Origin: Mytilus trossulus
Lineage: Eukaryota
DNA length: 64,000 nt
Assembly (NCBI RefSeq): GCF_036588685.1
Contig: NC_086375.1
Location: 47,492,001 to 47,556,000 of the forward strand
Direction: 5' to 3'
Shown here: positions 1 through 64,000 of the stretch, one piece after another
How the letters are laid out: each line of letters starts with the position of its first letter
How positions within the stretch are numbered: the first letter of the stretch is position 1
The notes under the pieces: model-generated
The model's input: only the letters and a program-made list of their open reading frames with translations
The model's database searches: none
What the model was told of the DNA's origin: nothing
Made by a program: the position numbers and the translations under genes

Positions 1-779
1 AAAAAAGTTTGAAAACATTAATCAAATTTGAAATTATCAATATTGATTGTAAAAATGGCGGTGTATACAAATTAAACATGTCATTGACCTATTCGATATA
101 GGAAAGCCCATATGATCGGGCTAATACAGAAGTATCGGGGTGATAACTGGACAGATAGGCATAAAAGCAGATATTGAATAGTTTATCATATTATGCTTTT
201 ACTTATCGATAACGGCTAGGTTGAAAACGGAAGGACGTTCAACAAACAGCTTTGTGCTTTTTCTTTTTTAGCAATGGTGTTGTCATTTTTTTTTATCGTT
301 TGGCGAGTTTGAATGTCCTCCTGGTATCTTTCGCCTCTCTTTTGCAAACGTTTATTTTACAGTGATATTTTGATAAATGCCATTGTCTTCAGTTTTATTA
401 CATTTTCCAAACTGGACATATCCGTGTGATAAATGAATAAAGCACTCATTAAACCTCGTTATATATTTCAAAGTAATGTAGTCAAGCTTAAGTTATAATT
501 GAACGGTCAAGTCTTATATTAGACCAGAAGTAAGAGAAATCACCTTGTGATTTCTGACAAAATTCGTTTGTGGTGTTATATTCAAACTTGCCAAAAATTT
601 GTTTTATTGCTGAGTGATACGTTGTTGTTAATGTATAAAAGACAAAATCAAGATTTACACAATTCATAACTTACGAGGAAATTTTGTAAAATTAAAATTA
701 GAAATGCGAACGGTCACTGCACATTTTTGCCATAGAATAAAGAATTCTAAGATCTGTACTTTCTGCTTTTAATGGATAA

Positions 780-1230
780 GGAATGGATAAATACCCTGCC
801 ACGTTCGATCTATGTTTCAGTTTGATGTTTTTCTGCTTTGTATCGAACTGATGAGTTAAGCCTCTTTCAACTGTTTTTTTTATAGTTTGTACTTGTGATG
901 TGCTGTAACAGCATTGTCCCAGGTTGGGGATGGTTTAACGTTCACAAACATTCTTCATGTGTCTGTTAAAAGTCAGGAGCCTGTATAGTTTATTGGTTGT
1001 CATACGTTCATGTTTGTCAGATTTGATTTTTCGTAAATTGTTTTGTTACAAATTAGGCCGTTACTATTCTCAATCTTGTCGGGACTTTTTAAAACCAGCT
1101 ATACGGTATGGAGTTTCTCATTGTTGAAGGTCGTACGATTGCCATTAATTGCTTAGTACATTCACTTCATTTGAACTTTGATGGATAGTTGTCTTTATGG
1201 CAAGCACACCACATCTCCTTATTTTTTAAT
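780..1230 (-). repeat. Abundant interspersed repeat (agatgtggtatgattgccaatgagacaact family)
   Basis: Other in-window copies at ~6357-6420, 21200-21450, 22745-23320, 60685-61080 and 63400-63770. Confidence 0.7.
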
Positions 1231-2173
1231 AAGCCGAATAGATAAGTTCCGCTGAGAGTCAATTTTTGGCATATGTAAGCTCTAGTAGTGTGGGTTTAAA
1301 AGAGGGACGAAAGATACCAAGAGACATTCAAATTCATAGATAGAAAAAAAACTGATGGTTGTTTTAATCTCATTTTCTGTACATCCCATTCGTTGTATAA
1401 CCACCTGTTTTGTAAGTTATTTGTGAGGGAAAAAAACAACACCAAAACAAAAACCAACTAACTGGTTGTTTAAATCATATCTTAATCCATCTTTTTGACA
1501 ATGTGAAACATGTACCTGTAGTTAGAGTTTTAATTGTTAAGTGTGTATGTGTATGTTGCTTTGATTTGTTTTGTGAATTGACATGATTATTATACATTTT
1601 TATAAACAAAAAATACTATATGTACTTTTATTTTTTTAATATTCATAATACGTAAAAAATTGATACATTATATATTTTTACATATTCAATTCATTGTCAC
1701 TTCGATTATCATAATTTGAACGAGTTTTGTTTGTCATGCAATGTTCAATATTCATAAAACAACACCAGTGTCAGTTTCAAACAGCTGACAACCGTTGTAA
1801 TTGTCAATTGGTATGCTAATGTTCACCATGTCCTATTTATTTCCCAATGTTTGTTCGTATTTGCTCCATTACGCCGTAATGGTCTATACTATTGTCATTG
1901 TGCGCGGTTTTTCACAAACTCCTCAGCAGCCTGTGTTCCAGCTTCGATTTGCAAACTAAATGAAAATTGTTACGATCACTGTACGAAGTTTGAGTTTGTC
2001 AATGGTGTGGTAGAATCGCCCACATCTATGCATTTACTCTGCTCCGTATTGCAAATGTACACCGGTGGTACAATGCAAGAAGACGTGGACTTGAATTATC
2101 AAGCTTCTATCTTCGTACTGATATCTGTTTATAATCATATTCAACTCTGGGGTGAGAGAATTCTTTCGGTTTT

Positions 2174-2939
2174 TCATCGTGCGAAAACACGTTTAAGTAC
2201 ATTTGTCTTCTTCTTTCGGTATCTTATGGCGGCACAAAAGACACTTTCAAAGACATTTTTGACTCCGTCATTAGAAGAAGAAGAACATTTGTTGTAGTAG
2301 TCAGCATTTATTGATTTCATTAAATTTTGTCCTTCAATGTCGGAAATATGATCAATGTTATTTTCATCAGGAATGTCTTTTTGAGTTGCGACTAAAACAA
2401 TCGGCTTTTTCTTGTGAAGTTTTCTGACCTCTGGAACCAAGACGGATTAGGCATTCTCAAATGATTCCCTGTCAACTGAGCTATATCATACAATGATTAC
2501 GTCAACGTCTATAATTGCTTGTAATCTTGTTGATTTTTCTTCATGCTGAAAAGATAAATAAAAGAATGATAAGGAAACGAAAAAAATAAATATATTAAAG
2601 TTTTTTCAAGCTATATAACGGTTTGTGTAAATGAAATTCAATATTTTTTTGAATTAAAATAAATTCAACCTAATCTTATTTTATATAATTTCAAAATTTG
2701 CCTTTATAGATATTTGTAAGGTTTCTTTAAAAATATTAATATATATATTTATTTACCTCATTAATATTTAGACTGTATTTGTCACCATAAGCAGACACAG
2801 ATCCAGTTGTTGTTTCTGCAACCGTAGCAACACATGTGTCTGAGAATTGGCTTCCAGCAAATCTTTTAGCAAAACATGTCTTGCCTACCATTCCATCACC
2901 AACAACTTCACAGGAAACAGTGTTCTCGTAGCAAACCAT
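2174..2939 (-). pseudogene. Rho-like small GTPase pseudogene, two exons (2757-2939; 2174-2545)
   Basis: Exon 1 MVCYENTVSCEVVGDGMVGKTC...KYSLNINE ends at GAG|gtaaat. Acceptor tttcag|CAT at 2545, phase 0. Exon 2 reads HEEKSTRLQAIIDVDVIIV*YSSVDRESFENA*SVLVPEVRK..., with in-frame TGA (2486-2488, Cys in paralogues) and TAA (2447-2449, Lys in paralogues). Confidence 0.88.
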
Positions 2940-5900
2940 TCTTACAGATATTTATTTAAATCTTTAAACGTTAAGTAAGTGTAAAAAGTGTTATGCCAGA
3001 AGGTAAAATTACAGCCCTTTTATAGATCACAAGTCGTTTGCCTCAGTAAATCCATTGTTAATTAAGATCTCAAACAAAGTGAATATACCTTTGTTTAAAA
3101 TTGCCAATACTGTGTGATCAAATATACCCCAAGTGTCACAACCAATGCGACTCTATCGTTGCTTGTGGTTGAAATTTGAAACTTGCTTCTTGTTTTATTT
3201 TTAGCTCTTTTATCTCATTGTAGATAAAAAGGAAACAATTCTTTGTTAACCTCATGATATTGAATATTCTGATGTTGTTTATATTTCCTTTGTTTTGATA
3301 TTTGATAGTTTTAAACTCTACGTAACATTGGAAATATCACACATTATAAGTTCACAATGCACAAAGAGAAAATAACAGGAATAAAAAACATGAATACCAA
3401 TTTAATAACTGACTTTGCTAAATACATGGTATTGATTTTTTTAATTATTGACATATTTATCTTTTGATCCCCGAATAGATAAATAGTTGTTCCATTGGCA
3501 ATCATCCTACTAACATAATTCTTATATTGTTATTTATACCTTGTAGCCTATGTCTTAATTAAGACTATCGCATTTTCATTTTTAACCAAAGAGACAACAC
3601 TTTCAAAAAACTGAAAACAGAACGCGTCTGAAGCGCTATTTCTGGATGTAACATCATCAGGAATGCCCAAAGCCGAAAAGTTGAAAACCAAAAATGTCTA
3701 ATAACCTAAAAAAGGACCTAACATTATACTCAAATTTATTTAAGGTCAACTTTGCTTGATGCAGCTAAAACCTAAGTGTCTTTTGGTGTCAAACCTAGCT
3801 TCATCATACCACATCTTCTGTTTTATATATACGTGCATAAAACTACAGTTTAGTTAGAGATTTGATAGATTCACATATTCTTTTGCATGTTTCTTATCAA
3901 AAAAATAATGACATAGTCATTCAGTATTGATAAAGCGAAGAGCGTATACAGTAAAACAAAAGTCATTCCTCTCTCCAGAACTATTAGAATAATCCATCAT
4001 AGAACTGTTCTGAATAGTACTAGTTGACACCATCAGGGGAAACTAGATTAAAAGGCAAGATATAGATAATATCTTTATAACCGACTGTGTCAATGTCGTT
4101 AAAAACTTCCATCATCATATACCTTCATAATATTTTAAGAAAGCTTAAAAGTAGTCACATATATAAAATTTCTCTGACAGAGACACTTGCTTACTACTGG
4201 AAATAGTTAAGAACTGGATAGGAACAGATATGTACATAGTCATTGGTCATATACAGACCCAGAAAAAAAGTTTTGGAAGTAATGACATACACGAACAACT
4301 GTATCATAGAACTTAGGCCATAAGTGTCCATTCGACAGAATTTTATAATTTCCGAAAATAATACATTGGTACAAAAATGTATATTCTGAATACTCCAGCT
4401 CGTATTTATTTAGGCACAATCTTTATGGGGTATCTATTCATTGTAAAACCGCTTTTGTTTTAAACAATACACTTACATTTGGCCAACAGAAAGGTATCAT
4501 ATTTATTGTTTTGATTTTGAACAATAGAATATATTCCCTGCAGAGATCATACAAAGGCAGTAATATGAGGCGTCCAGGTGGTAATACACTATATTGGGAG
4601 CATGTATGCTATTCAGTTGCTATTTTAAGCAACTTCTTTTCCTCTATATAAAAAGCCTGAAACATTTTGCTTATTTTCATTTCAAAATCAGTGCCTGCAA
4701 TAACGTAGTGTGAAGGAAAAAAATGATATACTTTTGTTTTAATAACAAGTGTTCTGTGAATGCAATTACAGTTTCTCTTCTAATGTTGTGATATACAGTT
4801 AAGGTTTTGGATATAATAAATGTGGAAGTATTTAAATATTCGATTCATACATCATGTTAAACGCAAACGTGTTACAGTGACGGATATTTTTTCCTATATT
4901 GGATTAATTCATTAGTTTCTGAAATGTTTAGAGCTGAACATACATATAGATAGGACTTTTTTTATATCTTTTTTTTCTTAATTTATTGTTATGTTTTGTA
5001 TTTGATTTTAGTAAATGTTTAAACATTTTTTAATTTAGATTCTTTTGGCAGATTAATTTGTCAATAATTCATTGTAACTTTTTTAAGGTTCTTTTGGACA
5101 TTTCCAAAGACGTTTGATAACACTAAATGTTCTATGCACTTTAGAACCAAGGTATTTTTTAAAGTGAAATCCAGGGTAAATCACAAAAACGGAAACATGA
5201 CCAAATAAAACATTAAAGACATATCAACCAAAGAACTGCATGGAAAATAACTGTCCTGACTTGATACAGACACTAAAGTCAAAGTTCACATACGAAAAAG
5301 ATAAATAGTCTAAATTTTTACGAAGTAAGGCACCAAAGGGACAAATATCATTCGATGGTATCAAATATTCTCTGTCATGTTACCATCGTTTTTGTACCTT
5401 TCAAGTTTTCATATATTTAAAATTGTAATCAGCCATTTCATTGTCATGTTTTTCAGAGGATTTTTGTTTGTTTTGTTTTGGTGGTTAAAATCAGAATATT
5501 TTTTCTAAAATATTTTTCGTACAACAAGAAACTTGATTCTACTGTTCTAATTGTTACCATATTCTAGTGCATTTTTTTTTCTCACAAATAAGCTAAAGGA
5601 GAATATTGATGCTTTAAAGAACACTCTGAGGGATATCAGGCTTGTGTTTTCTAACGTCATTCGTGCTTGCTGTTATATAAGGATCGCTAGTGGCTCTCGA
5701 ATATTAAATCAGTAGTAAGGCATTATCAAAAGTAAGATTAACGGTATTGAAAATCAAACGAAGAAAATGTAACCAAAACTACGGATAAGGACGTATGATT
5801 GAGGTAGAAATTCTAAGTGTTTCAAATATTTAGAAAAAAATAAAGCAGAACGGATAATAAAAAGTCAAAATAACAAAAATACTGAATAAAAACGACCGTA

Positions 5901-6539
5901 CCATTAATATTTCCAGATTTGCTGTGGTATCGACCTAATGGACTCATTAAAATCACCAATGATACCAGGCTAATAATTTAGTTTAAAACGAGATTATCAA
6001 TGACGTAAGATATTTTTCATTTTCGTAGGCTTGATCCAAACATCTTATTTTACTATAAGAAAACCACATAATGTGACTTATCAGCGAGGTTTCGTTTATT
6101 ATGAGAAGCACAATTGGTGCCGTAAATTGAGCAGAATTTTCGAACTGTTGCAGTGATAATGCACCCCAATCTTAAGTTTTTTTGTATAGATTTGTGCACT
6201 GTTGGTTGTTGTTTTTCATCAGGCCTTTGTATTGTCTAGAGAGGTATGGGAGTTCATCTTCATTGATTCTGCTTTCTTATTTCTGTTTCTACTGATGAAT
6301 AATTAGCTAACCTTTCTTAATCTTCAATAACAATTAACCATATGTGTTTGTAGAAATAAGAAGATGCGGTATGGGTGTCAATGAGACTACTTTACATTCA
6401 AGTCACAATGTGTAAAACAGCAATAATTAGTATTTAAAAGTTCTATCAATACTTATACAATAATATAACAAGTAACAATGTGCAAAAACAGCAATAATAA
6501 GTATTTAGAAGTTCTATCAATACACGAGATAGACTTTTT

Positions 6540-6800
6540 ATATGTTAGTGAATAATACTTGTACTAGGATATAATGTTATACATAATAGCAACTATACTA
6601 AGAGACAATGAAATCAATAAAAACAATATCAATTACACACCACAAGCAGTGAAATGGTCATATAGGTAAAACTCCAGGGGGGGTAATATAATCACATATA
6701 CAAAATTTAAAACAATAGAATTGTCACTTTGCAGGAGATATTTTATCAAACAATAGAAGAGACGGAGCGATCAACTTGGGTTCTATAAAAGGCAGGCGAT
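6540..6800 (+). promoter_or_regulatory. Promoter of the + strand Rho-like gene
   Basis: CACACCACAAGCAGTGA, a G-run, two AAACAATAG motifs and TATAAAAG. Homologous in reverse complement to the upstream regions of the minus-strand copies. Confidence 0.65.
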
Positions 6801-6872
6801 TTTAAGCTTTCTTCATAACACATTTGTTGATTTTAAAACACTGTCGAAAATCAATCTTAGTATAGTTGAAAA

Positions 6873-7421
6873 ATGGTTTGCTACGAAAACACTGTTTCCT
6901 GTGCCGTTGTTGGTGATGGAATGGTAGGCAAGACATGCCTTGCTAAAAGATTTGCTGGAAACCAGTTCTCTGAACAATATGTTGCTACAGTTGCAGAAAC
7001 ATCGACTGGATCTGTGTCAGCTTATGGTGACAAGTATAAAGTCATCAGCTATGAAGATCAATCAGCTAGATCCAAAACAATAACAGAATCCGACGTCATT
7101 GTTGTATGCTACAGTGCAGTTGACAAAGAATCATTTGAAAACGTCAAATCCTTTTGGATTCCAATGGTCCGAAAACTCCATAAGAAGAAACCAATTGTTT
7201 TAGTCGCTACACATAGTGACATGCGTGATGACAATAATACCGATCATGTATCAGACGCTGAAGGACAAAACTTTATGAAATCAATTAATGCTGACTATTA
7301 CAACAAATGTTCTGCTGCTACAAATGAGGGAGTGAAGAATGTCTTCGAAAGTGTCGTCTGCGCCGCTATTAGATATAGAAAAAAGAAAACCAATGTGCTT
7401 AAACGTGTTTTCGCACGATGA
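6873..7421 (+). CDS. Atypical Rho/Rac/Cdc42-like small GTPase, intronless, 182 aa, lacking G3 (DxxGQ) and CAAX
   Basis: P-loop GDGMVGKT, switch I YVATV, DVIVVCYS/SFENV..W.P core, G4-like ATHSD, G5-like KCSA, polybasic tail. TATAAAAG at 6784-6791. Confidence 0.92.
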   Translation: MVCYENTVSCAVVGDGMVGKTCLAKRFAGNQFSEQYVATVAETSTGSVSAYGDKYKVISYEDQSARSKTITESDVIVVCYSAVDKESFENVKSFWIPMVRKLHKKKPIVLVATHSDMRDDNNTDHVSDAEGQNFMKSINADYYNKCSAATNEGVKNVFESVVCAAIRYRKKKTNVLKRVFAR

Positions 7422-7529
7422 ACTTGAACTTATCTCTGCCCGGAGATGAACATTTACAAAACACATCTTGTGTTAAGAAAAGCAAAATACTTGCTGTCAG
7501 AAGACTTTGAGATAGATGGAGTTGGAGGT

Positions 7530-7554
7530 GGAATGTACCACTGGTGTACATTCC
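7530..7554 (+). other. Conserved 3'UTR stem-loop GGAAUGUAC-CACUGGU-GUACAUUCC
   Basis: 9-bp stem. Copies at 37702-37726, 44020-44044, 46877-46901, 49840-49864, 52803-52827, and a variant at 2049-2078. Confidence 0.6.
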
Positions 7555-9009
7555 AAAGACGGATTGAAATACTACTGTCGAATTACAGTGATTGAGATGG
7601 AAAATAAGTAGTTCCGGTGATGTTCAAGGACATGAACTTAGAAAAACAATACGAAATCAGTCATATTTATGAACTTAAAGAGAAACGAATTGATTTAGTG
7701 AAAAGACACAAACAATACTAAGTCTTGTTTATTATTGTAAAGATAATAACAACAATTACCTTAATTTATGTTCTAAAAATAAATTTTATTGCATGAAAAA
7801 TATCTGTTCTCTTTACTTTTTACTGATTGTATATTGAAGGAATGACCTGTAAAGGTATCAAGGTTACTGAGTTACAAGTTTAGACTTAAGTTCAAATAAG
7901 AATGATGTGGTATTGCAAGAACACATTGATAAAATAGAGACATCATCAATACTACTTCTCAGAGAAAAAAAAACCGAAAAACAAACAACGGTCTACATAA
8001 GAATTACAGCGTAAAATATGTAAAAAGTTCAAATTAGTTGTACTGCACACTTTCAACAAAAGTTTTAAGATCATACAATTTTTTTGGCCGACCTATGTCA
8101 ATTGTCTATGTTCATGTTCATGGAAACAGGATGCAAAGGATACACAAGGGACATTCAAAATTTATAAATCAAAGAGAAACTGAAAACACAAAAGCAAAAA
8201 AGAAAATCAAAAACAAAAACCTAAATAAGCTTCATAACACACAGAAAACTAAAGTTTAACATACACGAATCCGTCGAAAAAGGGTTGCTTAGGGTATGTT
8301 TATCCGACTTATATCAATTCTTTATCTGTATTTACAAGTATTCTTTAATTGACCATTGTATACCGTCATCTTACAATACTCTTTTTGAAGTGATATTTCA
8401 GGGATTGTGCTTATTAACAATAACGAAAGTTTTGTTGTGAACAACATGTCCTTAGAAGCGACCAAACTTTGATATGAAGCAAGAGTACCACTCCAAAAAA
8501 GACAAAACAATATTTGGGAAGCTGGAATTATTGAGTTTTTGTATTCAAATGTCACATCATATCAATTACCATACGTTAGTAAAATTTAGATGTTTGCCTC
8601 GTCTTTTCCAAATGGTTATCTTTCAGTTAAAATCTCTTTATATACTGAACAGGAAATGGAAAAAAGAAGTTTCAACCGAAGTTTTCTTAAAAGTCCACGC
8701 ATAACGTTTTACTATTTCTCAGTGTTTACTTGCACTTCTATAACGCACGATAACATAAAGTAAAATCACAAAAGTATTGAACTCAGAGGAAAATTCAAAA
8801 CGGAAAGTCCCTAATCAAATCAACGTTTTCTTTGCAAGTGATATATATTATTTATAGAAAACTGCTGAATGCCTCAATCTTTATATTATTTTAATCAATC
8901 TATTATACAAGCCCAACAACACAACGAAAAAGGATAAATTGTACGACAATTTTTGAGTTTTTTTTTAAGCCTGGCGTTGTTCATTTTCTTTTCGAATTTT
9001 TAGTCTGTA

Positions 9010-9256
9010 CACAGGCAAAATTGCAACGCATGTAAACGCATGTTTACCAGGAATTTACCGTACGTTTCTAAACATGTCAGAAACGCATGTTTGGAGCACC
9101 GTACGTTAAACGCATGTTTGGAGAACGTATTGTTTACATGCGTTTATGGGAAACATGCGTTTGAAAACACATGGTTAACGCATGTTCATGGTAACCGTAT
9201 GTTTGAAAACATATGGTAAACACATGTTCATAAACCGTATGGTAAACGTATGTTTG
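9010..9256 (+). repeat. Left TIR and subterminal repeat array (AAAC[G/A]CATGTTT-like near-palindromes)
   Basis: Repeated aaacgcatgttt / aaacatgcgttt / aaacgtatgttt / aaacacatg units in both orientations directly inside the terminus. Confidence 0.9.
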
Positions 9257-9289
9257 GATGAAGGTTGCTTTACTTCCAGTTCAGATCAG

Positions 9290-9580
9290 ATGCATATTCA
9301 GGTTATGAAATCATGCTAATGAGAAATGAGCTCTAATACTGCTTTGTATTAGACTGACACCCTAACTCACTAATTAACAGTTTGCAGGAAGAATAGTCAC
9401 CCTACTAGGACACATAATTCTGACTAAGGGTGGGTTGATTCAGTCCTTGTTATTACTTCTTAATGCTGCTTGCCTAGCATAGAAATACCAATTTTAAGTC
9501 TTTGCATTGACTCTGCCCCTGTTTGAACCTTAAATAACATCGTGCACTTAATGCAAGCAATTTCAGAATAACTGAGGTGG
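9290..9580 (-). mobile_element. Degenerate SINE-like repeat (resembles molluscan tRNA-derived SINEs)
   Basis: Reverse-complement similarity to 60225-60460 (gcatattcagg, gctttgtat.agactgacac, ggacacataattctgac). SINE identity is from recall only. Confidence 0.5.
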
Positions 9581-10028
9581 TCCAATATCATGTAGGATAT
9601 ATGCATGAACAAACCATAAGTCATTTAGTGAATTATGCGTTTGAAATAAAATTTTAATGGTATCAATTCTATATCACCATATGAGCATTTCATCTGAGTG
9701 CATAATGTTTCAATCAAAAAAGTATCTACAGCTTTATAGTTTACACTGACTATGATGTTGTGGTTTTTTTTTTTAAGAATTTTAAGAGCGCTTACTAATT
9801 ATATCATTAAGATGAGAACACCTTAACCATACCATCAGCTTAAGATAAAACCAATTTCTATACATGCAGGTTTTCTTAAAATGGCATGATTGATAACAAG
9901 TTTTTATTTTTGGTAACAAAATATATTTGAAAAATGTGTAAATAGTATAATAAAAGGTAACATGAAAATATATGGTAGCACAAATTAAAAGTCTATTTCT
10001 TCTTTTCTTTACTTTTTCTTTAGTCTTT

Positions 10029-13000
10029 TTAAACAGTGGCCTGAGGTTCTGAAATAATAAGTAAGATGCAAAGTTAATTATGCATTTTTTTATAACTACC
10101 AATTAATCTTTAATTAAAAACAAGAAAAATAAATTAAGTTGAGGTTAATATTAAGTACATTGATACATAAACATCTATATGTTTCTGAAAGACATTGAAA
10201 ATCAATTATATCAGATTATAAACAGTTAAATTTTCCTTTCTTAACTAACGGGTTTCAGATAAAAGAAACTATAAGTTTTTCAATTTTATTGTATTTAAGG
10301 GTAAAGAAAATCAAAAGATACATCCTCATCCCAGATACATTAATTGTATTTCAATCTTCATAAAGCAGTAATATCGATCCTTGTGGATTGTTAAATTTTT
10401 TTTTATATATTTTTGTGTGTATGACAAAGATTAGTAAGCATTCTTTCATTCTTTAAACAAGAATGTGTCCATATAGTACACTGATGCCCCATTTACATTA
10501 TCATTTTTTTCTGTTTAGTGTACCGTGAAATAAGGATCAAAACCCTAATAAAAAGTAGTCACAGGAAGTAAGTCAGGCTCTGACTACAACAAATGTAGAA
10601 ATCATTTTAACGGTACATGATTCAACTTGATTGTTCCCTTGCATGCAAACATTTAAATATCATTAACACAAGTGTCAGACTGACATACAGTGGTTCAGAA
10701 GGTCATCAGACGGAAGTCAATTAATAAATGTACACTTATCCTCTGTAATTAGAAATTTTTATACACTGTATTCAAATTGCATATATCCTGTTAAATTGAC
10801 AAATGACTAGTAAAAGTCAAAATTACTAGGGAATCACTGCATAGACAAAGAAAGAAATGGAAGGAAGGACACAGAGAATGTAGTCAGACTGACAGACAAG
10901 GTGAATTCTAAATTTATACCACCAATATGTAAATGAGTGGTGATATTATTTGATTGATTCATCTCACTTTTTCTAAGCAATAAATATAAATATACTTTAT
11001 AACAAAATACCTTGTCTTCTCTTGGTTCTTCTTGAGTCCAATTCCTGGAGTGTTTTCCACTTTTCAGGATCATTTATAACCTGGATCTCAACAAAGTAAT
11101 CCTTAAATTTTCCCCAAAAGTCAAGAAAAAATTCCACCTCATCTGACCCGTTTGTGTTTAATTTGTGCTTGTTGAGAAATGACCTCTAAAATAAAAACAA
11201 ATAAAACAGTTATTTGTATTACAATTAACTAACTTAAGAATAATGTACTTTCTTACACGCCTATAATATATTTAAATAACCTATGGAAAACTTGTAAACA
11301 ATTCCAGCTCTTCAACTTTTTAACTGCATTATACCCCTATGTTCTATTTTTATCCATGGCGGCCGTCTTGGTTGGTTGGTCGGGTCACGCCACACATTAT
11401 TTAAACTAAATACCCCAAAGATGATTGTGGCCAAATTTGGATTAATTTGGCTCAGTAGATTCAGAGGAGAAGATTTTTGTAAAAGATATATAAGATTTAC
11501 GAAAAATGTTAAAAATTGACATTAAATGGCAATAACTCCTAAAGGGGTCAACTGACCATTTTGGTCATGTTGACCTATTTGTAAATCTTACTTTGCTGAA
11601 CATTATTACTGTTTACAGTTTATCTCTATCTGTAATAATATTCTAAATAATGACAAAAAACAGCAAAAAATCCCTAAAATTACCTAATTCAGGGGCAGCA
11701 ACTCAACAAAGGGTTGTCCGATTCATCTGAAAATTTCAGGACTGATAGATCTTGACCTGAGAAACAATTTTACCCCCTATCAGATTTGCTCTAAATGCTT
11801 TGGTTTTTGAGTTATAAGCCAAAAACTGCATTTTACCCCTATGTTCTATTTTAAGCCATGGTGGCCATCTTGGTTGGTTTGGTGGGTCACCCCACACATT
11901 TTGTAAACTAAATACACCAATGATGATTGTGGCCAAGTTTGGTTCAATTTGGCCCACTAGTTTCAGAGGAGAAGATTTTGTAAAATTTAACGACAAACGA
12001 CAACAATTGTATTAAAGTTGATTATCAAGGTAGGTTATGTTTGATTTTCTATTCTATTGCATTATTCGCATATGTACTGATTTCAGCAAGTCAACATGGC
12101 GGCTCATTGGTTACGAAATGTCAACTTTGGATTTGACGGTAGCTCACGGGAAAAAACATATAAATCAACATGGTGTCGAGAATGAAACATTTTTTTTTCA
12201 GCGGTTGTTCACGAAATAATCCGTGCAAGCTACGGATCTATTAAAATGATGAGCTTTATCTAACAGGGAGTAAAAAAGAACAGCCATACACACAGATTTA
12301 CCCACCCTCGCTTCAGTTTTTTTAATGATCGTATTTGTCCTATTAGAATCGAAATAACTCATGGAAGCCATAGATTATTGGAAATTTACACATGGCCTGG
12401 GCCGTGATATTCGTTGATTTTATCCCTCGCTAACGCTCAGGATAAAATTTGAATATCACGGCCCGGGCCATGTGTAAATTTCCAATAATCTATGGCTTCC
12501 ATGAATTATTTCTTAATTTACACATGGCCTGGGCCGTGATATTCGTTGATTTTATCCCTCGCTTTCCAGGCCATGTGTAAATTTCCAATAATCTATGGCT
12601 TCCATGAATTATTTCTTAAATAACAGTTTGAATAACAAAAAGTTATAAAGGATGTTATGAGTATTTGGAAATAAAATAAAATCTTGAATTGATACTTTAA
12701 GTGCCAGTCTGCCTACTTAGAATCAGGCAGTGGTCAAAACATGACCAAAAAAAAACACCCAATTTGACATTAATTTCAGTTCATAATATGTAGTTATGCA
12801 CAAAAATAACATCCATTTCCGTTTTCTGTTCTGGTAATAGAAGATACAATTTGGTAGAAATACACAAGAGATTAAAAAATAAGGGGAGATAACTCTGTAA
12901 TTTGCTATAATTCTAACCAATTTTCTAATCGAGTTATTTGATATTACCAGACACATCCAAACGAAAGACTAATAATTTTTAACTCAGGATTATGGTTAGT

Positions 13001-16000
13001 ATTAAAAAGCATGATTAGCTCAATGGGTTTTTTATAATCATGTTTTGATTTTAACCTAAATTGCCTGATTCTTACAAAGACTGGCACTTAAGTCTGAAGA
13101 TCATTAGTTAATTAAGATTATATATTTCTAAAACTATCAAATCATACTTTTTTGGCATCAACATGATCAATATAATATAAAGCAAATGTTACCTAAAATA
13201 TTAACTTACTAATAGCAGGCTCAGTTGCCTTCTTTTGGGGGCCAACACATCAGATGAATTACAGAATGGGCCAAGGAACACTTTACTGAACTCATCTAGT
13301 TCCATGGCCTGTACATCTTTTCCTGATTTTATGTCAAGAGAAATCTAAAATGTATGACTTTAATTTTAGTAATTAGTACCAGTAATTAAGAATAAGACAA
13401 GTGTAACTCAATGTATTTGAAAAATTTAATATGTCCATTAATTTTTAGATAAATGCAAATCAGTCCTATTTAAACTGAGTTTTACTGTGTATATTGCTGT
13501 CACATGTTTCTTTATTTTACATTGTCATTGGCTGGAAGTATAGGGGAGGTTAAGTTCTCACAAAATATGTTTAACCACACAGCATATAATTTGCACCTGT
13601 TATTTGTCAGGAGCCTCTAGCCTTTGTTAGTCTTGTATGTTTCTGAAGCATTAGTGTAATCAATCCCGTTTCAAAATAACTAGACTAAGATCAATCATTC
13701 CTGGTATACAAGCTAGTGTAATCATTCTTGGTTTAAAAAGACTATATATACTGTGAATATTACTCAGAAGAAAACACTATTTTACTTTCTCCTTTTCTAA
13801 GTTAAATCAACAATGCAAGTTTACCAAGAAATAATTGAATAATTAAAACTGGTCTTTGTTTGTGTGATTGACAATGAGACAATTTTCCATCAAAGTCATA
13901 ATGACAGGTTGGGAACAACCTCTTAATTTTATAAATATCCCTTTTAATGAGGGGTCAATATAACTTTATCATGTTTATAATATTTTTTGTTGTAAAAAAC
14001 ACTTTTTAGTACAATAAGGAGGACCACTAAATTTCCAGTTGCAGTAGGGTCTTAGACAATAAAAAATGGCTGGAAACGGAACAATTGTAAAAAATTCCAG
14101 TTTTGGGTTTTGGTGAATAATTTGGAGATGCTTAAACTTAGAATCCTTATCTTTTAGTACAATGTAGCTGCCAGCCATATATTGGTTTTGATGATTTTGG
14201 CAATGTATAGGTATTTCCCCTGTTATATTTCAGAGCACTCTAACTTAGGATTAATTGGTTTCACAGATACATGTATGTACAGTGTGGTGGGGTGCTAATA
14301 GGTTTAAAATCGTTATATACAGGTTTATAAATCTTACTTTTCTCCTTAATTGGTTTCTATAGTCTGTAAATTTGGCTGCAGACCACTGCACCACCATCTT
14401 AAAGGCATGACCTTGGCCTTTGAAACCTTCTTTATCAAGGTGTGATTTTACTTCATTCTAAAATAGATTGACAAGATAATATATTATATGAACGACTTTT
14501 AAATGTAAAAAAACAAAATACACATAATCCAAAACTCAAACCACAACTGTAAAGCATTGAAACTTAGTAAATTTACAAGCAATGACTATATGAGTTAACA
14601 AATGGTCAAGTTTGACATTTAAACCAGTCAAACTACGGTTTAACCTCAAACTAATTGCAACAGAAAATGTTTTAGTACTAATCTATAGCATAATGCCATA
14701 AATTAATAAACACAGAAAAAAAGTCCCATAAAATCTAACTGGAGGAAAACTCAAAATCAGCATTTTTATTTTCCTAGGGAAATTAAACACTGAAAGGGGA
14801 GATAACTCTGCAAAAAAATTTAGTCTTTCTTTTTTGTTCAGTTTTTGGGTTTTTTTTTGAAATTTGTGTAAAGTATGATACTGTGATGGGGTAATAAGTT
14901 AAATATATAATCTTCTGCTCATGAAATGTACAAAACCAAAGTATTATGGGTAGTTTTATTTTTTTTGGGCATGTTACATTGCAAATTTGAAGCTTTGTGT
15001 CCGTTTAAACTAGAGGCTCTCAAGAGCCTGTGTCGCTCACCTTGGTTTATGTGCATTTTAAACAATGTACACAGATAAATTCATAAGAAAATTGTCAGGA
15101 TAGCCTTGTGCAATGTAACCTTATTACACCAATCATTTACTCTACATCTTAGAACTTACTTTGAAAACTATGTCTGAAGTGGTATTCAACCATGGGTTGA
15201 CACTAAACTTCTCCCGAAGGTAAGTATTAAGTTTCTTCTGGAAATAAACAAAATTGATTTCATGATTTGATTAAGAACTTTTTTTATATTTGAAGGGAAC
15301 AAGAGGATAAAAGGTACCAAATAATAAGTATTAATTAACCCTCTCTTACATTAATTTTTTTTTCTCTGCAATCTTGATTCGCATAGGATTCTTGTAATAA
15401 AATGCTGAAAATATGCTTAAAAGTCAGTAATATAAGCAGCATATATGTAACTGTCTTTGGATATCTTTAAAAAAAAATTAGAATGGAAACAGTCTCAGGG
15501 AATGTGTTAGTGTCACTACATTGATGTGAATACCTCACTTGGCCTTTAATTGGGCCAAATAAGCTAAACAAAAATATACATGATATTCTGCAAAAATTAT
15601 TTTAGAACTGCATAAAACAAGAATGTGTCCATAGTACACGGATGTCCCACTTGCACTATCATTTTCTATGTTCAGTAGACCGTGAAATTGGGGTCAAAAC
15701 TTTAATTTTGAATTAAAATTAGAAAGATCATATCATAGGAAACATGTGTACTAAGTTTCAAGTTGATTGGACTTTAACTTCATCAAAAACTACCATGACC
15801 AAAAACTTTAACCTGAACTTCACACTATCATTTTCTATGTTCAGTGGACCATAAAATTGGGGTCAAAACTATTATTTGGCATAAAAATTAGAAAGATCAT
15901 ATCATGGGGAACATGTGTACTAAGTTTCAAGTTGATTGGACTTCAACTTCTTTAAAAACTACCTTGACCAAAAACTTTAACCTGAAGCGAAAGGACGAAC

Positions 16001-18125
16001 GGACGCACAGACGGACGAACCGAGGCACAGACCAGAAAACATAATGCCCCTCTACTATCATAGGTGGGGCATAAAAATACCTTGAATGAGCATTCCTCCA
16101 TTAGGAAGCTCTGTCCTTTCTGCTCTGACTGCCTCTTCAGGTACAGCACATCAGCTGATAGTTCTTGCAGAACCTTTTCCATTTTGACTAGCTTGTTCAC
16201 TTAAAAAAATTGTATTATGATAAATATTCTTAGCCAATTTAATTAATTTTTCTCATTACCTTTTGTTCCAATTGTAAAAATCAAGTAAAATTCTCAACAC
16301 TTTTTCAGTTATAATCATTCTTCATTAAACTTCATAGTTTTTCTCTTTAGACTATGATTCAGTCAACCTAAAAAAAATTATTCACATCTATATGTCCTTG
16401 ATTGACCTAAAACAGGCTAAAATTGTATAACAATAAATGATATGTCACTTAGAGTGAAAGTAATTTTATTGAGAAAATAATTGAAATTCCTCAAGTCCAA
16501 TTATTTTAATGGCAGGCTTCTATAAGAAATTTGGTTATTTGCTTAAAGTGTAATAAAACTAAATGAATAAAAACGCTATCTATCTGTCTCATCTAGTTTC
16601 GAGTGATTTAAACGACCCAGAGAAAATACCCAATTTTACTATCCATACTAAGAAAAAAATTCTTAGTATGGATAGTAAAATTGGGTATTTTCTCTGGCTC
16701 GTTTAAATCACTCGAAACTAGGTGAGACACGCACAGAAGTGATAGATATGTATTATAAATATAGAAAATTGAATATTTTTAATAAAAAAAAAAAAAAAAA
16801 TCTGTATCTTAGACCCAAGCGCATGTGATTAGAGAACCCATTATATATCAAGAACACATGTTCCTTGATTATAAGTTAATGGTTAAATTCTTTAACTTTT
16901 ATATAAACAGTAATCAAATGATATGTACCAATATGTAAAACCAACATTTTTTAAAGTTTTGCAGTCGTATAAAAACCATTGAACTGTTACAATTAATAAT
17001 TGAAACCTAGTTAGATTACTTTATTTATAGAGTATGCACTTACAAATTTCTTTGGATCCAGCACTAGCCCCTGCTGGGTTTTCTGGCGGTGCAAACAAAT
17101 CCTGGGAATGGTCTTGCTCATCTCCAGGTACAGCAACAGGCACATTTTCCTGTGAATCCTGTATAAAAAAAGTATACATGATAAGTTGATGGGATACTTT
17201 TAAAAATGTTAAAGGCACTAGTTCCTGTAAAAATGTACGCTATTGTTCAGAATTAAAAGCCCCCCCCCCCCCCCCCCACAAAGTGTTATAAGAGGGGTTG
17301 CGACATTGACTAACCTAAAAAGGGGATGGGTGTCCAGACCAGTCATACTTCAGTGATTCCCTATGTAATTAAACATTTTTTTTTAACATAAGAGGGATGC
17401 CCCTCCCCTGAAACCACCTTTGGCCCTTTGGATACTACGAAAAATGCTTTTAATTATGAGCATTTAATTGAACTGAAAGATGCTTTTATTAATGGGCATT
17501 AAATTGAACTAAAGGATGCAGGGTCATTCTATATGATGTGTTCATATTAATTCACACCTTTTGTTTAAACAGTTCAATCTGCTGTGCAATTTTTTTTTTA
17601 ATTCAGATGTGAATTTTAACAGAATAATATAAAATTAATATGATGTAATACATAAAAAGAAATCTCTTTTAAAAATTAAGATTTTATATGATTAAAGAAT
17701 TTTAATATCCAATCAAAGGTACATCCTACAATTAAAATTGTAAAAATGTAAGGTTTTCTGAAATAAATATTAATGTGTTAAGACAGGAGTCCATCAGGAC
17801 AAGTTAGATGATGGTAGTAATACTAATATATATATAGTGAAGAAGAAAAAAATCTTTGTAGATTTAAAGAAGATATTTATAATAATGTCTATATATCATG
17901 TTTATTAAACTTATCAAACTTTTTTCATCTGTGAATTATCTGACCAGTGTTAACTGGTATAGATCATAAAATATTTCAATATGTATCAGGAATCTACCAA
18001 ATTCTTAAAATGCAGCAAAATTCATTTCTTTTTGTACTCTAAAGCCGGCAATTTAAGGCGAACTGAAAAGTATCATTATTCCTTTACCCATATTATGATA
18101 ATATACCTACCTCTAACGCACTCAT
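10029..18125 (-). CDS. Transposon accessory protein (ORF2, TnpA-like role inferred), 7-8 exons, ~256-258 aa
   Basis: Exons 18111-18125 (MSALE), 17044-17158, 16081-16199, 15160-15237, 14338-14457, 13210-13344, then 10997-11185 (or 11011-11185 plus final exon 10029-10048). All GT-AG, phase-compatible and open. Low-complexity N-terminus, coiled-coil-like ILNKLVKMEKVLQELSADVLYLKRQ, then KFTDYRNQLRRKI and DFWGKF. First and last exons are least certain. Confidence 0.78.
11320..12000 (+). mobile_element. Non-autonomous repeat with internal ~500-bp-spaced direct repeat (Helentron/HINE-like, tentative)
   Basis: cccctatgttctattttt..ccatgg.ggcc.tcttggttggtt..tcagaggagaagatttt occurs at ~11330-11480 and ~11830-11985. 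A related inverted fragment lies at 61860-62140. Confidence 0.6.
12351..12620. repeat. Long hairpin (12351-12512) with adjacent partial duplication
   Basis: Arms catggaagccatagattattggaaatttacacatggcc / ggccatgtgtaaatttccaataatctatggcttccatg around a cgctaacgctc centre; partly repeated at 12516-12619. Confidence 0.8.
15615..16078 (+). mobile_element. HINE/DINE-1/pearl-like non-autonomous element
   Basis: Starts aacaagaatgtgtccatagtacac, has two ~178-bp tandem core repeats, a GACG-type microsatellite and a terminal atgcccc...ggggcat hairpin. Partial copies at ~10456-10550, 24285-24530, 27350-27440 and 32280-32545 (minus). Confidence 0.7.
16585..16729. repeat. Near-perfect inverted repeat, 70-bp arms and 5-nt loop
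   Basis: tgtctcatctagtttcgagtg...ctaagaa aaaaa ttcttag...cactcgaaactaggtgagaca, about 2 mismatches. Confidence 0.9.
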
Positions 18126-18570
18126 GCTCTTTTCCTTCAGTTTTTGTATGTTTGACTGATTTCACTGTGATGCGTATTCAAATAAATTTTGACAGAACTG
18201 TGTAACTTTGTAATAGTCGTCTGCTAAATGACGTCACATCGGAAGCGTCGGTAAGAGCGCAACAAAAGCTGAAGCGGAAACGTAAACGTGATGTTTCTAA
18301 AAATCTAAAGTCAATCGAAAGTATATAATTGTTGTGCAGTTATTTTAACGAAATAAAATAAATAAATATAGTAAACGATTTAGATACGTACAATGTTCTT
18401 ATTGTTGAAATAAAGAGGGATACTTCCGTGTAACCGTTTCCCGTTTTTAGTTTGACCCGTATGACAATCGGAATATTTTTGGGCTTGACTCAACTGAATT
18501 CAACAACCCTAGAGAGCTACCGAGTGAATCATTGTTTACTGCGTAACTATCAGTTGATTACTATGTCAGT
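18126..18570. promoter_or_regulatory. Putative bidirectional promoter of the transposon genes
   Basis: 445 bp between divergent start codons, locally CpG-richer. Perfect CRE TGACGTCA at 18229-18236. ETS-like CGGAAG at 18240-18245 and CTTCCG at ~18423. Confidence 0.6.
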
Positions 18571-21500
18571 ATGTACATCTGCGACTGCTGTAATTTTAAA
18601 ACAACGCGACTGTTTAATTATCAGAGACACCTGAGCAGAGCTACACACGAGCGGCAAGTGTTTTTAACTCAAGAGAACAATTACTCTTTCTCACCTGGAT
18701 CTATTGAACCCCCTTCGGATTTCGTGTCGACAGCCTTCTCCGGCAGTGAAGAAGACATATTTATACAAGTAAACCATGAAACACTAGATGAAAATGAAAA
18801 CAGAACTAGCGAGACAGATCAATCTGACAATGATTTCCAGGAAAACCACCAAACAGCAGATGAAAATGAAAACTGTAATACTAATAGTAATAACGAGACA
18901 GGCCCATCTGACAAAGCCCCAACATGGTATCCTTTTTTATCCAAAGCTGAAATGTTGCTGTACATCTTTATGAATTCTACAACACATCCAGTTGTAAGTT
19001 TGTCATTTTATGATTTTATTTAATATAAGAGGTTTAAAATGGTATTGGGTCTGTTCGCCCTAATTACAAAATGTACATGTACAATGTACATGTTCGCCCT
19101 GGGACCTGTTTACCCTCAGTTTGTTCGCCCATAGGCATGGAGTCAGTTCATCCTACAAAATGTACTTAAAAATATTTTAAAATATTCAGGGCAATGCAGT
19201 TTAAAAAAATTATTTAGATTATTATTTCTAGGGTATATTCTTGAAATTTATTGAAATTAACATTATGTGACTAGACAACAATTAGAAAAAAATAAAAATC
19301 AGGGAGAATGGACCCTCACAGTGCGAACAAGTATCAGGGCCAATATAGGTACAAGGGCGGACACGAAACAGGTCGAACAGTTTAAATTATGTTGTTGAAA
19401 AAATAATTGATCTTACTGTAAAGAGTTTGGAATTTAAATTTGTTCTCATACATATGTATCAATTAATTAAATGGATAAAATACAGGTAAGACATCAATAC
19501 AGTGGAATAAGGTTTTAAAGGACTTTGTTAATTATAAGTTGACATTTATTGTCAGACTACATTGTACATTTAATGTAAACAACCATTTTGTAAACATATG
19601 CAAAATTTGGATTTGACAAAAAATCAAGAATCAGAATACATATTTCCAACATGTCAAATTATTCTTTTTTAAGTATATAGGACAGGATCTTTATGTTTCA
19701 TATTTCTATTAAAAAAAAGAATACATCTTTTCATTATCAGTCAGTTCATACAGATTGGTAAAGTCTTTGATTAAAAAGCTGAAGGTTAAAAAATTTCTTC
19801 ACTAAATGTTATAATTTCCAGGTTTAATTCACATTTTATGACATTAAATTATAAAACTAAAGCATTTAGAGTAAAATCTGACATGGGATAATAATGCTCA
19901 TTTAATGTTATTATAGATAAAGAGAAATTGTGAACAGCATAAGATTTCAGCATAGTCAGATCTAATATATTAGTGAATATGACCATAATTGTCAATTGAC
20001 TCCTTAAGGAGTTATTTTCCTTCAATGACAATATAGCACATTGTGTTCAATCATATTTGCTTTATTTTACAAGGTTCCAAAATATTTGACATAAATTTAT
20101 ATAATAAGCATTGAAATTAATTAAACTGTAATTTCATTTTTCAGAGTGATGAAATAGTGAAGTATATCATTTTTATGATGGGAGAACTGAATGTGACAGA
20201 TGTCCCAACTCTGCAGAGTTTGAAAAATAAAAATATTGGAGACTTCAGCTGGAAAGATTTTGTGACAAAAGTGAGGGTTCTATTAATTATGATACATTGT
20301 ACATGATGAAAATTGGGTTATGTATTCAGAAAAAAAAAGTGAATTAAGAGCTCTTTGAAAGGAAGCATTAAATATAGAAAGAAAAGAAAAAGTTGCAACT
20401 ATAAAAACCATTTATCAAATCAATCCATGTGTTCGTAGATAGTAGATGTTGTTGTGTCCTGTTAAATTGTTATACGATGATGACTGATGTTCCCATATTT
20501 TGACTATTTTATTGATTGTGACTGTTTATTTAACGCATCATGTAAATGTAACGGAATTTGATGAGACTGTTATTAAAGTGAGAGGGTTAGCGCTATAGAA
20601 CCAGGTTTAATCCACCATTTTCTACATTTGAAAATGCCTGTACCAAGTCAGGTATATGACAGTTCTTGTCCATTCGTTTTTGATGCGTTTTGTTTTTTGA
20701 TTTTGCCATGTGATTATGGACTTTCCAAATTGATTTTCCTCTAAGTTCAGTATTTTTGTGATTTTACTTTTTATCATCCTCTATGTTAGTTTTGTTTGAA
20801 ATCTATACAGTATAAGAAAACAACAGTAAAATTAAGGACAACTATGATGTGTGATAAAAATGAACTGGAGCGTTTTTAATGACTAAAGCCCTTTGTTAAC
20901 CTTTATTAAAGTCTCAGTGTCAAGCAGTCTACATAAAGCTTGATTATACTAACATCATTATACTGCAATTTTGTTATACATGAAAGTCATTCATAACTTT
21001 TTTTACTCTGAAATTTGATTTTATACATTTTATACTTTACAATTTTTTGTAGTCTACAAGTGAAGATGGCATTCCTGTTTGGTCGATGAAACCATCACAG
21101 GTATTAAGGCTCAATATGGCACATCCTAAGATCTCAAAGTCACTCAAAAGGTATACGCAATCAATTCTTAGATAACTCTTTTATAAAGATTGATCTTGAT
21201 CACAGAAATTAACAACTACTGACAGCCTTCAACTATGAGCAATGTCAATACAGCATAGTTCATTATAAAAGGCCCAACAATTACAAATTTATGCGAAACA
21301 ATTCAAAGTAGAAAACTAGTGGCCTAATTTATTATAATGTACAAATAAAAGAATGAATAACAAGTATGTAACACAGCAACAAACGACAACCAAGGCTTCT
21401 GACTTGGGACAGACACATGCATACAAAATGTGGCGTGGTTAAACATGTTACCACATCTTTGTGTCACACACAGTCATGTAACAATTTTTTAGCTAGTTAA

Positions 21501-24500
21501 AACAAAATTATCCTATTCCTATAATAAGATCACCAAACTTAGATAAAAAGGTGAAATAGGAAACACCAATACAAGAAATCTGATAAAGCATTGAGCATAT
21601 GAAAAGATGATTCCAATTCAATGTTTTATACATGTTATGTTATATACATGTATATAATATTTTGTAGAAGTGCTGATGAAAATGAAGTTATAAGACATCC
21701 TGCCAATGGAAAAAAATGGATTGAAGATCTGAATTTTAACTGCCAAACCCAAGATGGACAATCTGTAATCACAATCCCTTTCAATATGTTTCTGGATGAT
21801 ACAGCCACTCATAAAAGTAGACGCTGGATGCCACTACATTGCATTCAGATGCAACTATCAGGTATTAATTTATTTAAGTATATTGATGCGTGTTCAAACA
21901 TATCAATTTAATATTGTGTCAATGACAGTTTCTGCATCAACAACAAAAATGCATATCATCCCTATGTTCTGTACTTTGCAAAGTTAATGTTTACCAATGG
22001 ATGGATCATAGACACCAGTTACAGATGGAATTACCGTAGTGCATGAGCTGAAAATCACATTGAAAATAAAAAGAACAGTTGCAATATTATAATGATATTA
22101 AAATAGGATTAAACACATTTTTAATAAAGGTTATGATGTGTTAACATGTTGTTAACAGGGGCAATTATACTCACAATCTGGATAAAAACCTAAAAGAAAT
22201 GAGTTTATCCCTTATAATTTTTCAGCCAAACATTTCCAATGTTTGAGAAACATTTTTTGTTTGATGGATACAATATTTACCATCAACAGATTCCCAAAAG
22301 CACAATGGCATGCCATAACTAAGGTTACAAAGCCATCTTGAATTTCTAAAAACCATAAATGTCTGACAAATGCAACAGAATCTAAAATGATATATCTTTT
22401 ATTTGAAATTTTTCCCTCCTGTATCATAATAATGTTAAATAATTCATTTTTTTATTAGGGATTCCAATAGATATGAGACAGAAACAAGAGACAATTCAGT
22501 TCTTGGGAGCAACAGAAAAAGCTGACATTATGGATGTTGCAAAGATAATAATAGATGATGTCAAGAGCAATAGGTACATGTATAGTACTTTAGTAAATAA
22601 ACAAATGTGAAGAAATAAAATGGCAACCGTTTGTAAGAGTATCTTAAAGGTATTTTACAAAACATTGGTATACCATTAATTTTATTTAAGGACATGACTT
22701 ATATTTTTTCTGTCATTTTTATAGACTTATATGTATAATATAAAAAAGAAGATGTGGTATGATTGCCAATGAGACATGTCACGGAATAGAAGTTCTGTCA
22801 TAACATAAGTACCAAAAGGAAAATATATTCTGGAATATTGTTTCCACAGGAATAAATATTACAGTATATGTTCCTAACGGAATAAATGGTATAGAATATT
22901 TGTTCCATCAGGAATACATGGAATAGATATTATGACAATGTTTATAACAAAGTTTCCATTGGAACTTCTGTTAGAGGAACAAATATACGTTGACAGACAA
23001 CTATCCACAAAAGACCAAAATGACACAAACATTAACAATTATAGGTCACCATACGGCCTTCAACAATGAAAAAAATATAAAAAAGAAGATGTGGTATGAT
23101 TGCCAATGAGACCACTATCCACAAAATACCAAAATGAGACAAAAATTAACAATTATAGGTCACCGTACGACCTTCAACAATGAGCAAAGCCCATACCGCA
23201 TATAGTCAGCTATAAAAGGCCCCGATAAGACAATGTTAAACAATTCAAGCGAGAAAACTAACAACCTTATTTATGTAAAAAAATGAACGAAAAACAAATA
23301 TGTAACATAAACAAACGACAAGTATGTCTGAGCCAGTGACAACTCTACAACAGATTTATCTGTTGGATCACCAGCAGTGATGGTGAGACATGGCTGTGTA
23401 CATTATGTATATATATACAACTCTTCTAAACATCAACCCAACAATGTTATATCTATAAATTTGCTTTTGCAAATTTTTGTTCTTCCCTTGCCTGGATTCG
23501 AACCCAATCCCAGCGAGGGAAGAATAAAAAATTTGCCAAAGCAAATTTACAGACATAACATTGTTGGGTTGATGTTTAGACAAGTAGTATATATACATAA
23601 TGTACACAGCCAATGGATCATATATAAATGAGCCAATACATATATTTTTATTGTCACTGTGTTGGAAAGATAAAGCAGATACAAAATATGAAGCCTGCTA
23701 CTTTTAACACGTTTCTAATTACTGTAATTTAGTATTTTAACAATTGATAATTAAGATATAATACACATCAAATTAATTGATTCACATTCCTCAGTTTTAA
23801 AATTTGTTTTAGAAATGGAATTGAGACCTTCGATGCAGCCAATAAGAAGAAATGTTTTGTGACAGGAGTAGTTGATTGTATCGTTGCTGATTTTAACATG
23901 ATGTCATATTGTTGTAATCATCTTGGAGCAACAGCTCAGAAGTACTGTCCAAAATGTTATGTATGTATAACTACACTTTGAAATGAATATTATTCTCAAA
24001 TGATTTAAATATTGAAAGAAATTAAAACTTTGACAAATGAACCAATGAACAATGACAATCAGGTCACCATCAATTGACCCCTGCAAGTTTGACATAAACA
24101 CCTAACAGATATTCCTTAAACCAAATATAGTTTTACATCCTTTAGTATTTGGAAAAAAAAACAAATCACAAAATAATGACATTGAACAATAAACAATGAA
24201 AATAAGGTCAAGGTCAGAGTAAACCTGCCAGACAAATATATACAACTTACAATCATTCCATAAATCAAATATTGTTTTACTATCCCAATATTGGGTTAAA
24301 AACTCTATTTGGTATAAAAATTAGTAAGATCATATCAAATAGAACATGTGTACTGAGTTTCCTGTTGATAGGACTTGAACTTCATCAAAAACTACCTTGA
24401 CCGAAAACTGTAACCTGCCATTGGAATTACAAACAAATGAACTAACGAATGAAAAATGGATGGACTTACAAATGGGCGCATAGACCAGAATACATAATGC

Positions 24501-27500
24501 CGTTTTCTATCATAGGTGGGGCATAACAATACCTAATCACGGAAAAATATCATTAACCAATGAACCATGAAAATGAAATCAAAGTCAGACTATTACTGGC
24601 ACACAAACATACAAGTCGTACAATCATTCCATACACCAAATATAATTGACTGAATGTAAAGTTTCCAAAAAATAGACCAAAACTGAACTTTGACAACTGA
24701 AGACCAAAAATAAACTTAGTGACAACTGAACCATTGAATTGAGGTTAAAGTCATGAAAACTATCGTTTGCACATGTACACTTACCAATCATTCCATACAA
24801 GTGATCCATGAAATGAGGTCAAGGTCAAACGAAAAGTATCTGACAGGCATTAGTACAGTAGAAGGTATTCACATACCTTATATAAAAATAAGTGGCTGAT
24901 CCAGGGGTAGATTGGAACCACTATCCCTTTTTTTATTCAATCAATAGGGACATATGTTTGAAACCACCCCTTAATACCTGGATTTGGACCCCCTGTTCTT
25001 GAAAATAGATCAGCCCCTGGAAATCATATTACATGGCAAAAAGCTCAATTTATTTTGACTTTAAAATACTTTACTTTATTTTATGTTTTAAGGCTGATGC
25101 AGATCACTTTATGTCGCTGTGCCAGAAAAGAACACCAGCAGATACTAAGCTCCAGTTAAACAGACTTAGTTTGAGATCTCTTGAAAAGGATAAAAAGAAA
25201 TTTAGGAAGAAAAAAGGTGTGAAAGAGCATGACAATGTTATGTGGGATGTATTGGATCCACACAGGTAAATATAAATCAATCAATATCTATCTATAAATT
25301 TGACCCTAACCTGAAAGTAATTGCAACAAAAGTTTTTTAAGTTTTAATCTTTAGCATTATACCCCAAATATACACAGAAAAAAGTCCCACAGAATCTGAC
25401 TTGAGGAAGACTAAAAAAATTACCATTTAAAAATCCTAAGGAGATTTGCATTGAAAAGGGAGATAACTCTTGCAAAAAAGGCAGAAATATCAATAAAAAT
25501 TGATACAAAATTACAACTTTACCGCTTCTATTCACCAGAATGTAATGCTTCTGATATTTTATCGGTCTTTAGAGTAAAACGAACAACTCTAAAGGTGTTT
25601 TCATATCTTTTATCAAGCTAAAATCTAGATTTCCTAATTCATTAGTTGACCAATTTTTGAATTTTTCAACATGTCAAGGTAAAGAATCTCTAATTTAATA
25701 AAAAGAGTTCAGCATGTATTCTTCTTTTTGTGGTTTAAAGCTTCTTTAGATAAGTAAGATGCTGAAAAAATATAATACACAGATATAAACAATATCAAAT
25801 TTTCACATTATTTTTCAAAAATGGTCACAAAGCTTCAAATTTGCAATTTCTTTAATGAAAAATGCACTCAAGAAATAAAACTACCCATAACACTACAGTT
25901 TTGTACAGTTCATGAGCAGAAGATAATATAATTTAGTCAAAAACAAACTTATAACCCCATCAAAGTATTATACTTTACATAAATTTCAAGAAAATATACC
26001 TAAAAAGACAAAAAAAAACTCATTTTTGCGGAGTTATGGGACTTTTTTCTGTGTATATTAAGGGCATAATGCTATAGATTAGAACTGAAACATTTCCTGT
26101 TGCAATTAGTTTGAGGTTAAATCTTAGTTTGGGTGGACTAATAAGAAAATGTGGTGTAAGTGTCAATTATTCAACTCCCCAGCCAAGAGATAATGTGGTT
26201 AAAATAAACATTTATAGGTTACAGTACAATTTTAAACACAGCGCCTTGGCTCATCCCAAACAGCAAGCTATATTAGGGACCCAAAATGACTAGTGTGAAA
26301 CAATTCAAATTGGATAACCAACTGTCTAATTTGTAAACAAAACAAGAAAATGACAGTTGATATAAATTCAGCTTGTTCAAACATTTCATAGGCAGTTCCA
26401 GGGGGGGGGGTGGAGCTGGGCCCCTCCTTTTGTGGGAAAAACTTGGTTGAAGCATGGCTGGAGCAGGTCCCCCCTTAGGTCAGTCAGTGCCCCCATCCCC
26501 CCTTAGGAAAAGTTGTGGATCCGCCACTGCATTTTTACAGACACCAACCTTCACACTAACATTACAACATAAAAAGAAACACTTTTCAGAATTAATTGAA
26601 AAAGGTTTAACACCTTAAATTGACATGTTTATTTTAAACAAAAAATTATAAGAAGTGACATAATGGAATATTTTAAATATAGAAAACATTTAGTTTAACA
26701 TGTATACTAGCTACCCTATATAATGTAATAGGATACGACCGAACAGTGTCATGGGAATATATTAGCTTTAATTCATGCCTTTCTTTTTTTAGAGATATTC
26801 CAGTTGGTCTTCTCCACTTATTACCTTTAGGATTAATTAAACATTTAATCCAATACATATTTAACAACATTGGAAAAAATGTTAAGACCAAGCTTATGCA
26901 TCATTTGCTGTCTATTTACCCTGGAGCACAATTTCATGAGTTTGATAAACATTTAGGAAGTAGACAAGGGAAGGATTTTAAAGAATATGTGAGTAAATTT
27001 ATTTATATTTTAATTTGTAAACTAGAATGAGCATGAAATATCCATCAAATAACCAAAAACTATTAAATGGGAGAACCACTTGCAGAAGTATGGTATATGT
27101 GAGTGATTGCAAAGGTTATGCTTGTCTCCCACGTGGTGATAGGGGACATAGAAATACCAGACATTAGTCTGTTAGACCTGTTAACACTTACTTGTATATA
27201 ACTTGTACAAGTTCAAAAATGGTCGCAACCAACCTTTTTAAAGAGTTATGCTTCTTGGAAATATTAAGTCCTCTCATGGGTAAATTTTTTGTGTGAAAAT
27301 GAGTGCTGATTGACTTATTTATGGAGAGTTATGCCCTAGGTCTATAATAGCCTTTGACTTTAACCTGAAGCGGGACAGATGGAAAAACAAATGGACACAC
27401 AGATCAGGAAACCTTATGCCCATAAATTGGGCATAAAAAGTAACTAATACAACAATTTCTACATACAGTGTTTTAATAATAAGCATATGAATATTTAATA

Positions 27501-30500
27501 GTACATGTATAAAGAATGAACAGTATTGATTTTGCTTATTTATTAAAGCCAATCCACTATAAACAAATATTTATAAACTAAATGATATTTTTTTTTAAAA
27601 TATTTTAGAAATTTCCCATAGTCTTAAAATGCATAGTATTTCTTTTCAGTTGCAAATAGCACCAATTAATATGTTGTATGCTGGTGTTCCAAGAAGATAT
27701 ATTAAGATGGTGACTAGTTTGGCTCTGGTATGTAAGACATAATTAAATTAGTAACTTATAAACATATTTCCATTACAATTTTAATTGGAAGTGATTGCAG
27801 TGTCCTCTTTTATCAGATGCACATTTATGATTTAAAAAGTGGTACTGTTTTTATAAAGGTTAATTACTTTCCCTGCCTTAAACAATGTGTTTAATTTTTG
27901 TTTTGCCAATTAAAACCATACACCAGGAAAACCAGTAAATCAAGATTAATAATATTATATCATTGGAGTTTGTAAATTGATTGTAACCAGATATATCATG
28001 TTAAGGAGGGGTATTTTTAAAAAATACCAGTCTAGAGAATGTTAAATTTTGCGAGCCGTAAGGCGAGGGAAATTCATTCTCAAGACTAGTAATTTTCGCA
28101 AATGCCCCTCAAGAACATGCTATATCTGTTTAATTACATCGAATGTTAATGTTAAAAAATGCATTGATGATTGTGACGTTACAACCGTCAAGTCCGATAG
28201 AGTATTTTTTGTCTAATTACACCTTATATAAGAATGCCAGCTTTTGATTGGCTGAAAGCCAGTGTATTTTTCGCATATTCTAACATTTTTTCCTCATTTC
28301 AAACGAATCTGACTGTTTTTCACCACTGCAGGTGAATATGCTTCAAATACCATGGTATTTGCCATTTTGGATATTCCTTTTTTACCCTAACGAGCATCTT
28401 CCCGCAAATTTTTTTCGGATACGACTTTACATAAAGACAGCGCGAACGTGCATTAGTACATGTATTTTCCCTCGGTATATTTTATGATTGTACTTGTCAT
28501 CAAATACATATTTCCTTTTCCTAGTACAGAGAGTTTAAATTAAAATGTATTCGGTGTAATTAATCAGATATATCATGTTATGGAGGGGTTATATAATTTG
28601 CAAAAAATACAAGTCTTAATGGGACAAAATTTCCCTTGCCTAGCGCCTTGGGAAATTTAAGTCCCTCAACTTGTATTTTTCGCAAATACCCCTCCATAAC
28701 ATGATATATCTGTTCAAAATACCACAGCAGAGAGGGTAAAAAAGGCATATACTTTTTGCAAATACCCCAGTTGCCTTTAAAATGAACAATTTCCATTTGG
28801 AAACAGTAAACTAGTGAAAAATTCACTGGCTATTAGCCAATCAAAACCCAGGATGCTTCTTATAAAAGAAATATAACATGGCTTGTTAGTATAAGCAGAA
28901 CAGTTACTGTTGAATTTCAAATGATCAGAATTATCTATTCTGTTTTTTTAATTTGTTTTATTTTTATTGTTAAAGATCCAGAAGAAATTGAATGAAACCT
29001 CATTTTGTTCAGAAGATTTGGACAAAATAAGAGAGGATATTAGAGAATATCAGCAACTTATATACCAGTATGCCCCAGAACTAACCAGAAAAGTAAAAGC
29101 ACATCTTTTGCTACACTTGGTAAGATGATCATTAGATATTGTTACTATTGCTTTTAATACTCTTTTTTGGTTTTGATAACGTTTTAAATGTTACAAAATA
29201 TTTCAAGGGTGCTCCGCGTCACCAGGTAATTTAAATTTGCGACAGTAAAACTACTGATGGACGTCCTTAAAGCTTCAAATACAATACAATTATCTCTTAA
29301 CTGACATAGCAATTTTTCAAATACAGTATTGATACTCTGATTGTAATGCATCTCAAAAAGAAATAATACGATAAAACTTTATAAAATGTCTTTTTTTTTA
29401 CCAATTGAAAAAATCCTGTGAAACTTCATGAATGATTGTATAGTTGTAATCGAACATTTGTTGATTCAATCATTTCAAAATGGAGGGTCCCTCTTTAGTA
29501 ACAACTGGTCGATGGTGAATTTGATGTCAATTTTTAGCCAATTTGAATAATGTTACATACATATTGCATTAGAAACTTGTACAACCCTGGTGACTAGAAA
29601 TGGAAGAAAAACAAAAATACCATAACCTATTTAAGACACAGATATATTAAACACAACATTGGAAGCTTAAGAGTAAAAGAGTGAGCAACATAATCTCAAT
29701 AAAGAACAAAGGTGGTCTCAAACTAGAAAAAGAAAACAAGTCATCTTCAAAATGTATCATTTGTCATGATCTGTCATGGTATCCACTATATAAAAAAAGG
29801 ACGTGGAAACCGTTTAAGCATAGCTTATTGAAACTTGATTGTGAAAATTAGTTTTTATTTTTGAAAATTTTTCAGGTAGATGATATTGAAAGACATGGCC
29901 CTCCAAGTGGTTTCCTTGAGGATGGTTTTGAAAAAAAACATGGAAATATAAGAAACCTTATATTCCAACAGAACCAAAAGGCCAGGAGTCGAGACACTGC
30001 CTTCAAGTTTGCACAAAACTTTTTGTGTTTCCATGTGATTACAGGAGGATATTTTGAAAGGAGCAGAATATGGTATGTTGCATTGTTAAACTATATGAAT
30101 TGAGGTTCATTTAACACTGACATTTCAAAAAAATGTATATATACTTTAGTAAACAATAAGATGTGTTATGATTACCAATAAGACAAGCCTCAAAGTATGT
30201 TTAAAGTAGTAAATATAAGCAAGTATAGGTGTCAGTTCAGCCTTTGCGGGATTCAAATCCTTCAACTTATTTGGAACATTGATTTTACAGGACAATAAAA
30301 GAAACAAAAACATTTAAAACTCTTTTAATATACTCAGTTTAACAGTCCGACATGAAGCATGTAACATATGTTTTGAAGAAACTTGGCTGACAGGGACAGG
30401 GCCATTCGTGTCACTTTGACACATCTAGTTTATAATTTTCAGGACACAAGCATCTGCCAAAGTACTTGAATCTGGAGAAAAAGGTCCTATTCTGAAATTT

Positions 30501-33024
30501 CTTGGTATAACACAAGAAAAAACCAAAATACCAGGAAGAATTTCGCTTCTGAAAAGAGATGGAAATGGACATCCAATCATTGAGAATGAAAAGCAAGATG
30601 CGTTGTTACGCATGTCCCTCCAAATTGCATCAATAGTTGATAACAATGATTACACAATTGAAAGAGGGACTGGTGTATGTGCTCAGAATGGTGATCTAAT
30701 ACATGCTGGTGACTGGGTGAAATACAGAAATATAAATAGTGATGTAAGTGAAATAATTAAAATATGTATTTACATTTAGTTACACAGTGTCTAATTAAAC
30801 AGTTATCTTAGTTAGTTTTTCAGGGATATAATGAAACTCTTTTTAATATGCTGTTAACATATATATATTGAAATTTAAAATAAATATGAATAATTATATA
30901 TATATAAAATTACAAAATGCTAAGAAAAATGTTCTTTTATTGACTAATAAGTATATAGAGAAAACTAAACATAGTTTGGAAACGTTGTGGGACAAGCATG
31001 TTGTTATTCAGCTATTCTGTGATGTTGATATCCCCTTACCCCTGTAAAGATTTAATAATATTATCAGATTATTACATGGCATTTTTCATATCGCATGTAT
31101 TATCAGCCCCAGGTTCAATATCAGCCCAAGAGCCGCATTGCTCGAGGGCTGACATTGACCGAGGGCTGATAATATAGGCAATATGAAAAATGACATGCTA
31201 TGATCTTTTTATCATATGCTTCAACAGAAGAGAAAAATAACAGATTTATATATTGATTCTTTTACGTGGTTCCCGAAAAGAAGTTGAAAGAGTAAAAAGA
31301 AATGTTTCTATCATATGCCTCACCAGAGAAAAAAACCCCACACATTTTATATGGACGAATCGACAAAAAAATAATTCAACAATATACACAATGAACATTG
31401 TTTGGAAAAGACAATTTTTTTAAGTAACTTTCTAAATTATGTTTCAGAAAAACTTAAAAAATGCATTTATTTAATATATTTTTTTTTAAATTTTATTTTA
31501 TTACTTTACACAAAGAAGTATATCAACCTCAGACTTCGTCCTCAGTCAATATATTCTTATATTATTAATTCTTTTATTTTAACAAATTTGATTTGTTTAG
31601 GAATAGTCACATGTTAAACTATATTTTTGAAGTTAGAGAAAAACGGCTGATAGCAAAAAGCATATTGCACAGAGCATATTGCACGGTTATTTTTAGAATA
31701 TCTTAAACCTGATTTACTTTGTGACGTCATGTAATGAATTTCAGGATATCGTTAAACGTTTTGAAACAAATTATATCTGTGATCGATTATTTGTTGAAAA
31801 ATATCTTTAATTAGATTTCAAATACATGTCAAACAAACAAAAAAAGTAAATTAAATAACAACTTATATGTCGTTATTGTCAAGGAGACAATATGATATCT
31901 ATAAAATTCAAACAAAATCAAATGATGATTTTGATACAAATATGCATAACATGGTCTGAAATCAATAATATAACAAATATAGCCTTTGTATGAGGTCAAT
32001 ACAGGATATATCGACCCAAAGAAGTATATCGAACTCGGACTTCGTCCTCAGTCAATATACTTCTTTCAGGTCAATATATCCTTGTATCGACCTCATACAG
32101 AGGCTATATTTGTATAGTATCGACCTCATACAAAGGTTATATTTGTATATTATTACATTGTCAATATTTATATGGGTTCATATACTCTATCAAGGTATCC
32201 TTTTAATTGTTTGATGTTCCAGAATACTTTGCTACAGTTATGCTTATGATGATGGCACATAATATAGGATTACACACATTTTTATGCCCTATCTACACCT
32301 ATGATAGTAGAGGGGCATTATTTGTTCTGGTCTGTGCGTCTGTTTGTCTGTCTGTCCCGATTCAGCTTACTTATTTGTCAAGGTATTTTTTTTATGAAGT
32401 TGAGTCCAATTAACTTGAAACTTGCACATGTTCCTTATGATATGATCTGTCTAATTTTAAAGCCAAATCAGATATTTTTATCCCAATTTCACGGTCCATT
32501 GAACAAAGAAAATGATAGTGAGAGTGGGGCATCAAGTCGTAAGGACTACGTAAGTAGTTCAGGCAGAATGGTTTAATGGTTTATGAAAGTGTAAACTAAG
32601 GATAGTAAATCTAATGAAACAATCACATTCAAATATTTTTTGGTATGCAAATTAAATTAGTATTATAATTAGATTATATAAATGTATTTTTCAGATCTGC
32701 TATGGTATTTTCAAAGAAGCTATGAAGATCTGTCCTAAAAGAGGATCTGTGAAATTAATAGCTGTGGTATTGAAATGTACCATTACTGGTGATAAGGTTG
32801 TGCAGTGTCCTGTTTTGAGACTTTCAAATCTTAAAGAATATGTGCCTACCCTCCAAATATTATCTAACAGTCAAGTTATACACAGCTGTCATGAAGCTAG
32901 ATGTAAAGTTATCGAGGGATTGATCACAGAAAAAATTGAACAGGAAAACATTGTCAGAAGAACAGTCACCTTTAACCATAAACTTCAGTGTCAAACCTAT
33001 TTATTGAATGTATTTAAATTTTAA
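18571..33024 (+). CDS. CACTA/EnSpm-like (CMC) DDE transposase, 13 exons, 840 aa, N-terminal C2H2-type zinc finger
   Basis: Exons 18571-18993, 20145-20270, 21053-21150, 21668-21861, 22459-22573, 23813-23960, 25093-25265, 26793-26988, 27650-27727, 28976-29119, 29876-30072, 30443-30743, 32695-33024. All introns are GT-AG and phase-compatible; 2523 nt with no internal stop. Motifs: CDCC..H..H, FLDDTATHKSRRW, GIETFDA, IVADF, YCPKC, DPHRDIPVGLLHLLPLG, GKDFK, KAHLLLHL..I.RHGP, GFEKKH, SRD.A, IHSC...C, YLLN. Confidence 0.88.
20425..20773 (-). repeat. Abundant interspersed repeat (aaaagtaaaatcacaaaaatactgaact family)
   Basis: In-window copies at ~8757-8822, 43097-43310, 56900-56995 and 59080-59370. 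Confidence 0.7.
22777..22995. mobile_element. 219-bp MITE with TGTCA...TGACA ends and 4-bp GACA TSD (Ginger-like)
   Basis: Interrupts the host repeat gattgccaatgaGACAactatccacaaa. GACA is duplicated at 22773-22776 and 22996-22999. Internal GGAATA repeats in both orientations. Confidence 0.75.
23320..23612. mobile_element. Head-to-head foldback of a tRNA-derived SINE
   Basis: Inverted arms ~100 bp across 23391-23612. Pol III B-box GGGTTCGAATCC on the minus strand at 23494-23505. Confidence 0.65.
25300..26125. mobile_element. MITE with ~90-bp imperfect terminal inverted repeats
   Basis: taacctgaaagtaattgcaaca...acacagaaaaaagtccca at the left and its reverse complement at 26037-26120. Deleted relative at ~14636-15000. 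Confidence 0.6.
27985..28725. mobile_element. Non-autonomous element with related hairpins at both ends (unclassified)
   Basis: Hairpins cagatatatcatgtta.ggaggggt...cccctc..aacatg.tatatctg at ~27986-28130 and ~28565-28712. Confidence 0.6.
31065..32150. repeat. Palindromic repeat remnants with hairpins at ~31072-31200 and ~31965-32150
   Basis: tattatcagccc...gggctgataata and acaaatatagcctttgtatgaggtc...gacctcatacagaggctatatttgt arms. Confidence 0.6.
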
Positions 33025-36000
33025 GACAATAATGTATATGTTGTGTATAAGTTGTAAGTTTGTACAAATTGTAATTTGTACAGGTTTTTTGTACAAGTTA
33101 TAAGTTGTTTGACACATACCTTCTAGTATCAGGTGATACAGATTTATCTTCTTAAATGTACATGTTTATCTTTTGAATTCAAATTTATAAAAGCCAACAT
33201 AACATTTGGTTATATACTCCTTGTACTCAAACTGGAAATATAAATATCTGAATGGTTTAAATTCTAATAATGTTTTTTTGTATCAATGCTCAGTATTATG
33301 CATTATCATGAAGTTGTGCCTAGTTATGAAAATACTGTATGCTTGCATCATCCATATGTGTGGATCTATTTATAAAATACAATTGGTATAAACATTAAAA
33401 CTTGTACACAACATATATATATATGCAAACAAATCTGTATAACTAATATTACCTAAAAAAAAATCATAGCATCATTTATCAATTATGATTGTGGTAAGTT
33501 CTTAACCAACACCTTTTTTAAAGAACAGAAAGGAACTTCATTAAACCCAAATTCTTCTGCTAGAAAAATATATTAAACCTTAATACACATTTGTTCCGTA
33601 ATTTGTCACTTAGATATTTGGTATATGATATCCAACTGTTAATGCACCTTTGAAATTCCCCCTGCGTAACCGATACTTTTCTTTGTAGGAGTTATCTCCC
33701 AGAACACTATTTTCATTGTAACTGCATCTCCTCTGTAACCATAAAAGGAAGCATCTAATTCATTTTATAAAATTGCTCATTATATCCTTCGTATGATTTG
33801 TCCTTATTTGACCAAAGCGATATGATAACTCCATATGAGAGTTATTTCCCCTTATGCATTTGATATAAGAGCTATGCATTTCTATCTTGTAAACTTTCAG
33901 TATTTAATAGAGACCCAAGATTTTTTAATTTTAGGCTCTTGATCCAAAAATAATAAAAATTAGGTCAATGTCAGAGGTCAAAGTCATATTTAAAATTTAT
34001 GATTTAAGAAATAATTCATAGCAGCCATATCATATTTTGTGTTTGTATGTGTGTGTGGGGCTTTGTTTTTTACCACATTTTTGTTTTTGCATTGCAATGC
34101 AAGCTACTTGACCCTGGAAAAGCCAACATGAAGTGAAGTTGGTGTAAACCAAAAGTGGCTATTTTTTTGTACTTTATAAATTTAAAAGTACAATGTATAT
34201 TGAACCATACATTTTTGAAGTCAGTCACAAATAGACGTAATATGCAAATGAGTACGCCTGGTCAATAAATTAACCAGGCGTAATATCCTTACATAATGCT
34301 ACACTCATTTTATTTCAGTATATTAACCTAGCTGTGTACTTTTGTGTAGTTGATACAAACTTCTGTACTTTCTTATTGTTTGACATATTGTTTGACAAAA
34401 AACTTGAAATATTAACCATTGAAGAAGCTAATATAGAAATAAATACATTGCATGAAGACAGTGGCTTAAATAAGTTTAAGTCTAAATAAGAAATATGACC
34501 ATTATTTTTCCTTGAAATAAAAGTGTCATTTTAACTAAGTTGTTTTTGAAAATTATTGTCTTTTGAACTAAAATATAAATGATAATACTACAGTTTAACT
34601 TAAAGTAAAAGATTTAAATGTACATGTAATTATCCAAGGATTAAGGTTTTGGGATTTCAAAATTTCTGATAGAACATAATACTTAATTATACTCACATTA
34701 TTATTATTTACCATGTATTACTACTTTCCTTTTATTTCACAATTTTCATTAATTTATTTGATTCAGTATTTCCAATTTCAGATTCTTTCAAAAAGCACAA
34801 AACAAGCAAATTATCCCTGAATATACGAAACTGCCATGTGTCCAACTCTTGCAAACTAAAATCAAAGAGCCACATTTTGAAAAAAAATCCCATGATCCTT
34901 TGCACAAAGCATTATGGGTATTTCTATTTACGCCATACCAGCAGTTTTACGCCCGTAAGAACCGTCAGGACTACAAATTTACGTTTCCTGCTCCCTTACG
35001 CTTGGATCTAGACACGTAACTACCACTTACGCCTGGTTTACGCCTTATTTCAAGGCGTAATACGCCTTATAATTTCGTACGGGTGTGTACAAAAATCCAT
35101 CATTTGACGCTGGATATAATATTTCAAACTGGATTTTCATAATTCTTGATCAAATTTGATCTTCATGGGTGGAAAGACTTTCAATTGTTCAAATTTAATT
35201 ATTTTTTTACATTTCTTTATTTGGATTAAGCAATTCTTTGTAAAAATATCAAAAAGGCTTCCATTTGTAATTTTGAGGTATGATAATGTAACTATGAAGT
35301 TGTATTTGGATATACAGTTTTTGACCCTGTTTTCAGTTATTCTTGTATCATAATCAGGCTTACTCCAGGACCAGTCTTGCAATTTCTACAAAATTGTAAT
35401 TTAAATGACGGTACACTTATTTATGTGAGGAATCAATTAAGAACAAGTTTTTTTTTCATTTTATTTCAATTAAAAAACACTCTTCATCCAATTTTTTTGA
35501 TTTGGGCATAACAAATTTGTTACTAGAATATCTTTTACCTGTGATGTATCTATAATTATCATATTTGTTAGATTAGGCTGTCATTACATGATCATATTGG
35601 TCTCAGGGATTGATAAATAATTTGTCATATCATATCAGAAACTTTGCTGTTTATATCTAATTTGTTATTTGATGATACAATTTCCTATGCATTTTTGATA
35701 GATTTGAGTTTGGATTTTGGAATTATTCATTATGAACATAGAGAGTTCACTATAATTTGGTTTTACTGTATCTGATTCATTGATAGATATATAAAATTGC
35801 AATATTTTTTATTAGGTGGCATCACCTATAGTAAGAATTTAACAGGAAGATCATGTTTTTTGACACATCAAACACTTAGTGAAGATCTCTAATATATATA
35901 TATGTCCCTCGATAGTAGTTTATATTAACAATAAACGATTTAAACTGTTCAATTGTATATTTACTTTTATTTTGCCATAGATAGTTTGTGCAGATTTCAT

Positions 36001-36419
36001 TTCGAACTGCCTAATAATATTTATATTACAAGTTACATTAATAATACATTATTTTCACAATAAGAAATGACCAACATATTTATATACCAAACCCTAACTG
36101 GTACTCTAAAGAGTTTACCAATGCTTGAGTTGAGTTTTGTAGATTTCGGGTTGTTATCTCTTGGACACATTCCACATTTCCATTCTTTATTCTAATAATA
36201 CGTACCAGTATACAAATAATTTAATATCCTATTATATGTTTTTTTGTCTTGTGTTGAGGGAGCCTAAGCATTGGCATTTATATCGTTTCCATAAAAGATT
36301 ATTGCATTATTTTATGCATTTTTTATAATATCAAAATAACACATAGGCAAGACGTAGGTATATATTATTCATTTACATGTCAATCAAAAAGTTTAAACAT
36401 TATTACATAAGTCAGTTTT

Positions 36420-36845
36420 CAAAACATGAAAAACATATGTTTTTGAACATAAATATCTTTATTTTGTGTTACTCAAAACATACGTTAACGGCCTGTTTTC
36501 AAACATACGTTAACCAGATGTTACTCAAAACATGCGTTTACCAGGTGTTTTTCCAAACATATGTAAACTACATGTTTTCAAACACATGTTTACCAGGTGT
36601 TTCTTAAAACATATGGTAAACATATGGTCAAACGTATGTTTCTCATATGTTTTGTAAACATGTGTTTCACATGCGTTCATCAACGCATGTTTACTACATG
36701 TTTTTCAAACATATGGGAAACGCATGGTTTCAAACACATGTTTACCACCTGTTACTCAAAACAGATGGTAAACATATGGTGAAACGCATGTTTACCATAC
36801 GTTTTCAAAAACACCTGGTAAACATGCGTTGCAATTTTGCCTGTG
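36420..36845 (-). repeat. Right subterminal repeat array and TIR
   Basis: Same motif family as the left end over ~430 bp, ending ...acatgcgttgcaattttgcctgtg. Confidence 0.9.
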
Positions 36846-37835
36846 TATGTTATTTTGGTATCTTTCGAATTTGCTTTATTGTTCCCGCTTAATTTTTTTC
36901 ACGTTGTTTTTTTACTTTGATCTGAAGAAATAATTGTTTGTATTTTGTTTTTCTATTGTTGTATTTTGTTAACCATACTGTTTTGAATGTTCCCTTCGTA
37001 CCCTTTGCCTAGCTCTTTTTATTCCGAATACATACACATTTTACATAAACATATTACTCTATTTTAAAAACAATTAAGCTGCCGTGTGAACATTATGAAA
37101 AAGTCGATCTTGACTAGGAATTGATAAACCATTGTGACCACAAAGTTAACCAAAAACTCAACAACCTTTATTTGAATCGGTAATCTTTTGTGGTTTTTTG
37201 TTTGATTTTTTTTCTTGTTTATGAAGTATTCATGTTGTTATCTAATGATTTGTTTTTATTTGCGTTAACATCAAAGTGTGTTGCCCATTAACATTGATAT
37301 TTTGTTTCAATATGAATACTTATCATTGATTTTTATCAAAAAATTAACTGTCTGTAACAACCTTTTCGTGTCATTCCTTCAGTGTATTGTGAATACATAG
37401 CTAACAACATAAACATTTTTCATATAAGATAATTTATTTTCATAATATAAATCACTGTTATCATTTTACAATAATTAACAATAATAACTTTTGTCTTTTC
37501 ACCATTTAAGTTTTTTCTTTAAATTCATCATCTTGACTAATTTCATATTGTTTCTCAAAGAACTATTTCGTTTCTCTTTAAGTTCATACTGATGATTGAT
37601 TTCACATTGTTTTTGTAAGTTCGTGTCCTTGCCCATCACCGGCACTACTTATTCTCCATCTGAAATACTGTAACTCGACAGGAATATTTCAATCCATCGT
37701 AGGAATGTACACCAGTGGTACATTCCATCTCCAACTGCTTCTATCTCAAAGTCTTTTGACAGCAAAAGGTTTTGCTATTCTTAACACAAGATGTGTTTAG
37801 TAAATGTTTATCTCCGGGCAGAGATAAGTTCAAGT

Positions 37836-38384
37836 TCATCGTGCAAAAACACGTTTAAGCACATTGGTTTTCTTTTTTCTATATCTAATAGCGGCGCAGA
37901 CGACACTTTCGAAGACATTCTTAACTCCCTCATTTGTAGCAGCAGAACATTTGTTGTAATAGTCCGCATTAATTGATTTCATAAAGTTTTGTCCTTCAGC
38001 GTCTGATACATGATCAGTATTATTCTCATCACGCATCTCACTCTGTGTAGCCACTAAAACAATTGGTTTCTTCTTATGGAGTTTTCTGACCATTGGAACC
38101 CAAAAGGATTTGACGTTTTCAAATGATTCTTTGTCAACTGCACTGTAGCATACAACAATGACGTCAGCTTCTGTTATTGTTTTGCATCTTGCTGATTGAA
38201 TTTCGAAGATATTGACGCTGTATTTGTCACCGTAGGCAGACACGGACCCAGTTGTTGTTTCTGCAACCGTAGCAACATATTTGTCTGAGAATTGGCTTCC
38301 AGCAAATCTTTTAGCAAGACATGTCTTGCCTACCATTCCATCACCAACAACGGCACAGGAAACAGTGTTTTCGTAGCATACCAT
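37836..38384 (-). CDS. Atypical Rho-like small GTPase, intronless, 182 aa
   Basis: Near-identical paralogue of 6873-7421. The homologous ATG is at 38384 (the ORF track extends to an upstream TTG). G4-like motif is ATQSE. TATA box at 38466-38473. Confidence 0.92.
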   Translation of the reverse strand: MVCYENTVSCAVVGDGMVGKTCLAKRFAGSQFSDKYVATVAETTTGSVSAYGDKYSVNIFEIQSARCKTITEADVIVVCYSAVDKESFENVKSFWVPMVRKLHKKKPIVLVATQSEMRDENNTDHVSDAEGQNFMKSINADYYNKCSAATNEGVKNVFESVVCAAIRYRKKKTNVLKRVFAR

Positions 38385-41300
38385 TTTGTACAATTTCTGT
38401 TTTATACCTTCAAACGTGTAATATGTCAGTAGAAAAGTGTTATGCTAAATGAAAAATCTTTAGCCCTTTTATAGATCCCGAGTCGTTTGCCTGGGTAAAT
38501 CCATTGTTTATACAGATCTCCTACTAAGTGAAGATTCTATTGTTTAATCATGACAACCCTGTGTGATCAAATTTACCCCCAAGTGTTTCAACCTAGATAA
38601 CTCTCTCACTGCTTTGGGCTGAAATATGAAACTTTTTATTGTTTTATTTATAGCATTTTTCTCTTACAGTTTTAACAAAAAGGAAACATTTGTTTGTTAT
38701 CTTCATGTTATTGAATCTTGATTATGATGTTGTCTAGTTTTTCCTTGTTTTGATATTTGAAAGTTTGTTAACTCGATGCAGTTAGACATAGTAAATTGCC
38801 AGTTAGCAATATAGTAAGGAAAAGGGAAAAGACAAAACAGAATAATCATATAGTTTGAAAAACATAACAGACGTATTATTGATTAGTAAAACATAATCGG
38901 CACCAATTTGACTGCCCTTGGTTCACATTGCGACAATTACTGTCTCTGCAGTGATGCAAAATACAAAATATTTGTAAATCAAAAGCATATACAAAACGGG
39001 CCAACAGTAAAGCAAATATTTTTTATTCTAGTTTTTAAGTACATCAAAAGAAGTAATTTTACATGCCACATTCTTTTTTGAATTACGATATGTTGTCGAA
39101 AGTTAAATCCCTTGCAAACTAGGAGAAACTTATTACTTCATTTTTCATATAACAGTTTCCTTTCGTAAGATTTTTAATGGTTGTCCTGATGATCTATTGC
39201 TTACTATTGAAAACAGTAGATAATTTTCAGTGAATGAGTATTGCAAAGTATCTTTATTGTCAACTGGAATAGTTTCGAGATTAAAATTTGTATTATCAAA
39301 TGCACGAACAGTCAAGAAGGAAAAGAAATCATAACGATGAACTCTGGACAATTATGCATAAGCAACAAAGAAGCATTTTCTTCAAACAATATATTATTAT
39401 AAAAATGATGCCTCTTTTACTATAGGTGATACACATTTTTGCTTACACTTCAAACTTCGAGTGGGTATCTATTCATTATTTACTTGCCTTTGTTTTAAAT
39501 GATTGTATCAGGCACACAGAAAGCTATCAAATGGATTGTTTTGATTTTGAACAAAGAAACATATTCCCCACAGAGATATAACAATAGGTGTAACATGAAG
39601 CGACCTGGTGGTAATAATGTCAAAACAAGGAACATATTGCGATATTTACATGTAATGGAACTTGTTTTCCTCTGTATATAAAGCTTTGATACTTTGCTTT
39701 TTATAATACAAATTAAGTTTATCTAACTAGCTTGGATGAAAATTGTATGGAAATATTTGGATTAACAAGTGTATTTCTTGAAGTCTTGTGTGCATAATAA
39801 AAATGCTACGATGAATGCGGGGAAGTAAATAAAGTTTCATCAAGTTAATGTCGCTATGATTTGGATATAAAATAGCGAAAATGTTTAGAATTATTTACAT
39901 TAGAATGAAGAAATGCACAGTGCCGCAGTGATACTGTACACACATATTTTTTCCAACTGGATGTTATTCATTGATTTCCACATGACGTTATGACTTTATT
40001 AGCATATTCTATATATTTTATGGAAATATATCTAGTGCATTAAAAATTATTAATTTTTAATATTTATTACTAAGTATCTAGATTGTCAAATGTACATTTA
40101 TTCCTTTGTTCAGAGTAGCTTTTATTTTCCTTTTATTGCTGAAAGGTCGACGTTTATGATATCTCGAATTAAGTGTATGTGAACAGTGTACCTTAATAGA
40201 AATAGTCGTTTGTACACATTAGGATTTGGGATTCAATAGTGGAAACGACTCGTAATCAGAAAAAGCAAGAATTCATAACTGGATATCATCTGTTATTTGC
40301 TATTAAAAAAAAACCAATCAACTCTGTCATTGGACAAAAATATCACGTTGATTTAAAGGTGTTGCAAATGAAATCTAATACCGAATATATATGTTCTCAC
40401 ATCAAATGCAAAAAATAAATATTATATAATTTTTCTTGTTTTGCTGTTCAATATGTTTGTACTAGTTTGTTAATTTTATCCTTGATAAATGTCTATTTCA
40501 AATTTCCTACTACCTAAATATAGGGAAAACGGCAGTATTACATTTTCCCAGGATGAGGTTGGCCTTTTGTGTACCCAAGGCAGGTGAAGGAAGTCATATT
40601 AGGAGCGCTGTGACTGGATGTAATGGTACAATATATGTTTTTTTAGCTATGAATAGCTGCAGTGTGTATATTTGCAATCTAAATTTTGAAACCTATTGAA
40701 ATATTTTCTAGAGAATTATTCGAAAAGACTTTCAAAATTTCATAAATTTGTCGTAAACTGACGGTGGGCATGGATAACACAAACAAGCTCTGTTGTAAGT
40801 TGGTCATGATACTATTTTGCTTTAATTCTTAAAACATAAAAATACAGTACTAAGACCACGTATAACTGTTTTATCCAGGTTTTTATCATGAAAAGTGGTA
40901 AATTTAGAAAATGTTAATATTGCCGCCTATGGCAGAATAAATAGTACCGTTTTCCTTTTAACAATGGTAATATACCATTGTTCAAAATTTATTAATCGAT
41001 TTAACGGAAACAAATCCGGGTACCAAGTGCATTGTGCAAAGATGACAGTATAATAAATTGCATCATTAAATAAGTTCTTATGTCTATCGAACACTCTCTG
41101 GAGCTCTTTGGACATTTTTTGGTTATTGTCCCATGAGTCCTGGTTGTTTTAGTGATAATTAATTGCTAATGAGGCTTAGAATAAAGAACTTTTGGATTAA
41201 AGTTTAAATTTCGAAAGGTTGTATATTTTGACTGAATTTGTAAGTTGCTATCTAATGGACGTTTGTCCTATTTAATCTTTCCCTTTTATTCTTTTAATAA

Positions 41301-42469
41301 AATTCATACAGTTTAATCTACAAATATATACAATCGGGCCGTTTCTTTATTTCTTTAAAATGATTAATAATTTTGTTATACATGCTCATTTGTGTTTAGC
41401 TACCTAGATGTTACGAGTATACGTTATTTAAAGTGACAGAGAAATGTAGCAGCAGTAGTTTACTGATGTTGAGATCCAGTAAATCCATTTTGAATACACA
41501 AAAAAAGACATAAACAAAACTTAAGGGAAATTACATAAGACAAGTGCGTTCAGATGGATTAGTTCTGTAATGCAGGACTACTCTGAAATGTGAATCAGGA
41601 CTCAGTTAGAAACAATTCATAAAATAGAAAAGAATATGTCTAGCTATTTTAAAGATCACAGTATAATACTGCTTTTGAATTCAATACCGACAAAACATGT
41701 TCCTAGTTAGATGCAAAACATAGCAAATGATGACAACTTATATGATTTCTTGAAACGGATTGTAAAATCCTTTAAAAGTGATATGAACTCATTTCGTCTA
41801 CATTTTGCTGAGGTTTACTCTATAAAGTATCCAAAAATTAAGTTACTGAAAATCAGATAACCTAAGTTGAAGTTCCTTTTTTATGATTAAACTTATATTA
41901 AGAGTAACATATATGAAGAAGTTTAGCATCATATCATGACCTTCTTCATTTAACAAACTTAATCGATGAAAAAAAGATATCTTTTCCATGTTATCTTTCT
42001 ATATTAAGTAGCAATAAAGTCAGTATCTATACTGCAAATTTTATTGTTTCATTTAAAATAAACTTAAATGGCGTATGTTTCCTAAAAACGTTTTAAATGG
42101 CAATGATAGAGGGCTACTGCTACTTTAAAAAAGAGAGGACATTGCTAACGAAAGATATTTTTTTATTTTTCGAAGCTGTTATCCGGTAAATTTTCTTGCA
42201 TTATATATTATGACCTCCTATCGTATACAACATGTACCATACGTGAAGAATGAGCTAAGTATATATGAAAGCCTTAAAGTGTTTATGTTGATAAATCTTT
42301 GGTTGTCTGAGTGTCATTTCTAAACTGCCGGTGTTTTCTTTCTAAACTCAAGTATGTTCTTTTTATTGCTAGCTTATTTTTTGTTTCTTTCTTTCTTTTT
42401 TCTTTCTTATTTCTTTGAAGATTAAAGGTGAAAACCATATTGAAAGGTTGAGATATGACTATGAACATC

Positions 42470-42730
42470 TTGTCAATACTAGAACTAGCACTTGTATTGT
42501 CTACAGTTTAATTATATAATACTAAAAGTAAACAAAAATGTCGACTATACACAGAAAACAATGAAATAAATCAAACGATATCAATTTACACACCACAAGC
42601 AGTGAAACGGTCATATAGGTAGAACTCCAGGGGTCTTTTATGATCATATACATGTTAATTTATAAACAATAGAATTTTCACTTTGCAGGAGATATTTTTC
42701 AAACAATAAAAGAAACAGAGCGATTAACCT
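42470..42730 (+). promoter_or_regulatory. Orphan copy of the + strand Rho promoter, no gene downstream
   Basis: Aligns by eye with 6550-6775 (caccacaagcagtgaaa..ggtcatataggta.aactccagggg..aaacaatagaatt.tcactttgcaggagatatttt). TATA segment absent. Confidence 0.7.
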
Positions 42731-44153
42731 AAATTTAGATACTCAACGTTATGATTTCAGTTTTGCAAAACATAGAATTTTTTTTTTCGTTGTGCCATAT
42801 ACATATCAGTCGAAATTAATGTTTAATGGCTTCTGAAGCGGTTTTGTCCACAACAATTCAACATGATTTTAATAGACCCATTCACTTTTATTTGACCTGA
42901 TAAATGTAAGATAAGATGACAGCATACTTATGTCTATGTCATTAGAGTATCATCAGGTGAGCACAGACAGACGAAGGACTGGTATAAGTCGGATAAATAT
43001 AACCTGAGATCATCTCCATTATTTGATGTATTTTTTTTCAATTTAGTGTCTTGTTTTCTGTGTATTCTTTAGTTAAGTGTTTTTTCATTGTTGTATTAAA
43101 ATCACAAAAAAAAAATTCCGAGGAAAATTCAAAACGGACAATCTTAAATCAAATAGTATAATTAAAAGATAAAACATATGAAACGAATGGATAACAACTG
43201 TAATATTCCTGACTTGGTACACACATTTTTGTATGTAGAAAATTGTGGATTGAACCTGGTTTTATAGCTTGCTAAACCTCTCACTTTTATAACAGTCGCA
43301 TCAAATAATGAGAGTTTAATACACCTTCTGTATCTTCTTCATCTGTATTTTTTCTGATATATAAACATTTGACGTGTGCTGGATGTGAACTGAGTAATTT
43401 ATTCACACATTAAAACAACTAGTGGATCTCGTCTTTAATAACAGAGAACACCTAAGCTAACCATAACCTGAATTGTTTTTGTTTTATTATATTGGGTTTT
43501 GAATATTGCATGTTTTTCGTGTTTTTTGTTATGCCCTCCGATCGTTTTGAAGTAGTTGTATCCCATTATACGTTTTTAATTGCTTTTGGATAAAAACAAA
43601 AACAAAAAACAAAGATTTTCCCATTAACATTGATGTTTTGTTTCAATATGAAAACATTTCAATGATTTTCGTCCAAAATGTTACTGACTGTAATAACCTT
43701 TACATGTCATCCCTTTCAATGTATTATGAGTATATAGCAAACAAAATAAATATTTTTCATATAAGATTTATTTTCATAATATAAATCACTGTTATCATTT
43801 CACAATAATTAACAAAAATAATTTGTGTCTTTTCACCACTTCAGTTTTTTCTTCAAATTCATCATCATGACTAATTTGATATTGTTTTTCAATGAATTAA
43901 GTTCAAATTGATTTCATATTGTTTTTGTAAGTTCGTGTCCTTGCCAATCACCGGCACTACTTTTTCTCCATCTCCATCTCAATTACTGTAATTCGACAGC
44001 AGCATTTCAATCGATCGTAGGAATGTACACCAGTGGTACATTGCATCTCCAACTCCTTCTATCTCAAAGTCTTTTGATAGCAAAAGGGTTTGTTATTCTT
44101 AGCACAAGATGTGTTTAGTAAATGTTTATCTCCGGGCAGAGATAAGTTCAGGT

Positions 44154-44702
44154 TCATCGTGCAAAAACACGTTTAAGCACATTGGTTTTCTTTTTCCTAT
44201 ATCTAATTGCGGCGCAGACGACACTTTCGAAGACATTCTTTACTCCTTCATTTGTAACAGCAGAACATTTGTTGTAATAATCAGCATTAATTGATTTCAT
44301 AAAGTTTTGTCCTTCAGCGTCTGATACATGATCAGTATTATTCTCATCACGCATGTCACTATGTGTAGCGACTAAAACAATTGGTTTCTTCTTATGGAGC
44401 TTTCTGACCATTGGAATCCAAAAGGATTTGACGTTTTCAAATGATTCTTTGTCAACTGCACTGTAGCATACAACAATGACGTCAGCTTCTGTTATTGTTT
44501 TGCATCTTGCTGATTGATCTTCATAGATATTGACGCTGTATTTGTCACCGTAAGCAGATACAGAACCAGTGGATGTTTCTGCAACCGTAGCAACATATGT
44601 GTCTGAGAATTGGCTTCCAGCAAATCTTTTAGCAAGGCATGTCTTGCCTACCATTCCTTCACCAACAACGGCACAGGAAACAGTGTTTTCGTAGCATACC
44701 AT
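44154..44702 (-). CDS. Atypical Rho-like small GTPase, intronless, 182 aa
   Basis: Paralogue with P-loop variant GEGMVGKT. ATG at 44702. TATA box at 44784-44791. Confidence 0.92.
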   Translation of the reverse strand: MVCYENTVSCAVVGEGMVGKTCLAKRFAGSQFSDTYVATVAETSTGSVSAYGDKYSVNIYEDQSARCKTITEADVIVVCYSAVDKESFENVKSFWIPMVRKLHKKKPIVLVATHSDMRDENNTDHVSDAEGQNFMKSINADYYNKCSAVTNEGVKNVFESVVCAAIRYRKKKTNVLKRVFAR

Positions 44703-45599
44703 TTTGTACAATTTCTGATTAAAATCTTGAAACGTGTTCTTAGTCAGTAAAAAAGTGTTATGCCAAATGTAAAATCTTCAGTCCTTTTATAGATCCCGAG
44801 TTGCTTGCCTGGATAAATCCATTGTTCATAAAGATCTCCTACTAAGTGAAGATTCTATTGTTTATAAATGACAACCTTGTGTGATCAAATTCACCCCCAA
44901 GTGTTTCAACCTAGATTACTCTCTCACTGCTTGGGGCTGAAATATGAAACTTTTTATTGTTTTATTTTTAGCACTTTTTTATTGCAATTTTAGCTAAAAG
45001 GAAACAATTCTTTTTTAAACTCTTGATATTGAACATTATGATTTTGTTTCGTTTTATTTGTTTTGATATTTGATAGCTCGTAAATTCGATGCAGAAAAAT
45101 AACATAGTACATTATGCAATATATTACGGGAAAATGGTGGTACTTTTAAAAAAGTACATTGTTGACGACAAATATATACTTTTTTTTTGCCATGATCTCA
45201 TATATTTTCCTACATTGGTGACTTATGATTACCGAAATATGGTGTGCAACACGACATGTGGAAAACATGCAGCAGGAACTCGTTTACCTTAGAATTATGA
45301 TAATTTTATAAATCTTTAGGGTTACCTGACAGTTTGCTTAACTGTCGCTATCTTTTTTTTATCTTTCTAAAACCATGAGTAAAAACATAAGGTTTTTATT
45401 GCTCACTTGCTATTTCCTAAATCTATTGTTAGTGTTGTTCTATTGATAACTTAATACTGTTAACATAGATAATATTTTTTTAGAATTTACTATGAATATA
45501 ATAATGAGGACTTTTCTTGATTCTTGAATCTGTTTTTTTCATTGTGTTTGTTTTTCTGATAACTTATATTAAACGTATTGTACAACATGGTTTAATGGT

Positions 45600-45800
45600 C
45601 ACTTCCGCACAACTAACAATGAAATTAATAAGACAATATAAATTTGCACACCAGCAGCGGTGATATGGTACAAAGGTGCAACTCCAGGGGGCTAATATAA
45701 TCACATACATGCAAATTTATAAACAGTAGAATGTCACTTTGCAGGAGATATTTTTCAAACAATAGAAGCAATAGAGCGATCCACCTATGTTCTGTAAAAG
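45600..45800 (+). promoter_or_regulatory. Orphan promoter copy with mutated TATA
   Basis: Homologous to 6600-6795; gttctgtaaaag replaces gttctataaaag. Confidence 0.65.
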
Positions 45801-47013
45801 TTATCCAGCTGAAAATTTCTCACAACATATTTGTTGTTCTAACGCTTTTTTATGTAACAATTTTATTTTCTTTGTAATTTTGATACAGAACATTATGATT
45901 TCAGTTTCCAAAATATCGAATTTTCTATATCTGAGTGGCATAAAACCTAAAATTGGTCGCTTATATAGAGATTTTGTCTTCAACAGAGACTTTATGATTT
46001 GGAATAGGCATCTTTACTAATATTTGAAGTATTCCATTAACGATAGAAGTATCCAAACAACCAGGTTGGCACAGAAAGATGAATGACTGATATAAGTAAG
46101 ATAGGCATAACTCGAAATGATCCATGTTTTGGTGCAGTTTGTGTTGCTCAGTCTTTTTTTTTCTAAGTAATTCTTTGATGACTTGTTTGCCTTTGTGTCG
46201 TTAATTGTTTTTAACCATGACAATGTCAGCCTCTTAAGTGTTAAATATCCGCCTCGCATCTTCTATCTCTTTTTGGTTATGTCTAATACATGAACATTTG
46301 TCATATGTGTTGAAACAAATTGGAAGATTTTATGTGTTGAAAATGTACAGAACAAATAAATTGAACGTTATAAAACGAGTGGACACTGACCGGGAATTGC
46401 TTAACTAGTTGGAACACAAACATTTAAAGAATTTTTTTCCGCAACCTTTATTTTACTTTGTGATTTTTTATGTTCTTTATTTTGTTTTTTCATCTTTTTG
46501 TATGAGTGTTCATTGTGTTGTACCCAGTAACATTATTGCTTTGTTTCAATCGGTATACTTTCCATCGATTTGTATCAAAAGCTGACTGACTGTAAGAACG
46601 GTTACACTTCATCCCTTCAGTTTATCATAAGTAAATGGTTAACAAAACAAATCATTTTCATGTAAGATAATTTATTCAAACAACATAAATTAAAGTAATA
46701 CAATAATATACAAGTATTGTTTGTGTTTTTTCACCATATAGTTTTTTCTCTTTAAGTTCATCATCGTAATTAATTTCACATTGTTTTTGTACGTTTCTTG
46801 TCCTTGAACATCACCGGCACTACTTCAACTCCGTCTCAATCACTGTTATTCGACAGCAGTATTTTAATCCGTCTTTGGAATGTACACCAGTGGTACATTC
46901 CATCTCTAACTCCTTCTATCTTAAAGTCTTTTGACAGCAAGAATTTTGCTATTTTGACACATTTCAAAATGTGTAAAGTATAGGTTTATCTCCGGGCAGA
47001 GATAAGTTCAAGT

Positions 47014-47562
47014 TCATCGTGCGAAAACACGTTTAAGCACATTGGTTTTCTTTTTTCTATATCTAATAGCGGCGCAGACGACACTTTCGAAGACATTCTT
47101 CACTCCCTCATTTGTAGCTGCAGAACATTTGTTGTAATAGTCAGCGTTAATTGATTTCATAAAGTTTTGTCCTTCAGCATCTGATACATGATCGGTATTA
47201 TTCTCATCCCGCATGTCACTATGTGTAGCGACTAAAACAATTGGTTTCTTCTTATGGAGCTTTCTGACCATTGTAATCCAAAAGGATTTGACGTTTTCAA
47301 ATGATTCTTTGTCAACGGCACTGTAGCATACGACAATGACGTCAGCTTCTGTTATTGTTTTGCATCTTGCTGATTGATCTTCATAGATATTGACGCTGTA
47401 TTTGTCACCGTAAGCAGATACATAACCAGTGGATGTTTCTGCAACTGTAGCAACATATTTGTCTGAGAATTGGCTTCCAGCAAATCTTTTAGCAAGGCAT
47501 GTCTTGCCTACCATTCCATCACCAACAACGGCACAGGAAACAGTGTTCTCGTAGCAAACCAT
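47014..47562 (-). CDS. Atypical Rho-like small GTPase, intronless, 182 aa
   Basis: Intact ORF, paralogue of the above. TATA box at 47643-47650. Confidence 0.92.
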   Translation of the reverse strand: MVCYENTVSCAVVGDGMVGKTCLAKRFAGSQFSDKYVATVAETSTGYVSAYGDKYSVNIYEDQSARCKTITEADVIVVCYSAVDKESFENVKSFWITMVRKLHKKKPIVLVATHSDMRDENNTDHVSDAEGQNFMKSINADYYNKCSAATNEGVKNVFESVVCAAIRYRKKKTNVLKRVFAR

Positions 47563-48489
47563 GTTTTCAATTTCTGTTTAAAATCTTTAAACGTGTAATA
47601 AGTCAGTAGAAAAGTGATATGCCAAATGTAAAATCTTCAGCCCTTTTATAGATCCCAAGTCGTTTGCCTGGGTAAATCCATTGTTCATAAAGATATCCTA
47701 CTAAGTGAAGATTCTATTGTTTATAAATGACAACCCTGTGTGATCAAATTTACCCCCAAGTGTTATAACCTTGATAACTCTTTCACTGCTTGTGGCTGAA
47801 ATATGAAACCTAGTATTGTTGTATATTTTTAGCAATATATTATTGCAATTGTAGCTAAAAGGAAGCAATTTTTTGTCATTACCCGTTATGATTTTGTCTC
47901 GTTTTTTTTAATTTGTTTTGATATTTGATAGTTTGTAAATTCGATGCAGAAAAACAACATAGTACATACATGATATTGGAACAATTGTGGTACTTTAAGA
48001 ACATAATACATTGTTGACGACAGATATACTCTATTTTTTGTAGCCATGATCCCATATATTTCCTGCATTGGTGACTTATAATTATTTATATATAGTGTGC
48101 AATACAACATGCGGAATGTGTGAAGCAGGAACTCGTTTACCTTAGAATTATGATTGTTTTATAAATCTTTAGGTTATCTGAGTTTTTGTTAAACCACCGC
48201 TATTTTTTATCTTTCTAAAATCATGTATACAAGCATATGAATTTAACTTCTCACTTGCTTTTTCTTAATTCTATTTCTCGTGTTGTTCTTTGAATTACTT
48301 GGGACTGTTGATTATAAATATTTTGAGAACTTCCTATAAATATCTTAATGTGTTTTTTTCTTGTTTCATGAATCTGTCTTTCCGTTGTGAATGTTATTCT
48401 GATAATTTAATTAACATATTGTGCAACATGGTTTAACAGAAATAATATGAACTTAGAAGAAAGTTTAAAAAGACAGAATTTCGATTTGT

Positions 48490-48765
48490 TTGTCAAAATT
48501 TGTATTAGTACTTAGATTATCTTCATTGTAAGAATATGATACTAAAAGTAAACAAAATAATTGCTTACACACAATTTACAACGAAATAAATGAAACAATA
48601 TCAATTTACACAACACAAGCAGTGAAATGGTCATATAAATAGAACTCCAGGGGGCTAATACAAGCACATACATATGAATTTATAGACAATAGAATTGTCA
48701 CTTAGCAGGAGATATTTGTCAAACAATAGAAGCAATAGAGCAATCAACCTATGTTCAGTAAAGAG
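48490..48765 (+). promoter_or_regulatory. Orphan promoter copy with mutated TATA
   Basis: Homologous to 6550-6795; gttcagtaaagagc at the TATA position. Confidence 0.65.
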
Positions 48766-49976
48766 CATCCAGTTTAAAATTTCTCACACAATACTTGTCG
48801 TCCTAATTAATTTTTTGTAACATTTTATTTTCATTGAAATCTTGATACATCACATTATGATTTCAGTTTCCAAACTTAAAATTTTCTATTTCGAAGTGAC
48901 ATATGGCTATCGGTCAAAATTAAAGTATGGTTGCTTCTAAGGAGGTTTTGTCCACAATAAAGATTTCATGATTTTGAACAGGCAACTTCACTGATTCTGA
49001 CTTCAAGATAAGATGAAAGTATGCCAACGACAATAGAAGTATCTCTAGAACCATGTTGGTACAGAAAGATGAAGGACTGATATAAGTGGGTAGACTTAAC
49101 TCGAGATGACCCATTCTTTTGGACGAGTATGTGTTGCTCGGTTTTTTTTCTATGTAATTCTTGGGTGACTTGTTTGCTTTTTTCTCGTTAATTATGTTTA
49201 GCCATGACAATTCCAGTTTATTAAGTGTTTAATATCCGCTCCGCATCTTCCATCTCTTTTTGGTTATGTCTAATACATGACAATTTATAATATGTGTTGA
49301 TAATGTACAAAACAAATATATCGAACGCTATCAAACGATTGGCCATTGACCGGGAATTGCTTTACCAATTGGAGCACAATCATTTTAAACATTTTATCCG
49401 CAACCTTTATTTTACTTTGTGATTTTTTATGTTCTTTATTTTATTTTTTCATCTTTTTGTATGAGTGTTCATTGTGTTGTACCCAGTAACATTACTGCTT
49501 TGTTTCAATCGGTATACTTTCCATCGATTTGTACCAAAAGCTGACTGACTGTGTAAGAACGGTTACATATCATCCCTTCAGTATATCATAAGTAAATGGT
49601 TAACAGAACAAATATTTTTTATGTAATATAATTTATTCTTACAACATAAATTAAAGTTATACAATAATATACAAGTTTTGTTTGTGTCTTTTCACCATAT
49701 AAGTTTTTGTTCTCTTTAAGTTCATCATCGTTATTAATGTCACATTGTTTTTGTCAGTGTTTGTCCTTGCCCATCACAGGAACTACTTCATCTCCATTTC
49801 AATCACAGTAATACGACAGCAGTATTTCGATTCGTCTTTGGAATGTACACCAGTGGTACATTCTATCTCCAACTCCGTCTATCTCAAAGTCTTTTGACAG
49901 CAAGTATTTTGCTATTTTGGCACATTTTAAAATGTGTAAAGTATAGGTATATCTCCGGGCAGAGATAAGTTCAAGT

Positions 49977-50525
49977 TCATCGTGCAAAAACACGTTTAAG
50001 CACATTGGTTTTCTTTTTTCTATGTCTAATAGCGGCGCAGACGACACTTTCGAAAACATTCTTTACTCCTTCGTTTGTAGCTGCAGAACATTTGTTGTAA
50101 TAGTCAGCATTTATTGATTTCATAAAGTTTTGTCCTTCAGCATCTGATACATGATCGGTATTATTCTCATCACGCATGTCACTCTGTGTAGCGACTAAAA
50201 CAATTGGTTTCTTCTTATGGAGCTTTCTTACCATTGGAATCCAAAACGATTTGACGTTTTCAAATGATTCTTTGTCAACTGCACTGTAGCATACGACAAT
50301 GACGTCAGCTTCTGTTATTGTTTTGCATCTTGCTGATTGATCTTCATAGATATTGACGCTGTATTTGTCACCGTAGGCAGATACGGACCCAGTTGTTGTT
50401 TCTGCAACCGTAGCAACATATTTGTCTGAGAATTGGCTTCCAGCAAATCTTTTAGCAAGACATGTCTTGCCTACTATTCCATCACCAACAATGGCACAGG
50501 AAACAGTGTTCTCGTAGCAAACCAT
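49977..50525 (-). CDS. Atypical Rho-like small GTPase, intronless, 182 aa
   Basis: Intact ORF with P-loop GDGIVGKT. TATA box at ~50606-50613. Confidence 0.92.
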   Translation of the reverse strand: MVCYENTVSCAIVGDGIVGKTCLAKRFAGSQFSDKYVATVAETTTGSVSAYGDKYSVNIYEDQSARCKTITEADVIVVCYSAVDKESFENVKSFWIPMVRKLHKKKPIVLVATQSDMRDENNTDHVSDAEGQNFMKSINADYYNKCSAATNEGVKNVFESVVCAAIRHRKKKTNVLKRVFAR

Positions 50526-51459
50526 GTTTTCAATTTCTGATTTAAATCTTTAAATGTGTAATAAGTCAGTAGAAAAGTGTTATGCCAAATGTAAAATTGT
50601 CAGCCTTTTTATAGATCCCGAGTCGTTTGCCTCGGTAAATCCATTGTTCAAAGAGATCTCCTACGAAGTGAAGATTCTTTTGTTTATAAATGACAACCCT
50701 GTGTGATCAAATTTACCCCCAAGTGTTTCAACCTTGATAACTCTTTCACTGCTTGTGGCTGAAATATGAAACTTATTATTGTTGTATATTTTTAGCAATA
50801 TGTTATTGCAATTGTAGCTGAAAGGAAACAATTCTTTGTTATTGAACACTATGATTTTGTCTCATTTTTTTGAATTGTTTTGATATTTGATAGTTCGTAA
50901 ATTCGATGCAGAAAAACAACATAGTACATACATGATAGAGGGAAAATGGTTGTACTTTTAGAAAATAGTACATTGTTGACCACAGATATACTCTACTTTT
51001 GTAGCCATGATCCCATATATTTCCTGCATTGGTGACTTATAAATATTTATATAAAGTGTGCAATACAACATGCGGAATGTGTGAAGCAGGAACTCGTTTA
51101 CCTTAGAATTATGCTTTTTTTATATAAATCTTAAGGTTATCTGAGTTTTTGTTAAACCATCGCTATTTTTTACCTTTCTAAAACCATGTTTACAAACATA
51201 TGATTTTGACTGCTCACTTGCTTTTTCCTAATTCTATTTCTCGTGTTGTTTTTTGAATTACTTAGAACTGTTAACATTGATTATAAATTTTGAGAACTTA
51301 CTATGAATACCTTAATGTGGACTTTTCTTGTTTCTTCAATCTGTATTCCCATTGTGTATTTTATTCTGATACTTATATTTAACAGATTGTACAACATGGT
51401 GTAACAGAAATAGTATGTACTTAGCAGAAAGTTCAAAAAGACAGATTTTTTATTTTTTT

Positions 51460-51735
51460 GTCAATACTTGTACTAGTACTTAAATTGTCTTCATTGTAAG
51501 TATATGATACTAGAAGTAAACAAAATTATTATTTACACACAACTAACAACTAAATAAATCAAACGATATCAATTTACACACCACAAGCAGTGAAATGGTC
51601 ATAAAGGTAGAACTCCAGGGGGCTAATACAATCACATACATATGAACTTATAGACAATAGAATTGTCACTTAGTAGGAGATATTTGTCAAACAATAGAAG
51701 CAATAGAGCGATCAACCTATGTTCTGTAGAAGGCA
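51460..51735 (+). promoter_or_regulatory. Orphan promoter copy with mutated TATA
   Basis: Homologous to 6550-6795; gttctgtagaaggc at the TATA position. Confidence 0.65.
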
Positions 51736-52940
51736 TCCAGTAGAAAATGTCTAAAAAAAATTTGTCGTTCTAATTCATTTTTTGTAACATTTTATTTTCA
51801 TTGAAATTTTGATACATCACATTATGATTTCAGTTTGCAAACTTCAAATTTTCTATTTCGGAGTGACATATGGCTATCGGTCAAAATTAAAGTATGGTTG
51901 CTTCTAAGAAGGTTTTGTCCTCAATAAATATTTCATGATTTTGAACAGGCAACATCACTGATTCTAACTTCAAGATAAGATGAAAGTATACCAATGAAGA
52001 TAGAAGTATCTCTAAAACCATGTTGGTACAGAACGATAAAGGACTTATAAGTGGGATAGACTTAACTCGAGATGACCCATTCTTTTGGAGGAGTATGTGT
52101 TGCTCGTTTTTTTCCTATGTAATTCTTTGATGACTTGTTTGCCTTTTTGTCGTTAATTGTTTTTAGAAATGACAATGCCAGTTTCTGAAGTGTTAAATAT
52201 CCGCTTCGCATCTTCTATCTCTTTTTGGTTATGCCTAATACATGAACATTTGTCATGGGTGTTGAAAAAAATGCAAGATTTGATAATGTACAGAACAAAT
52301 AAATCGAACGTTATAAAACGAGTGGATATAGACCGGGAATTGCTTAACCATTTGAAACATTTTATCAGCAACCTTTATTTTACTTCGTGATTTTTTATGT
52401 ACTTTGTTTTCGTTTTTTTCATCTTTTTGAGTTTTCATTGTGTTGTACCCAGTAACTTCGTTGTTTTGTTTCAATCGGCATGTTTTTCTTCGATTTTTAT
52501 CAAAAACTTACTGACTGTAAGAACGGTAACATGTCATCCCTTCAGTATATCAAAAGTAAAATGGTTAACAAAACAAATCATTTTCATGTAAGATAATTTA
52601 TTCAAACAACATAAATTAATGTAATACAATAGTATACAAGTATTGTTTGTGTCTTTTCAACATATAAATTTTTTCTCTTTAAGTTCATCATCGTAATTAA
52701 TTTCACATTGTTTTTGTAAGTTTGTGTCCTTGAACATCACCAGAACCACTTGTTCTCCATCTCAATCACTGAAATTCGACAGGAATATTTCAATCCGTCT
52801 TTGGAATGTACACCAGTGGTACATTCCACCTCCAACTACATCTATCTCAAAGTCTTTTTACAACAGGTATTTTGCTATTTTTGACACATTTTAAGATGTG
52901 TAAAGTATAGGTTTATCTCCGGGCAGAGATAAGTTCAAGT

Positions 52941-53489
52941 TCATCGTGCAAATACACGTTTAAGTACATTGGTTTTCTTTTTTCTGTATCTAATAGCGGC
53001 ACAGACGACACTTTCGAAGACATTCTTTACTCCTTCATTTGTAGCAGCAGAACATTTGTTGTAATAGTCAGCATTAATTGATTTCATAAAGTTTTGTCCT
53101 TCAGCGTCTGATACATGGTCAGTATTATTCTCTTCACGCATGTCACTATGTGTAGCGACCAAAACAATTGGTTTCTTCTTATTTATTTTTCTGACCATTG
53201 GAATCCAATATGATTTGACGTTTTCAAATGATTCTTTGTCAACTGCGCTGTAGCACACAACAATGACGTCAGATTCTGTTATTGTTTTGGATCTAGCTGA
53301 TTGATCTTCATAGCTGATGACGCTGTACTTGTCACCATAAGCAGACACAGATCCAGTTGATGTTTCTGCAACTGTAGCAACATATTGTTCAGCGAACTGG
53401 CTTCCAGCAAATCTTTTAGTAAGGCATGTTTTGCCTACCATTCCATCACCAACAACGGCACAGGAAACAGTGTTCTCGTTACAAACCAT
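52941..53489 (-). CDS. Atypical Rho-like small GTPase, intronless, 182 aa
   Basis: Intact ORF. TATA box at 53574-53581. Promoter is more diverged than in the other copies. Confidence 0.92.
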   Translation of the reverse strand: MVCNENTVSCAVVGDGMVGKTCLTKRFAGSQFAEQYVATVAETSTGSVSAYGDKYSVISYEDQSARSKTITESDVIVVCYSAVDKESFENVKSYWIPMVRKINKKKPIVLVATHSDMREENNTDHVSDAEGQNFMKSINADYYNKCSAATNEGVKNVFESVVCAAIRYRKKKTNVLKRVFAR

Positions 53490-56400
53490 TTTCGTAGTTT
53501 TTTTAAGTCTTTAAATGTGTTACGAGTATTTAAAGTAGATATTCGTTATGAGAGAAAGTTACAATTTCTGTCCCTTTTATAGATCGTTTGTTTTTCGGTC
53601 GGATTCGCCCATTGTTCTTCAAATCTCCTGCAAAGAAACAATGCTTTTGTTTTTTCTTGCACACTGGTGGTATCAAGTTTACCCCCTGGAGTCACTACGT
53701 ATATGTCCAAATCACTCTATGTGGTAGGAAAAGGAAAGTATTTTGAAAATTTGTTAATGTTTACTTTTCGATAGTCGAGTTTTCCACAGACATAACAGTA
53801 ATACAATACGGCGTTGGAGGAGAACAACATTTTGTTTATACAGTTTTGTCTTTTTGAATTTCGTATGAATTGTTGTTTTGAAATAGAACAACTCACATGA
53901 ATATCATGCTGTCTTGATTTTTGCAGTTTGTAATCATGTATGATAAAGTTATACCCTTAAAGTAAACTTTCTGTGTAATTCCTCCTTTCCCTTTCAATAC
54001 TTTCTACCTTGCTTGCACGGCAGCATTTTTATGAAACCATTAAGTCTTGTGAATGTTGTTGTCTTCTTTACCCTACTTGTTTATATAATTTTCGATGATT
54101 GTATAATTTTATCTGTCTTTTTCAAATTAGTAAAGGTTAATGTTTTTTTACTCATTTTTAACAAACACGCCTTTCCGTGCAGACAGTGTATGTTGTTGAA
54201 CATATGAAGGAATTCATATCTGATAAAAGAAGAAGTCTGAAATAAGTTCAAATATGCTTGCATATTAAGCACAATGATGTTCATACGATTAAATATTCGT
54301 TTGTGTCAAACAAACGGGTACAATATTTAATGCTAATGAATGCCATTTAGTTTTGCAAATTTCACTTCATTTTCTGCATAAATGTGTTTTCAGTTAACAT
54401 AGAAAACCTCTATATAAGGTAGAAGATAATGCAAACTCAGATATAATTTACATGTTATATGGTATATATTTGTGTAAATAGAATGCACGTTTTTTTGTGG
54501 ATTCTCATTATATGACAGTCCACTGTCTGAACTTTAAGGGAATTTCTACTGATACTATATGTCGAAGATAGTCCAAATGGGGTTATTGAATTGTTTTACC
54601 ATCAAAATATATCGCATTTCTCGTTTCCTTTTTTTACAATTAGATATAAACAGACCAACAGAGAGTTTCGTAGCTGAAAACAAAAGGTGTATTCGCTTGA
54701 TTAGAAAACAATGCGTATACCTACTGATTGACTCAAGGTGGTAAATATCTCGCTGGTAATGCTGGTAGGGGTTGTAATATTATCTAGTGTTTCATTTTTG
54801 AAAACTACAGGGGGTTAATGTACATATATACTGTATTTGTTTGTGCTCTATCATTTTTATTCTGTAAATGGACTAGCGATGATTCTTTGTGGATATTCAG
54901 TGCAATATTCAGTGTTTTGCTAAATTATAGTTTTGGTTTTAGTATACTTTGGAATAATACAAGTGGAACTATTTGGTGTTTTCTTAAATCCAACAGTATT
55001 CATGGATTATAATAGATTTATCAATATCATATAATTTTTTTTAAAACTAGTGATGGTTTTGTGTTCATACAATCGTAATTAGATTCAGGTGGATGTAAAA
55101 GAAGTTTGATGAGCAAGTGTTGATGACTTTTATGTATTCTACCAAACAAATATCATTGGATTATACCAAAAACATATCAATGGATTACATTTCAAACATT
55201 GCATAATGCATTGCAGTTGAAAACTGTTTGGTTATTCTATTTGACTCTTTGGTCTCCCTAATGTTATCTACTGTAACAATATTTCCTAAAGTTTGTATAT
55301 ACTTTTATAAGAAGTATATAACTATGGTAATAAATATATTGAAAACATGTTCCTCTATTTCAGACTTAATTTTTAAATTGTTCTTTCTTTTGCAAATGAT
55401 TTATTAATAATGTTAAAAATACTTTACTAAACATCGGTTTCCATCTTATTAATAAGATTGATTGCACACTTTCATGCATACTGCAATTGATTTGTTAGAT
55501 AAGAGGCATCGGTGTTGTGTTTTTTTTCTGGTGGTGATGCAAGCTATGGTTAGACTCAGGGTGTCTTTTTGAGAGAAGTAATTATTTGCAAAGGCGACAA
55601 TAGTAGCATTTTGTGTCCGTGTTTTCATGGTTAGAAGAAATCGGTCGACAAAAAGACATATTCTGAGTTTTCAACACCTTTGGTTTTGAATACATTTGAA
55701 TAAGCATAAGGTGCCACTGCTATTTTTACGTAACATTGCCTTTTTATGATATTGTGAGACTCCGGGTGGTTTTCTGTATAAACGAAAATAAGAAAACGAA
55801 ATTTCGAAATGCAAAATAAAAATTAAGGTCAAAAGCAAACAATTTGCAAGGTAAGGTCACATTAACAGTTGAACATTGAAGAATAGTAGTATATTGATTT
55901 TTAAATGTCATATTCCTTTGCTGGGGACATTTAACTTAAGTATTTAAATTATTATGAGAAAAGATTTTAAACTTTTTAATTAGACAGATTTCGCTAAAAG
56001 ACTCTTTGTTGAATTCGTAAAATTAAGTAAATTTTCACTAAATAAAATACAATACCGTCAAATTGACATACCCCATACCAAGTATAAACAGTAATATTGT
56101 AAATGGCCTTGTCCTTATTGTGCTACATAAATCCGATATTGTTGTCAGAACTTTATATTCGAAATAGTTGCAAAATATTATTTTAATGTAATTCAGACAA
56201 GTTAGTACAAGGTATTAATCGTATTTGGTCTTGGATTGCAAATATATCGTTAGGAAAACCTGAAAAATATTACTGTGACTATTTAGGGCTCTTGCTTTGA
56301 TATCACATCGTATGTTAATACGGATTATATATATTCCAGGAAATGATAATATAGCACCTATTCGTGGTCTTGATCTTGATCTACCTATTTAGTCGACTCT

Positions 56401-59400
56401 ATGATCAGTTGTAAAGACTTTAACTTTTATTCATATAAAAAGTTAGCGAATATGTCATTTACAAAGAACTAAATTTTTTTTATTTTTTTTGTTGTTGGAA
56501 AAGGGAGCTTTTTATCGCGATTCTTTGAAAACCGAAAGGTAAATCAAAGATGGAACAAGAAGTCATAATTTCAGAAAAAAAACCTGAACTATACATAAGA
56601 TTATAATAAAGGACATAAAAATAATTACAAGCAATTCTTTTATATGTTATAATGTTTATTATAGCATATTGTAGAGTTACTAACATGATATATAAAATAA
56701 CCCTCTTAAATTGAATAACTTTTAAATTATAAATTGGTAAATAATCAAGAAACTAAAGTTCCATCTTCCTCACTTGACCTTAGATGCTATTATTTGAAGT
56801 CCATTTTTTGTCATACAGCTCTTCCTCCTACATCATTTGGTTTAAAAGCATTCGGCTTTGAGCGTTCCTGGTGAAGTTTATTAAAAGAAGCTCCTTAGAC
56901 ATAAAAAGTAAAATCACAAAAATACTGAGCTCAAAGGAAAATTCAAAAGTCTCTAATCAAATGGCAAAATAAAATGATAAAACACATCAAACGATAATAA
57001 TTCATTTCATAAGTGCTTTTTGTTTTATCTTTATTGAACGTTCTTCTGTGAGATTTTTTTTATATTAATATTAATGGGTTGCAATGATATTTTGATACTT
57101 GTCTATTGATTTTGGTTTCGTGTGGATGTTAACTCATTTAGAATACGAAAGACATCACTTACATGGACATCATCTTCCATTCCGTCCATGATTTTATACT
57201 TTGTTTTGAAACCCCAGATTGTTGGAAAACTGATAAGACAATCTGTGTAGTGTTATAAAGATCTACTGGTATTGTGCCAATAATGCGTTAGTTTAAATTT
57301 GTAAGCAAGAAATTTAAAAGGGAAAACTTTCTGTTTGAACTGTTTGATTATATAATAGATTTGATAATAGTTTGATAGATAACAACCTTTCAATAACCAT
57401 AGCCTTGATTGCGAGTGTCTGTGACATATCCTCGACATGAATCAAAATATTGCAGTCGGTGCAGTGTACCCGCTAGATAATTCCACTAAAGTGGGGTAGA
57501 AAGTAAATATGTTCTTAAAACTACAACGTGTTGGCATTTTTAAACGTAATTTCCACTAAATTGCCTGCACATAATGACCTCATAAAACAGATGGTCTAGG
57601 AATTAAATATAATTACATGTATTATATTTTATTATTAACCTGAACAATACATGAGAATTATACTTCACCATACTCAAAGTTTACTTTGATTTATTTGACA
57701 ATTTAAAGAGAAAAGCTTACCATAGACTTTATTAGCCTTTAAGTGTTAAGTGTTACTTTTATAAACGAAGAACATGCGCACTCTCTATTTTTCTCTTTCT
57801 CTCGAAAAATAGGTTGATAACCCTCTTAATTTATACAAGCTATTTGCCAAATGTTTGTCTTTTGGTGCGATCACTTGGAAATGAAACCTGAATATACGTG
57901 ACATTTTTGCAACGATCTTGTATGTAAAATTCTATTGATATATAAAGATAGTATATGACATTGTCCTTGAAAAGGGATACAGCGAAACGACAAAATACTT
58001 TTCGTAAAATTCGTATCCCTCAATTATTTGTTGATATTTGCTTAATATCATGATGTTGTCAATGGTAATTTTTCTGAGCGTTTCGTTTATGCTGAGATTC
58101 CTTTATTGTTTTGGCAGTTTACTTTTAAATCTTCGTGGTTTTATTGCTACGTCTGTTTTCATTGTTACCAGCTTAATTTTGGATTCTGAATACTCATTGG
58201 CCGTAAACAATGAACGCGAATCTTGAAAAGTCAAATTTTAAAGTTGTAGATCCTATATTCAAGCATTTTAATAACAATAATCAAACTCGGCAAAGTTAAA
58301 CTCTTTCGATGTAAAAAAAAAAAGCAAAAAATATTTTGAAATTGTAACAAGTAAATTCAGTTCATGAAATGTGCGTTTCTGAGAATGTCAAAATATAGAC
58401 ATTGTTATCTAACTGTAAAGTATAACTTTAATAATGTTGTTTTTTCTTAAACGCGTTTGGACTTCGATTTAATATACATAATATATAAAGATAGCAAGTC
58501 TAGCCAGTAAAACAAAATGAGTATCTAGTACACTTTCAATAAGCAACGAATTGTCTACAAGGTACTTCGTAGGAGATATTTATTACTATATATTTGACAT
58601 TGGAAATTTATATTAATATTTATACAGCTTATAAATCTAATTCCATTTCTTTGTGTTCAACAAACTGTGTATAAATAACATTTTGCCTACACTCTTTAAA
58701 TCGCCTGTATCAGCAAATACTAAAGGTTTAAAAGTTGAAATCAGCATGAAGCCATTGTATAGTAGTAAAACTGACCTTGATGTTTAAATGAAAACTTTTA
58801 TGTAAACAACTTATATAACGTCATGTACTGACCGAGCTTTTGGTCAGTCATGGTAGGATAAATGGCCAGTTTGCACTCAAAGACATAGAAGAAACTTTAT
58901 ATCATCGCAGGAACTAAAAGTAAACGTACTTGATTTAACTTTCTGTTTTTTTTTAGCAATTTATTAATGTGTGCTGGTTTTATTATATATAATGTGTATT
59001 CTATGATCTTCAACGACAATCAAACCATGGGAAAGTGGTGTAATATCAGAACATATGAAAAAGACAATCAATTATGGTTGAAAAAATACCGAACTCCAAG
59101 TGAAATTTAAAACGGAAATTCCTGTTAAACATGACAAAACCAAAAGCGCAAACACATCAAACGAAAGGAAAACAACTGTCGTATTCCTGACTTAGAACAG
59201 GTACTTCCTTACGTGGAAAATACTGGATTAAACCTGGATTTATGGCTAGCTTAACCTTTCAGTTGTATGACAGAACTTTGCATTAAATTTCATTATGTTG
59301 ACAACGATACGCTATTAACACAAACGGACATAGTAGGCAACAACGGCAAACATTGGGATATCAGCAGTCAAAATGAAAATGTCATTAAGCTTTCATTGTA

Positions 59401-59797
59401 TGCTTTCTTGGTTTTAAAATGTATTGAAGAAATACATAAACTCATCCTTGGTAATTTGTTGGGAGAGGAAACACTATACTTTGTTTAAACACCTCTGAGA
59501 TAAATAAATCACTTAAACTTAAATCACCAAGGCTAATTATTTTATATACGCCGAATTATTGTTTGGTTTGTTTGTTCTTTCATCATTCATCTCCAGCCAT
59601 TGCGTTACTTATGCAAGCATCTCCGAAAAAAAACGTTGCCAATAATCAATATGCAATAAAAGCTTACTACCTTCTTTAAGTCTATCTTAGTAATGCCTCC
59701 TTTTAAAATAAACGAAATCGTTCATGACAGATCTGGAAAATAACAAGATTGAAAACGAACCTAAATGTTTGAAAGTCAACGTTTTTCGCCTTGTCTA

Positions 59798-61320
59798 TCA
59801 TTTACCCATGAGTGTATGAAGAAGACTCGAGCGACGCCTTCTTTTAGACTTTATAACTGAAAGTAAAATATCTTCGAATAATTCATCTACTTCTTCTTTG
59901 TTATCAGATCTACATTCGATGTACGCATCAAATTTGTGAGATTCCATTATATCAAGTCCTTCTTGTTTAGATACATTGTTATGTTCGTCCCTGGTGTCTT
60001 TGTATGTGGCAACTAATACCACTGGCGTTTTCTTGCATAGGTTTCTAATTTCCGGAATCCAGAATGACTTGACATTTTCAAAGGATTCTCTGTCGGATAC
60101 ACTATAACACAAGATAAATACATTGGCTTCTTTGTAGGACTTTGTTCTAACCTCCTTGTAGTCATGCTGAAAAATAAAACAAAATACACCATAAGTAATT
60201 TAATCTATTTGTGGGGCTACTGTGCATGCTCTAAGCATTTAAAATGAGCAAGAGCAAAGACCGGTTGGCCGGAAGTCAGAATTATGTGTCCGGGAAGGGT
60301 AACATATTTTCCTGCAGACTGTCAACATCGTCCATGAACTAGAACGTTAAAAAGCCGTCTTGGCGTGTCAGTCTCATACAAAGCAGGTTTAATAATTATG
60401 CTACATACATATTAACATGTTCTAGTCCTGAATATGCATATAATTTGCAACATGTTGTTAAACAGTCATCCGTCATCATTAGTTGCAAATTTGATTATCG
60501 ATTGTGATACGCTTTATGATTTGTCATTAATTCGTTTTGCAATAATTTTTTTGTTCATTTGAAAACAAAAGACAGACACCATACATTCATTTGAATATCT
60601 TACATATAAGAAGAAAAATATCATTATGTAACAATATTAAACATTCCTTTTAAATATTACTTTCATGCTTAAACTAATATAAAAATTAGGAGATGTGGTT
60701 TAATTGTCTATGATACAACTATCCACCAGAGTAAAAATGAAGCGGTAAAAAGCAATTGTAGGTCACCGTAAGCTTATTATAAAATCTATAGCACTTATAT
60801 AAAATATACTAAGAGGATGTGATATGATTGCCTTTGAGACAACTCTCCACAAGAGACCAAACGATACAGAAATAAACAGCTATAATGGGTCACAGTGTGG
60901 ACTTCAACAATGAGAAAAGCCTTTACCTCATAGTCAGCTAAAAAAAGGCCCATTTGTCAAAAAAATCGAATAATTTGTTTTAAACACTAACCTGGCCAGA
61001 TGAAATAAACAACTATAGGGCACAGTATGTGTTTCAACAATGAGCAAAGCCCATACCGCAGAGTCAGATAAAAAGGGCCCATCTTCCAATACAATAAAAT
61101 GATTTGTTTAAACACTAACCTGGCCAGATGAGTCTACTATTTTGATGATATAATCTGAACCCATCATGTAAGTCGGTACAGTGTATAAATCAGAAACTGT
61201 TGCTGTATAGTCGTCTGATGTTTGACTTCCGGCAAATGTTTTACAAATTTGAGTCTTTCCTACCATCCCATCTCCTACAATAGGGCACATAACAGTTTTA
61301 TCGTTCTCGTGGGTTAGCAT
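59798..61320 (-). CDS. Rho-like small GTPase, two exons (61120-61320; 59798-60166), 189 aa, G3 retained (DSSGQ), no CAAX
   Basis: Exon 1 ...GDGMVGKT...IVDSSGQ|gttagt. Acceptor tttcag|CAT at 60166. Exon 2 HDYKEVRTKSYKEANVFILCYSVSDRESFENVKSFWIPEI...KSKRRRRSSLLHTLMGK*. Same phase-0 intron position as the pseudogene. Confidence 0.9.
60865..61131. repeat. ~130-bp tandem duplication spanning the exon 1 donor of the G3-retaining GTPase
   Basis: taaacactaacctggccagatga occurs at 60981-61003 and 61109-61131, each preceded by the same repeat-derived sequence. Confidence 0.75.
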
Positions 61321-63866
61321 GTTGTTTTATAAGTCAGATCGTCAACTGATCATTAAAAATCGCAATCACAGTTTTATACCATAAACTTCAAAATTTTATC
61401 CATCTTAAGCACAACCTTTCATAATCGACTAATCCTCCCATAATGAACTTCGACGAAAATTTGATCGCTACTGTGAAATTATTAATCTCCTTCATCAAAA
61501 AATGAAATGTCTCCTTTGCTTTTGAATTATTAATTTTAAGCCTGTGAGAATGTAGACAGTTTTAAAAGAGATACTTAATTCCAACACATATCTTATAACA
61601 TGGAATATATGAATTAAGATATTAACGTAAATTTGTTTAAGATAAAGAAACTAAGTTTTCAACTCCCTCTGGCAGATTTGAGCGTTAGTTAGAGGGGTTT
61701 TGCTATATATTTTATGTTGGTCCCTTTTGGTTACAAAGCGCTTTGATTGTTTCAGGTCTTGTACAACCTAGGCGTCCAATATTCGACTTCGAGCCTTCAT
61801 GATGAAAGTAAATTCTGAAAAGCGCTTTGGACGCATGTCATTTAAAATGTGTTGTTCTTATTTTTAGCTCACTTGTGTCCCAAGGTCCCAATCTGAGCTT
61901 ATGCCATGACTTGACGTTCGTCGTTATCCGTTGTCTGTCTTCATCGTCCGTCGTAGTCGTAAACTGTTTAAAAATGCAGTTTTTTGGCTTATCTTATATC
62001 TAAAAAAAAATAAAAAGTACTTAGAGGGAATCTGACATTGGTTAAAAATGTTCAAAATGTCAAGATCTATCAGCCCTGAAATTTCAGACGAATCGAACGA
62101 CCCATTATCGGGTTGCTGCCACTAAATTAGTAATTAGTTTTTTTTATAAAATTTAGGTTATTTAAGAATTAACAAAGTAGGATGTGTATACGACAAGGCA
62201 TACATGTACCATAGGAAGTTTTGTTTTAATATGTTTTTAAATTTCACAACATAGGTCGGAGAATGGAACGTTAACGGTTTTTTTTCTTCTTTAAGAACAT
62301 ATTATTAACGAGTTTCTTAATCAAATACAAGGTTTTTCTATTTCTTTTTTTTACAAGATTTTTTTGAGAACGGTTTAATGCGTAGTACTAGGATACCGAA
62401 GTCAGTAGAAAAGGTATCTTTTATAACAATATAAATTCATCATCAAGAACAATGTAAAAATAACAATGATCAAATTTAGGGCTCACATGATTAAACTCTA
62501 TTAAAAGTTATAGCAGATGTTTTACTGTGTCCGGTGGTAATAACCTATAATGGGAATTAAAGTATTTTAATTGATTTAAATACTAGAATAATACATCTGT
62601 TCAGGACAAGTTTGACTAGGAAATTATAGTAAATAATGAGATCTATATCATTCTTTTCTCAATCAATTAATTAAAATTAAAAGTTTTGCGTACAATTCTT
62701 GTTTATGCAATCCTTAGATCTGAACTTGACTTGACCTCACTAACTCTTTTTTTCGTAATTCATTGTTAAAATTTGATGGCATAATATCCCAATAGACATT
62801 CATATAACAACAGCGTCTTTAGACCTGCAATTTGAACCATAACACTCAAAGTATAATAAAATTAAACTTAAAGAGGCAAAATTTGCATAATTGTGACACC
62901 ATTTGAATGTTTAAGTAGTTATTTTCTATGGATTACATATATTTTACATTCTGAGTGAAGATGAATTATACAGTAATTGGTATTTTGATTGATTTTTGGC
63001 ACAGTTGTAAGGCCTCTTTTTAACCCGATCTTGAACTCTCAATTCTTCATAAACAAATCTATAAAATAATATTTTATCATATAATGAATACATGTACATT
63101 GTATATTCAAAGAGCTGAATATAAAACTCCAAACAAGTTTTCTTTTCTTTTCTTTTTTTTTTTTTAGATAAAAAGCATTTCTTATCTTCTGTTAACATTT
63201 TTTTTTAAATATATCAATTTTAATAAGTTCATTGCGTTCAGTGTTTAAGAGTATCTGCTAAACTTCCTTTTTGACAAGTTATCTAAGTAATTTCTTAATT
63301 TTTCAAATGCAAAACATTGTACAACCCTAGTAAACCATAAATGCTCTTCCTCTCCAAACTATGTTCTATCTATAGGATTGTTTTGTTATCCATGGTTCTT
63401 CCATATGTTTTGCATAGTTTGATTTTCTGTTGTGCCGTTACAACACTGTCCCAGGTAAGAGGAGGGTTGGCTCTTTCAAACATGTTTAACCCTGTCATAT
63501 TCTTTGTACGTGTGCCTGTTGCAAGTCAGGAGTCTGTAGTTCAGTTTGCTATCACGGTTTGTTTTTTTTGTAAATTGTTATGATATAAATTAGTTTTCAA
63601 TATAATGGTTTATCATTTTCCATGTCGGGGCCTTTTTATAACCGACTATACGATATGGGTTTTTCTCATTGTTGAAGGCCATAGGGTGGTCGGTGATTGC
63701 TTAGCTCCGAGTCAATTGAACTTCGCTGGATTGTTGTCTCAGTGGCAATCATACAACATTTCTTTCTTTTTCCGTCAAATATTTAGAATTTACAAGTCCA
63801 TTGACATTAAACACATCGCAAAATTTCAAGGTGGTTTAGAGGTTGTGACCTGGAAATCAAAGGTGT

Positions 63867-63888
63867 ATAATAATAATAAATAATAATA
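63867..63888. repeat. Imperfect (AAT)n microsatellite
   Basis: ataataataataaataataataa. Confidence 0.6.
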
Positions 63889-64000
63889 AAATTCTTTATT
63901 TAACGAAGGTAACACATTTAACAATTACATGTTAATCTTCCATGAGGCCTTCAAAAACTATTAATACAAATAAAAAAAGGGGGAGACATACAAAGTAAAT

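Follow-up and report, generated by a model that had tools for sequence, protein, structure and literature searches.

The window, by which we mean the whole 64-kb stretch of DNA analysed here, contains at positions 9010-36845 an element that is bounded by inverted repeats and carries two genes in head-to-head orientation, a transposase gene on the plus strand and a second gene, here called the helper gene, on the minus strand. Its length of 27.8 kb is mostly due to introns filled with nested repeats rather than to cargo. The outer features of the element are as follows (TSD, target site duplication; TIR, terminal inverted repeat).

9008-9009, unstranded: left TSD, TA, assigned from the flanks of the family
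9010-9033, plus strand: left TIR, 24 bp, starting CACAGG
9034-9280, plus strand: left subterminal array, in which AAACGCATGT-type motifs run in either direction, the 10-bp repeat first; holds 7 of the 12 AACGCATGT 9-mers
36420-36821, minus strand: right subterminal repeat array; holds 5 of the 12 AACGCATGT 9-mers and is 93-98% identical to the right ends of non-coding relatives
36822-36845, minus strand: right TIR, 24 bp
36846-36847, unstranded: right TSD, TA, read from the flank

The two TIRs match exactly and no such match arose in 100 shuffles of the window, confirming the perfect 24-bp repeats starting CACAG that an earlier, sequence-only reading of this DNA had reported; the TA that it had noted on both flanks was also found. 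The termini are CACAGG...CCTGTG, that is, 5'-CA..TG-3'. Within the left end, TTACCAGG, which matches the right end, comes after a 10-bp repeat of AAACGCATGT. The same reading had described this match as continuing after a 10-bp duplication in the left end; the 10-bp repeat was present in all 18 left-type ends genome-wide, indicating that it is a family feature and not a private duplication. The proposed subterminal arrays were observed as well: counted on either strand, the 9-mer AACGCATGT occurs 12 times in the 64-kb window, each time at most ~270 bp from the left end or ~430 bp from the right end. Positions 25-300 of the left end were 85-96% identical across the 18 left ends.

When the whole genome (1.3 Gb) was searched with the 24-mer of the window, 31 exact and 8 near-exact sites were detected, compared with none for the reversed control. 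The sites formed ~14 pairs with a spacing of 8-29 kb at unrelated positions, almost all of them with TA on either side, so that the paired ends with different flanks and 2-bp TSDs anticipated from the sequence do exist. TA flanked 25 of the 30 family ends that were checked, and one pair was flanked by TC/TC, indicating that the target duplication is 2 bp long and that the TA is not part of the element. The five bases outside the two ends of the window element differ from each other (CTGTA versus TATGT), and no 5-bp TSD is therefore present. BLAST searches with the flanks and with the joined flanks yielded no junction-spanning copy that would represent an empty-site paralogue, and returned only dispersed repeats at least 190 bp away.

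The transposase gene (18571-33024, plus strand) is predicted to consist of 13 exons and 12 introns, all of them GT-AG, and its spliced chain of 2502 nt provides ~833 codons with zero stops, in agreement with the 12-intron gene and open spliced frame that had been predicted. The homologue designated P0001 below is VDI67471.1.

18200-18570, unstranded: candidate promoter shared by both genes, suggested by the sequence itself; CpG-containing, with TGACGTCA and several CG, just 5' of the transposase start codon
18571-18993, plus strand: exon 1, start codon, C2H2-type zinc finger and acidic linker (homologues, splice chain)
20145-20270, plus strand: exon 2 (88% identity to P0001; GT-AG, in frame)
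21053-21150, plus strand: exon 3 (matched by P0008 and P0025)
21668-21861, plus strand: exon 4, first catalytic D in FLDD at 21789-21800 (homologues, alignment, splice chain)
22459-22573, plus strand: exon 5 (homologues, splice chain)
23795-23960, plus strand: exon 6, second catalytic D in VADFN at 23883-23897 and C-x2-C as CPKC at 23946-23957 (weak Tnp2 match, homologues, alignment)
25126-25265, plus strand: exon 7 (homologues, alignment, splice chain)
26793-26988, plus strand: exon 8, invariant LH..LG.K and SRQGKD blocks (homologues, alignment, splice chain)
27650-27727, plus strand: exon 9 (homologues, splice chain)
28982-29119, plus strand: exon 10, H-x3-H motif as HLLLH at 29102-29116 (homologues, alignment, splice chain)
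29876-30072, plus strand: exon 11, catalytic E in FEKKH at 29927-29941 (homologues, alignment, splice chain)
30443-30743, plus strand: exon 12, in which the RAG1-like core ends and the BAH-like C-terminal domain begins (75% identical to residues 531-643 of P0001; fold match of homologues)
32695-33024, plus strand: exon 13, BAH-like C-terminal domain with the stop codon (90% identical to residues 631-739 of P0001)

An alternative acceptor at 23812 is possible for exon 6, and exon 7 possibly starts earlier, at 25093, when judged by P0001.

The window transposase is colinear with annotated bivalve proteins. Exons 2 and 5-13 were 75-96% identical to P0001 and exon 1 was 33% identical, and the gene model of this protein lacks exons 3-4. 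Further relatives come from other bivalves as well as from an annelid, a nemertean and a chytrid. As the sequence-only reading had expected for this kind of gene, they are listed as 'hypothetical' or 'uncharacterized' in public annotations; the UniProt name of one is 'C2H2-type domain-containing protein'. The catalytic D, D and E and both zinc-binding motifs are conserved in those bivalve, annelid and chytrid homologues whose gene models include them. In an alignment of nine sequences (A1), C-x2-C, H-x3-H, the second D and the E within FEK were invariant. A conserved DD/D motif contains the first D in seven of the nine sequences, the models of P0001 and P0008 being without this region. The defining signature of the CMCT clade is D-D-[C(2)C]-[H(3-4)H]-E (PMC12730594). 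The window element has the DDE triad, both C-x2-C and H-x3-H, CA..TG termini and a TSD of 2 bp, within the range of 2-5 bp that applies to CMC/CMCT elements.

The Pfam family Plavaka (PF18759) matched homologue P0028 with 32 bits (cut-off 26.3) over the C-terminal 40% of the profile, and the other homologues scored below the cut-off; their matches to Tnp2 (PF02992) were weak. The spliced proteins of the window were searched exon by exon, and the Pfam matches obtained were sub-threshold, among them a weak one to Tnp2 (13.8 bits in exon 6, cut-off 28.6). No Tc1/mariner Pfam family was matched by the window exons or by the homologues. AlphaFold models of two homologues, P0064 and P0001, matched RAG1 with Z scores of 17.4 (rmsd 3.7 Å, 341 aligned residues) and 16.8, the amphioxus RAG1-like protein BbRAGL with 15.9 and 15.3, and HzTransib with 11.4 and 13.1, and the C-terminal part of the homologue models resembled chromatin-reader domains of the BAH type (Z 8-10). 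When the transposase alignment was used as a sequence profile against the PDB, C2H2 fingers were the only matches (N-terminus, E 0.016, a weak match) and RAG1 was not found, indicating that the relation to RAG1 is visible at the fold level only. Judging from these models of homologues, of which P0001 is ~90% identical to the window exons, the window transposase is predicted to combine a C2H2 finger, a DDE core of the RAG1/Transib fold and a BAH-like C-terminal domain.

The helper gene lies on the minus strand, and at least four of its exons join in frame.

10029-10048, minus strand: last exon, 6 codons and stop; a strong acceptor completes the phase-1 codon of the preceding exon, and the exon is too short for a homology test
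11011-11185, minus strand: exon C (49-50% amino acid identity to the sister elements at C3:4.008 Mb and C8:36.684 Mb; GT-AG, in frame)
13210-13344, minus strand: exon B (51-56% amino acid identity to the same two elements; GT-AG, in frame)
14338-14457, minus strand: exon A (48-51% amino acid identity to the same two elements; GT-AG, in frame)
17041-18125, minus strand: putative 5' exons at ~18111-18125 and 17041-17153, proposed from sequence only

Of the 6-7 introns and the open spliced frame that had been claimed for the minus-strand gene, the part covering the four 3' exons, which are linked in frame by GT-AG introns, was confirmed; the 5' exons are putative, and an in-frame connection to exon A would require one or more additional exons. 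The reading frame at 17024-17239 had no relative elsewhere in the genome. Exons A-C are kept at ~50% amino acid identity in the two sister elements, where the head-to-head layout is retained and the introns are unalignable. Exon A is in addition 90% identical at the amino acid level to a decayed copy at C5:50.968 Mb, and exon C has at least 10 further diverged copies in the genome. The helper exons matched no Pfam family at E values up to 10 and only unnamed clusters in the ESM Atlas, and the search for homologous proteins returned one 100-aa fragment, as the length window of that search would predict.

The other ~14-15 pairs with the same 24-bp ends delimit large non-coding elements of 8-11 kb, or larger where they contain nested insertions. 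None of these elements contained the transposase when searched by tblastn with all 53 homologues, and their long ORFs derive only from a nested LTR retrotransposon and satellites. The window element is the only coding copy with these ends in the assembly. The non-coding relatives share with it the left ~1.2 kb and the right ~420 bp, the overall identity to its left end being 76-83%, and a decayed remnant of helper exon C survives in them at the corresponding place within the left arm. Divergence among the non-coding copies is 4-13% and thus gives no sign of a very recent burst; with only one coding copy, divergence between copies is no guide to its age and activity. The gene pair itself recurs on other chromosomes as diverged sister copies, and no match to the window ends was found near the sister loci at an identity of ~68% or more. 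The sequence-only reading had named a scenario that would speak against it, namely that the ends normally bound a short unrelated MITE while the two genes are single-copy and syntenic across species. The ends do bound other elements, but the helper relic is kept there, and both genes have sister copies elsewhere.

From these results, 9010-36845 is probably an autonomous DNA transposon of a Mytilus-like mussel that is complete and structurally intact and belongs to the CMC/CMCT clade (CACTA-Mirage-Chapaev-Transib-Plavaka-ESTA). The proposal that this is a two-gene CMC transposon, complete and potentially autonomous, is supported, and the clade signature, the CA..TG ends and the 2-bp TSD are present. 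The narrower label of CACTA/EnSpm in the strict sense had to be dropped: the ends are CACAG, the TSD is TA and not 3 bp, and the Pfam family nearest to the homologues is Plavaka, with Tnp2 weaker.

An intact appearance could also belong to a fossil that was once autonomous and is no longer expressed or mobile, for example through silencing or an inactivating missense change. The single copy with these ends, the mutual divergence of the non-coding relatives and the introns riddled with nested repeats are in line with such a history. We nevertheless consider it somewhat unlikely, since the ~833 codons in 13 exons are free of stops with all splice sites intact and the catalytic and zinc motifs all kept, the TIRs match perfectly and lie next to an intact TSD, whereas decayed relatives elsewhere in the genome have stops within single exons. 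An element of the Tc1/mariner/pogo type would share the TA dinucleotide as its TSD, and this is the one feature that recommends it. This identity was rejected as contradicted by the fold and motif results, and we regard it as extremely improbable: the RAG1/Transib fold carries C-x2-C and H-x3-H insertions, the homologues match Plavaka and Tnp2 in Pfam, the ends start with CAC and have long subterminal arrays, and one pair is flanked by TC/TC.

Two ends of the non-coding family might instead flank an unrelated pair of host or domesticated genes by chance. At C12, two elements do form a composite, neither gene is intact in the other ~14 same-ended pairs, and a TA flank, being found as at every site, is no proof of a single insertion event. 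However, the non-coding family keeps the decayed helper exon C at the matching position of the left arm, and the clade of the enclosed transposase is precisely the one that CA..TG ends and a 2-bp TSD would lead one to expect. The element has a left-type end and a right-type end in the correct orientation, and the gene pair is found on other chromosomes as diverged sisters and not as one conserved host locus. A chance composite of this kind is therefore quite improbable.

The transposase would be expected to recognise the CACAGG ends of 24 bp together with the subterminal AAACGCATGT arrays, and might cut at the CAC termini by analogy with RAG1 and Transib. It could also mobilise the non-coding family in trans. 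The helper, like TnpA of En/Spm, may act at the subterminal repeats or regulate the reaction. More speculatively, and with rather low confidence, the element may represent a lophotrochozoan lineage of RAG1-fold transposases that has its own BAH-type reader and a dedicated, fast-evolving helper, and of which the sole coding copy with these ends is perhaps mobile and perhaps drives a family of large non-coding elements. If this is true, the RAG ancestor would have a natural relative that uses two proteins and reads chromatin, with the reader on the transposase instead of the partner. The BAH-like domain and separate helper offer testable leads as to how chromatin reading and partner proteins are recruited by transposases of the RAG type. 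In the locus, the ends, TSD, cis repeats and both genes are all delimited, so that it can serve as a reference copy for a family which public annotations of bivalves, an annelid, a nemertean and a chytrid contain only as uncharacterised proteins, and would extend the RAG1/Transib-fold, TA-targeting branch of CMC elements to molluscs. For animals in which transposon tools are lacking, the transposase, helper and 24-bp ends together are a candidate for an endogenous system of the cut-and-paste type.

Among known systems, the CMCT clade (EnSpm/CACTA, Mirage, Chapaev, Transib, Plavaka, ESTA as well as Lanisha; PMC12730594) accommodates the window element by signature, termini and TSD. Compared with its described members, the window element differs in its bivalve host, 13-exon gene, BAH-like C-terminal domain and separate helper gene. 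It resembles En/Spm of maize and other plants in the CAC termini, subterminal arrays, multi-intron transposase and second element-encoded protein, as well as in large size and many non-autonomous derivatives. Of the features that mark EnSpm/CACTA in the strict sense, the subterminal arrays are present, whereas the TSD is 2 bp (TA) instead of 3 bp and the pentamer is CACAG instead of CACTA. Moreover, the second protein of En/Spm arises by alternative splicing of one transcript, whereas that of the window element is encoded by a separate, divergently transcribed gene.

ESTA (rust fungi, EnSpm-like, TA TSD) and Mirage (nematodes, 2-bp TSD) are similar by description only, sharing with the window element a TA or 2-bp duplication and an EnSpm-like, RAG1-similar transposase, in fungal and nematode hosts rather than a bivalve. 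Plavaka (PF18759), from basidiomycete fungi, is the best Pfam match of the transposase homologues, and some Plavaka families have 2-bp TSDs (PMC12730594). Plavaka termini are TGT..ACA (PlavakaA) or CATCA..TGATG (PlavakaB) (PMC12730594), in contrast to CACAG..CTGTG in the window.

The likeness to RAG1, BbRAGL and Transib lies in the fold of the catalytic core, over ~340-395 residues at a sequence identity of 9-14%. The window ends start with CAC, as does the RSS heptamer, and ProtoRAG is likewise a two-gene element. Transib and ProtoRAG have a 5-bp TSD, however, whereas that of the window family is 2 bp, and the exons of the partner gene of the window element (~150-260 aa) gave no Pfam match that would suggest a RAG2-like protein (Kelch propeller). 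The position of the chromatin reader also differs: in the window element the BAH-like domain is on the transposase itself, whereas in the RAG system the PHD finger is on RAG2.

At the left end of the element (window 9010-36845), the TA flank is followed by CACAGGCAAAATTGCAACGCATGT, a 10-bp repeat of AAACGCATGT and, after it, TTACCAGG. At the right end the 24-bp inverted end (24-mer) stands as an exact reverse complement, joined directly to TTACCAGG and bordered by a TA flank. The 24-mer was found at only two sites in the window, 9010-9033 (+) and 36822-36845 (-), and not once in 100 shuffles of the window. With both strands counted, the 64-kb window has 12 copies of the 9-mer AACGCATGT, every one of them in the element's first ~270 bp or last ~430 bp. 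This confinement, together with the shuffle result, indicates that the terminal features are real and non-random, in agreement with the sequence-only reading, which had described perfect 24-bp inverted ends, TA flanks, a 10-bp repeat on the left and subterminal arrays. Just inside the left array, window 9255-9517 resembles (~68% identity) a ~287-bp dispersed repeat present at at least 17 loci genome-wide. The element borders a gene array: on its right flank, 37158-37345 recurs at 43617, 46514, 49473 and 52439 as part of a ~3-kb tandem unit.

When the 1.3-Gb mussel assembly (G000; contigs C1, C3 and so on), in which the window is C3:47492001-47556000, was searched with the 24-mer, 31 exact and 8 near-exact (1-2 mismatches) matches were obtained, compared with none for the reversed sequence used as control. 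These included ~14 inward-facing pairs, spaced 8-29 kb apart on 11 contigs, in addition to a single 145-bp pair and a small number of ends without a partner. All family ends sort into two types, left and right, the 10-bp repeat marking the left ones. TA adjoined 25 of the 30 inspected ends, and the pair at C1:7894629/7905761 had TC on both sides, indicating that the target duplication is 2 bp and that TA is not the element's own. The flanks were different at each site. The two near-exact ends that face each other 145 bp apart (C10:1970031-1970175) may represent a miniature derivative or the remnant of an internal deletion. A 23.2-kb "pair" at C12:54510359-54533760 (L039-L041) begins and ends with a left-type end and has a right-type end midway (about 12.4-12.8 kb); it consists of two non-coding copies inverted relative to each other, not of a single element.

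Ten fetched copies with 24-mer ends were compared with the window element by BLAST. Alignment was confined to ~1.2 kb on the left, at 76-83% identity, and ~420 bp on the right, at 93-94%, apart from matches to unrelated dispersed repeats. Judged by these alignments, the other carriers of the ends are not copies of the window element. With 87-96% identity to one another, they make up a single 8-11-kb family, whose 13-29-kb members are swollen by insertions nested in them, an LTR retrotransposon and satellites for example. Neither a transposase homologue nor long ORFs of their own were found in these relatives, and their left arm retains helper-gene exon C in decayed form, with stops. Between them and the window copy, conservation is 85-98% over the outermost ~300 bp on the left and ~400 bp on the right, which fits the expectation for cis sequences of a shared transposase. 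In the 28.9-kb relative on C5 (L031:9062 to L032:9281), the enlarging LTR-retrotransposon-like insertion has long open frames (gag-like, 511 aa; pol-like, 834 aa).

Transposase exons at 100% identity were found only in the window in this genome. Three sister loci (C8:36.70 Mb, C13:11.14 Mb and C3:4.02 Mb) have open transposase exons with 80-94% amino-acid identity, and a search for the 24-bp ends near them gave no match. A search of 1.84 billion representative proteins with exon 29852-30100 yielded 53 relatives, full-length annotated proteins among them. One was the "hypothetical" VDI67471.1 of Mytilus galloprovincialis (about 90% identical); others came from M. edulis, M. coruscus, Saccostrea, Crassostrea, Argopecten and Pecten and, outside bivalves, from the annelid Owenia, the nemertean Lineus and the chytrid Phlyctochytrium. 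As had been predicted, all were unnamed or "uncharacterized" in the database. When the homologues were mapped back, 13 colinear exon blocks were obtained, which a splice-site search joined through 12 GT-AG introns into 2502 nt (833 codons, no stops), a model checked by exon phase. The plus-strand gene with 12 introns and an open spliced frame is thus recovered as a prediction, with two ambiguous acceptors leaving a protein of 827-840 aa. A satellite-like array at C5:23562838-23565077 looks to derive from a transposase exon fragment: ~25 head-to-tail matches to residues 51-86 of exon 4 are spaced ~89 bp apart, with a stop in each copy.

In an alignment of nine homologues, the second catalytic D, C-x2-C, H-x3-H and the E of FEK were invariant, and the first catalytic D was kept in the seven whose models include that region; the window exons contain all of these residues. 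Pfam Plavaka scored above cut-off in one homologue, and weak Plavaka or Tnp2 matches were seen in the others and in window exon 6. A sequence-only PDB search with the transposase alignment detected the N-terminal C2H2 finger alone. AlphaFold models of the Pecten (core pLDDT 70-90) and M. galloprovincialis homologues show a predicted RAG1-type fold. The Pecten model matched RAG1 (Z 17.4, rmsd 3.7 Å, 341 residues), amphioxus RAG1-like (15.9), P-element transposase (12.8) and HzTransib (11.4); the M. galloprovincialis model matched RAG1 (16.8), amphioxus RAG1-like (15.3) and HzTransib (13.1). Among the matches listed for both models, BAH domains were the sole non-transposase matches with Z of at least 7.5. 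They span the β-rich C-terminal 130-180 residues, corresponding to window exons 12-13 (30443-33021, +), with Z of 8-9.7, and include ZMET2 (8.4 and 9.7), DNMT1 BAH1 (8.5, rmsd 2.8 Å), ORC1, BAHCC1, TNRC18, SHL, EBS, AIPP3 and Rsc2. Because these values sit at the structure search's caution line, we regard a true BAH fold as only somewhat favoured; a chromatin-reader-like domain built into a RAG1-fold transposase would be unusual.

Three exons of the helper gene were recognised by protein identity to two sister loci.

Helper gene exons (window positions)
14457-14338, minus strand, exon A, protein identity to two sister loci
13344-13210, minus strand, exon B, protein identity to two sister loci
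11185-11011, minus strand, exon C, protein identity to two sister loci
10048-10029, minus strand, 6-codon terminal exon, in-frame join via GT-AG

Exons A, B and C share 48-56% protein identity with the sister loci, with unalignable introns, pointing to a helper that evolves much faster than the transposase. At C3:4.008 Mb and C8:36.685 Mb, the sister helpers are oriented divergently from the sister transposases and located 11-13 kb upstream of them, indicating that the head-to-head two-gene layout is conserved. Of the divergent minus-strand gene proposed earlier, the layout and four 3' exons, predicted to join in frame through GT-AG introns, are upheld; further putative 5' exons, plausible from the sequence, lie near 17.1 kb and 18.1 kb. 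Searches with the helper exons gave no Pfam family, no lead in the Atlas and no useful relative in the databases. On C5, decayed copies of helper exon A (50968190-50968587, 81-90% identity, one stop) and of transposase exon 4 (50990863-50991081, 70% identity, stops) are 22 kb apart in the same relative orientation and probably represent a dead relative of the two-gene element.

The 27.8-kb length is due to long introns with at least 10 nested repeats, not to cargo. Many nested palindromic (MITE-like) and dispersed repeats occupy much of the element in the introns of both genes, and a run of ~19 C lies between the genes (17262-17280).

Nested repeats in introns (window positions)
12351-12615, nested repeat
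16585-16729, nested repeat
23410-23595, nested repeat
27980-28858, nested repeat
11322-12030, nested repeat
15618-16077 / 32296-32533, nested repeats
14619-14980 / 25854-26141, nested repeats

These results establish the element anatomy, the TA-targeted 2-bp duplication, the intact catalytic motifs, a RAG1-type fold in the modelled homologues and a non-coding family with common cis ends. In the mechanism we propose, the transposase would bind the 24-bp ends, possibly via its C2H2 finger, and, in the manner of RAG1 and Transib, cut at CAC; the helper may resemble TnpA of En/Spm in acting on the subterminal AAACGCATGT arrays, and the single coding copy in the window would supply both proteins in trans. 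The predicted open 833-codon frame over 13 exons argues against long neutral decay, although the 4-13% divergence among the relatives is a counterweight to present-day activity.

Every feature in the definition of the CMC/CMCT clade (PMC12730594) is found in the element or its transposase, and the element is a member of this group. The earlier assignment therefore holds for CMC/CMCT but not for EnSpm/CACTA proper, since the 3-bp duplication and the CACTA pentamer that define the latter are both missing. The termini reported for Plavaka are likewise absent, and the TA duplication is reminiscent of Mirage and ESTA. Should they be confirmed, three of its traits could set the element further apart: a separate helper gene, a BAH-like domain and an occurrence in both lophotrochozoans and a chytrid.

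Follow-up and report, generated by a model that had tools for sequence, protein, structure and literature searches.

The window analyzed here, a stretch of 64,000 nucleotides of Mytilus trossulus DNA in whose positions all coordinates are given, contains a DNA transposon with a transposase gene and, within it, a set of small exons on the opposite strand. This arrangement raises the question of whether the exons form a gene of the transposon itself and what the encoded protein does for it. The first part can be answered directly: the accessory gene is confirmed as real, is transcribed, and is part of a two-gene EnSpm-like DNA transposon.

Architecture of the Element

The element is 27.8 kb long and bounded by TIRs and TA. 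In it, the accessory gene is arranged head-to-head with the gene of an intact CMCT (EnSpm-like) transposase of 840 aa, and the features around it are as follows, with the sequence as evidence unless stated otherwise.

9008..9009, no strand: left target-site duplication, TA
9010..9260, + strand: left TIR (CACAGGCAAAATTGCAACGCATGT) and subterminal array with motifs of the AAA-CGCATG-TTT type
18216..18570, no strand: short intergenic stretch between the two divergent genes, with the motif GTCGTCTG..ATGACGT common to subfamilies A, B, and C
18571..33024, + strand: transposase gene, 13 exons, 840 aa, intact; 5′ exon also covered by an RNA-type contig in X11
36350..36845, − strand: right subterminal array and right TIR
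36846..36847, no strand: right target-site duplication, TA

The region 18216..18570 is likely to act as a bidirectional promoter. The transposase carries an N-terminal C2H2 finger followed by the series MFLDD..VADF..CPKC..HLLLH..FEKKHG, whose residues we presume to have the catalytic roles known for such motifs. In the available text of PMC12730594, the CMCT clade is defined by a DDE transposase with C(2)C and H(3-4)H motifs, which are expected after the second D and before the E; here the segment from VADF to FEKKHG contains CPKC in exon 6 and HLLLH in exon 10. The CACAG..CTGTG ends and the TA duplication agree with the 5′-CA..TG-3′ termini and 2-5 bp TSD of that clade, and a TA TSD is also that of ESTA. 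The element falls outside EnSpm/CACTA in the strict sense (CACTA/CAC ends, 3-bp TSD), as its ends are CACAG and TA precedes the left end in 8/10 loci. Among DNA-type contigs of four runs, no listed piece spans flank and element at the left junction, where the flank is mostly uncovered.

The subterminal array pointed out in the preliminary description is real. Allowing up to 2 mismatches, AAACGCATGTTT has 10 matches within 290 nt of left-end sequence and 13 within 521 nt of right-end sequence, compared with 0 in the 9,010-nt left flank, 8 in 27 kb of right flank, and 7 in 27 kb of interior.

Structure and Transcription of the Accessory Gene

Spliced from the window sequence, eight coding exons on the − strand give one open frame of 258 aa, with GT..AG introns throughout. 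The preliminary description, which had proposed seven or eight exons and about 257 aa with particular motifs, is borne out in this respect.

18235..18250 (approximate), − strand: reach of the 5′ UTR (RNA-type contigs)
18111..18250, − strand: exon 1, ATG at 18125, coding part 18125-18111 (splice and RNA-type contigs)
17044..17158, − strand: exon 2, predicted disordered, DSQ and SQDLF motifs (splice and RNA-type contigs)
16081..16199, − strand: exon 3, predicted long heptad-like helix (splice and RNA-type contigs)
15160..15237, − strand: exon 4, predicted helix 1, invariant F94 (splice and RNA-type contigs)
14338..14457, − strand: exon 5, helix 2 and the long, basic helix 3 (both predicted), KFTDYRNQLRRK (splice and RNA-type contigs)
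13210..13344, − strand: exon 6 (splice and RNA-type contigs)
11011..11185, − strand: exon 7, bundle helices, DFW motif (splice and RNA-type contigs)
10029..10048, − strand: exon 8 with stop (splice; same ending in model P0040)

The predicted joins are present in contigs of presumed RNA runs from three studies; the RNA nature of these runs is a guess, the runs were chosen because they contain the accessory gene, and none of the runs found to contain it in the sequencing-run search is recorded as RNA. The contig rows listed are without the exon 7/8 and exon 3/4/5 joints. A 942-nt contig from run X1 shows 0 differences over six accessory exons, with a gap of exactly 78 nt at exon 4 and one of 75 nt at exon 8 plus UTR, and the 11185/13210 joint is present in 4/4 runs examined, from four studies. 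The accessory transcripts are near-identical in three organisms.

Two RefSeq models agree with the predicted splice. The Mytilus model P0040 (258 aa) has the same sequence, but it is not independent support, as it may derive from the same genome; P0001 is 98% identical. A segment at 16370-16260 looked exon-like and was rejected as an exon because it contains stops and is absent from the transcript.

A Transposon Gene of an Unnamed Family

Homologues of the accessory protein occur in mussels, oysters, scallops, and the nemertean Lineus, with 38 representatives in the family, and the family is multi-copy in oysters. In a gene tree of 29 rows, picked as the longer and more distinct of about 100 proteins, the species are scattered over several clades, and the tree does not follow the species.

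The earlier assignment to an unknown family agrees with the Pfam searches, in which accessory exons, full proteins, and family members gave no credible family: P0001 matched no family at E ≤ 5, the family members listed gave none above the curated cut-off, and no Myb, SANT, or MADF match was found in 35 members (best 25 of 45 families). A PDB sequence search with the family profile returned only weak coiled-coil-type matches. In the ESM Atlas, the oyster homologue P0067 yields, as leads only, unnamed fungal clusters (0.93-0.94) and DUF6698 and DUF6532 (0.85-0.88), and a metagenome scan had 0/383 pattern matches confirmed. An M. coruscus ‘HARBI1’ record containing exon 7, considered as a Harbinger link, was rejected and is read as a chimeric gene model. 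No description of the family was found in the literature; Repbase, which lay outside the search, may contain such proteins unnamed.

The preliminary description also proposed checking whether homologues always lie head-to-head with this transposase family, and this holds for most multi-exon loci but not for all. In the linkage count, which covers this genome, four of the six loci with at least three accessory exons are head-to-head with a multi-exon transposase (the window, C3:4.01M, C8:36.68M, and C12:0.945M), and a fifth multi-exon locus sits in a TIR/TA-bounded deletion copy. The exception is C5:24.83M, a multi-exon locus with stops that has no transposase or TIR within 50 kb. Among fragments of one or two accessory exons, 10/12 are without a transposase remnant in the surrounding 30-50 kb, in a survey that left out C5:47.37M, 47.51M, 47.55M, 53.29M, and 54.37M and C1:76.12M. 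Single-exon transposase remnants at C3:32.2M, C12:11.4M, C5:50.2M, and C5:53.44M have no accessory match within 40 kb.

The head-to-head layout and the core exon borders recur in two further subfamilies, down to about 25% identity, and the borders of accessory exons 4-7 are the same in subfamilies A, B, and C. This recurrence in three subfamilies upholds the view that the gene is part of the transposon, not a captured single-copy host gene. The window copy, the only intact A-type copy found, may be the master of at least 15 non-autonomous copies of young age; a decayed exon-7 remnant is kept in 7/7 young A-type non-autonomous copies examined.

A captured or domesticated host gene with a host function, passively carried, would suit this single intact A-type copy, the near-identical transcripts of three organisms, and the one decayed multi-exon locus that lacks a transposase. 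It is difficult to reconcile with a position, orientation, and exon structure shared by three subfamilies whose transposases are down to 38-54% identical in matched exons, with intact TIRs and TSD, with young related ends that are 97-100% alike, with B copies at two loci that show no difference across 212 codons of the accessory gene, or with a gene tree at odds with the species. We consider such passive carriage highly unlikely, and for the family the captured-cargo reading is largely refuted.

The Accessory Gene Varies with the End Motif

Comparison of subfamilies A and B reveals a mosaic. Transposase exons 2-13 are 91% identical (dS 0.27, 693 codons), whereas transposase exon 1 is 38% identical with dS of about 3, and the accessory protein is 51% identical with saturated dS. 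The accessory protein is under constraint, with pN 0.34 vs pS 0.84 (A vs B, 206 codons). The right array is 69% alike between A and B, and the neighboring non-coding DNA 84%. The array cores also differ: CGCATG occurs 6-7 times per end in A and is absent from B and C, CATATG reaches 16 in B, and CACGTG, absent from A and B, numbers 8-15 in C; the right end of A is mixed and includes 7 CATATG. The catalytic core common to A and B is recent, yet their accessory genes, first transposase exons, and end motifs have diverged deeply, so that end specificity likely moves with these three as a module. A point against an end-reading accessory protein is that, over the three related subfamilies from which the co-variation of motif and helix is drawn, A and B have almost the same helices despite different end cores.

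Predicted Fold of the Accessory Protein

The alignment-based model of the accessory protein (pLDDT 81, pTM 0.66) predicts an acidic, disordered N-terminus, a long coiled-coil-like or heptad-like helix (36-71), and, at 83-155, a homeodomain-like unit of three helices, the third of which (helix 3) is long and basic and continues into a helical bundle. A single-sequence fold (pLDDT 41) was unusable. The top structural match is the homeo-Prospero domain 1mij (Z 7.1, rmsd 3.8, 127/139 residues), a weak score within what the tool describes as the common range among helical proteins; entries for HNF1A, HOXB13, WUS, Engrailed, and Oct4 are among the 50 matches listed (Z 4.6-5.3). A second structure look gave a best Z of 5.3, and Foldseek found no match in PDB and BFVD at E ≤ 0.001. 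Neither profile comparison was significant: hhalign with homeodomains gave E 0.21-0.23, and the mussel Prospero domain profile scored 15.8 against a mean of 12.4 and a best of 21.5 for 60 shuffles.

Conservation in the accessory alignment is highest at R143 (48/48), Q145 (47/48), F139 (42/48), and F94 (44/44). Helix 3 has 7 K/R vs 2 D/E, and the most conserved surface-type residues (R143, N144, Q145, R147, and K149) cluster on it in the model. In a manual register L90, F94, F139, and R143 fit a homeodomain, but the full signature L16, F20, W48, F49, N51, and R53 is not reproduced: position 48 is K in 34/48 and position 51 N in 9/48 accessory rows, where W, N, and R are invariant across 21 mussel homeodomains. 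The PAIRED domain shares ancestry with Tc1 transposases. That lophotrochozoan EnSpm-like transposons have their own homeo-Prospero-like end reader, acting as a swappable specificity module and sharing ancestry with the Prospero DNA-binding domain, strikes us as very improbable.

A Putative End-Binding Helper

We lean modestly toward the accessory protein being an end-binding helper of separate origin, resembling TnpA or the Harbinger Myb-like protein in role. Its likely role would be to bind the repeat arrays of the two ends and to help the transposase pair and cut these ends. Helix 3 may read the CRYRYG-type cores, and oligomers could form along the arrays through the long helix; ends coated in this way would then recruit the transposase, which would itself read the short conserved TIR. 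The accessory gene may form a specificity module together with the promoter, exon 1 of the transposase, and the arrays at the ends, while the catalytic core could be exchanged among subfamilies. Such a role gains indirect support from the predicted three-helix unit with its basic third helix and from the fact that the accessory gene travels with the end motif and not with the catalytic core.

The C2H2 finger of transposase exon 1 moved with the same module, so that the finger could be the end reader instead. The accessory protein would then act as a partner of the transposase without reading DNA sequence itself (as a scaffold, import factor, or damage-regulated inhibitor), leaving the arrays to the zinc finger and N-terminal helices of the transposase. 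The co-segregation of exon 1 with the end motif, the missing equivalents of homeodomain W48 and N51, and an SQxLF motif conserved in 17/25 near full-length rows, which we take to resemble a protein-interaction or ATM/ATR-type phosphorylation site, all fit this reading. It does not readily explain why the most conserved surface-type residues fall on predicted helix 3, the DNA-reading helix of the matched folds, or why half of the accessory protein differs between A and B when the core to which it would bind is 91% identical, and we regard it as unlikely.

Comparably unlikely is a protein whose binding to the ends serves mainly to regulate transcription or counter silencing of its own family, with TnpA- or VANC-like activity, outside the cutting complex. 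The anti-silencing factor that the preliminary description offered as an alternative finds no direct support. According to the available text of bioRxiv 10.64898/2026.08.24.746577, TnpA in plants acts as an activator of cognate elements and removes methylation from their termini. The A and C cores contain CpG, 9/14 single-change variants of TCACGTGA at the C12 ends are CpG-type transitions, the N-terminus is predicted to be acidic and disordered, and accessory RNA-type contigs occur in 4/4 runs, albeit runs chosen because they contain the gene. However, the B cores (CATATG) lack CpG, the nearest array is 9 kb from the promoter, and the same text links TnpA anti-silencing to plant-specific demethylases.

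Comparison with Known Systems

An end-binding helper would place the mussel protein beside TnpA of maize En/Spm and Arabidopsis Spm, with which it shares, as far as the available descriptions go, a CMCT-clade element, subterminal arrays, and a second, non-catalytic protein of predicted three-helix DNA-binding architecture. The differences, within the same descriptions, are that TnpA contains a tandem pair of three-helix HTH units, spaced by about 45 aa, and the mussel protein one predicted unit plus a bundle, and that the mussel gene is separate and divergent, in an animal host, with CACAG ends and a TA duplication. In the model taken as a whole, the structural matches of the accessory protein fall on one such unit (73-147). 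Homology to plant TnpA families was not found in a Pfam comparison, in which TnpA sequences were not compared directly; the accessory protein would therefore be an analogue. The available text of bioRxiv 10.64898/2026.08.24.746577 presents separate TnpA-type regulators as a flowering-plant feature and has animal Spm elements typically carry their DNA-binding domain on the transposase itself, a point against an end-binding helper here. Bivalve and nemertean helical partners that are separate and divergently transcribed would be an exception to this plant-only view.

A precedent for an end-binding helper is the Myb-like protein of Harbinger3_DR, which, as described in the available part of PMC9710019, has two binding partners, the transposase and a subterminal motif of 9 bp. 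PIF/Harbinger elements with a Myb/SANT/MADF partner are likewise, in the accounts available, animal two-gene DNA transposons with a small three-helix partner and a subterminal motif, but their transposase belongs to another superfamily than CMCT, and 35 members of the mussel family have no Myb, SANT, or MADF match among the best 25 of 45 Pfam families. The ESTA lineage of the CMCT clade is similar by its description in the available text of PMC12730594 (C(2)C and H(3-4)H transposase, CA..TG ends, TA duplication), but is described there from rust fungi and with TET/JBP cargo. Kolobok elements, likewise DNA transposons of animals, encode KolX as their second protein, which was later linked to a host domain; KolX has, in the accessible portion of PMC9587614, a cysteine-rich ballast fold unrelated to the all-helical accessory protein.

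In the homeo-Prospero domain (1mij; available text of PMC4901127), the third of three helices is, as predicted for the accessory protein, extended into a helical bundle. The accessory protein has 7% identity to it, no profile support, and no W48/N51 equivalents, and Prospero is, in that text, a host transcription factor. Set against these systems, three mussel subfamilies with differing palindromic cores and a natural core swap offer a ready test of specificity, and dozens of ‘uncharacterized’ bivalve genes are explained as probable transposon genes.

Gene Structure and Transcripts

The accessory gene, for which the preliminary description had proposed seven or eight small exons joined in phase to about 257 aa, splices from eight exons on the minus strand (window 18125 to 10029) into a stop-free frame of 258 aa, with GT..AG borders at every intron. 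Junction support, named there as one check, came from sequencing runs: a 942-nt contig of run X1 agrees at every base with exons 1, 2, 3, 5, 6, and 7, and the gap between its listed pieces is exactly 78 nt, which is exon 4. Contigs from X4 and from X11 partly repeat this exon order. All four runs examined, from four studies, contain the joint between exons 6 and 7. The RNA type of X1, X4, X11, and the fourth run is guessed, yet an RNA origin fits because spliced joints are what RNA yields. The RefSeq model P0040 of Mytilus trossulus, possibly derived from the same genome as the window, is identical to the 258-aa splice, and P0001 of M. galloprovincialis shares 248 of 254 residues. The spliced accessory gene is confirmed.

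In one contig of X11, exon 4 is prolonged into intron 3 (window 15160-15523), as a retained or alternative 5′ part. The introns contain high-copy nested repeats and hairpin-like inserts:
Window 11322-12030
Window 12351-12620
Window 15615-16077
Window 16585-16729

The Host Element

The transposon extends from 9010 to 36845; its CACAGGCAAAATTGCAACGCATGT ends match, and each is flanked by TA. TA precedes the left end at 8 of 10 loci. Its intact transposase gene (plus strand, 13 exons, 840 aa) codes for a protein with a C2H2 finger at the N terminus; the stretch from the putative second D to the E contains C(2)C and H(3-4)H motifs. These motifs define the CMCT clade together with CA..TG ends and a 2-bp duplication, and fungal ESTA elements are defined by TA duplications (PMC12730594). 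The two start codons are separated by 446 bases; accessory contigs begin near 18235-18250, and one transposase contig begins at 18556.

The left-end search returned about 20 strong matches. Nine further copies have left ends 97–98% identical to that of this element, and these ends are on average 98.7% alike; this near identity indicates that the family moved recently. Among the copies found of the element's subfamily, A, this one alone has both genes intact, and a decayed exon 7 is the sole accessory remnant in all seven non-autonomous copies examined. At C12:54510459-54533660, an A-type inverted duplication places two left ends face to face, with two exon-7 remnants. Elsewhere, C5:53894789 has a TIR-like end with a different, CATGCG-rich array, perhaps of a fourth subfamily, and at C5:23562841-23565077 a fragment of transposase exon 4 is repeated in tandem about 25 times, at intervals of 89 bases.

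The transposon is surrounded by an array of near-identical small-GTPase-like ORFs, presumably Rho-like by motif, in both orientations:
Window 1758-3130
Window 6870-7421
Window 37836-53510
Window 59798-60199

Linkage and Distribution of the Accessory Gene

Four accessory queries (proteins or exons) and two exons of the transposase were searched against the genome, and the fetched DNA was profile-scanned. Six loci carry three or more accessory exons, four of them head-to-head with a multi-exon transposase:
Window, subfamily A
C3:4.01M, subfamily B
C8:36.68M, subfamily B
C12:0.945M, subfamily C, a 40-kb element with both terminal inverted repeats (TIRs) and TA

The proposed check, whether homologues always lie in this arrangement, is thus passed in this genome by these four loci but not by C5:30.57M, a 17.7-kb TIR/TA-bounded copy without transposase, or by C5:24.83M, which contains stops and has neither transposase nor TIR within 50 kb. 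Twelve accessory fragment loci were also fetched, with a divergently oriented transposase remnant at two and none at ten. A fifth near-complete transposase locus, on C13, is missing both the accessory gene and transposase exon 1. The borders of exons 4–7 are identical across A, B, and C; the A and C proteins are 26% identical.

A GTCGTCTG..ATGACGT sequence at the accessory 5′ end is common to the three subfamilies, within surrounding DNA that is unalignable:
Window 18216-18236
C12:952.3k
C3:4014.7k
C8:36691.0k

Beyond this genome, 38 representatives of the family were found (E ≤ 0.001). Among the 20 looked up, the named ones belong to Mytilus, four genera of oysters, two scallops, and Lineus, a nemertean, and several are multi-locus clusters; in a 29-row tree, species are dispersed among several supported clades. 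Linkage in this genome, shared borders, multi-locus clusters, and the scattered tree together form the pattern of a transposon gene, and the accessory gene is almost certainly transposon-borne. An M. coruscus model called HARBI1 (P0002) has accessory exon 7 flanked by unrelated parts and is likely a chimeric annotation.

Predicted Fold

Pfam searches yielded no fitting family for the accessory protein or its relatives. The AlphaFold2 model (54-row alignment, pLDDT 81) is disordered up to residue 35 and then helical:
36-71
83-94
106-118
125-155
165-176
184-200
217-230
236-252

SQxLF, which we take to resemble ATM/ATR sites, occurs in the N terminus of 17 of 25 long rows. Foldseek returned no significant match. 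In VIA-align, the top-ranked structure was a homeo-Prospero domain (Z 7.1, rmsd 3.8, 127/139 residues, model 79-229), and several homeodomain entries scored Z 4.6–5.3 amid unrelated helical rows; by the tool's own warning, such values may mirror a common helical arrangement. The likeness lies in an extended third helix running into a bundle, a four-helix one in Prospero (PMC4901127). F94 and R143 are invariant in the family, and L90, W99, and F139 nearly so; by manual register they occupy homeodomain positions 20, 53, 16, 25, and 49. The modeled protein thus looks like a homeodomain-type reader. It is not a homeodomain family member, because equivalents of W48 and N51 are missing in this register and profile comparisons with homeodomains and Prospero were not significant, their best local match being the helix-1 register of the manual alignment. 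The ESM Atlas clusters nearest to the oyster homologue P0067 consist of fungal proteins without a name and of DUF6698/DUF6532.

Probable Exchange of the Catalytic Core

Between A and B, transposase exons 2–13 are 91% identical (dS 0.27, dN 0.04), with introns alignable at ~72–93%; exon 1 is 38% identical (dS ~3), identity in the accessory exons is 51% and their synonymous sites are saturated, and the left arm has no DNA similarity beyond nested repeats. Because selection is unable to bring synonymous sites to saturation in just half of an element, a swap of the catalytic core between the two lineages is likely. The array cores differ by subfamily (A, CGCATG-type; B, CATATG; C, CACGTG) and occur in flanks at 0.0–0.2 per 450 nt. 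The right arrays of A and B are 69% alike, the neighboring DNA 84%; the end arrays remained with the left module. The first 10–17 bases of the TIR are common to the subfamilies.

Proposed Function and Comparison with Known Systems

In the simplest reading, the catalytic core would read the TIR and some component of the left module the arrays; candidates for this component are the accessory protein and the zinc finger of transposase exon 1. That the accessory protein is an end-binding helper of transposition seems to us, on balance, somewhat probable.

No description of the protein was found in a literature search whose scope lay outside Repbase and the supplements of a 2026 preprint. Plant TnpA is needed together with TnpD for transposition and activates cognate copies. 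That preprint reports TnpA-like proteins from flowering plants alone, finds that in animals the transposase itself typically carries the DNA-binding domain as a fusion, and mentions accessory proteins of various other kinds in a set of 962 Repbase structures (bioRxiv 10.64898/2026.08.24.746577). The Harbinger Myb-like protein binds a subterminal 9-mer and brings its transposase into the nucleus (PMC9710019). By sequence and Pfam match, the mussel protein is a member of neither family. By analogy, it most likely works as both do.

Follow-up and report, generated by a model that had tools for sequence, protein, structure and literature searches.

Is the 13-exon gene at positions 18571..33024 (+) of the 64,000-nucleotide stretch of Mytilus trossulus DNA analysed here (the window) part of a complete mobile element, and if so, of which kind? 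The first-pass annotation had described it as an 840-aa DDE transposase with a divergent, fungal-type CACTA signature. We found that it lies in an intact two-gene DNA transposon of 27.8 kb that spans 9010-36845. This element is probably a cut-and-paste CACAG/TA transposon with a RAG1/Transib-like transposase, belonging to an animal branch of the ESTA/CNEST type. The annotation caught the transposase but overlooked its partner gene, the ends of the element and the non-autonomous relatives that share them.

The transposase gene and the element ends

The transposase exons are located at 18571-18993, 20145-20270, 21053-21150, 21668-21861, 22459-22573, 23813-23960, 25093-25265, 26793-26988, 27650-27727, 28976-29119, 29876-30072, 30443-30743 and 32695-33024 (all +). 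All 12 introns are GT-AG and there is no internal stop. Two sister copies repeat exons 2-13 with unchanged lengths and AG/GT borders, and a third copy does so for exons 2-11; the database protein P0003 (88.8% identical) spans identical exon junctions, and the splice from 18993 to 20145 is present in contigs of 4 of 4 public runs (presumed RNA). Given this recurrence in sister copies, in the junctions of P0003 and in spliced contigs, the exon model is not a product of chance, and the gene as originally proposed stands. Near-identical spliced transcripts occur in public runs under two organism labels (again presumed RNA). In two raw-read RNA runs, depth was low, at about 2 or below in bins such as the one holding exon 1, and the 15 joints listed (out of a set with 201 more) included none between exons. 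Many other repeats lie within the transposase introns.

The termini are a perfect 24-bp inverted repeat, with the left copy, starting CACAG, at 9010..9033 (+) and the right copy at 36822..36845 (-), so that the element reads CACAG..CTGTG between 2-bp duplications: TA at 9008..9009, assigned from the sequence and the flanks of the family, and TA at 36846..36847. Subterminal repeat arrays adjoin both ends. An AACRYRT-type motif has 12 matches in the first 300 bp (array at 9025..9255) and 26 matches in the last 450 bp (array at 36430..36830), compared to 27 matches in the entire 27-kb interior.

A dispersed family with TA target sites

Genome-wide, the end pattern had 65 matches (37 forward and 28 reverse), whereas its reversed control had a single forward match and no reverse one. 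A 2-bp duplication flanks 14 of the 16 paired family elements (TA/TA in 13 cases and TC/TC in one). The TC/TC case indicates that the two flanking bases are a direct duplication rather than part of the inverted repeat, and thus rules out TA as part of the terminal repeat. Transposase sequence is present inside 2 of the 16 paired elements. The derivatives without transposase measure 0.1-29 kb and share their ends with the window element; since these ends are only 80-95% identical to those of the window element, this copy is at most a candidate for their source. The same transposase likely also mobilises these derivatives through the common ends. Another, distantly related family of this genome likewise combines CACAGGCAA ends with TA/TA flanks, and for 4 of 5 distant copies no inverted repeat pair tied to the transposase was found within 40 kb.

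Elsewhere in the genome, on different contigs or arms, lie three sister copies that share 97-99% identity with one another, also across their introns. Two exon searches of the genome brought up no further near-identical member of the subfamily to which the window copy belongs. The comparison of copies that the annotation had suggested gave dN/dS of 0.13-0.17 between the 13-exon transposase and the sister copies, at dS of about 0.25. A single-copy subfamily with low dN/dS, spliced transcripts under two organism labels and introns rich in other repeats could also be expected of a copy that was immobilised or domesticated for a host function, its intact frame being maintained by host selection. 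However, the perfect ends, the TA duplication and the subterminal arrays are all retained, the highly similar sister copies occupy unrelated loci, and purifying selection is expected between transposon subfamilies in any case; we consider domestication very improbable.

Conserved catalytic residues and family profiles

The predicted catalytic residues D259 (codon 21795..21797), D345 (23889..23891) and E584 (29930..29932; all +) are kept in 145, 152 and 143 of 158 homologues, respectively, forming the D-D-E triad of the CMCT clade. Divided by distance, D259 is conserved in 28/34 near and 117/124 distant homologues, D345 in 33/34 and 119/124, and E584 in 28/34 and 115/124. The second Asp and the Glu enclose C364/C367, kept in 151 and 147 of the 158 homologues, and H560/H564, kept in 146 and 145. 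The conservation of the triad, the CxxC and the HxxxH spans bivalves to fungi, and homologues are present in Puccinia and Melampsora.

The triad is the one that the first-pass annotation had put forward. All 12 of its motifs that we searched for were found at the expected places, and its assignment to a DDE family with the listed fungal motifs is supported. Its compact lineage is borne out as well: the segment between the KW motif and the first Asp is 25 aa long, compared to 100 aa or more in 106 of the 120 measurable rows. The claimed E-to-G change, by contrast, is a misalignment, because G582 falls in a variable column and D581 aligns to the fungal E; a loss of activity through this change is likewise not supported, and G is present at that column in 17 of the 124 distant homologues.

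Ten of the 13 transposase exons were compared singly with Pfam, and none of these gave a transposase match. None of the 24 full-length homologues reached the 28.6-bit cut-off of Transposase_21 (PF02992; best score 27.2, P0003 14.6), a search in which the 13-exon protein itself was scanned exon by exon only and had no match. For Plavaka (PF18759), P0003 scored 19.7 against a cut-off of 26.3, and one of the 24 homologues (P0009) passed. In the Atlas clusters nearest to the transposase the family present is Plavaka, which in the top three accounts for 28-42% of members.

Predicted fold

The fold was predicted for two relatives, P0003 (89% identical) and P0004, which stand in for the 840-aa protein. 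The P0003 model (pLDDT 85.8) has RAG1 as its top fold match (Foldseek E 4.5e-10; Z 19.0, rmsd 4.6, 448 aligned residues) and also matches HzTransib (E 3.5e-6; Z 14.6, rmsd 4.8, 404 aligned). Models of P0003 and P0004 match RAG1 at Z 15-19, which points to the RNase H-like core of the CMCT clade and agrees with the fold anticipated in the first-pass annotation. The transposase is predicted to consist of an N-terminal C2H2-like finger, an acidic linker, a RAG1/Transib-like DDE core and a C-terminal BAH-like domain, the last two parts being taken from the modelled relative. RAG1, ProtoRAG (BbRAGL) and HzTransib are the best structural matches of the models, over about 450 core residues, and share the CAC ends; however, identity to them is only 9-12%, the mussel protein would have the extra BAH-like domain, and no RAG2-like gene was found. 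Transib and RAG-like elements generate 5-bp target-site duplications, in contrast to the 2-bp TA of the mussel element.

In the P0003 model, the C-terminal end appears as a BAH-like barrel, with Z values to BAH-type structures of only 7-9, and the compact clade appears to lack a second BAH/Tudor-like domain of roughly 100 aa. HHalign comparison of the lost insert with the C-terminal barrel gave a probability of 0.8%, no higher than that of controls, so the BAH assignment stands on structure models alone. The compact forms fall into separate places in the best tree, as after two losses of the insert, but a tree with a single compact clade, as after one loss, is not rejected (p-AU 0.19). The C-terminal barrel may touch chromatin or partner proteins, and the compact clade is predicted to have deleted the second barrel, which most relatives would retain.

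By extension from CMCT and RAG elements, the transposase would bind the CAC ends, the D259/D345/E584 site would cut the element out, with zinc presumably bound by C364/C367/H560/H564, and the excised element would be joined into TA with a 2-bp stagger.

Relationship to known systems

ESTA (Kojima 2025, PMC12730594), which belongs to the CMCT clade as one of its lineages, is defined in the accessible text by TA duplication and RAG1 similarity, and the marks of the clade are given as D-D-E, C(2)C, H(3-4)H, CA..TG termini and 2-5 bp duplications. The mussel element shares with ESTA the TA duplication, the RAG1 similarity, the DDE core bearing C(2)C and H(3-4)H, the homologues in rusts and the CAC start, which is found in all ESTA consensus starts examined (PMC12730594). 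Most listed ESTA families come from Puccinia and Melampsora; rust genomes also contain other CMCT lineages (PMC12730594), so this overlap in hosts is circumstantial. In contrast to the mussel element, the listed ESTA names all refer to fungi (rusts, plus one ESTA-1_AB), with no match to Crassostrea or Mytilus among the supplement names (PMC12730594). The numbered ESTA families examined have consensus lengths of 6.6-14 kb vs. 27.8 kb in the mussel, which also differs in its divergent second gene and in having no internal barrel domain; no TET/JBP gene was noticed in it, without a dedicated search.

CNEST of Cryptococcus neoformans is 7.2 kb long, with a 33-bp terminal inverted repeat starting CACGG and a TA duplication; its transposition was demonstrated experimentally, and it was grouped with unclassified animal transposases, including one from oyster (PMC12810828, as far as accessible). 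It resembles the mussel element in the TA duplication, the CAC-x-G ends (CACAG and CACGG agree in 4 of 5 letters; 24 bp vs. 33 bp) and the CMC-type DDE core. One gene annotation is mentioned for CNEST, whose mobility is shown, whereas the mussel element has two genes and its mobility is deduced.

En/Spm (CACTA) likewise has subterminal arrays, a multi-exon transposase, a second protein and large internally deleted derivatives, and animal CACTA-like TRC elements make 2-bp duplications (PMC1636069, PMC13547354, accessible parts). Unlike these, the mussel element has ends other than CACTA/G or CCC and a strong TA preference, and it departs from canonical CACTA/EnSpm in its 2-bp rather than 3-bp duplication and in scoring below the Transposase_21 cut-off. 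The strict CACTA label of the first-pass annotation is therefore dropped. Ends, TA target and fold fit ESTA (PMC12730594) and CNEST (PMC12810828), to the extent that these are described in the accessible text, and membership in this group is likely, as judged from ends, target, fold and, circumstantially, hosts.

The element could instead be a true two-gene transposon of a separate TA-targeting CMCT lineage, or of a divergent Plavaka/EnSpm branch. The weak Pfam matches to Plavaka and Transposase_21 and the Plavaka-bearing Atlas neighbours are compatible with this possibility, as are the 2-bp duplications of PlavakaA and of animal TRC elements and the mention of only one gene annotation for CNEST. 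The Plavaka match of P0003 covers the region of the second Asp and the CxxC, but 23 of the 24 proteins scanned, P0003 included, fall below the PF18759 cut-off, and Plavaka termini are TGT..ACA or CATCA..TGATG, not CACAG (PMC12730594, in the parts accessible, where the 2-bp duplication of PlavakaA is also given). Strong TA preference combined with RAG1 likeness is moreover what defines ESTA there, and we regard a separate lineage as unlikely.

A divergently read second gene

Gene 2 (10997..18125, -) encodes about 256 aa in 7 exons and is read divergently from the transposase. Its exons are at 18125-18111, 17158-17044, 16199-16081, 15237-15160, 14457-14338, 13344-13210 and from 11185 to a stop near 10997 (all -); at the 3' end the read-through version was modelled, and an alternative spliced end is possible. 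The exons have AG/GT borders and are stop-free, 246 of 252 residues are identical to P0181, and splices were found in contigs of 3/4 and 2/4 public runs (presumed RNA). A further candidate exon at 16260-16390 was rejected, with stops in every frame and contigs that skip it. The spliced contigs of gene 2 extend to 18178 and those of the transposase to 18509, leaving a head-to-head gap at 18179..18508 that may hold a bidirectional promoter, although the contigs cannot fix the true starts.

By analogy with En/Spm TnpA, gene 2 likely encodes an accessory factor, with binding to the subterminal repeats or regulation of the element as its likely role. No likeness to TnpA was detected, and the arrangement differs from that of the En/Spm second gene in being head-to-head rather than head-to-tail or alternatively spliced (PMC1636069, PMC13547354, accessible parts). 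Gene 2 might also be captured cargo or a chance neighbour without a role in transposition, consistent with the lack of a Pfam match at E 1, a single chance match among PDB sequences, no usable Atlas match for the homologous piece, faster divergence (exons 42-61% identical in sister copies, vs. about 89% for the transposase) and the absence of a gene 2 match from the 40-kb stretches retrieved around five distant copies of the transposase. Yet it occupies the same head-to-head position inside the ends in two sister copies, its best genome matches lie mostly within or resemble these elements, and a degraded remnant of its last exon persists in nine derivatives. We thus favour the accessory factor and hold the cargo explanation to be rather doubtful.

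Implications for animal elements

The names ESTA and CNEST date only from 2025-2026 and were given to fungal elements (PMC12730594, PMC12810828, accessible text). The mussel element does not represent a new type of system, and the CNEST paper had already noted animal relatives (PMC12810828). In the openly accessible literature, Repbase aside, our searches turned up no complete animal element described as being of the ESTA/CNEST type, and no paper that ascribes BAH-like domains to transposases of this kind. RAG2's PHD finger steers RAG. One can speculate, with considerable reservation, that with the mussel element an animal member has for the first time been fully described for a RAG1-fold superfamily that extends from fungi to animals and in which built-in BAH/Tudor chromatin readers steer insertion, that a bivalve clade deleted one such reader, and that the head-to-head partner gene, which falls in no known family, is an accessory.

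With defined ends, a TA target and two spliced genes, the element offers a testable animal system in which naturally occurring forms that have or lack one of the barrel domains can be compared. It also accounts for bivalve genes annotated as 'uncharacterized C2H2 protein'. A bivalve survey based on ORFs of 300 aa curated only two CMC families (PMC10294476, accessible text), which suggests that intron-rich elements such as this one escape ORF-based screens.

Element ends and the dispersed family

The transposase gene lies within a transposon whose ends were located by comparing the ends shared by related elements at other loci of the same genome (sister copies), and were then seen to flank the gene. 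The borders, at positions 9010 and 36845, form a perfect 24-bp inverted repeat that starts with CACAG, with a duplicated TA on either side. A short subterminal motif has 12 occurrences within the leftmost 300 bp and 26 within the final 450 bp, compared to 27 across the 27-kb interior. The family is dispersed: in the 1.3-Gb genome searched for copies and ends, in which the window is G000:C3:47492001-47556000, we identified 37 forward and 28 reverse matches to the end pattern (1 and 0, respectively, for the control). Among the 16 facing end pairs examined (the window's own pair, that of one sister copy and 14 fetched specifically), 13 were flanked by TA/TA, 1 by TC/TC and 2 by TA/AT (one of these consisting of two left ends joined). 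Transposase sequence was present within only 2 of the 16, namely the window and the one sister copy. Compared to a reference derivative, that is, one of the mostly transposase-less elements with the same ends, 8 derivatives showed ~96% identity and 4 showed 91-93%; their similarity to the window was confined chiefly to the ends (80-83% on the left and 92-95% on the right). TA/TA flanks also accompany the CACAGGCAA ends of a distant family within this genome. We also observed a miniature element of 145 bp that has the ends of the dispersed family and is flanked by TA/TA (G000:C10:1970031-1970175, L046), and a 23-kb composite between two inverted left ends of the derivative family (G000:C12:54510459-54533660, L047-L049), with a right end inside and no matching duplication at its flanks.

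Transposase gene model and transcripts

The transposase gene (18571..33024, forward strand) is open and spliced. The nearest proteins that bear a name are from Mytilus species, and the host is accordingly most probably a Mytilus mussel. With candidate borders snapped to GT/AG, its 13 exons encode an 840-amino-acid frame with 0 stops that contains all the motifs quoted in the first-pass annotation; the model proposed there is real, the feature being larger than it supposed and including the surrounding element and a second gene. All 12 introns (370-1951 bp) are canonical, and 11 of the 12 intron positions are common to a distant long-form copy with 16 introns. Two sister copies match the model in length and borders for exons 2-13, and a third does so for exons 2-11. 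In contigs of all 4 runs analyzed (4 studies, guessed to be RNA), 18993 is joined to 20145 across GT..AG, and in at least 3 of these runs the contigs carry on into exon 3. In sequencing run X2, some pieces terminate no more than a few bases away from the borders of exons 1, 6, 8 and 11 or from where exon 12 begins, and other pieces extend into the introns. Two raw-read RNA runs showed low exon depth and no exon joints among the 15 joints listed. The dN/dS values vs. sister copies were 0.13-0.17 at dS ~0.25 (exon 1 excluded). An immobilised or domesticated copy appears very improbable.

Conservation of catalytic residues

A profile built from 25 near homologues retrieved 2993 cluster representatives (E 0.001). 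The named hits (28 of the 30 looked up) include scallops, an annelid, a hemichordate, a sponge and Pompholyxophrys, as well as chytrid-type fungi, Mucor, mushrooms, smuts and rusts. The window protein was aligned with 158 of 171 proteins (13 under 400 amino acids were left out), of which 34 are near homologues, for the most part from bivalves, and 124 are distant ones, mostly fungal where named. The D-D-E triad suggested from the sequence is conserved in both groups: D259 in 28 of 34 near and 117 of 124 distant homologues, D345 in 33 of 34 and 119 of 124, and E584 in 28 of 34 and 115 of 124; C364, C367, H560 and H564 are conserved likewise. The E-to-G change that had also been suggested is a misregistration because, with fungal T-E-x-F-E aligned to E-D-G-F-E of the window, D581 is opposite the fungal E (111 of 124 distant homologues), and the column of G582 is variable (R in 33, G in 17, K in 15, I in 11 and V in 10 of 124). 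In core trees, the window protein is nested in a bivalve group; over the core, it shares 23-25% identity with rust proteins.

Predicted structure and the barrel domains

The folded model was that of P0003 (pLDDT 85.8), a database relative with 88.8% identity to the window protein. Its best match was RAG1 (E 4.5e-10, Z 19.0, rmsd 4.6, 448 aligned), followed by BbRAGL (Z 15.6) and HzTransib (Z 14.6). Residues 561-736 resemble BAH domains (Z 7.5-9; e.g., TNRC18, Z 8.7, rmsd 5.2, 121 aligned). The segment between the KW motif and the first Asp, noted as short on first reading, indeed spans 25 amino acids in 9 alignment rows including the window vs. at least 100 in 106 of the 120 measurable rows; both landmarks lie within exon 4, and therefore the segment is not hidden in a missed exon. 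In the model of P0004, a long-form relative (pLDDT 89.2), the extra segment structurally matches BAH, PWWP and Tudor barrels, with residues 204-324 matching the ORC1b BAH domain (Z 8.8, rmsd 2.9, 95 aligned). The Z scores of these predicted matches are middling and do not imply function; more tentatively, the barrels might contact chromatin. A long-form relative with 17 exons across 27 kb was observed at G000:C12:952366-979801 (L054-L056), its ends not being found within the 40 kb fetched.

Relationship to known transposons

The element shows 4 of 4 tested features of the wider CMCT transposase clade and would likely move by cut-and-paste. The CACTA label given on first pass does not apply in the canonical sense, given that the ends and the duplication differ and the scores fall below the Pfam cut-off, and the Plavaka end test was negative. 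The ESTA features tested, as the accessible text of PMC12730594 describes them, are all present: a duplication of TA, ends that start with CAC, and a resemblance to RAG1. The element also resembles CNEST, which, according to the accessible part of PMC12810828, inserts at TA when it moves in Cryptococcus and was grouped with transposases of animals, one of them from an oyster. The element is probably a variant of this recently named kind of transposon; a separate CMCT lineage is quite unlikely. We infer that ESTA and CNEST form one lineage, which the available portions of the two papers do not state. The complete animal anatomy, the partner gene and the domain loss were not found in print, including the accessible parts of PMC1636069, PMC10294476, PMC13547354 and 10.1101/2021.11.30.470311. 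By extension from CMCT and RAG transposases, the protein would bind the element ends, cleave through its DDE site and transfer the strands to TA at a 2-bp stagger; derivatives would be mobilised in trans.

The second gene

Gene 2 (10997..18125, minus strand) is located head-to-head with the transposase, on the inner side of the left end of the element. Its open frame runs through 7 exons with AG/GT borders, and 246 of 252 residues are identical to the database protein P0181; the first two splices were found in contigs of 2 and 3, respectively, of the 4 runs guessed to be RNA. Pfam and PDB-sequence searches with gene 2 gave no match. The gene occupies the same place in two sister copies (42-61% identity), and nine derivatives retain a decayed remnant of the last exon. 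By analogy with TnpA of En/Spm, its product may be an accessory factor acting at the subterminal repeats; there are Arabidopsis families that carry TnpA and TnpD as separate genes, according to the accessible part of PMC13547354. That gene 2 is instead cargo, which is compatible with the other readings, seems somewhat unlikely. In P0182, a protein named HARBI1, the last exon of gene 2 is joined to a Harbinger-type nuclease, probably through a merged gene model. A cluster of many isolated last-exon pieces, with some transposase exons, was observed at G000:C5:34.3-69.6 Mb (L074-L087). One sister copy carries, inserted between gene 2 and the transposase, a 982-codon open frame (G000:C3:4014858-4017803, L012) that we take to resemble a LINE reverse transcriptase.

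Genomic surroundings and nested repeats

The transposon is located tail to tail between one inverted copy and a tandem array of intronless Ras-family GTPase paralogues, presumably Rho-like, at 6870-7418 on the forward strand and 37839-38444, 44157-44777, 47017-47577, 49980-50549, 52944-53510 and 59801-60199 on the reverse strand; a decayed copy lies near 2125-3130. Introns of both genes contain nested repeats, namely short palindromic elements and a repeat present in multiple copies (12351-12512, 16585-16729, 23410-23595 and 11322-12030).

Follow-up and report, generated by a model that had tools for sequence, protein, structure and literature searches.

Six intact open reading frames encoding Rho-like small GTPases without a G3 motif are present in a 64,000-nucleotide stretch of Mytilus trossulus DNA (contig NC_086375.1, positions 47,492,001 to 47,556,000), called here the window, whose numbering is used throughout. 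The copies encode G domains of the Ras superfamily, nearest to Cdc42/Rac, they are kept under strong purifying selection, and they are apparently transcribed. On balance, and judging from sequence, they are probably functional genes of a Mytilus array whose products would be permanently nucleotide-bound, hydrolysis-dead, non-cycling Rho-like adaptors with an output set by abundance.

All six open reading frames described in the earlier note are present, each intronless, of 549 nt (182 aa) and with zero stops or frameshifts. On the forward strand lies c6873 (6873-7421), a G3-less Rho-like copy of the S67/S73 type, whose sister is c52941 (52941-53489, reverse strand, N4/T24/S67/S73 type). The reverse strand also carries c37836 (37836-38384), the most derived copy, with FEIQSAR and TQSE as its G4; c44154 (44154-44702), with the P-loop GEGMVGKT; c47014 (47014-47562), the reference copy for the Pfam and PDB comparisons and for AlphaFold2 modelling; and c49977 (49977-50525), with TQSD as G4. 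The reading KY(S/K)V(NI/IS)(Y/F)E(D/I)QSAR, proposed for the whole set, is found in each translation. The family is amplified, as had been claimed, and the amplification looks local: the array has a tandem period of 2.9 kb, and a search of the species' own genome gave no further full-length intact copies, the counts being lower bounds. Uncollapsed haplotypes were rejected as the source of the copies on account of pairwise dS values of 0.14-0.36 together with the tandem period, and also of the 4-5 consecutively numbered genes in the annotations of other species.

In canonical small GTPases two key residues sit in the switch-II loop: Gly60, which senses the gamma-phosphate, and the catalytic Gln61. 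Where a DxxG(Q) motif is expected, the array copies read NIYE/DQSAR and xxGQ is absent. This had been described as a clean six-residue deletion of DxxGQ; the net loss of six residues stands, whereas the single event is replaced by two steps, the first of 4 aa (TNGQ or DTNG) and the second of 2 aa (HE), both mapping to the exon junction of intron-bearing relatives. Nor is the acidic residue at position 57 lost, as had been supposed, since a Glu takes the place of the Asp (Glu61 of the copies aligns with Asp57). The other motifs are kept as the earlier note had it, namely GDGMVGKT, YVATV, T(H/Q)SD and CSA. In the G1 P-loop (GxxxxGK[ST]), all 28 array proteins compared, from five species, share G14, G16, G19, K20 and T21, and the G2 switch-I threonine, T39 in YVATV, which aligns with T35 of Cdc42, is likewise invariant. 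G4 ([NT]KxD; TQxD in Cdc42) is THSD in four copies, with His where Cdc42 has Gln, TQSD in c49977 and TQSE in c37836, the Asp being present in five of the six, and the G5 segment (SA[KL]) is KCSAAT, aligned with ECSALT of Cdc42. When three copies are aligned with canonical bivalve relatives, the 21 invariant columns include G14, D15, G16, G19, K20, T21, T39, D116, C146 and S147; copies outside that alignment show the singleton exceptions D15E (c44154) and D116E (c37836). Because the whole protein is highly conserved, P-loop conservation does not strongly point to nucleotide binding as the constraint. Switch I is changed (YVATVAETSTG versus YVPTVFDNYA in Cdc42), and in the alignment to solved relatives Gly12 is kept and Gln61 is absent.

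The family assignment rests on several comparisons made with c47014. Its score against Pfam Ras (PF00071) is 94.2 bits (E 8e-27), the gathering cut-off being 21.6. A PDB sequence search ranks Cdc42, TC10 and Rac highest among solved relatives (E ~1e-25), the top 60 matches consist entirely of Cdc42, TC10, Rac or plant ROP, and the alignment shows a 4-aa gap and a 2-aa gap after the Glu61/Asp57 column. The AlphaFold2 model (pLDDT 82, pTM 0.81) has beta3 at 53-62, a three-residue loop, a short alpha2 at 66-72 and beta4 at 75-81, while in a control model of the DTNGQ neighbour the loop is longer and alpha2 spans 69-78. The prediction is of a preserved G-domain fold in which switch II is shortened, and Foldseek places the model closest to RhoA, RhoB, Cdc42 and Rac (TM ~0.8), all of the Rho family. 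The label 'Rho' holds for these closest relatives in sequence and structure, but most of the Rho insert and the CAAX box are missing: between G4 and G5 there is a nine-residue gap relative to Cdc42, the model shows a loop without a helix in that region (114-127), and all copies end in ...KRVFAR, with no Cys near the C-terminus. A conserved polybasic C-terminal helix is found in the array proteins (RYRKKKTNVLKRVFAR). With a G-domain fold and at least one G motif lost, the proteins are candidate pseudoGTPases, the class definitions being taken in part from PMC12490416.

Two-exon relatives also lie within the window. The linked paralogue (span 59798-61320, reverse strand; exon 1 61120-61320, exon 2 59798-60166) keeps DSSGQ and reads YIIKIVDSSGQ / HDYKEVR, in agreement with the earlier note, and its intron sits directly after the GQ codons. 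A seventh G3-less family member is a two-exon pseudogene of subfamily B with the -4 aa form (2174-2939, reverse strand; exon 1 2757-2939, exon 2 2174-2545), with an intron at 2546-2756 whose junctions are GAG/GTAAAT...TTTCAG/CAT, and with two nonsense codons (TGA, TAA), both in exon 2. Homology between the intronless copies and this pseudogene extends beyond the ATG by more than 300 nt on the 5' side and takes in the TATA box, from which it follows that the intron was removed in situ; a retrogene origin at a new site is rejected on the same ground. In the DTNGQ neighbour, a TAG that looked in-frame lies outside the coding frame, exon 2 being open to its terminal stop.

Neutral evolution and absence of expression had both been named beforehand as findings that would speak against a retained function, and neither was encountered. 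Pairwise dN/dS among the copies, as proposed in the earlier note, is 0.08-0.18 at the dS values given above, and in three near-independent copy pairs synonymous changes number 54 and non-synonymous ones 28 (binomial p 6e-18; changes counted pairwise, path-independent). The indels noticed in the flanks amount to 8-14 events per kb on the downstream side; the 549-nt coding sequence has none in any pair, where about 5-8 would be expected from the flank rate. The differences that exist cluster in the flank of alpha1 and switch I (residues 24-35 and 44). Compared with the two-exon G3-less copy, the array copies show dS ~0.7 with omega 0.14-0.20, and such a distance between intronless and two-exon G3-less copies indicates that the loss of G3 is old.

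The survey of bivalve genomes suggested in the earlier note recovered the same lack of xxGQ in five Mytilus species, where the G3-less array is annotated with proteins of 184 aa in M. californianus and M. coruscus and of 182 aa in the M. edulis complex, every paralogue of the latter having the -6 aa form. Consecutively numbered genes, all without xxGQ, are found in M. edulis, M. galloprovincialis and M. coruscus, further array copies, likewise without it, in M. californianus, and the tree shows copy-specific groupings across species. Some other mollusc relatives have a substituted G3, and deletion is rare; in 89 single-domain representatives of the nearest 150 clusters, a G3 deletion occurs only in the Mytilus cluster (-6 aa) and in one acoel Rac1-like protein (-3 aa). 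In databases the array proteins are named 'cdc42 homolog', literature searches, one of them using an accession number, turned up no publication on the proteins or the deletion, and a published bivalve Rho catalogue does not list the CAAX-less Cdc42-like family (PMC4669188).

The evidence of transcription consists of contigs from four runs guessed to be RNA, belonging to four studies and three coded organisms. These contigs cover the open reading frames and extend past them by about 270 nt on the downstream side and by at least 17-30 nt on the upstream side; the spacers 44800-46600 and 47600-49700 are left essentially without cover. The deletion junction of c44154 is spanned by zero-mismatch contigs, the 5'UTR of c52941 is found as a loose end (30/30 exact) in run X2, and the apparent 3' end of the c47014 transcript is near 46733. 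The short, intronless, TATA-driven unit of the earlier note is borne out in that each copy is short and intronless and has a conserved TATA box. For c47014 this box (GATCTATAAAAGG) lies at 47642-47654 on the reverse strand, about 80-90 nt upstream of the ATG, and equivalent sites are present for c6873 (6780-6792, forward strand) and, on the reverse strand, for the other array copies (38465-38477, 44783-44795, 50605-50617 and 53573-53585) and the two-exon pseudogene (3016-3028); the six copies and the pseudogene give 7 matches in all, where chance would give 0.11. A near-invariant 3'UTR hairpin (GGAATGTACCACTGGTGTACATTCC) follows the stop codon of c47014 by about 110-135 nt (46877-46901, reverse strand) and recurs at 7530-7554 (forward strand, c6873) and at 37702-37726, 44020-44044, 49840-49864 and 52803-52827 (reverse strand), these six array sites being the only ones in the 1.3-Gb genome. 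An Rfam scan of 36000-62000 gave no match, so the hairpin corresponds to no known RNA family. The sigma-70 promoter and terminator scan is uninformative, being based on a bacterial model applied to a eukaryotic host.

Small-GTPase biology is built on a switch with two springs, Thr35 and Gly60, both of which sense the gamma-phosphate. In the array copies the switch-II loop, with Gly60 and Gln61, was removed by in-frame deletions where exon 1 formerly met exon 2. In the mechanism that we favour, with the P-loop, the Mg/phosphate-binding Thr residues, acidic residue 57, T(H/Q)SD and CSA kept, guanine nucleotide would presumably still be bound, while hydrolysis would not occur and the nucleotide state would not be coupled to switch II. 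The proteins may then play a constitutive non-cycling Rho-like adaptor role, as RhoH and Rnd do, in which abundance would set the output through tandem copy number and the compact intronless TATA-box unit. Membrane contact, if any, would rely on the polybasic C-terminal helix, because a CAAX box is absent.

Nucleotide binding could instead have gone with the switch-II loop, leaving the domain as a pure protein-protein scaffold, that is, a class i pseudoGTPase. G3 is indeed gone, switch I is altered too, and class i proteins with an intact fold are documented (PMC12490416; PMC5593906); known examples, however, are without most G motifs, whereas the array copies still have G1, the G2 Thr, G4 and G5, kept over dS ~0.7 or more and across five species, which makes this reading unlikely. 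Somewhat doubtful in another way, and quite unlikely in our estimate, is a working switch with a single spring, its state read by the switch-I Thr alone and hydrolysis provided in trans by a dedicated GAP. RapGAP supplies hydrolysis in trans to Rap, which is without Gln61, and the array copies keep the switch-I and P-loop threonines, acidic residue 57 and, unlike RhoH and Rnd, Gly12. Yet the copies have neither Gly60 nor any of the flexible switch-II loop, and their alpha2 is modelled as shortened. Switch II is the main docking surface of Rho GEFs, GAPs and GDI, and in the copies it is unrecognisable (DQSARCKTITEA). No GDI cycle would be possible either, because the CAAX box is absent.

An immune role, with abundant non-signalling Rho look-alikes absorbing or reporting Rho-modifying bacterial toxins and amplified in an arms race, can coexist with the non-cycling adaptor explanation. 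The tandem, lineage-specific amplification, the retention of the toxin-target Thr35 equivalent and of the polybasic tail, and the concentration of inter-copy variation near alpha1 and switch I are consistent with such a decoy or guard; it is improbable all the same, as dN/dS is uniformly low, with no diversifying selection seen at the available resolution, and the copies persist as orthologues across species rather than turning over fast. That these are neutral, recently duplicated dead genes, with frames open by chance or gene conversion, is scarcely credible. Conversion can homogenise tandem arrays, and one family member nearby (2174-2939) has decayed to a pseudogene; but a low dN/dS cannot be produced by conversion, and omega ~0.1 at the observed dS, the zero coding indels, the apparent transcription (runs guessed RNA) and the intact orthologous arrays in five species all stand against it.

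In the array the second spring and the catalytic Gln have been cut out while the remaining G domain has been kept in multiple copies at omega ~0.1 across a genus, which offers a natural experiment on the capabilities of a P-loop G domain deprived of switch II. The array adds a deletion type to a list of pseudoGTPases and atypical Rho proteins made up so far mostly of substitution types, and it draws attention to a mollusc-wide CAAX-less Cdc42-like family labelled just 'cdc42 homolog' in databases. For mussel biology, the array is a compact, multi-copy, TATA-box-bearing locus whose expression by tissue, infection and stress is of interest. Rather speculatively, and with low probability, the copies would provide the first demonstrated case of natural small GTPases functioning with no switch-II sensing loop at all, either as nucleotide-locked 'one-spring' proteins or as amplified decoys or guards for Rho-modifying bacterial toxins in a Vibrio-exposed filter-feeder, their stepwise shortening (-4, then -6 aa) having been driven by selection and not by drift.

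Among known systems, RhoH and Rnd1-3 resemble the array proteins in having a Rho-like G domain with a disabled hydrolysis apparatus, and their output is thought to be governed by expression level and not by a GEF/GAP cycle (PMC13236570). In RhoH and Rnd, Gly12 and Gln61 are substituted and a full-length DxxG/switch II, the Rho insert and the CAAX box are kept, whereas in the array Gly12 is kept, xxGQ is physically deleted, the Rho insert is nine residues shorter and there is no CAAX. The RGK proteins (Rad, Gem, Rem) share with the array copies a non-canonical G3, retained nucleotide-binding motifs, the lack of a CAAX box and a basic C-terminus, but their G3 is substituted (DxWE) at normal length, they have long N- and C-terminal extensions, and they belong to the Ras branch, while the array copies belong to the Cdc42/Rac-like one. 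In dominant-negative Ras G60A, GTP binding is no longer coupled to conformational change once the switch-II glycine is gone; this is a laboratory point mutant that traps GEFs via an otherwise intact switch II, and GEF trapping by the array copies is unlikely because their switch II is truncated and divergent. CENP-M, p190RhoGAP pG1/pG2 and the AAGAB psGD similarly keep the G-domain fold and have lost the catalytic switch (PMC12490416; PMC5593906), but most or all of their G motifs are lost and no nucleotide is bound, whereas in the array copies only G3 is missing. The mollusc CAAX-less Cdc42-like relatives with a substituted G3 share the GDGMVGKT P-loop, the short insert and the basic C-terminal helix, and are also without Gly60 and/or Gln61, there by point substitution in a full-length loop; substituted G3 sequences include FDNSAE in the Haliotis 'cdc42 homolog', FDCSSK in Argopecten irradians, DSAGE in scallop and DCSCQ in an M. 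trossulus paralogue.

The six intact G3-less reading frames claimed in the earlier note were confirmed by the ORF listing. Each is 549 nt long, and they lie at 6873-7421 on the plus strand (c6873, copies being named by ORF start) and, on the minus strand, at 37836-38384 (c37836), 44154-44702 (c44154), 47014-47562 (c47014), 49977-50525 (c49977) and 52941-53489 (c52941). Their products, 182 aa each, share 92-97% mutual identity, and the array protein matches the Pfam family Ras (PF00071, E 8e-27). Four of the six copies sit in a tandem array with a period of ~2.9 kb, and searching all 1.3 Gb of the genome, with counts that are lower bounds, turned up no further intact intronless copy. The linked paralogue with DSSGQ was also found, in two minus-strand exons (61120-61320 and 59798-60166) reading ...KIVDSSGQ^HDYKEVR..., where the caret marks an exon junction; its intron lies exactly 3' of the GQ codons. 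A seventh family member, a two-exon pseudogene at 2174-2939 (minus strand), has its intron (GAG^GTAAAT ... TTTCAG^CAT) at the same point; it reads NINE^HEEKSTR, with xxGQ already absent, and its exon 2 carries TGA and TAA nonsense codons. In the own-genome search the two-exon paralogues form a wider cluster at C3:47.34-47.61 Mb; DxxGQ is present in most of them and DCSCQ, a degenerate G3, in one, L017 (region of G000:C3:47463601-47463954). Judged from these sequences, G3 decay recurs inside the wider chromosomal cluster.

From a structural perspective, AlphaFold2, run on a 22-sequence alignment, predicts a confident G domain for the array protein (pLDDT 82, pTM 0.81), and the best Foldseek matches to this model are RhoA, RhoB, Cdc42 and Rac (TM ~0.8). 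In the model, beta3 (53-62) is followed by a loop of 3 residues, a short alpha2 (66-72) and beta4, whereas in the control model of subfamily A, a neighbour that keeps DTNGQ, the loop is longer and alpha2 has 10 residues (69-78). The HMMER alignment sets 'niye....dqs..ar' against 'lfdtagqedydrlr' of Cdc42, and the position of Asp57, at the end of beta3, is occupied by Glu61. Gly60 and Gln61 are missing; what is kept, under constraint, is G1, the Thr of G2, an acidic residue at 57, G4 (its Asp in five of the six copies) and G5. Compared with Cdc42, 9 residues of the Rho insert are missing and the insert helix is not predicted; moreover, the C-terminal end is a basic helix without a CAAX box. Given the short insert and the missing CAAX box, two classical Rho hallmarks are lacking, and the proteins are therefore described as Cdc42/Rho-like by similarity. 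The most derived copy, c37836, reads FEIQSAR (Asp62 to Ile) and has TQSE at G4, with Glu in place of the Asp of guanine specificity; to judge by these residues, guanine binding may be eroding in this copy.

Three syntenic subfamilies, A, B and C, can be told apart among the database relatives; their genes are numbered consecutively in the annotations of M. edulis, M. galloprovincialis and M. coruscus. The only gene of subfamily A has two exons, encodes 188 aa and retains KDTNGQ^HED; here it is intact at G000:C3:47491006-47491710, ~0.3-1 kb to the left of window position 1 (loci L008/L015). Subfamily B is a single two-exon gene of 184 aa, NI(H/N)E^HEEKSTR, which is the pseudogene at 2174-2939 in M. 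trossulus and is annotated as intact (184 aa) in M. galloprovincialis, M. edulis and M. coruscus. Subfamily C is the amplified array, with 184 aa and NIYE(H/L/N)EDQSAR in M. californianus and M. coruscus, and 182 aa and NIYEDQSAR in M. edulis, M. galloprovincialis and M. trossulus.

The earlier note had read the missing G3 as a clean 6-residue deletion. The net size holds, but a single loss does not: the junction DNA of subfamilies A (AAG GAT ACA AAT GGT CAG^gt...ag^CAT GAA GAT), B (AAT GAG^gt...ag^CAT GAA GAA) and C (TAT GAA GAT), once compared, resolves it into two events. The first took 12 nt in frame from the 3' end of exon 1, and with them TNGQ or DTNG; it is old, being common to B and C, between which dS is ~0.7. 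The second, in which the old exon 2 lost its first 6 nt (HE) and which a GAA repeat flanks, is confined to the M. edulis complex, where all array copies of M. trossulus, M. edulis and M. galloprovincialis have it (codons 61-62; for example 47377-47382). Lineages of copies that carry N4/T24 or S67/S73 run through these 182-aa copies as well as the 184-aa ones of M. californianus and M. coruscus, so gene conversion may have spread the 6-nt deletion among paralogues. The intron was lost in place, because homology with the two-exon copy takes in the promoter and reaches >300 nt upstream of the ATG. Switch I is already altered in the G3-keeping subfamily A neighbour (YVATVAESYTG), so these changes predate the loss of G3.

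The array copies are under constraint. Pairwise dN/dS (Nei-Gojobori) is 0.08-0.18 at dS 0.14-0.36, and flank divergence is about equal to dS wherever flanks can be aligned. Summed over three near-independent pairs, 54 synonymous differences at 116 sites stand against 28 non-synonymous at 430 (binomial p 6e-18); furthermore, 8-14 indel events per kb were counted in the flanks downstream, versus 0 within the 549-nt CDS in every pair. In the protein tree, c6873 clusters with M. galloprovincialis P0052 and M. edulis P0003, and there are three M. californianus-M. coruscus copy pairs; individual copies thus group across species, which means that distinct copies were already present before the species split and have been retained. 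Against the array, omega of the pseudogene is still 0.14-0.20, so the inactivation of subfamily B in M. trossulus looks recent.

Expression was assessed on Logan contigs from four runs, four studies and three coded organisms, flagged 'RNA? (a guess)'. The word depth of these contigs runs from tens to hundreds over 44000-44650, 46743-47579 and 49705-49999, whereas in the spacers 44800-46600 and 47600-49700, an in-stretch silent control, it is zero or near zero, the pattern expected from transcripts and not from genomic DNA. The deletion junction of c44154 is spanned by contigs at zero mismatches and that of c47014 by a contig with five, and the 5'UTR of c52941 matches a loose end in run X2 (30/30); three or more copy types thus appear to be transcribed. 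Near 46733, the end of a contig carries an adapter tag, which suggests the 3' end of the c47014-unit transcript, with an implied 3'UTR of ~280 nt. A contig from run X8 joins 46949 to 44094 (c47014 3'UTR to c44154 3'UTR), 2856 nt back or one array period; as a real transcript this join is disfavoured, an assembly chimera between paralogues being most likely.

The description of the genes as short, intronless and equipped with a TATA box is correct as anatomy. The TATA-box sequence GATCTATAAAAGG occurs at exactly 7 sites in the window versus 0.11 expected by chance, each ~80-90 nt upstream of the ATG of one of the six copies or of the pseudogene. Two promoter/5'UTR types can be distinguished: outside the TATA core, c6873 and c52941 (6723-6880, plus; 53482-53639, minus), sister copies at opposite array ends and in opposite orientation, stand apart from the remaining four, which hints at a regulatory sub-division among copies. 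Every copy also has a near-invariant 25-nt 3'UTR hairpin, GGAATGTACCACTGGTGTACATTCC, with a stem of 9-10 bp (46877-46901, 37702-37726, 44020-44044, 49840-49864 and 52803-52827, minus; 7530-7554, plus), set in sequence whose divergence is otherwise 8-14%. With 2 mismatches, the hairpin is also present after the pseudogene (2054-2074); it was found nowhere else in the 1.3-Gb genome, matched no Rfam family and may act in post-transcriptional control.

G3 was surveyed in 89 single-domain representatives (50%-identity clusters) of the 150 best matches in a 1.8-billion-protein library. DxxG is kept in 72 of them, oyster relatives (~43% identity) being among the canonical ones, and bivalve relatives at ~40% identity (Mercenaria, Mya, Sinanodonta, Potamilus, scallops) keep DSAGQ, DTAGQ or DSAGE. 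Some ~10 complete proteins have a substituted G3, such as FDCSSK in an Argopecten protein and FDNSAE in the 'cdc42 homolog' of Haliotis, which is conserved across four species of abalone; a deletion is present only in the Mytilus cluster and in an acoel Rac1-like protein (-3 aa). In this survey G3 decay is thus recurrent in the mollusc family and outright deletion rare. No paper describing the Mytilus G3-less genes was found in a literature search, and the array is a new deletion-type variant among atypical-Rho/pseudoGTPase proteins, so far restricted to the genus Mytilus.

In canonical GTPases Gly60 is the gamma-phosphate sensor and Gln61 positions the catalytic water. From the motifs kept and lost, the array proteins would bind nucleotide, would not hydrolyse it and would not switch through switch II. 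Rival readings see in them a nucleotide-free scaffold, a one-spring switch or a toxin decoy. Neutral decay is rejected on the selection, expression and cross-species data, and gene conversion cannot produce a low dN relative to dS. The earlier interpretation as retained, non-catalytic, dosage-dependent proteins is supported in part: retention, apparent expression and compact gene anatomy stand. For nucleotide-binding proteins that do not cycle, the proposed likeness is to RhoH or Rnd, whose output is thought to be set by abundance (PMC13236570); by this analogy, the output of the array proteins would likewise be set by how much of them is made.
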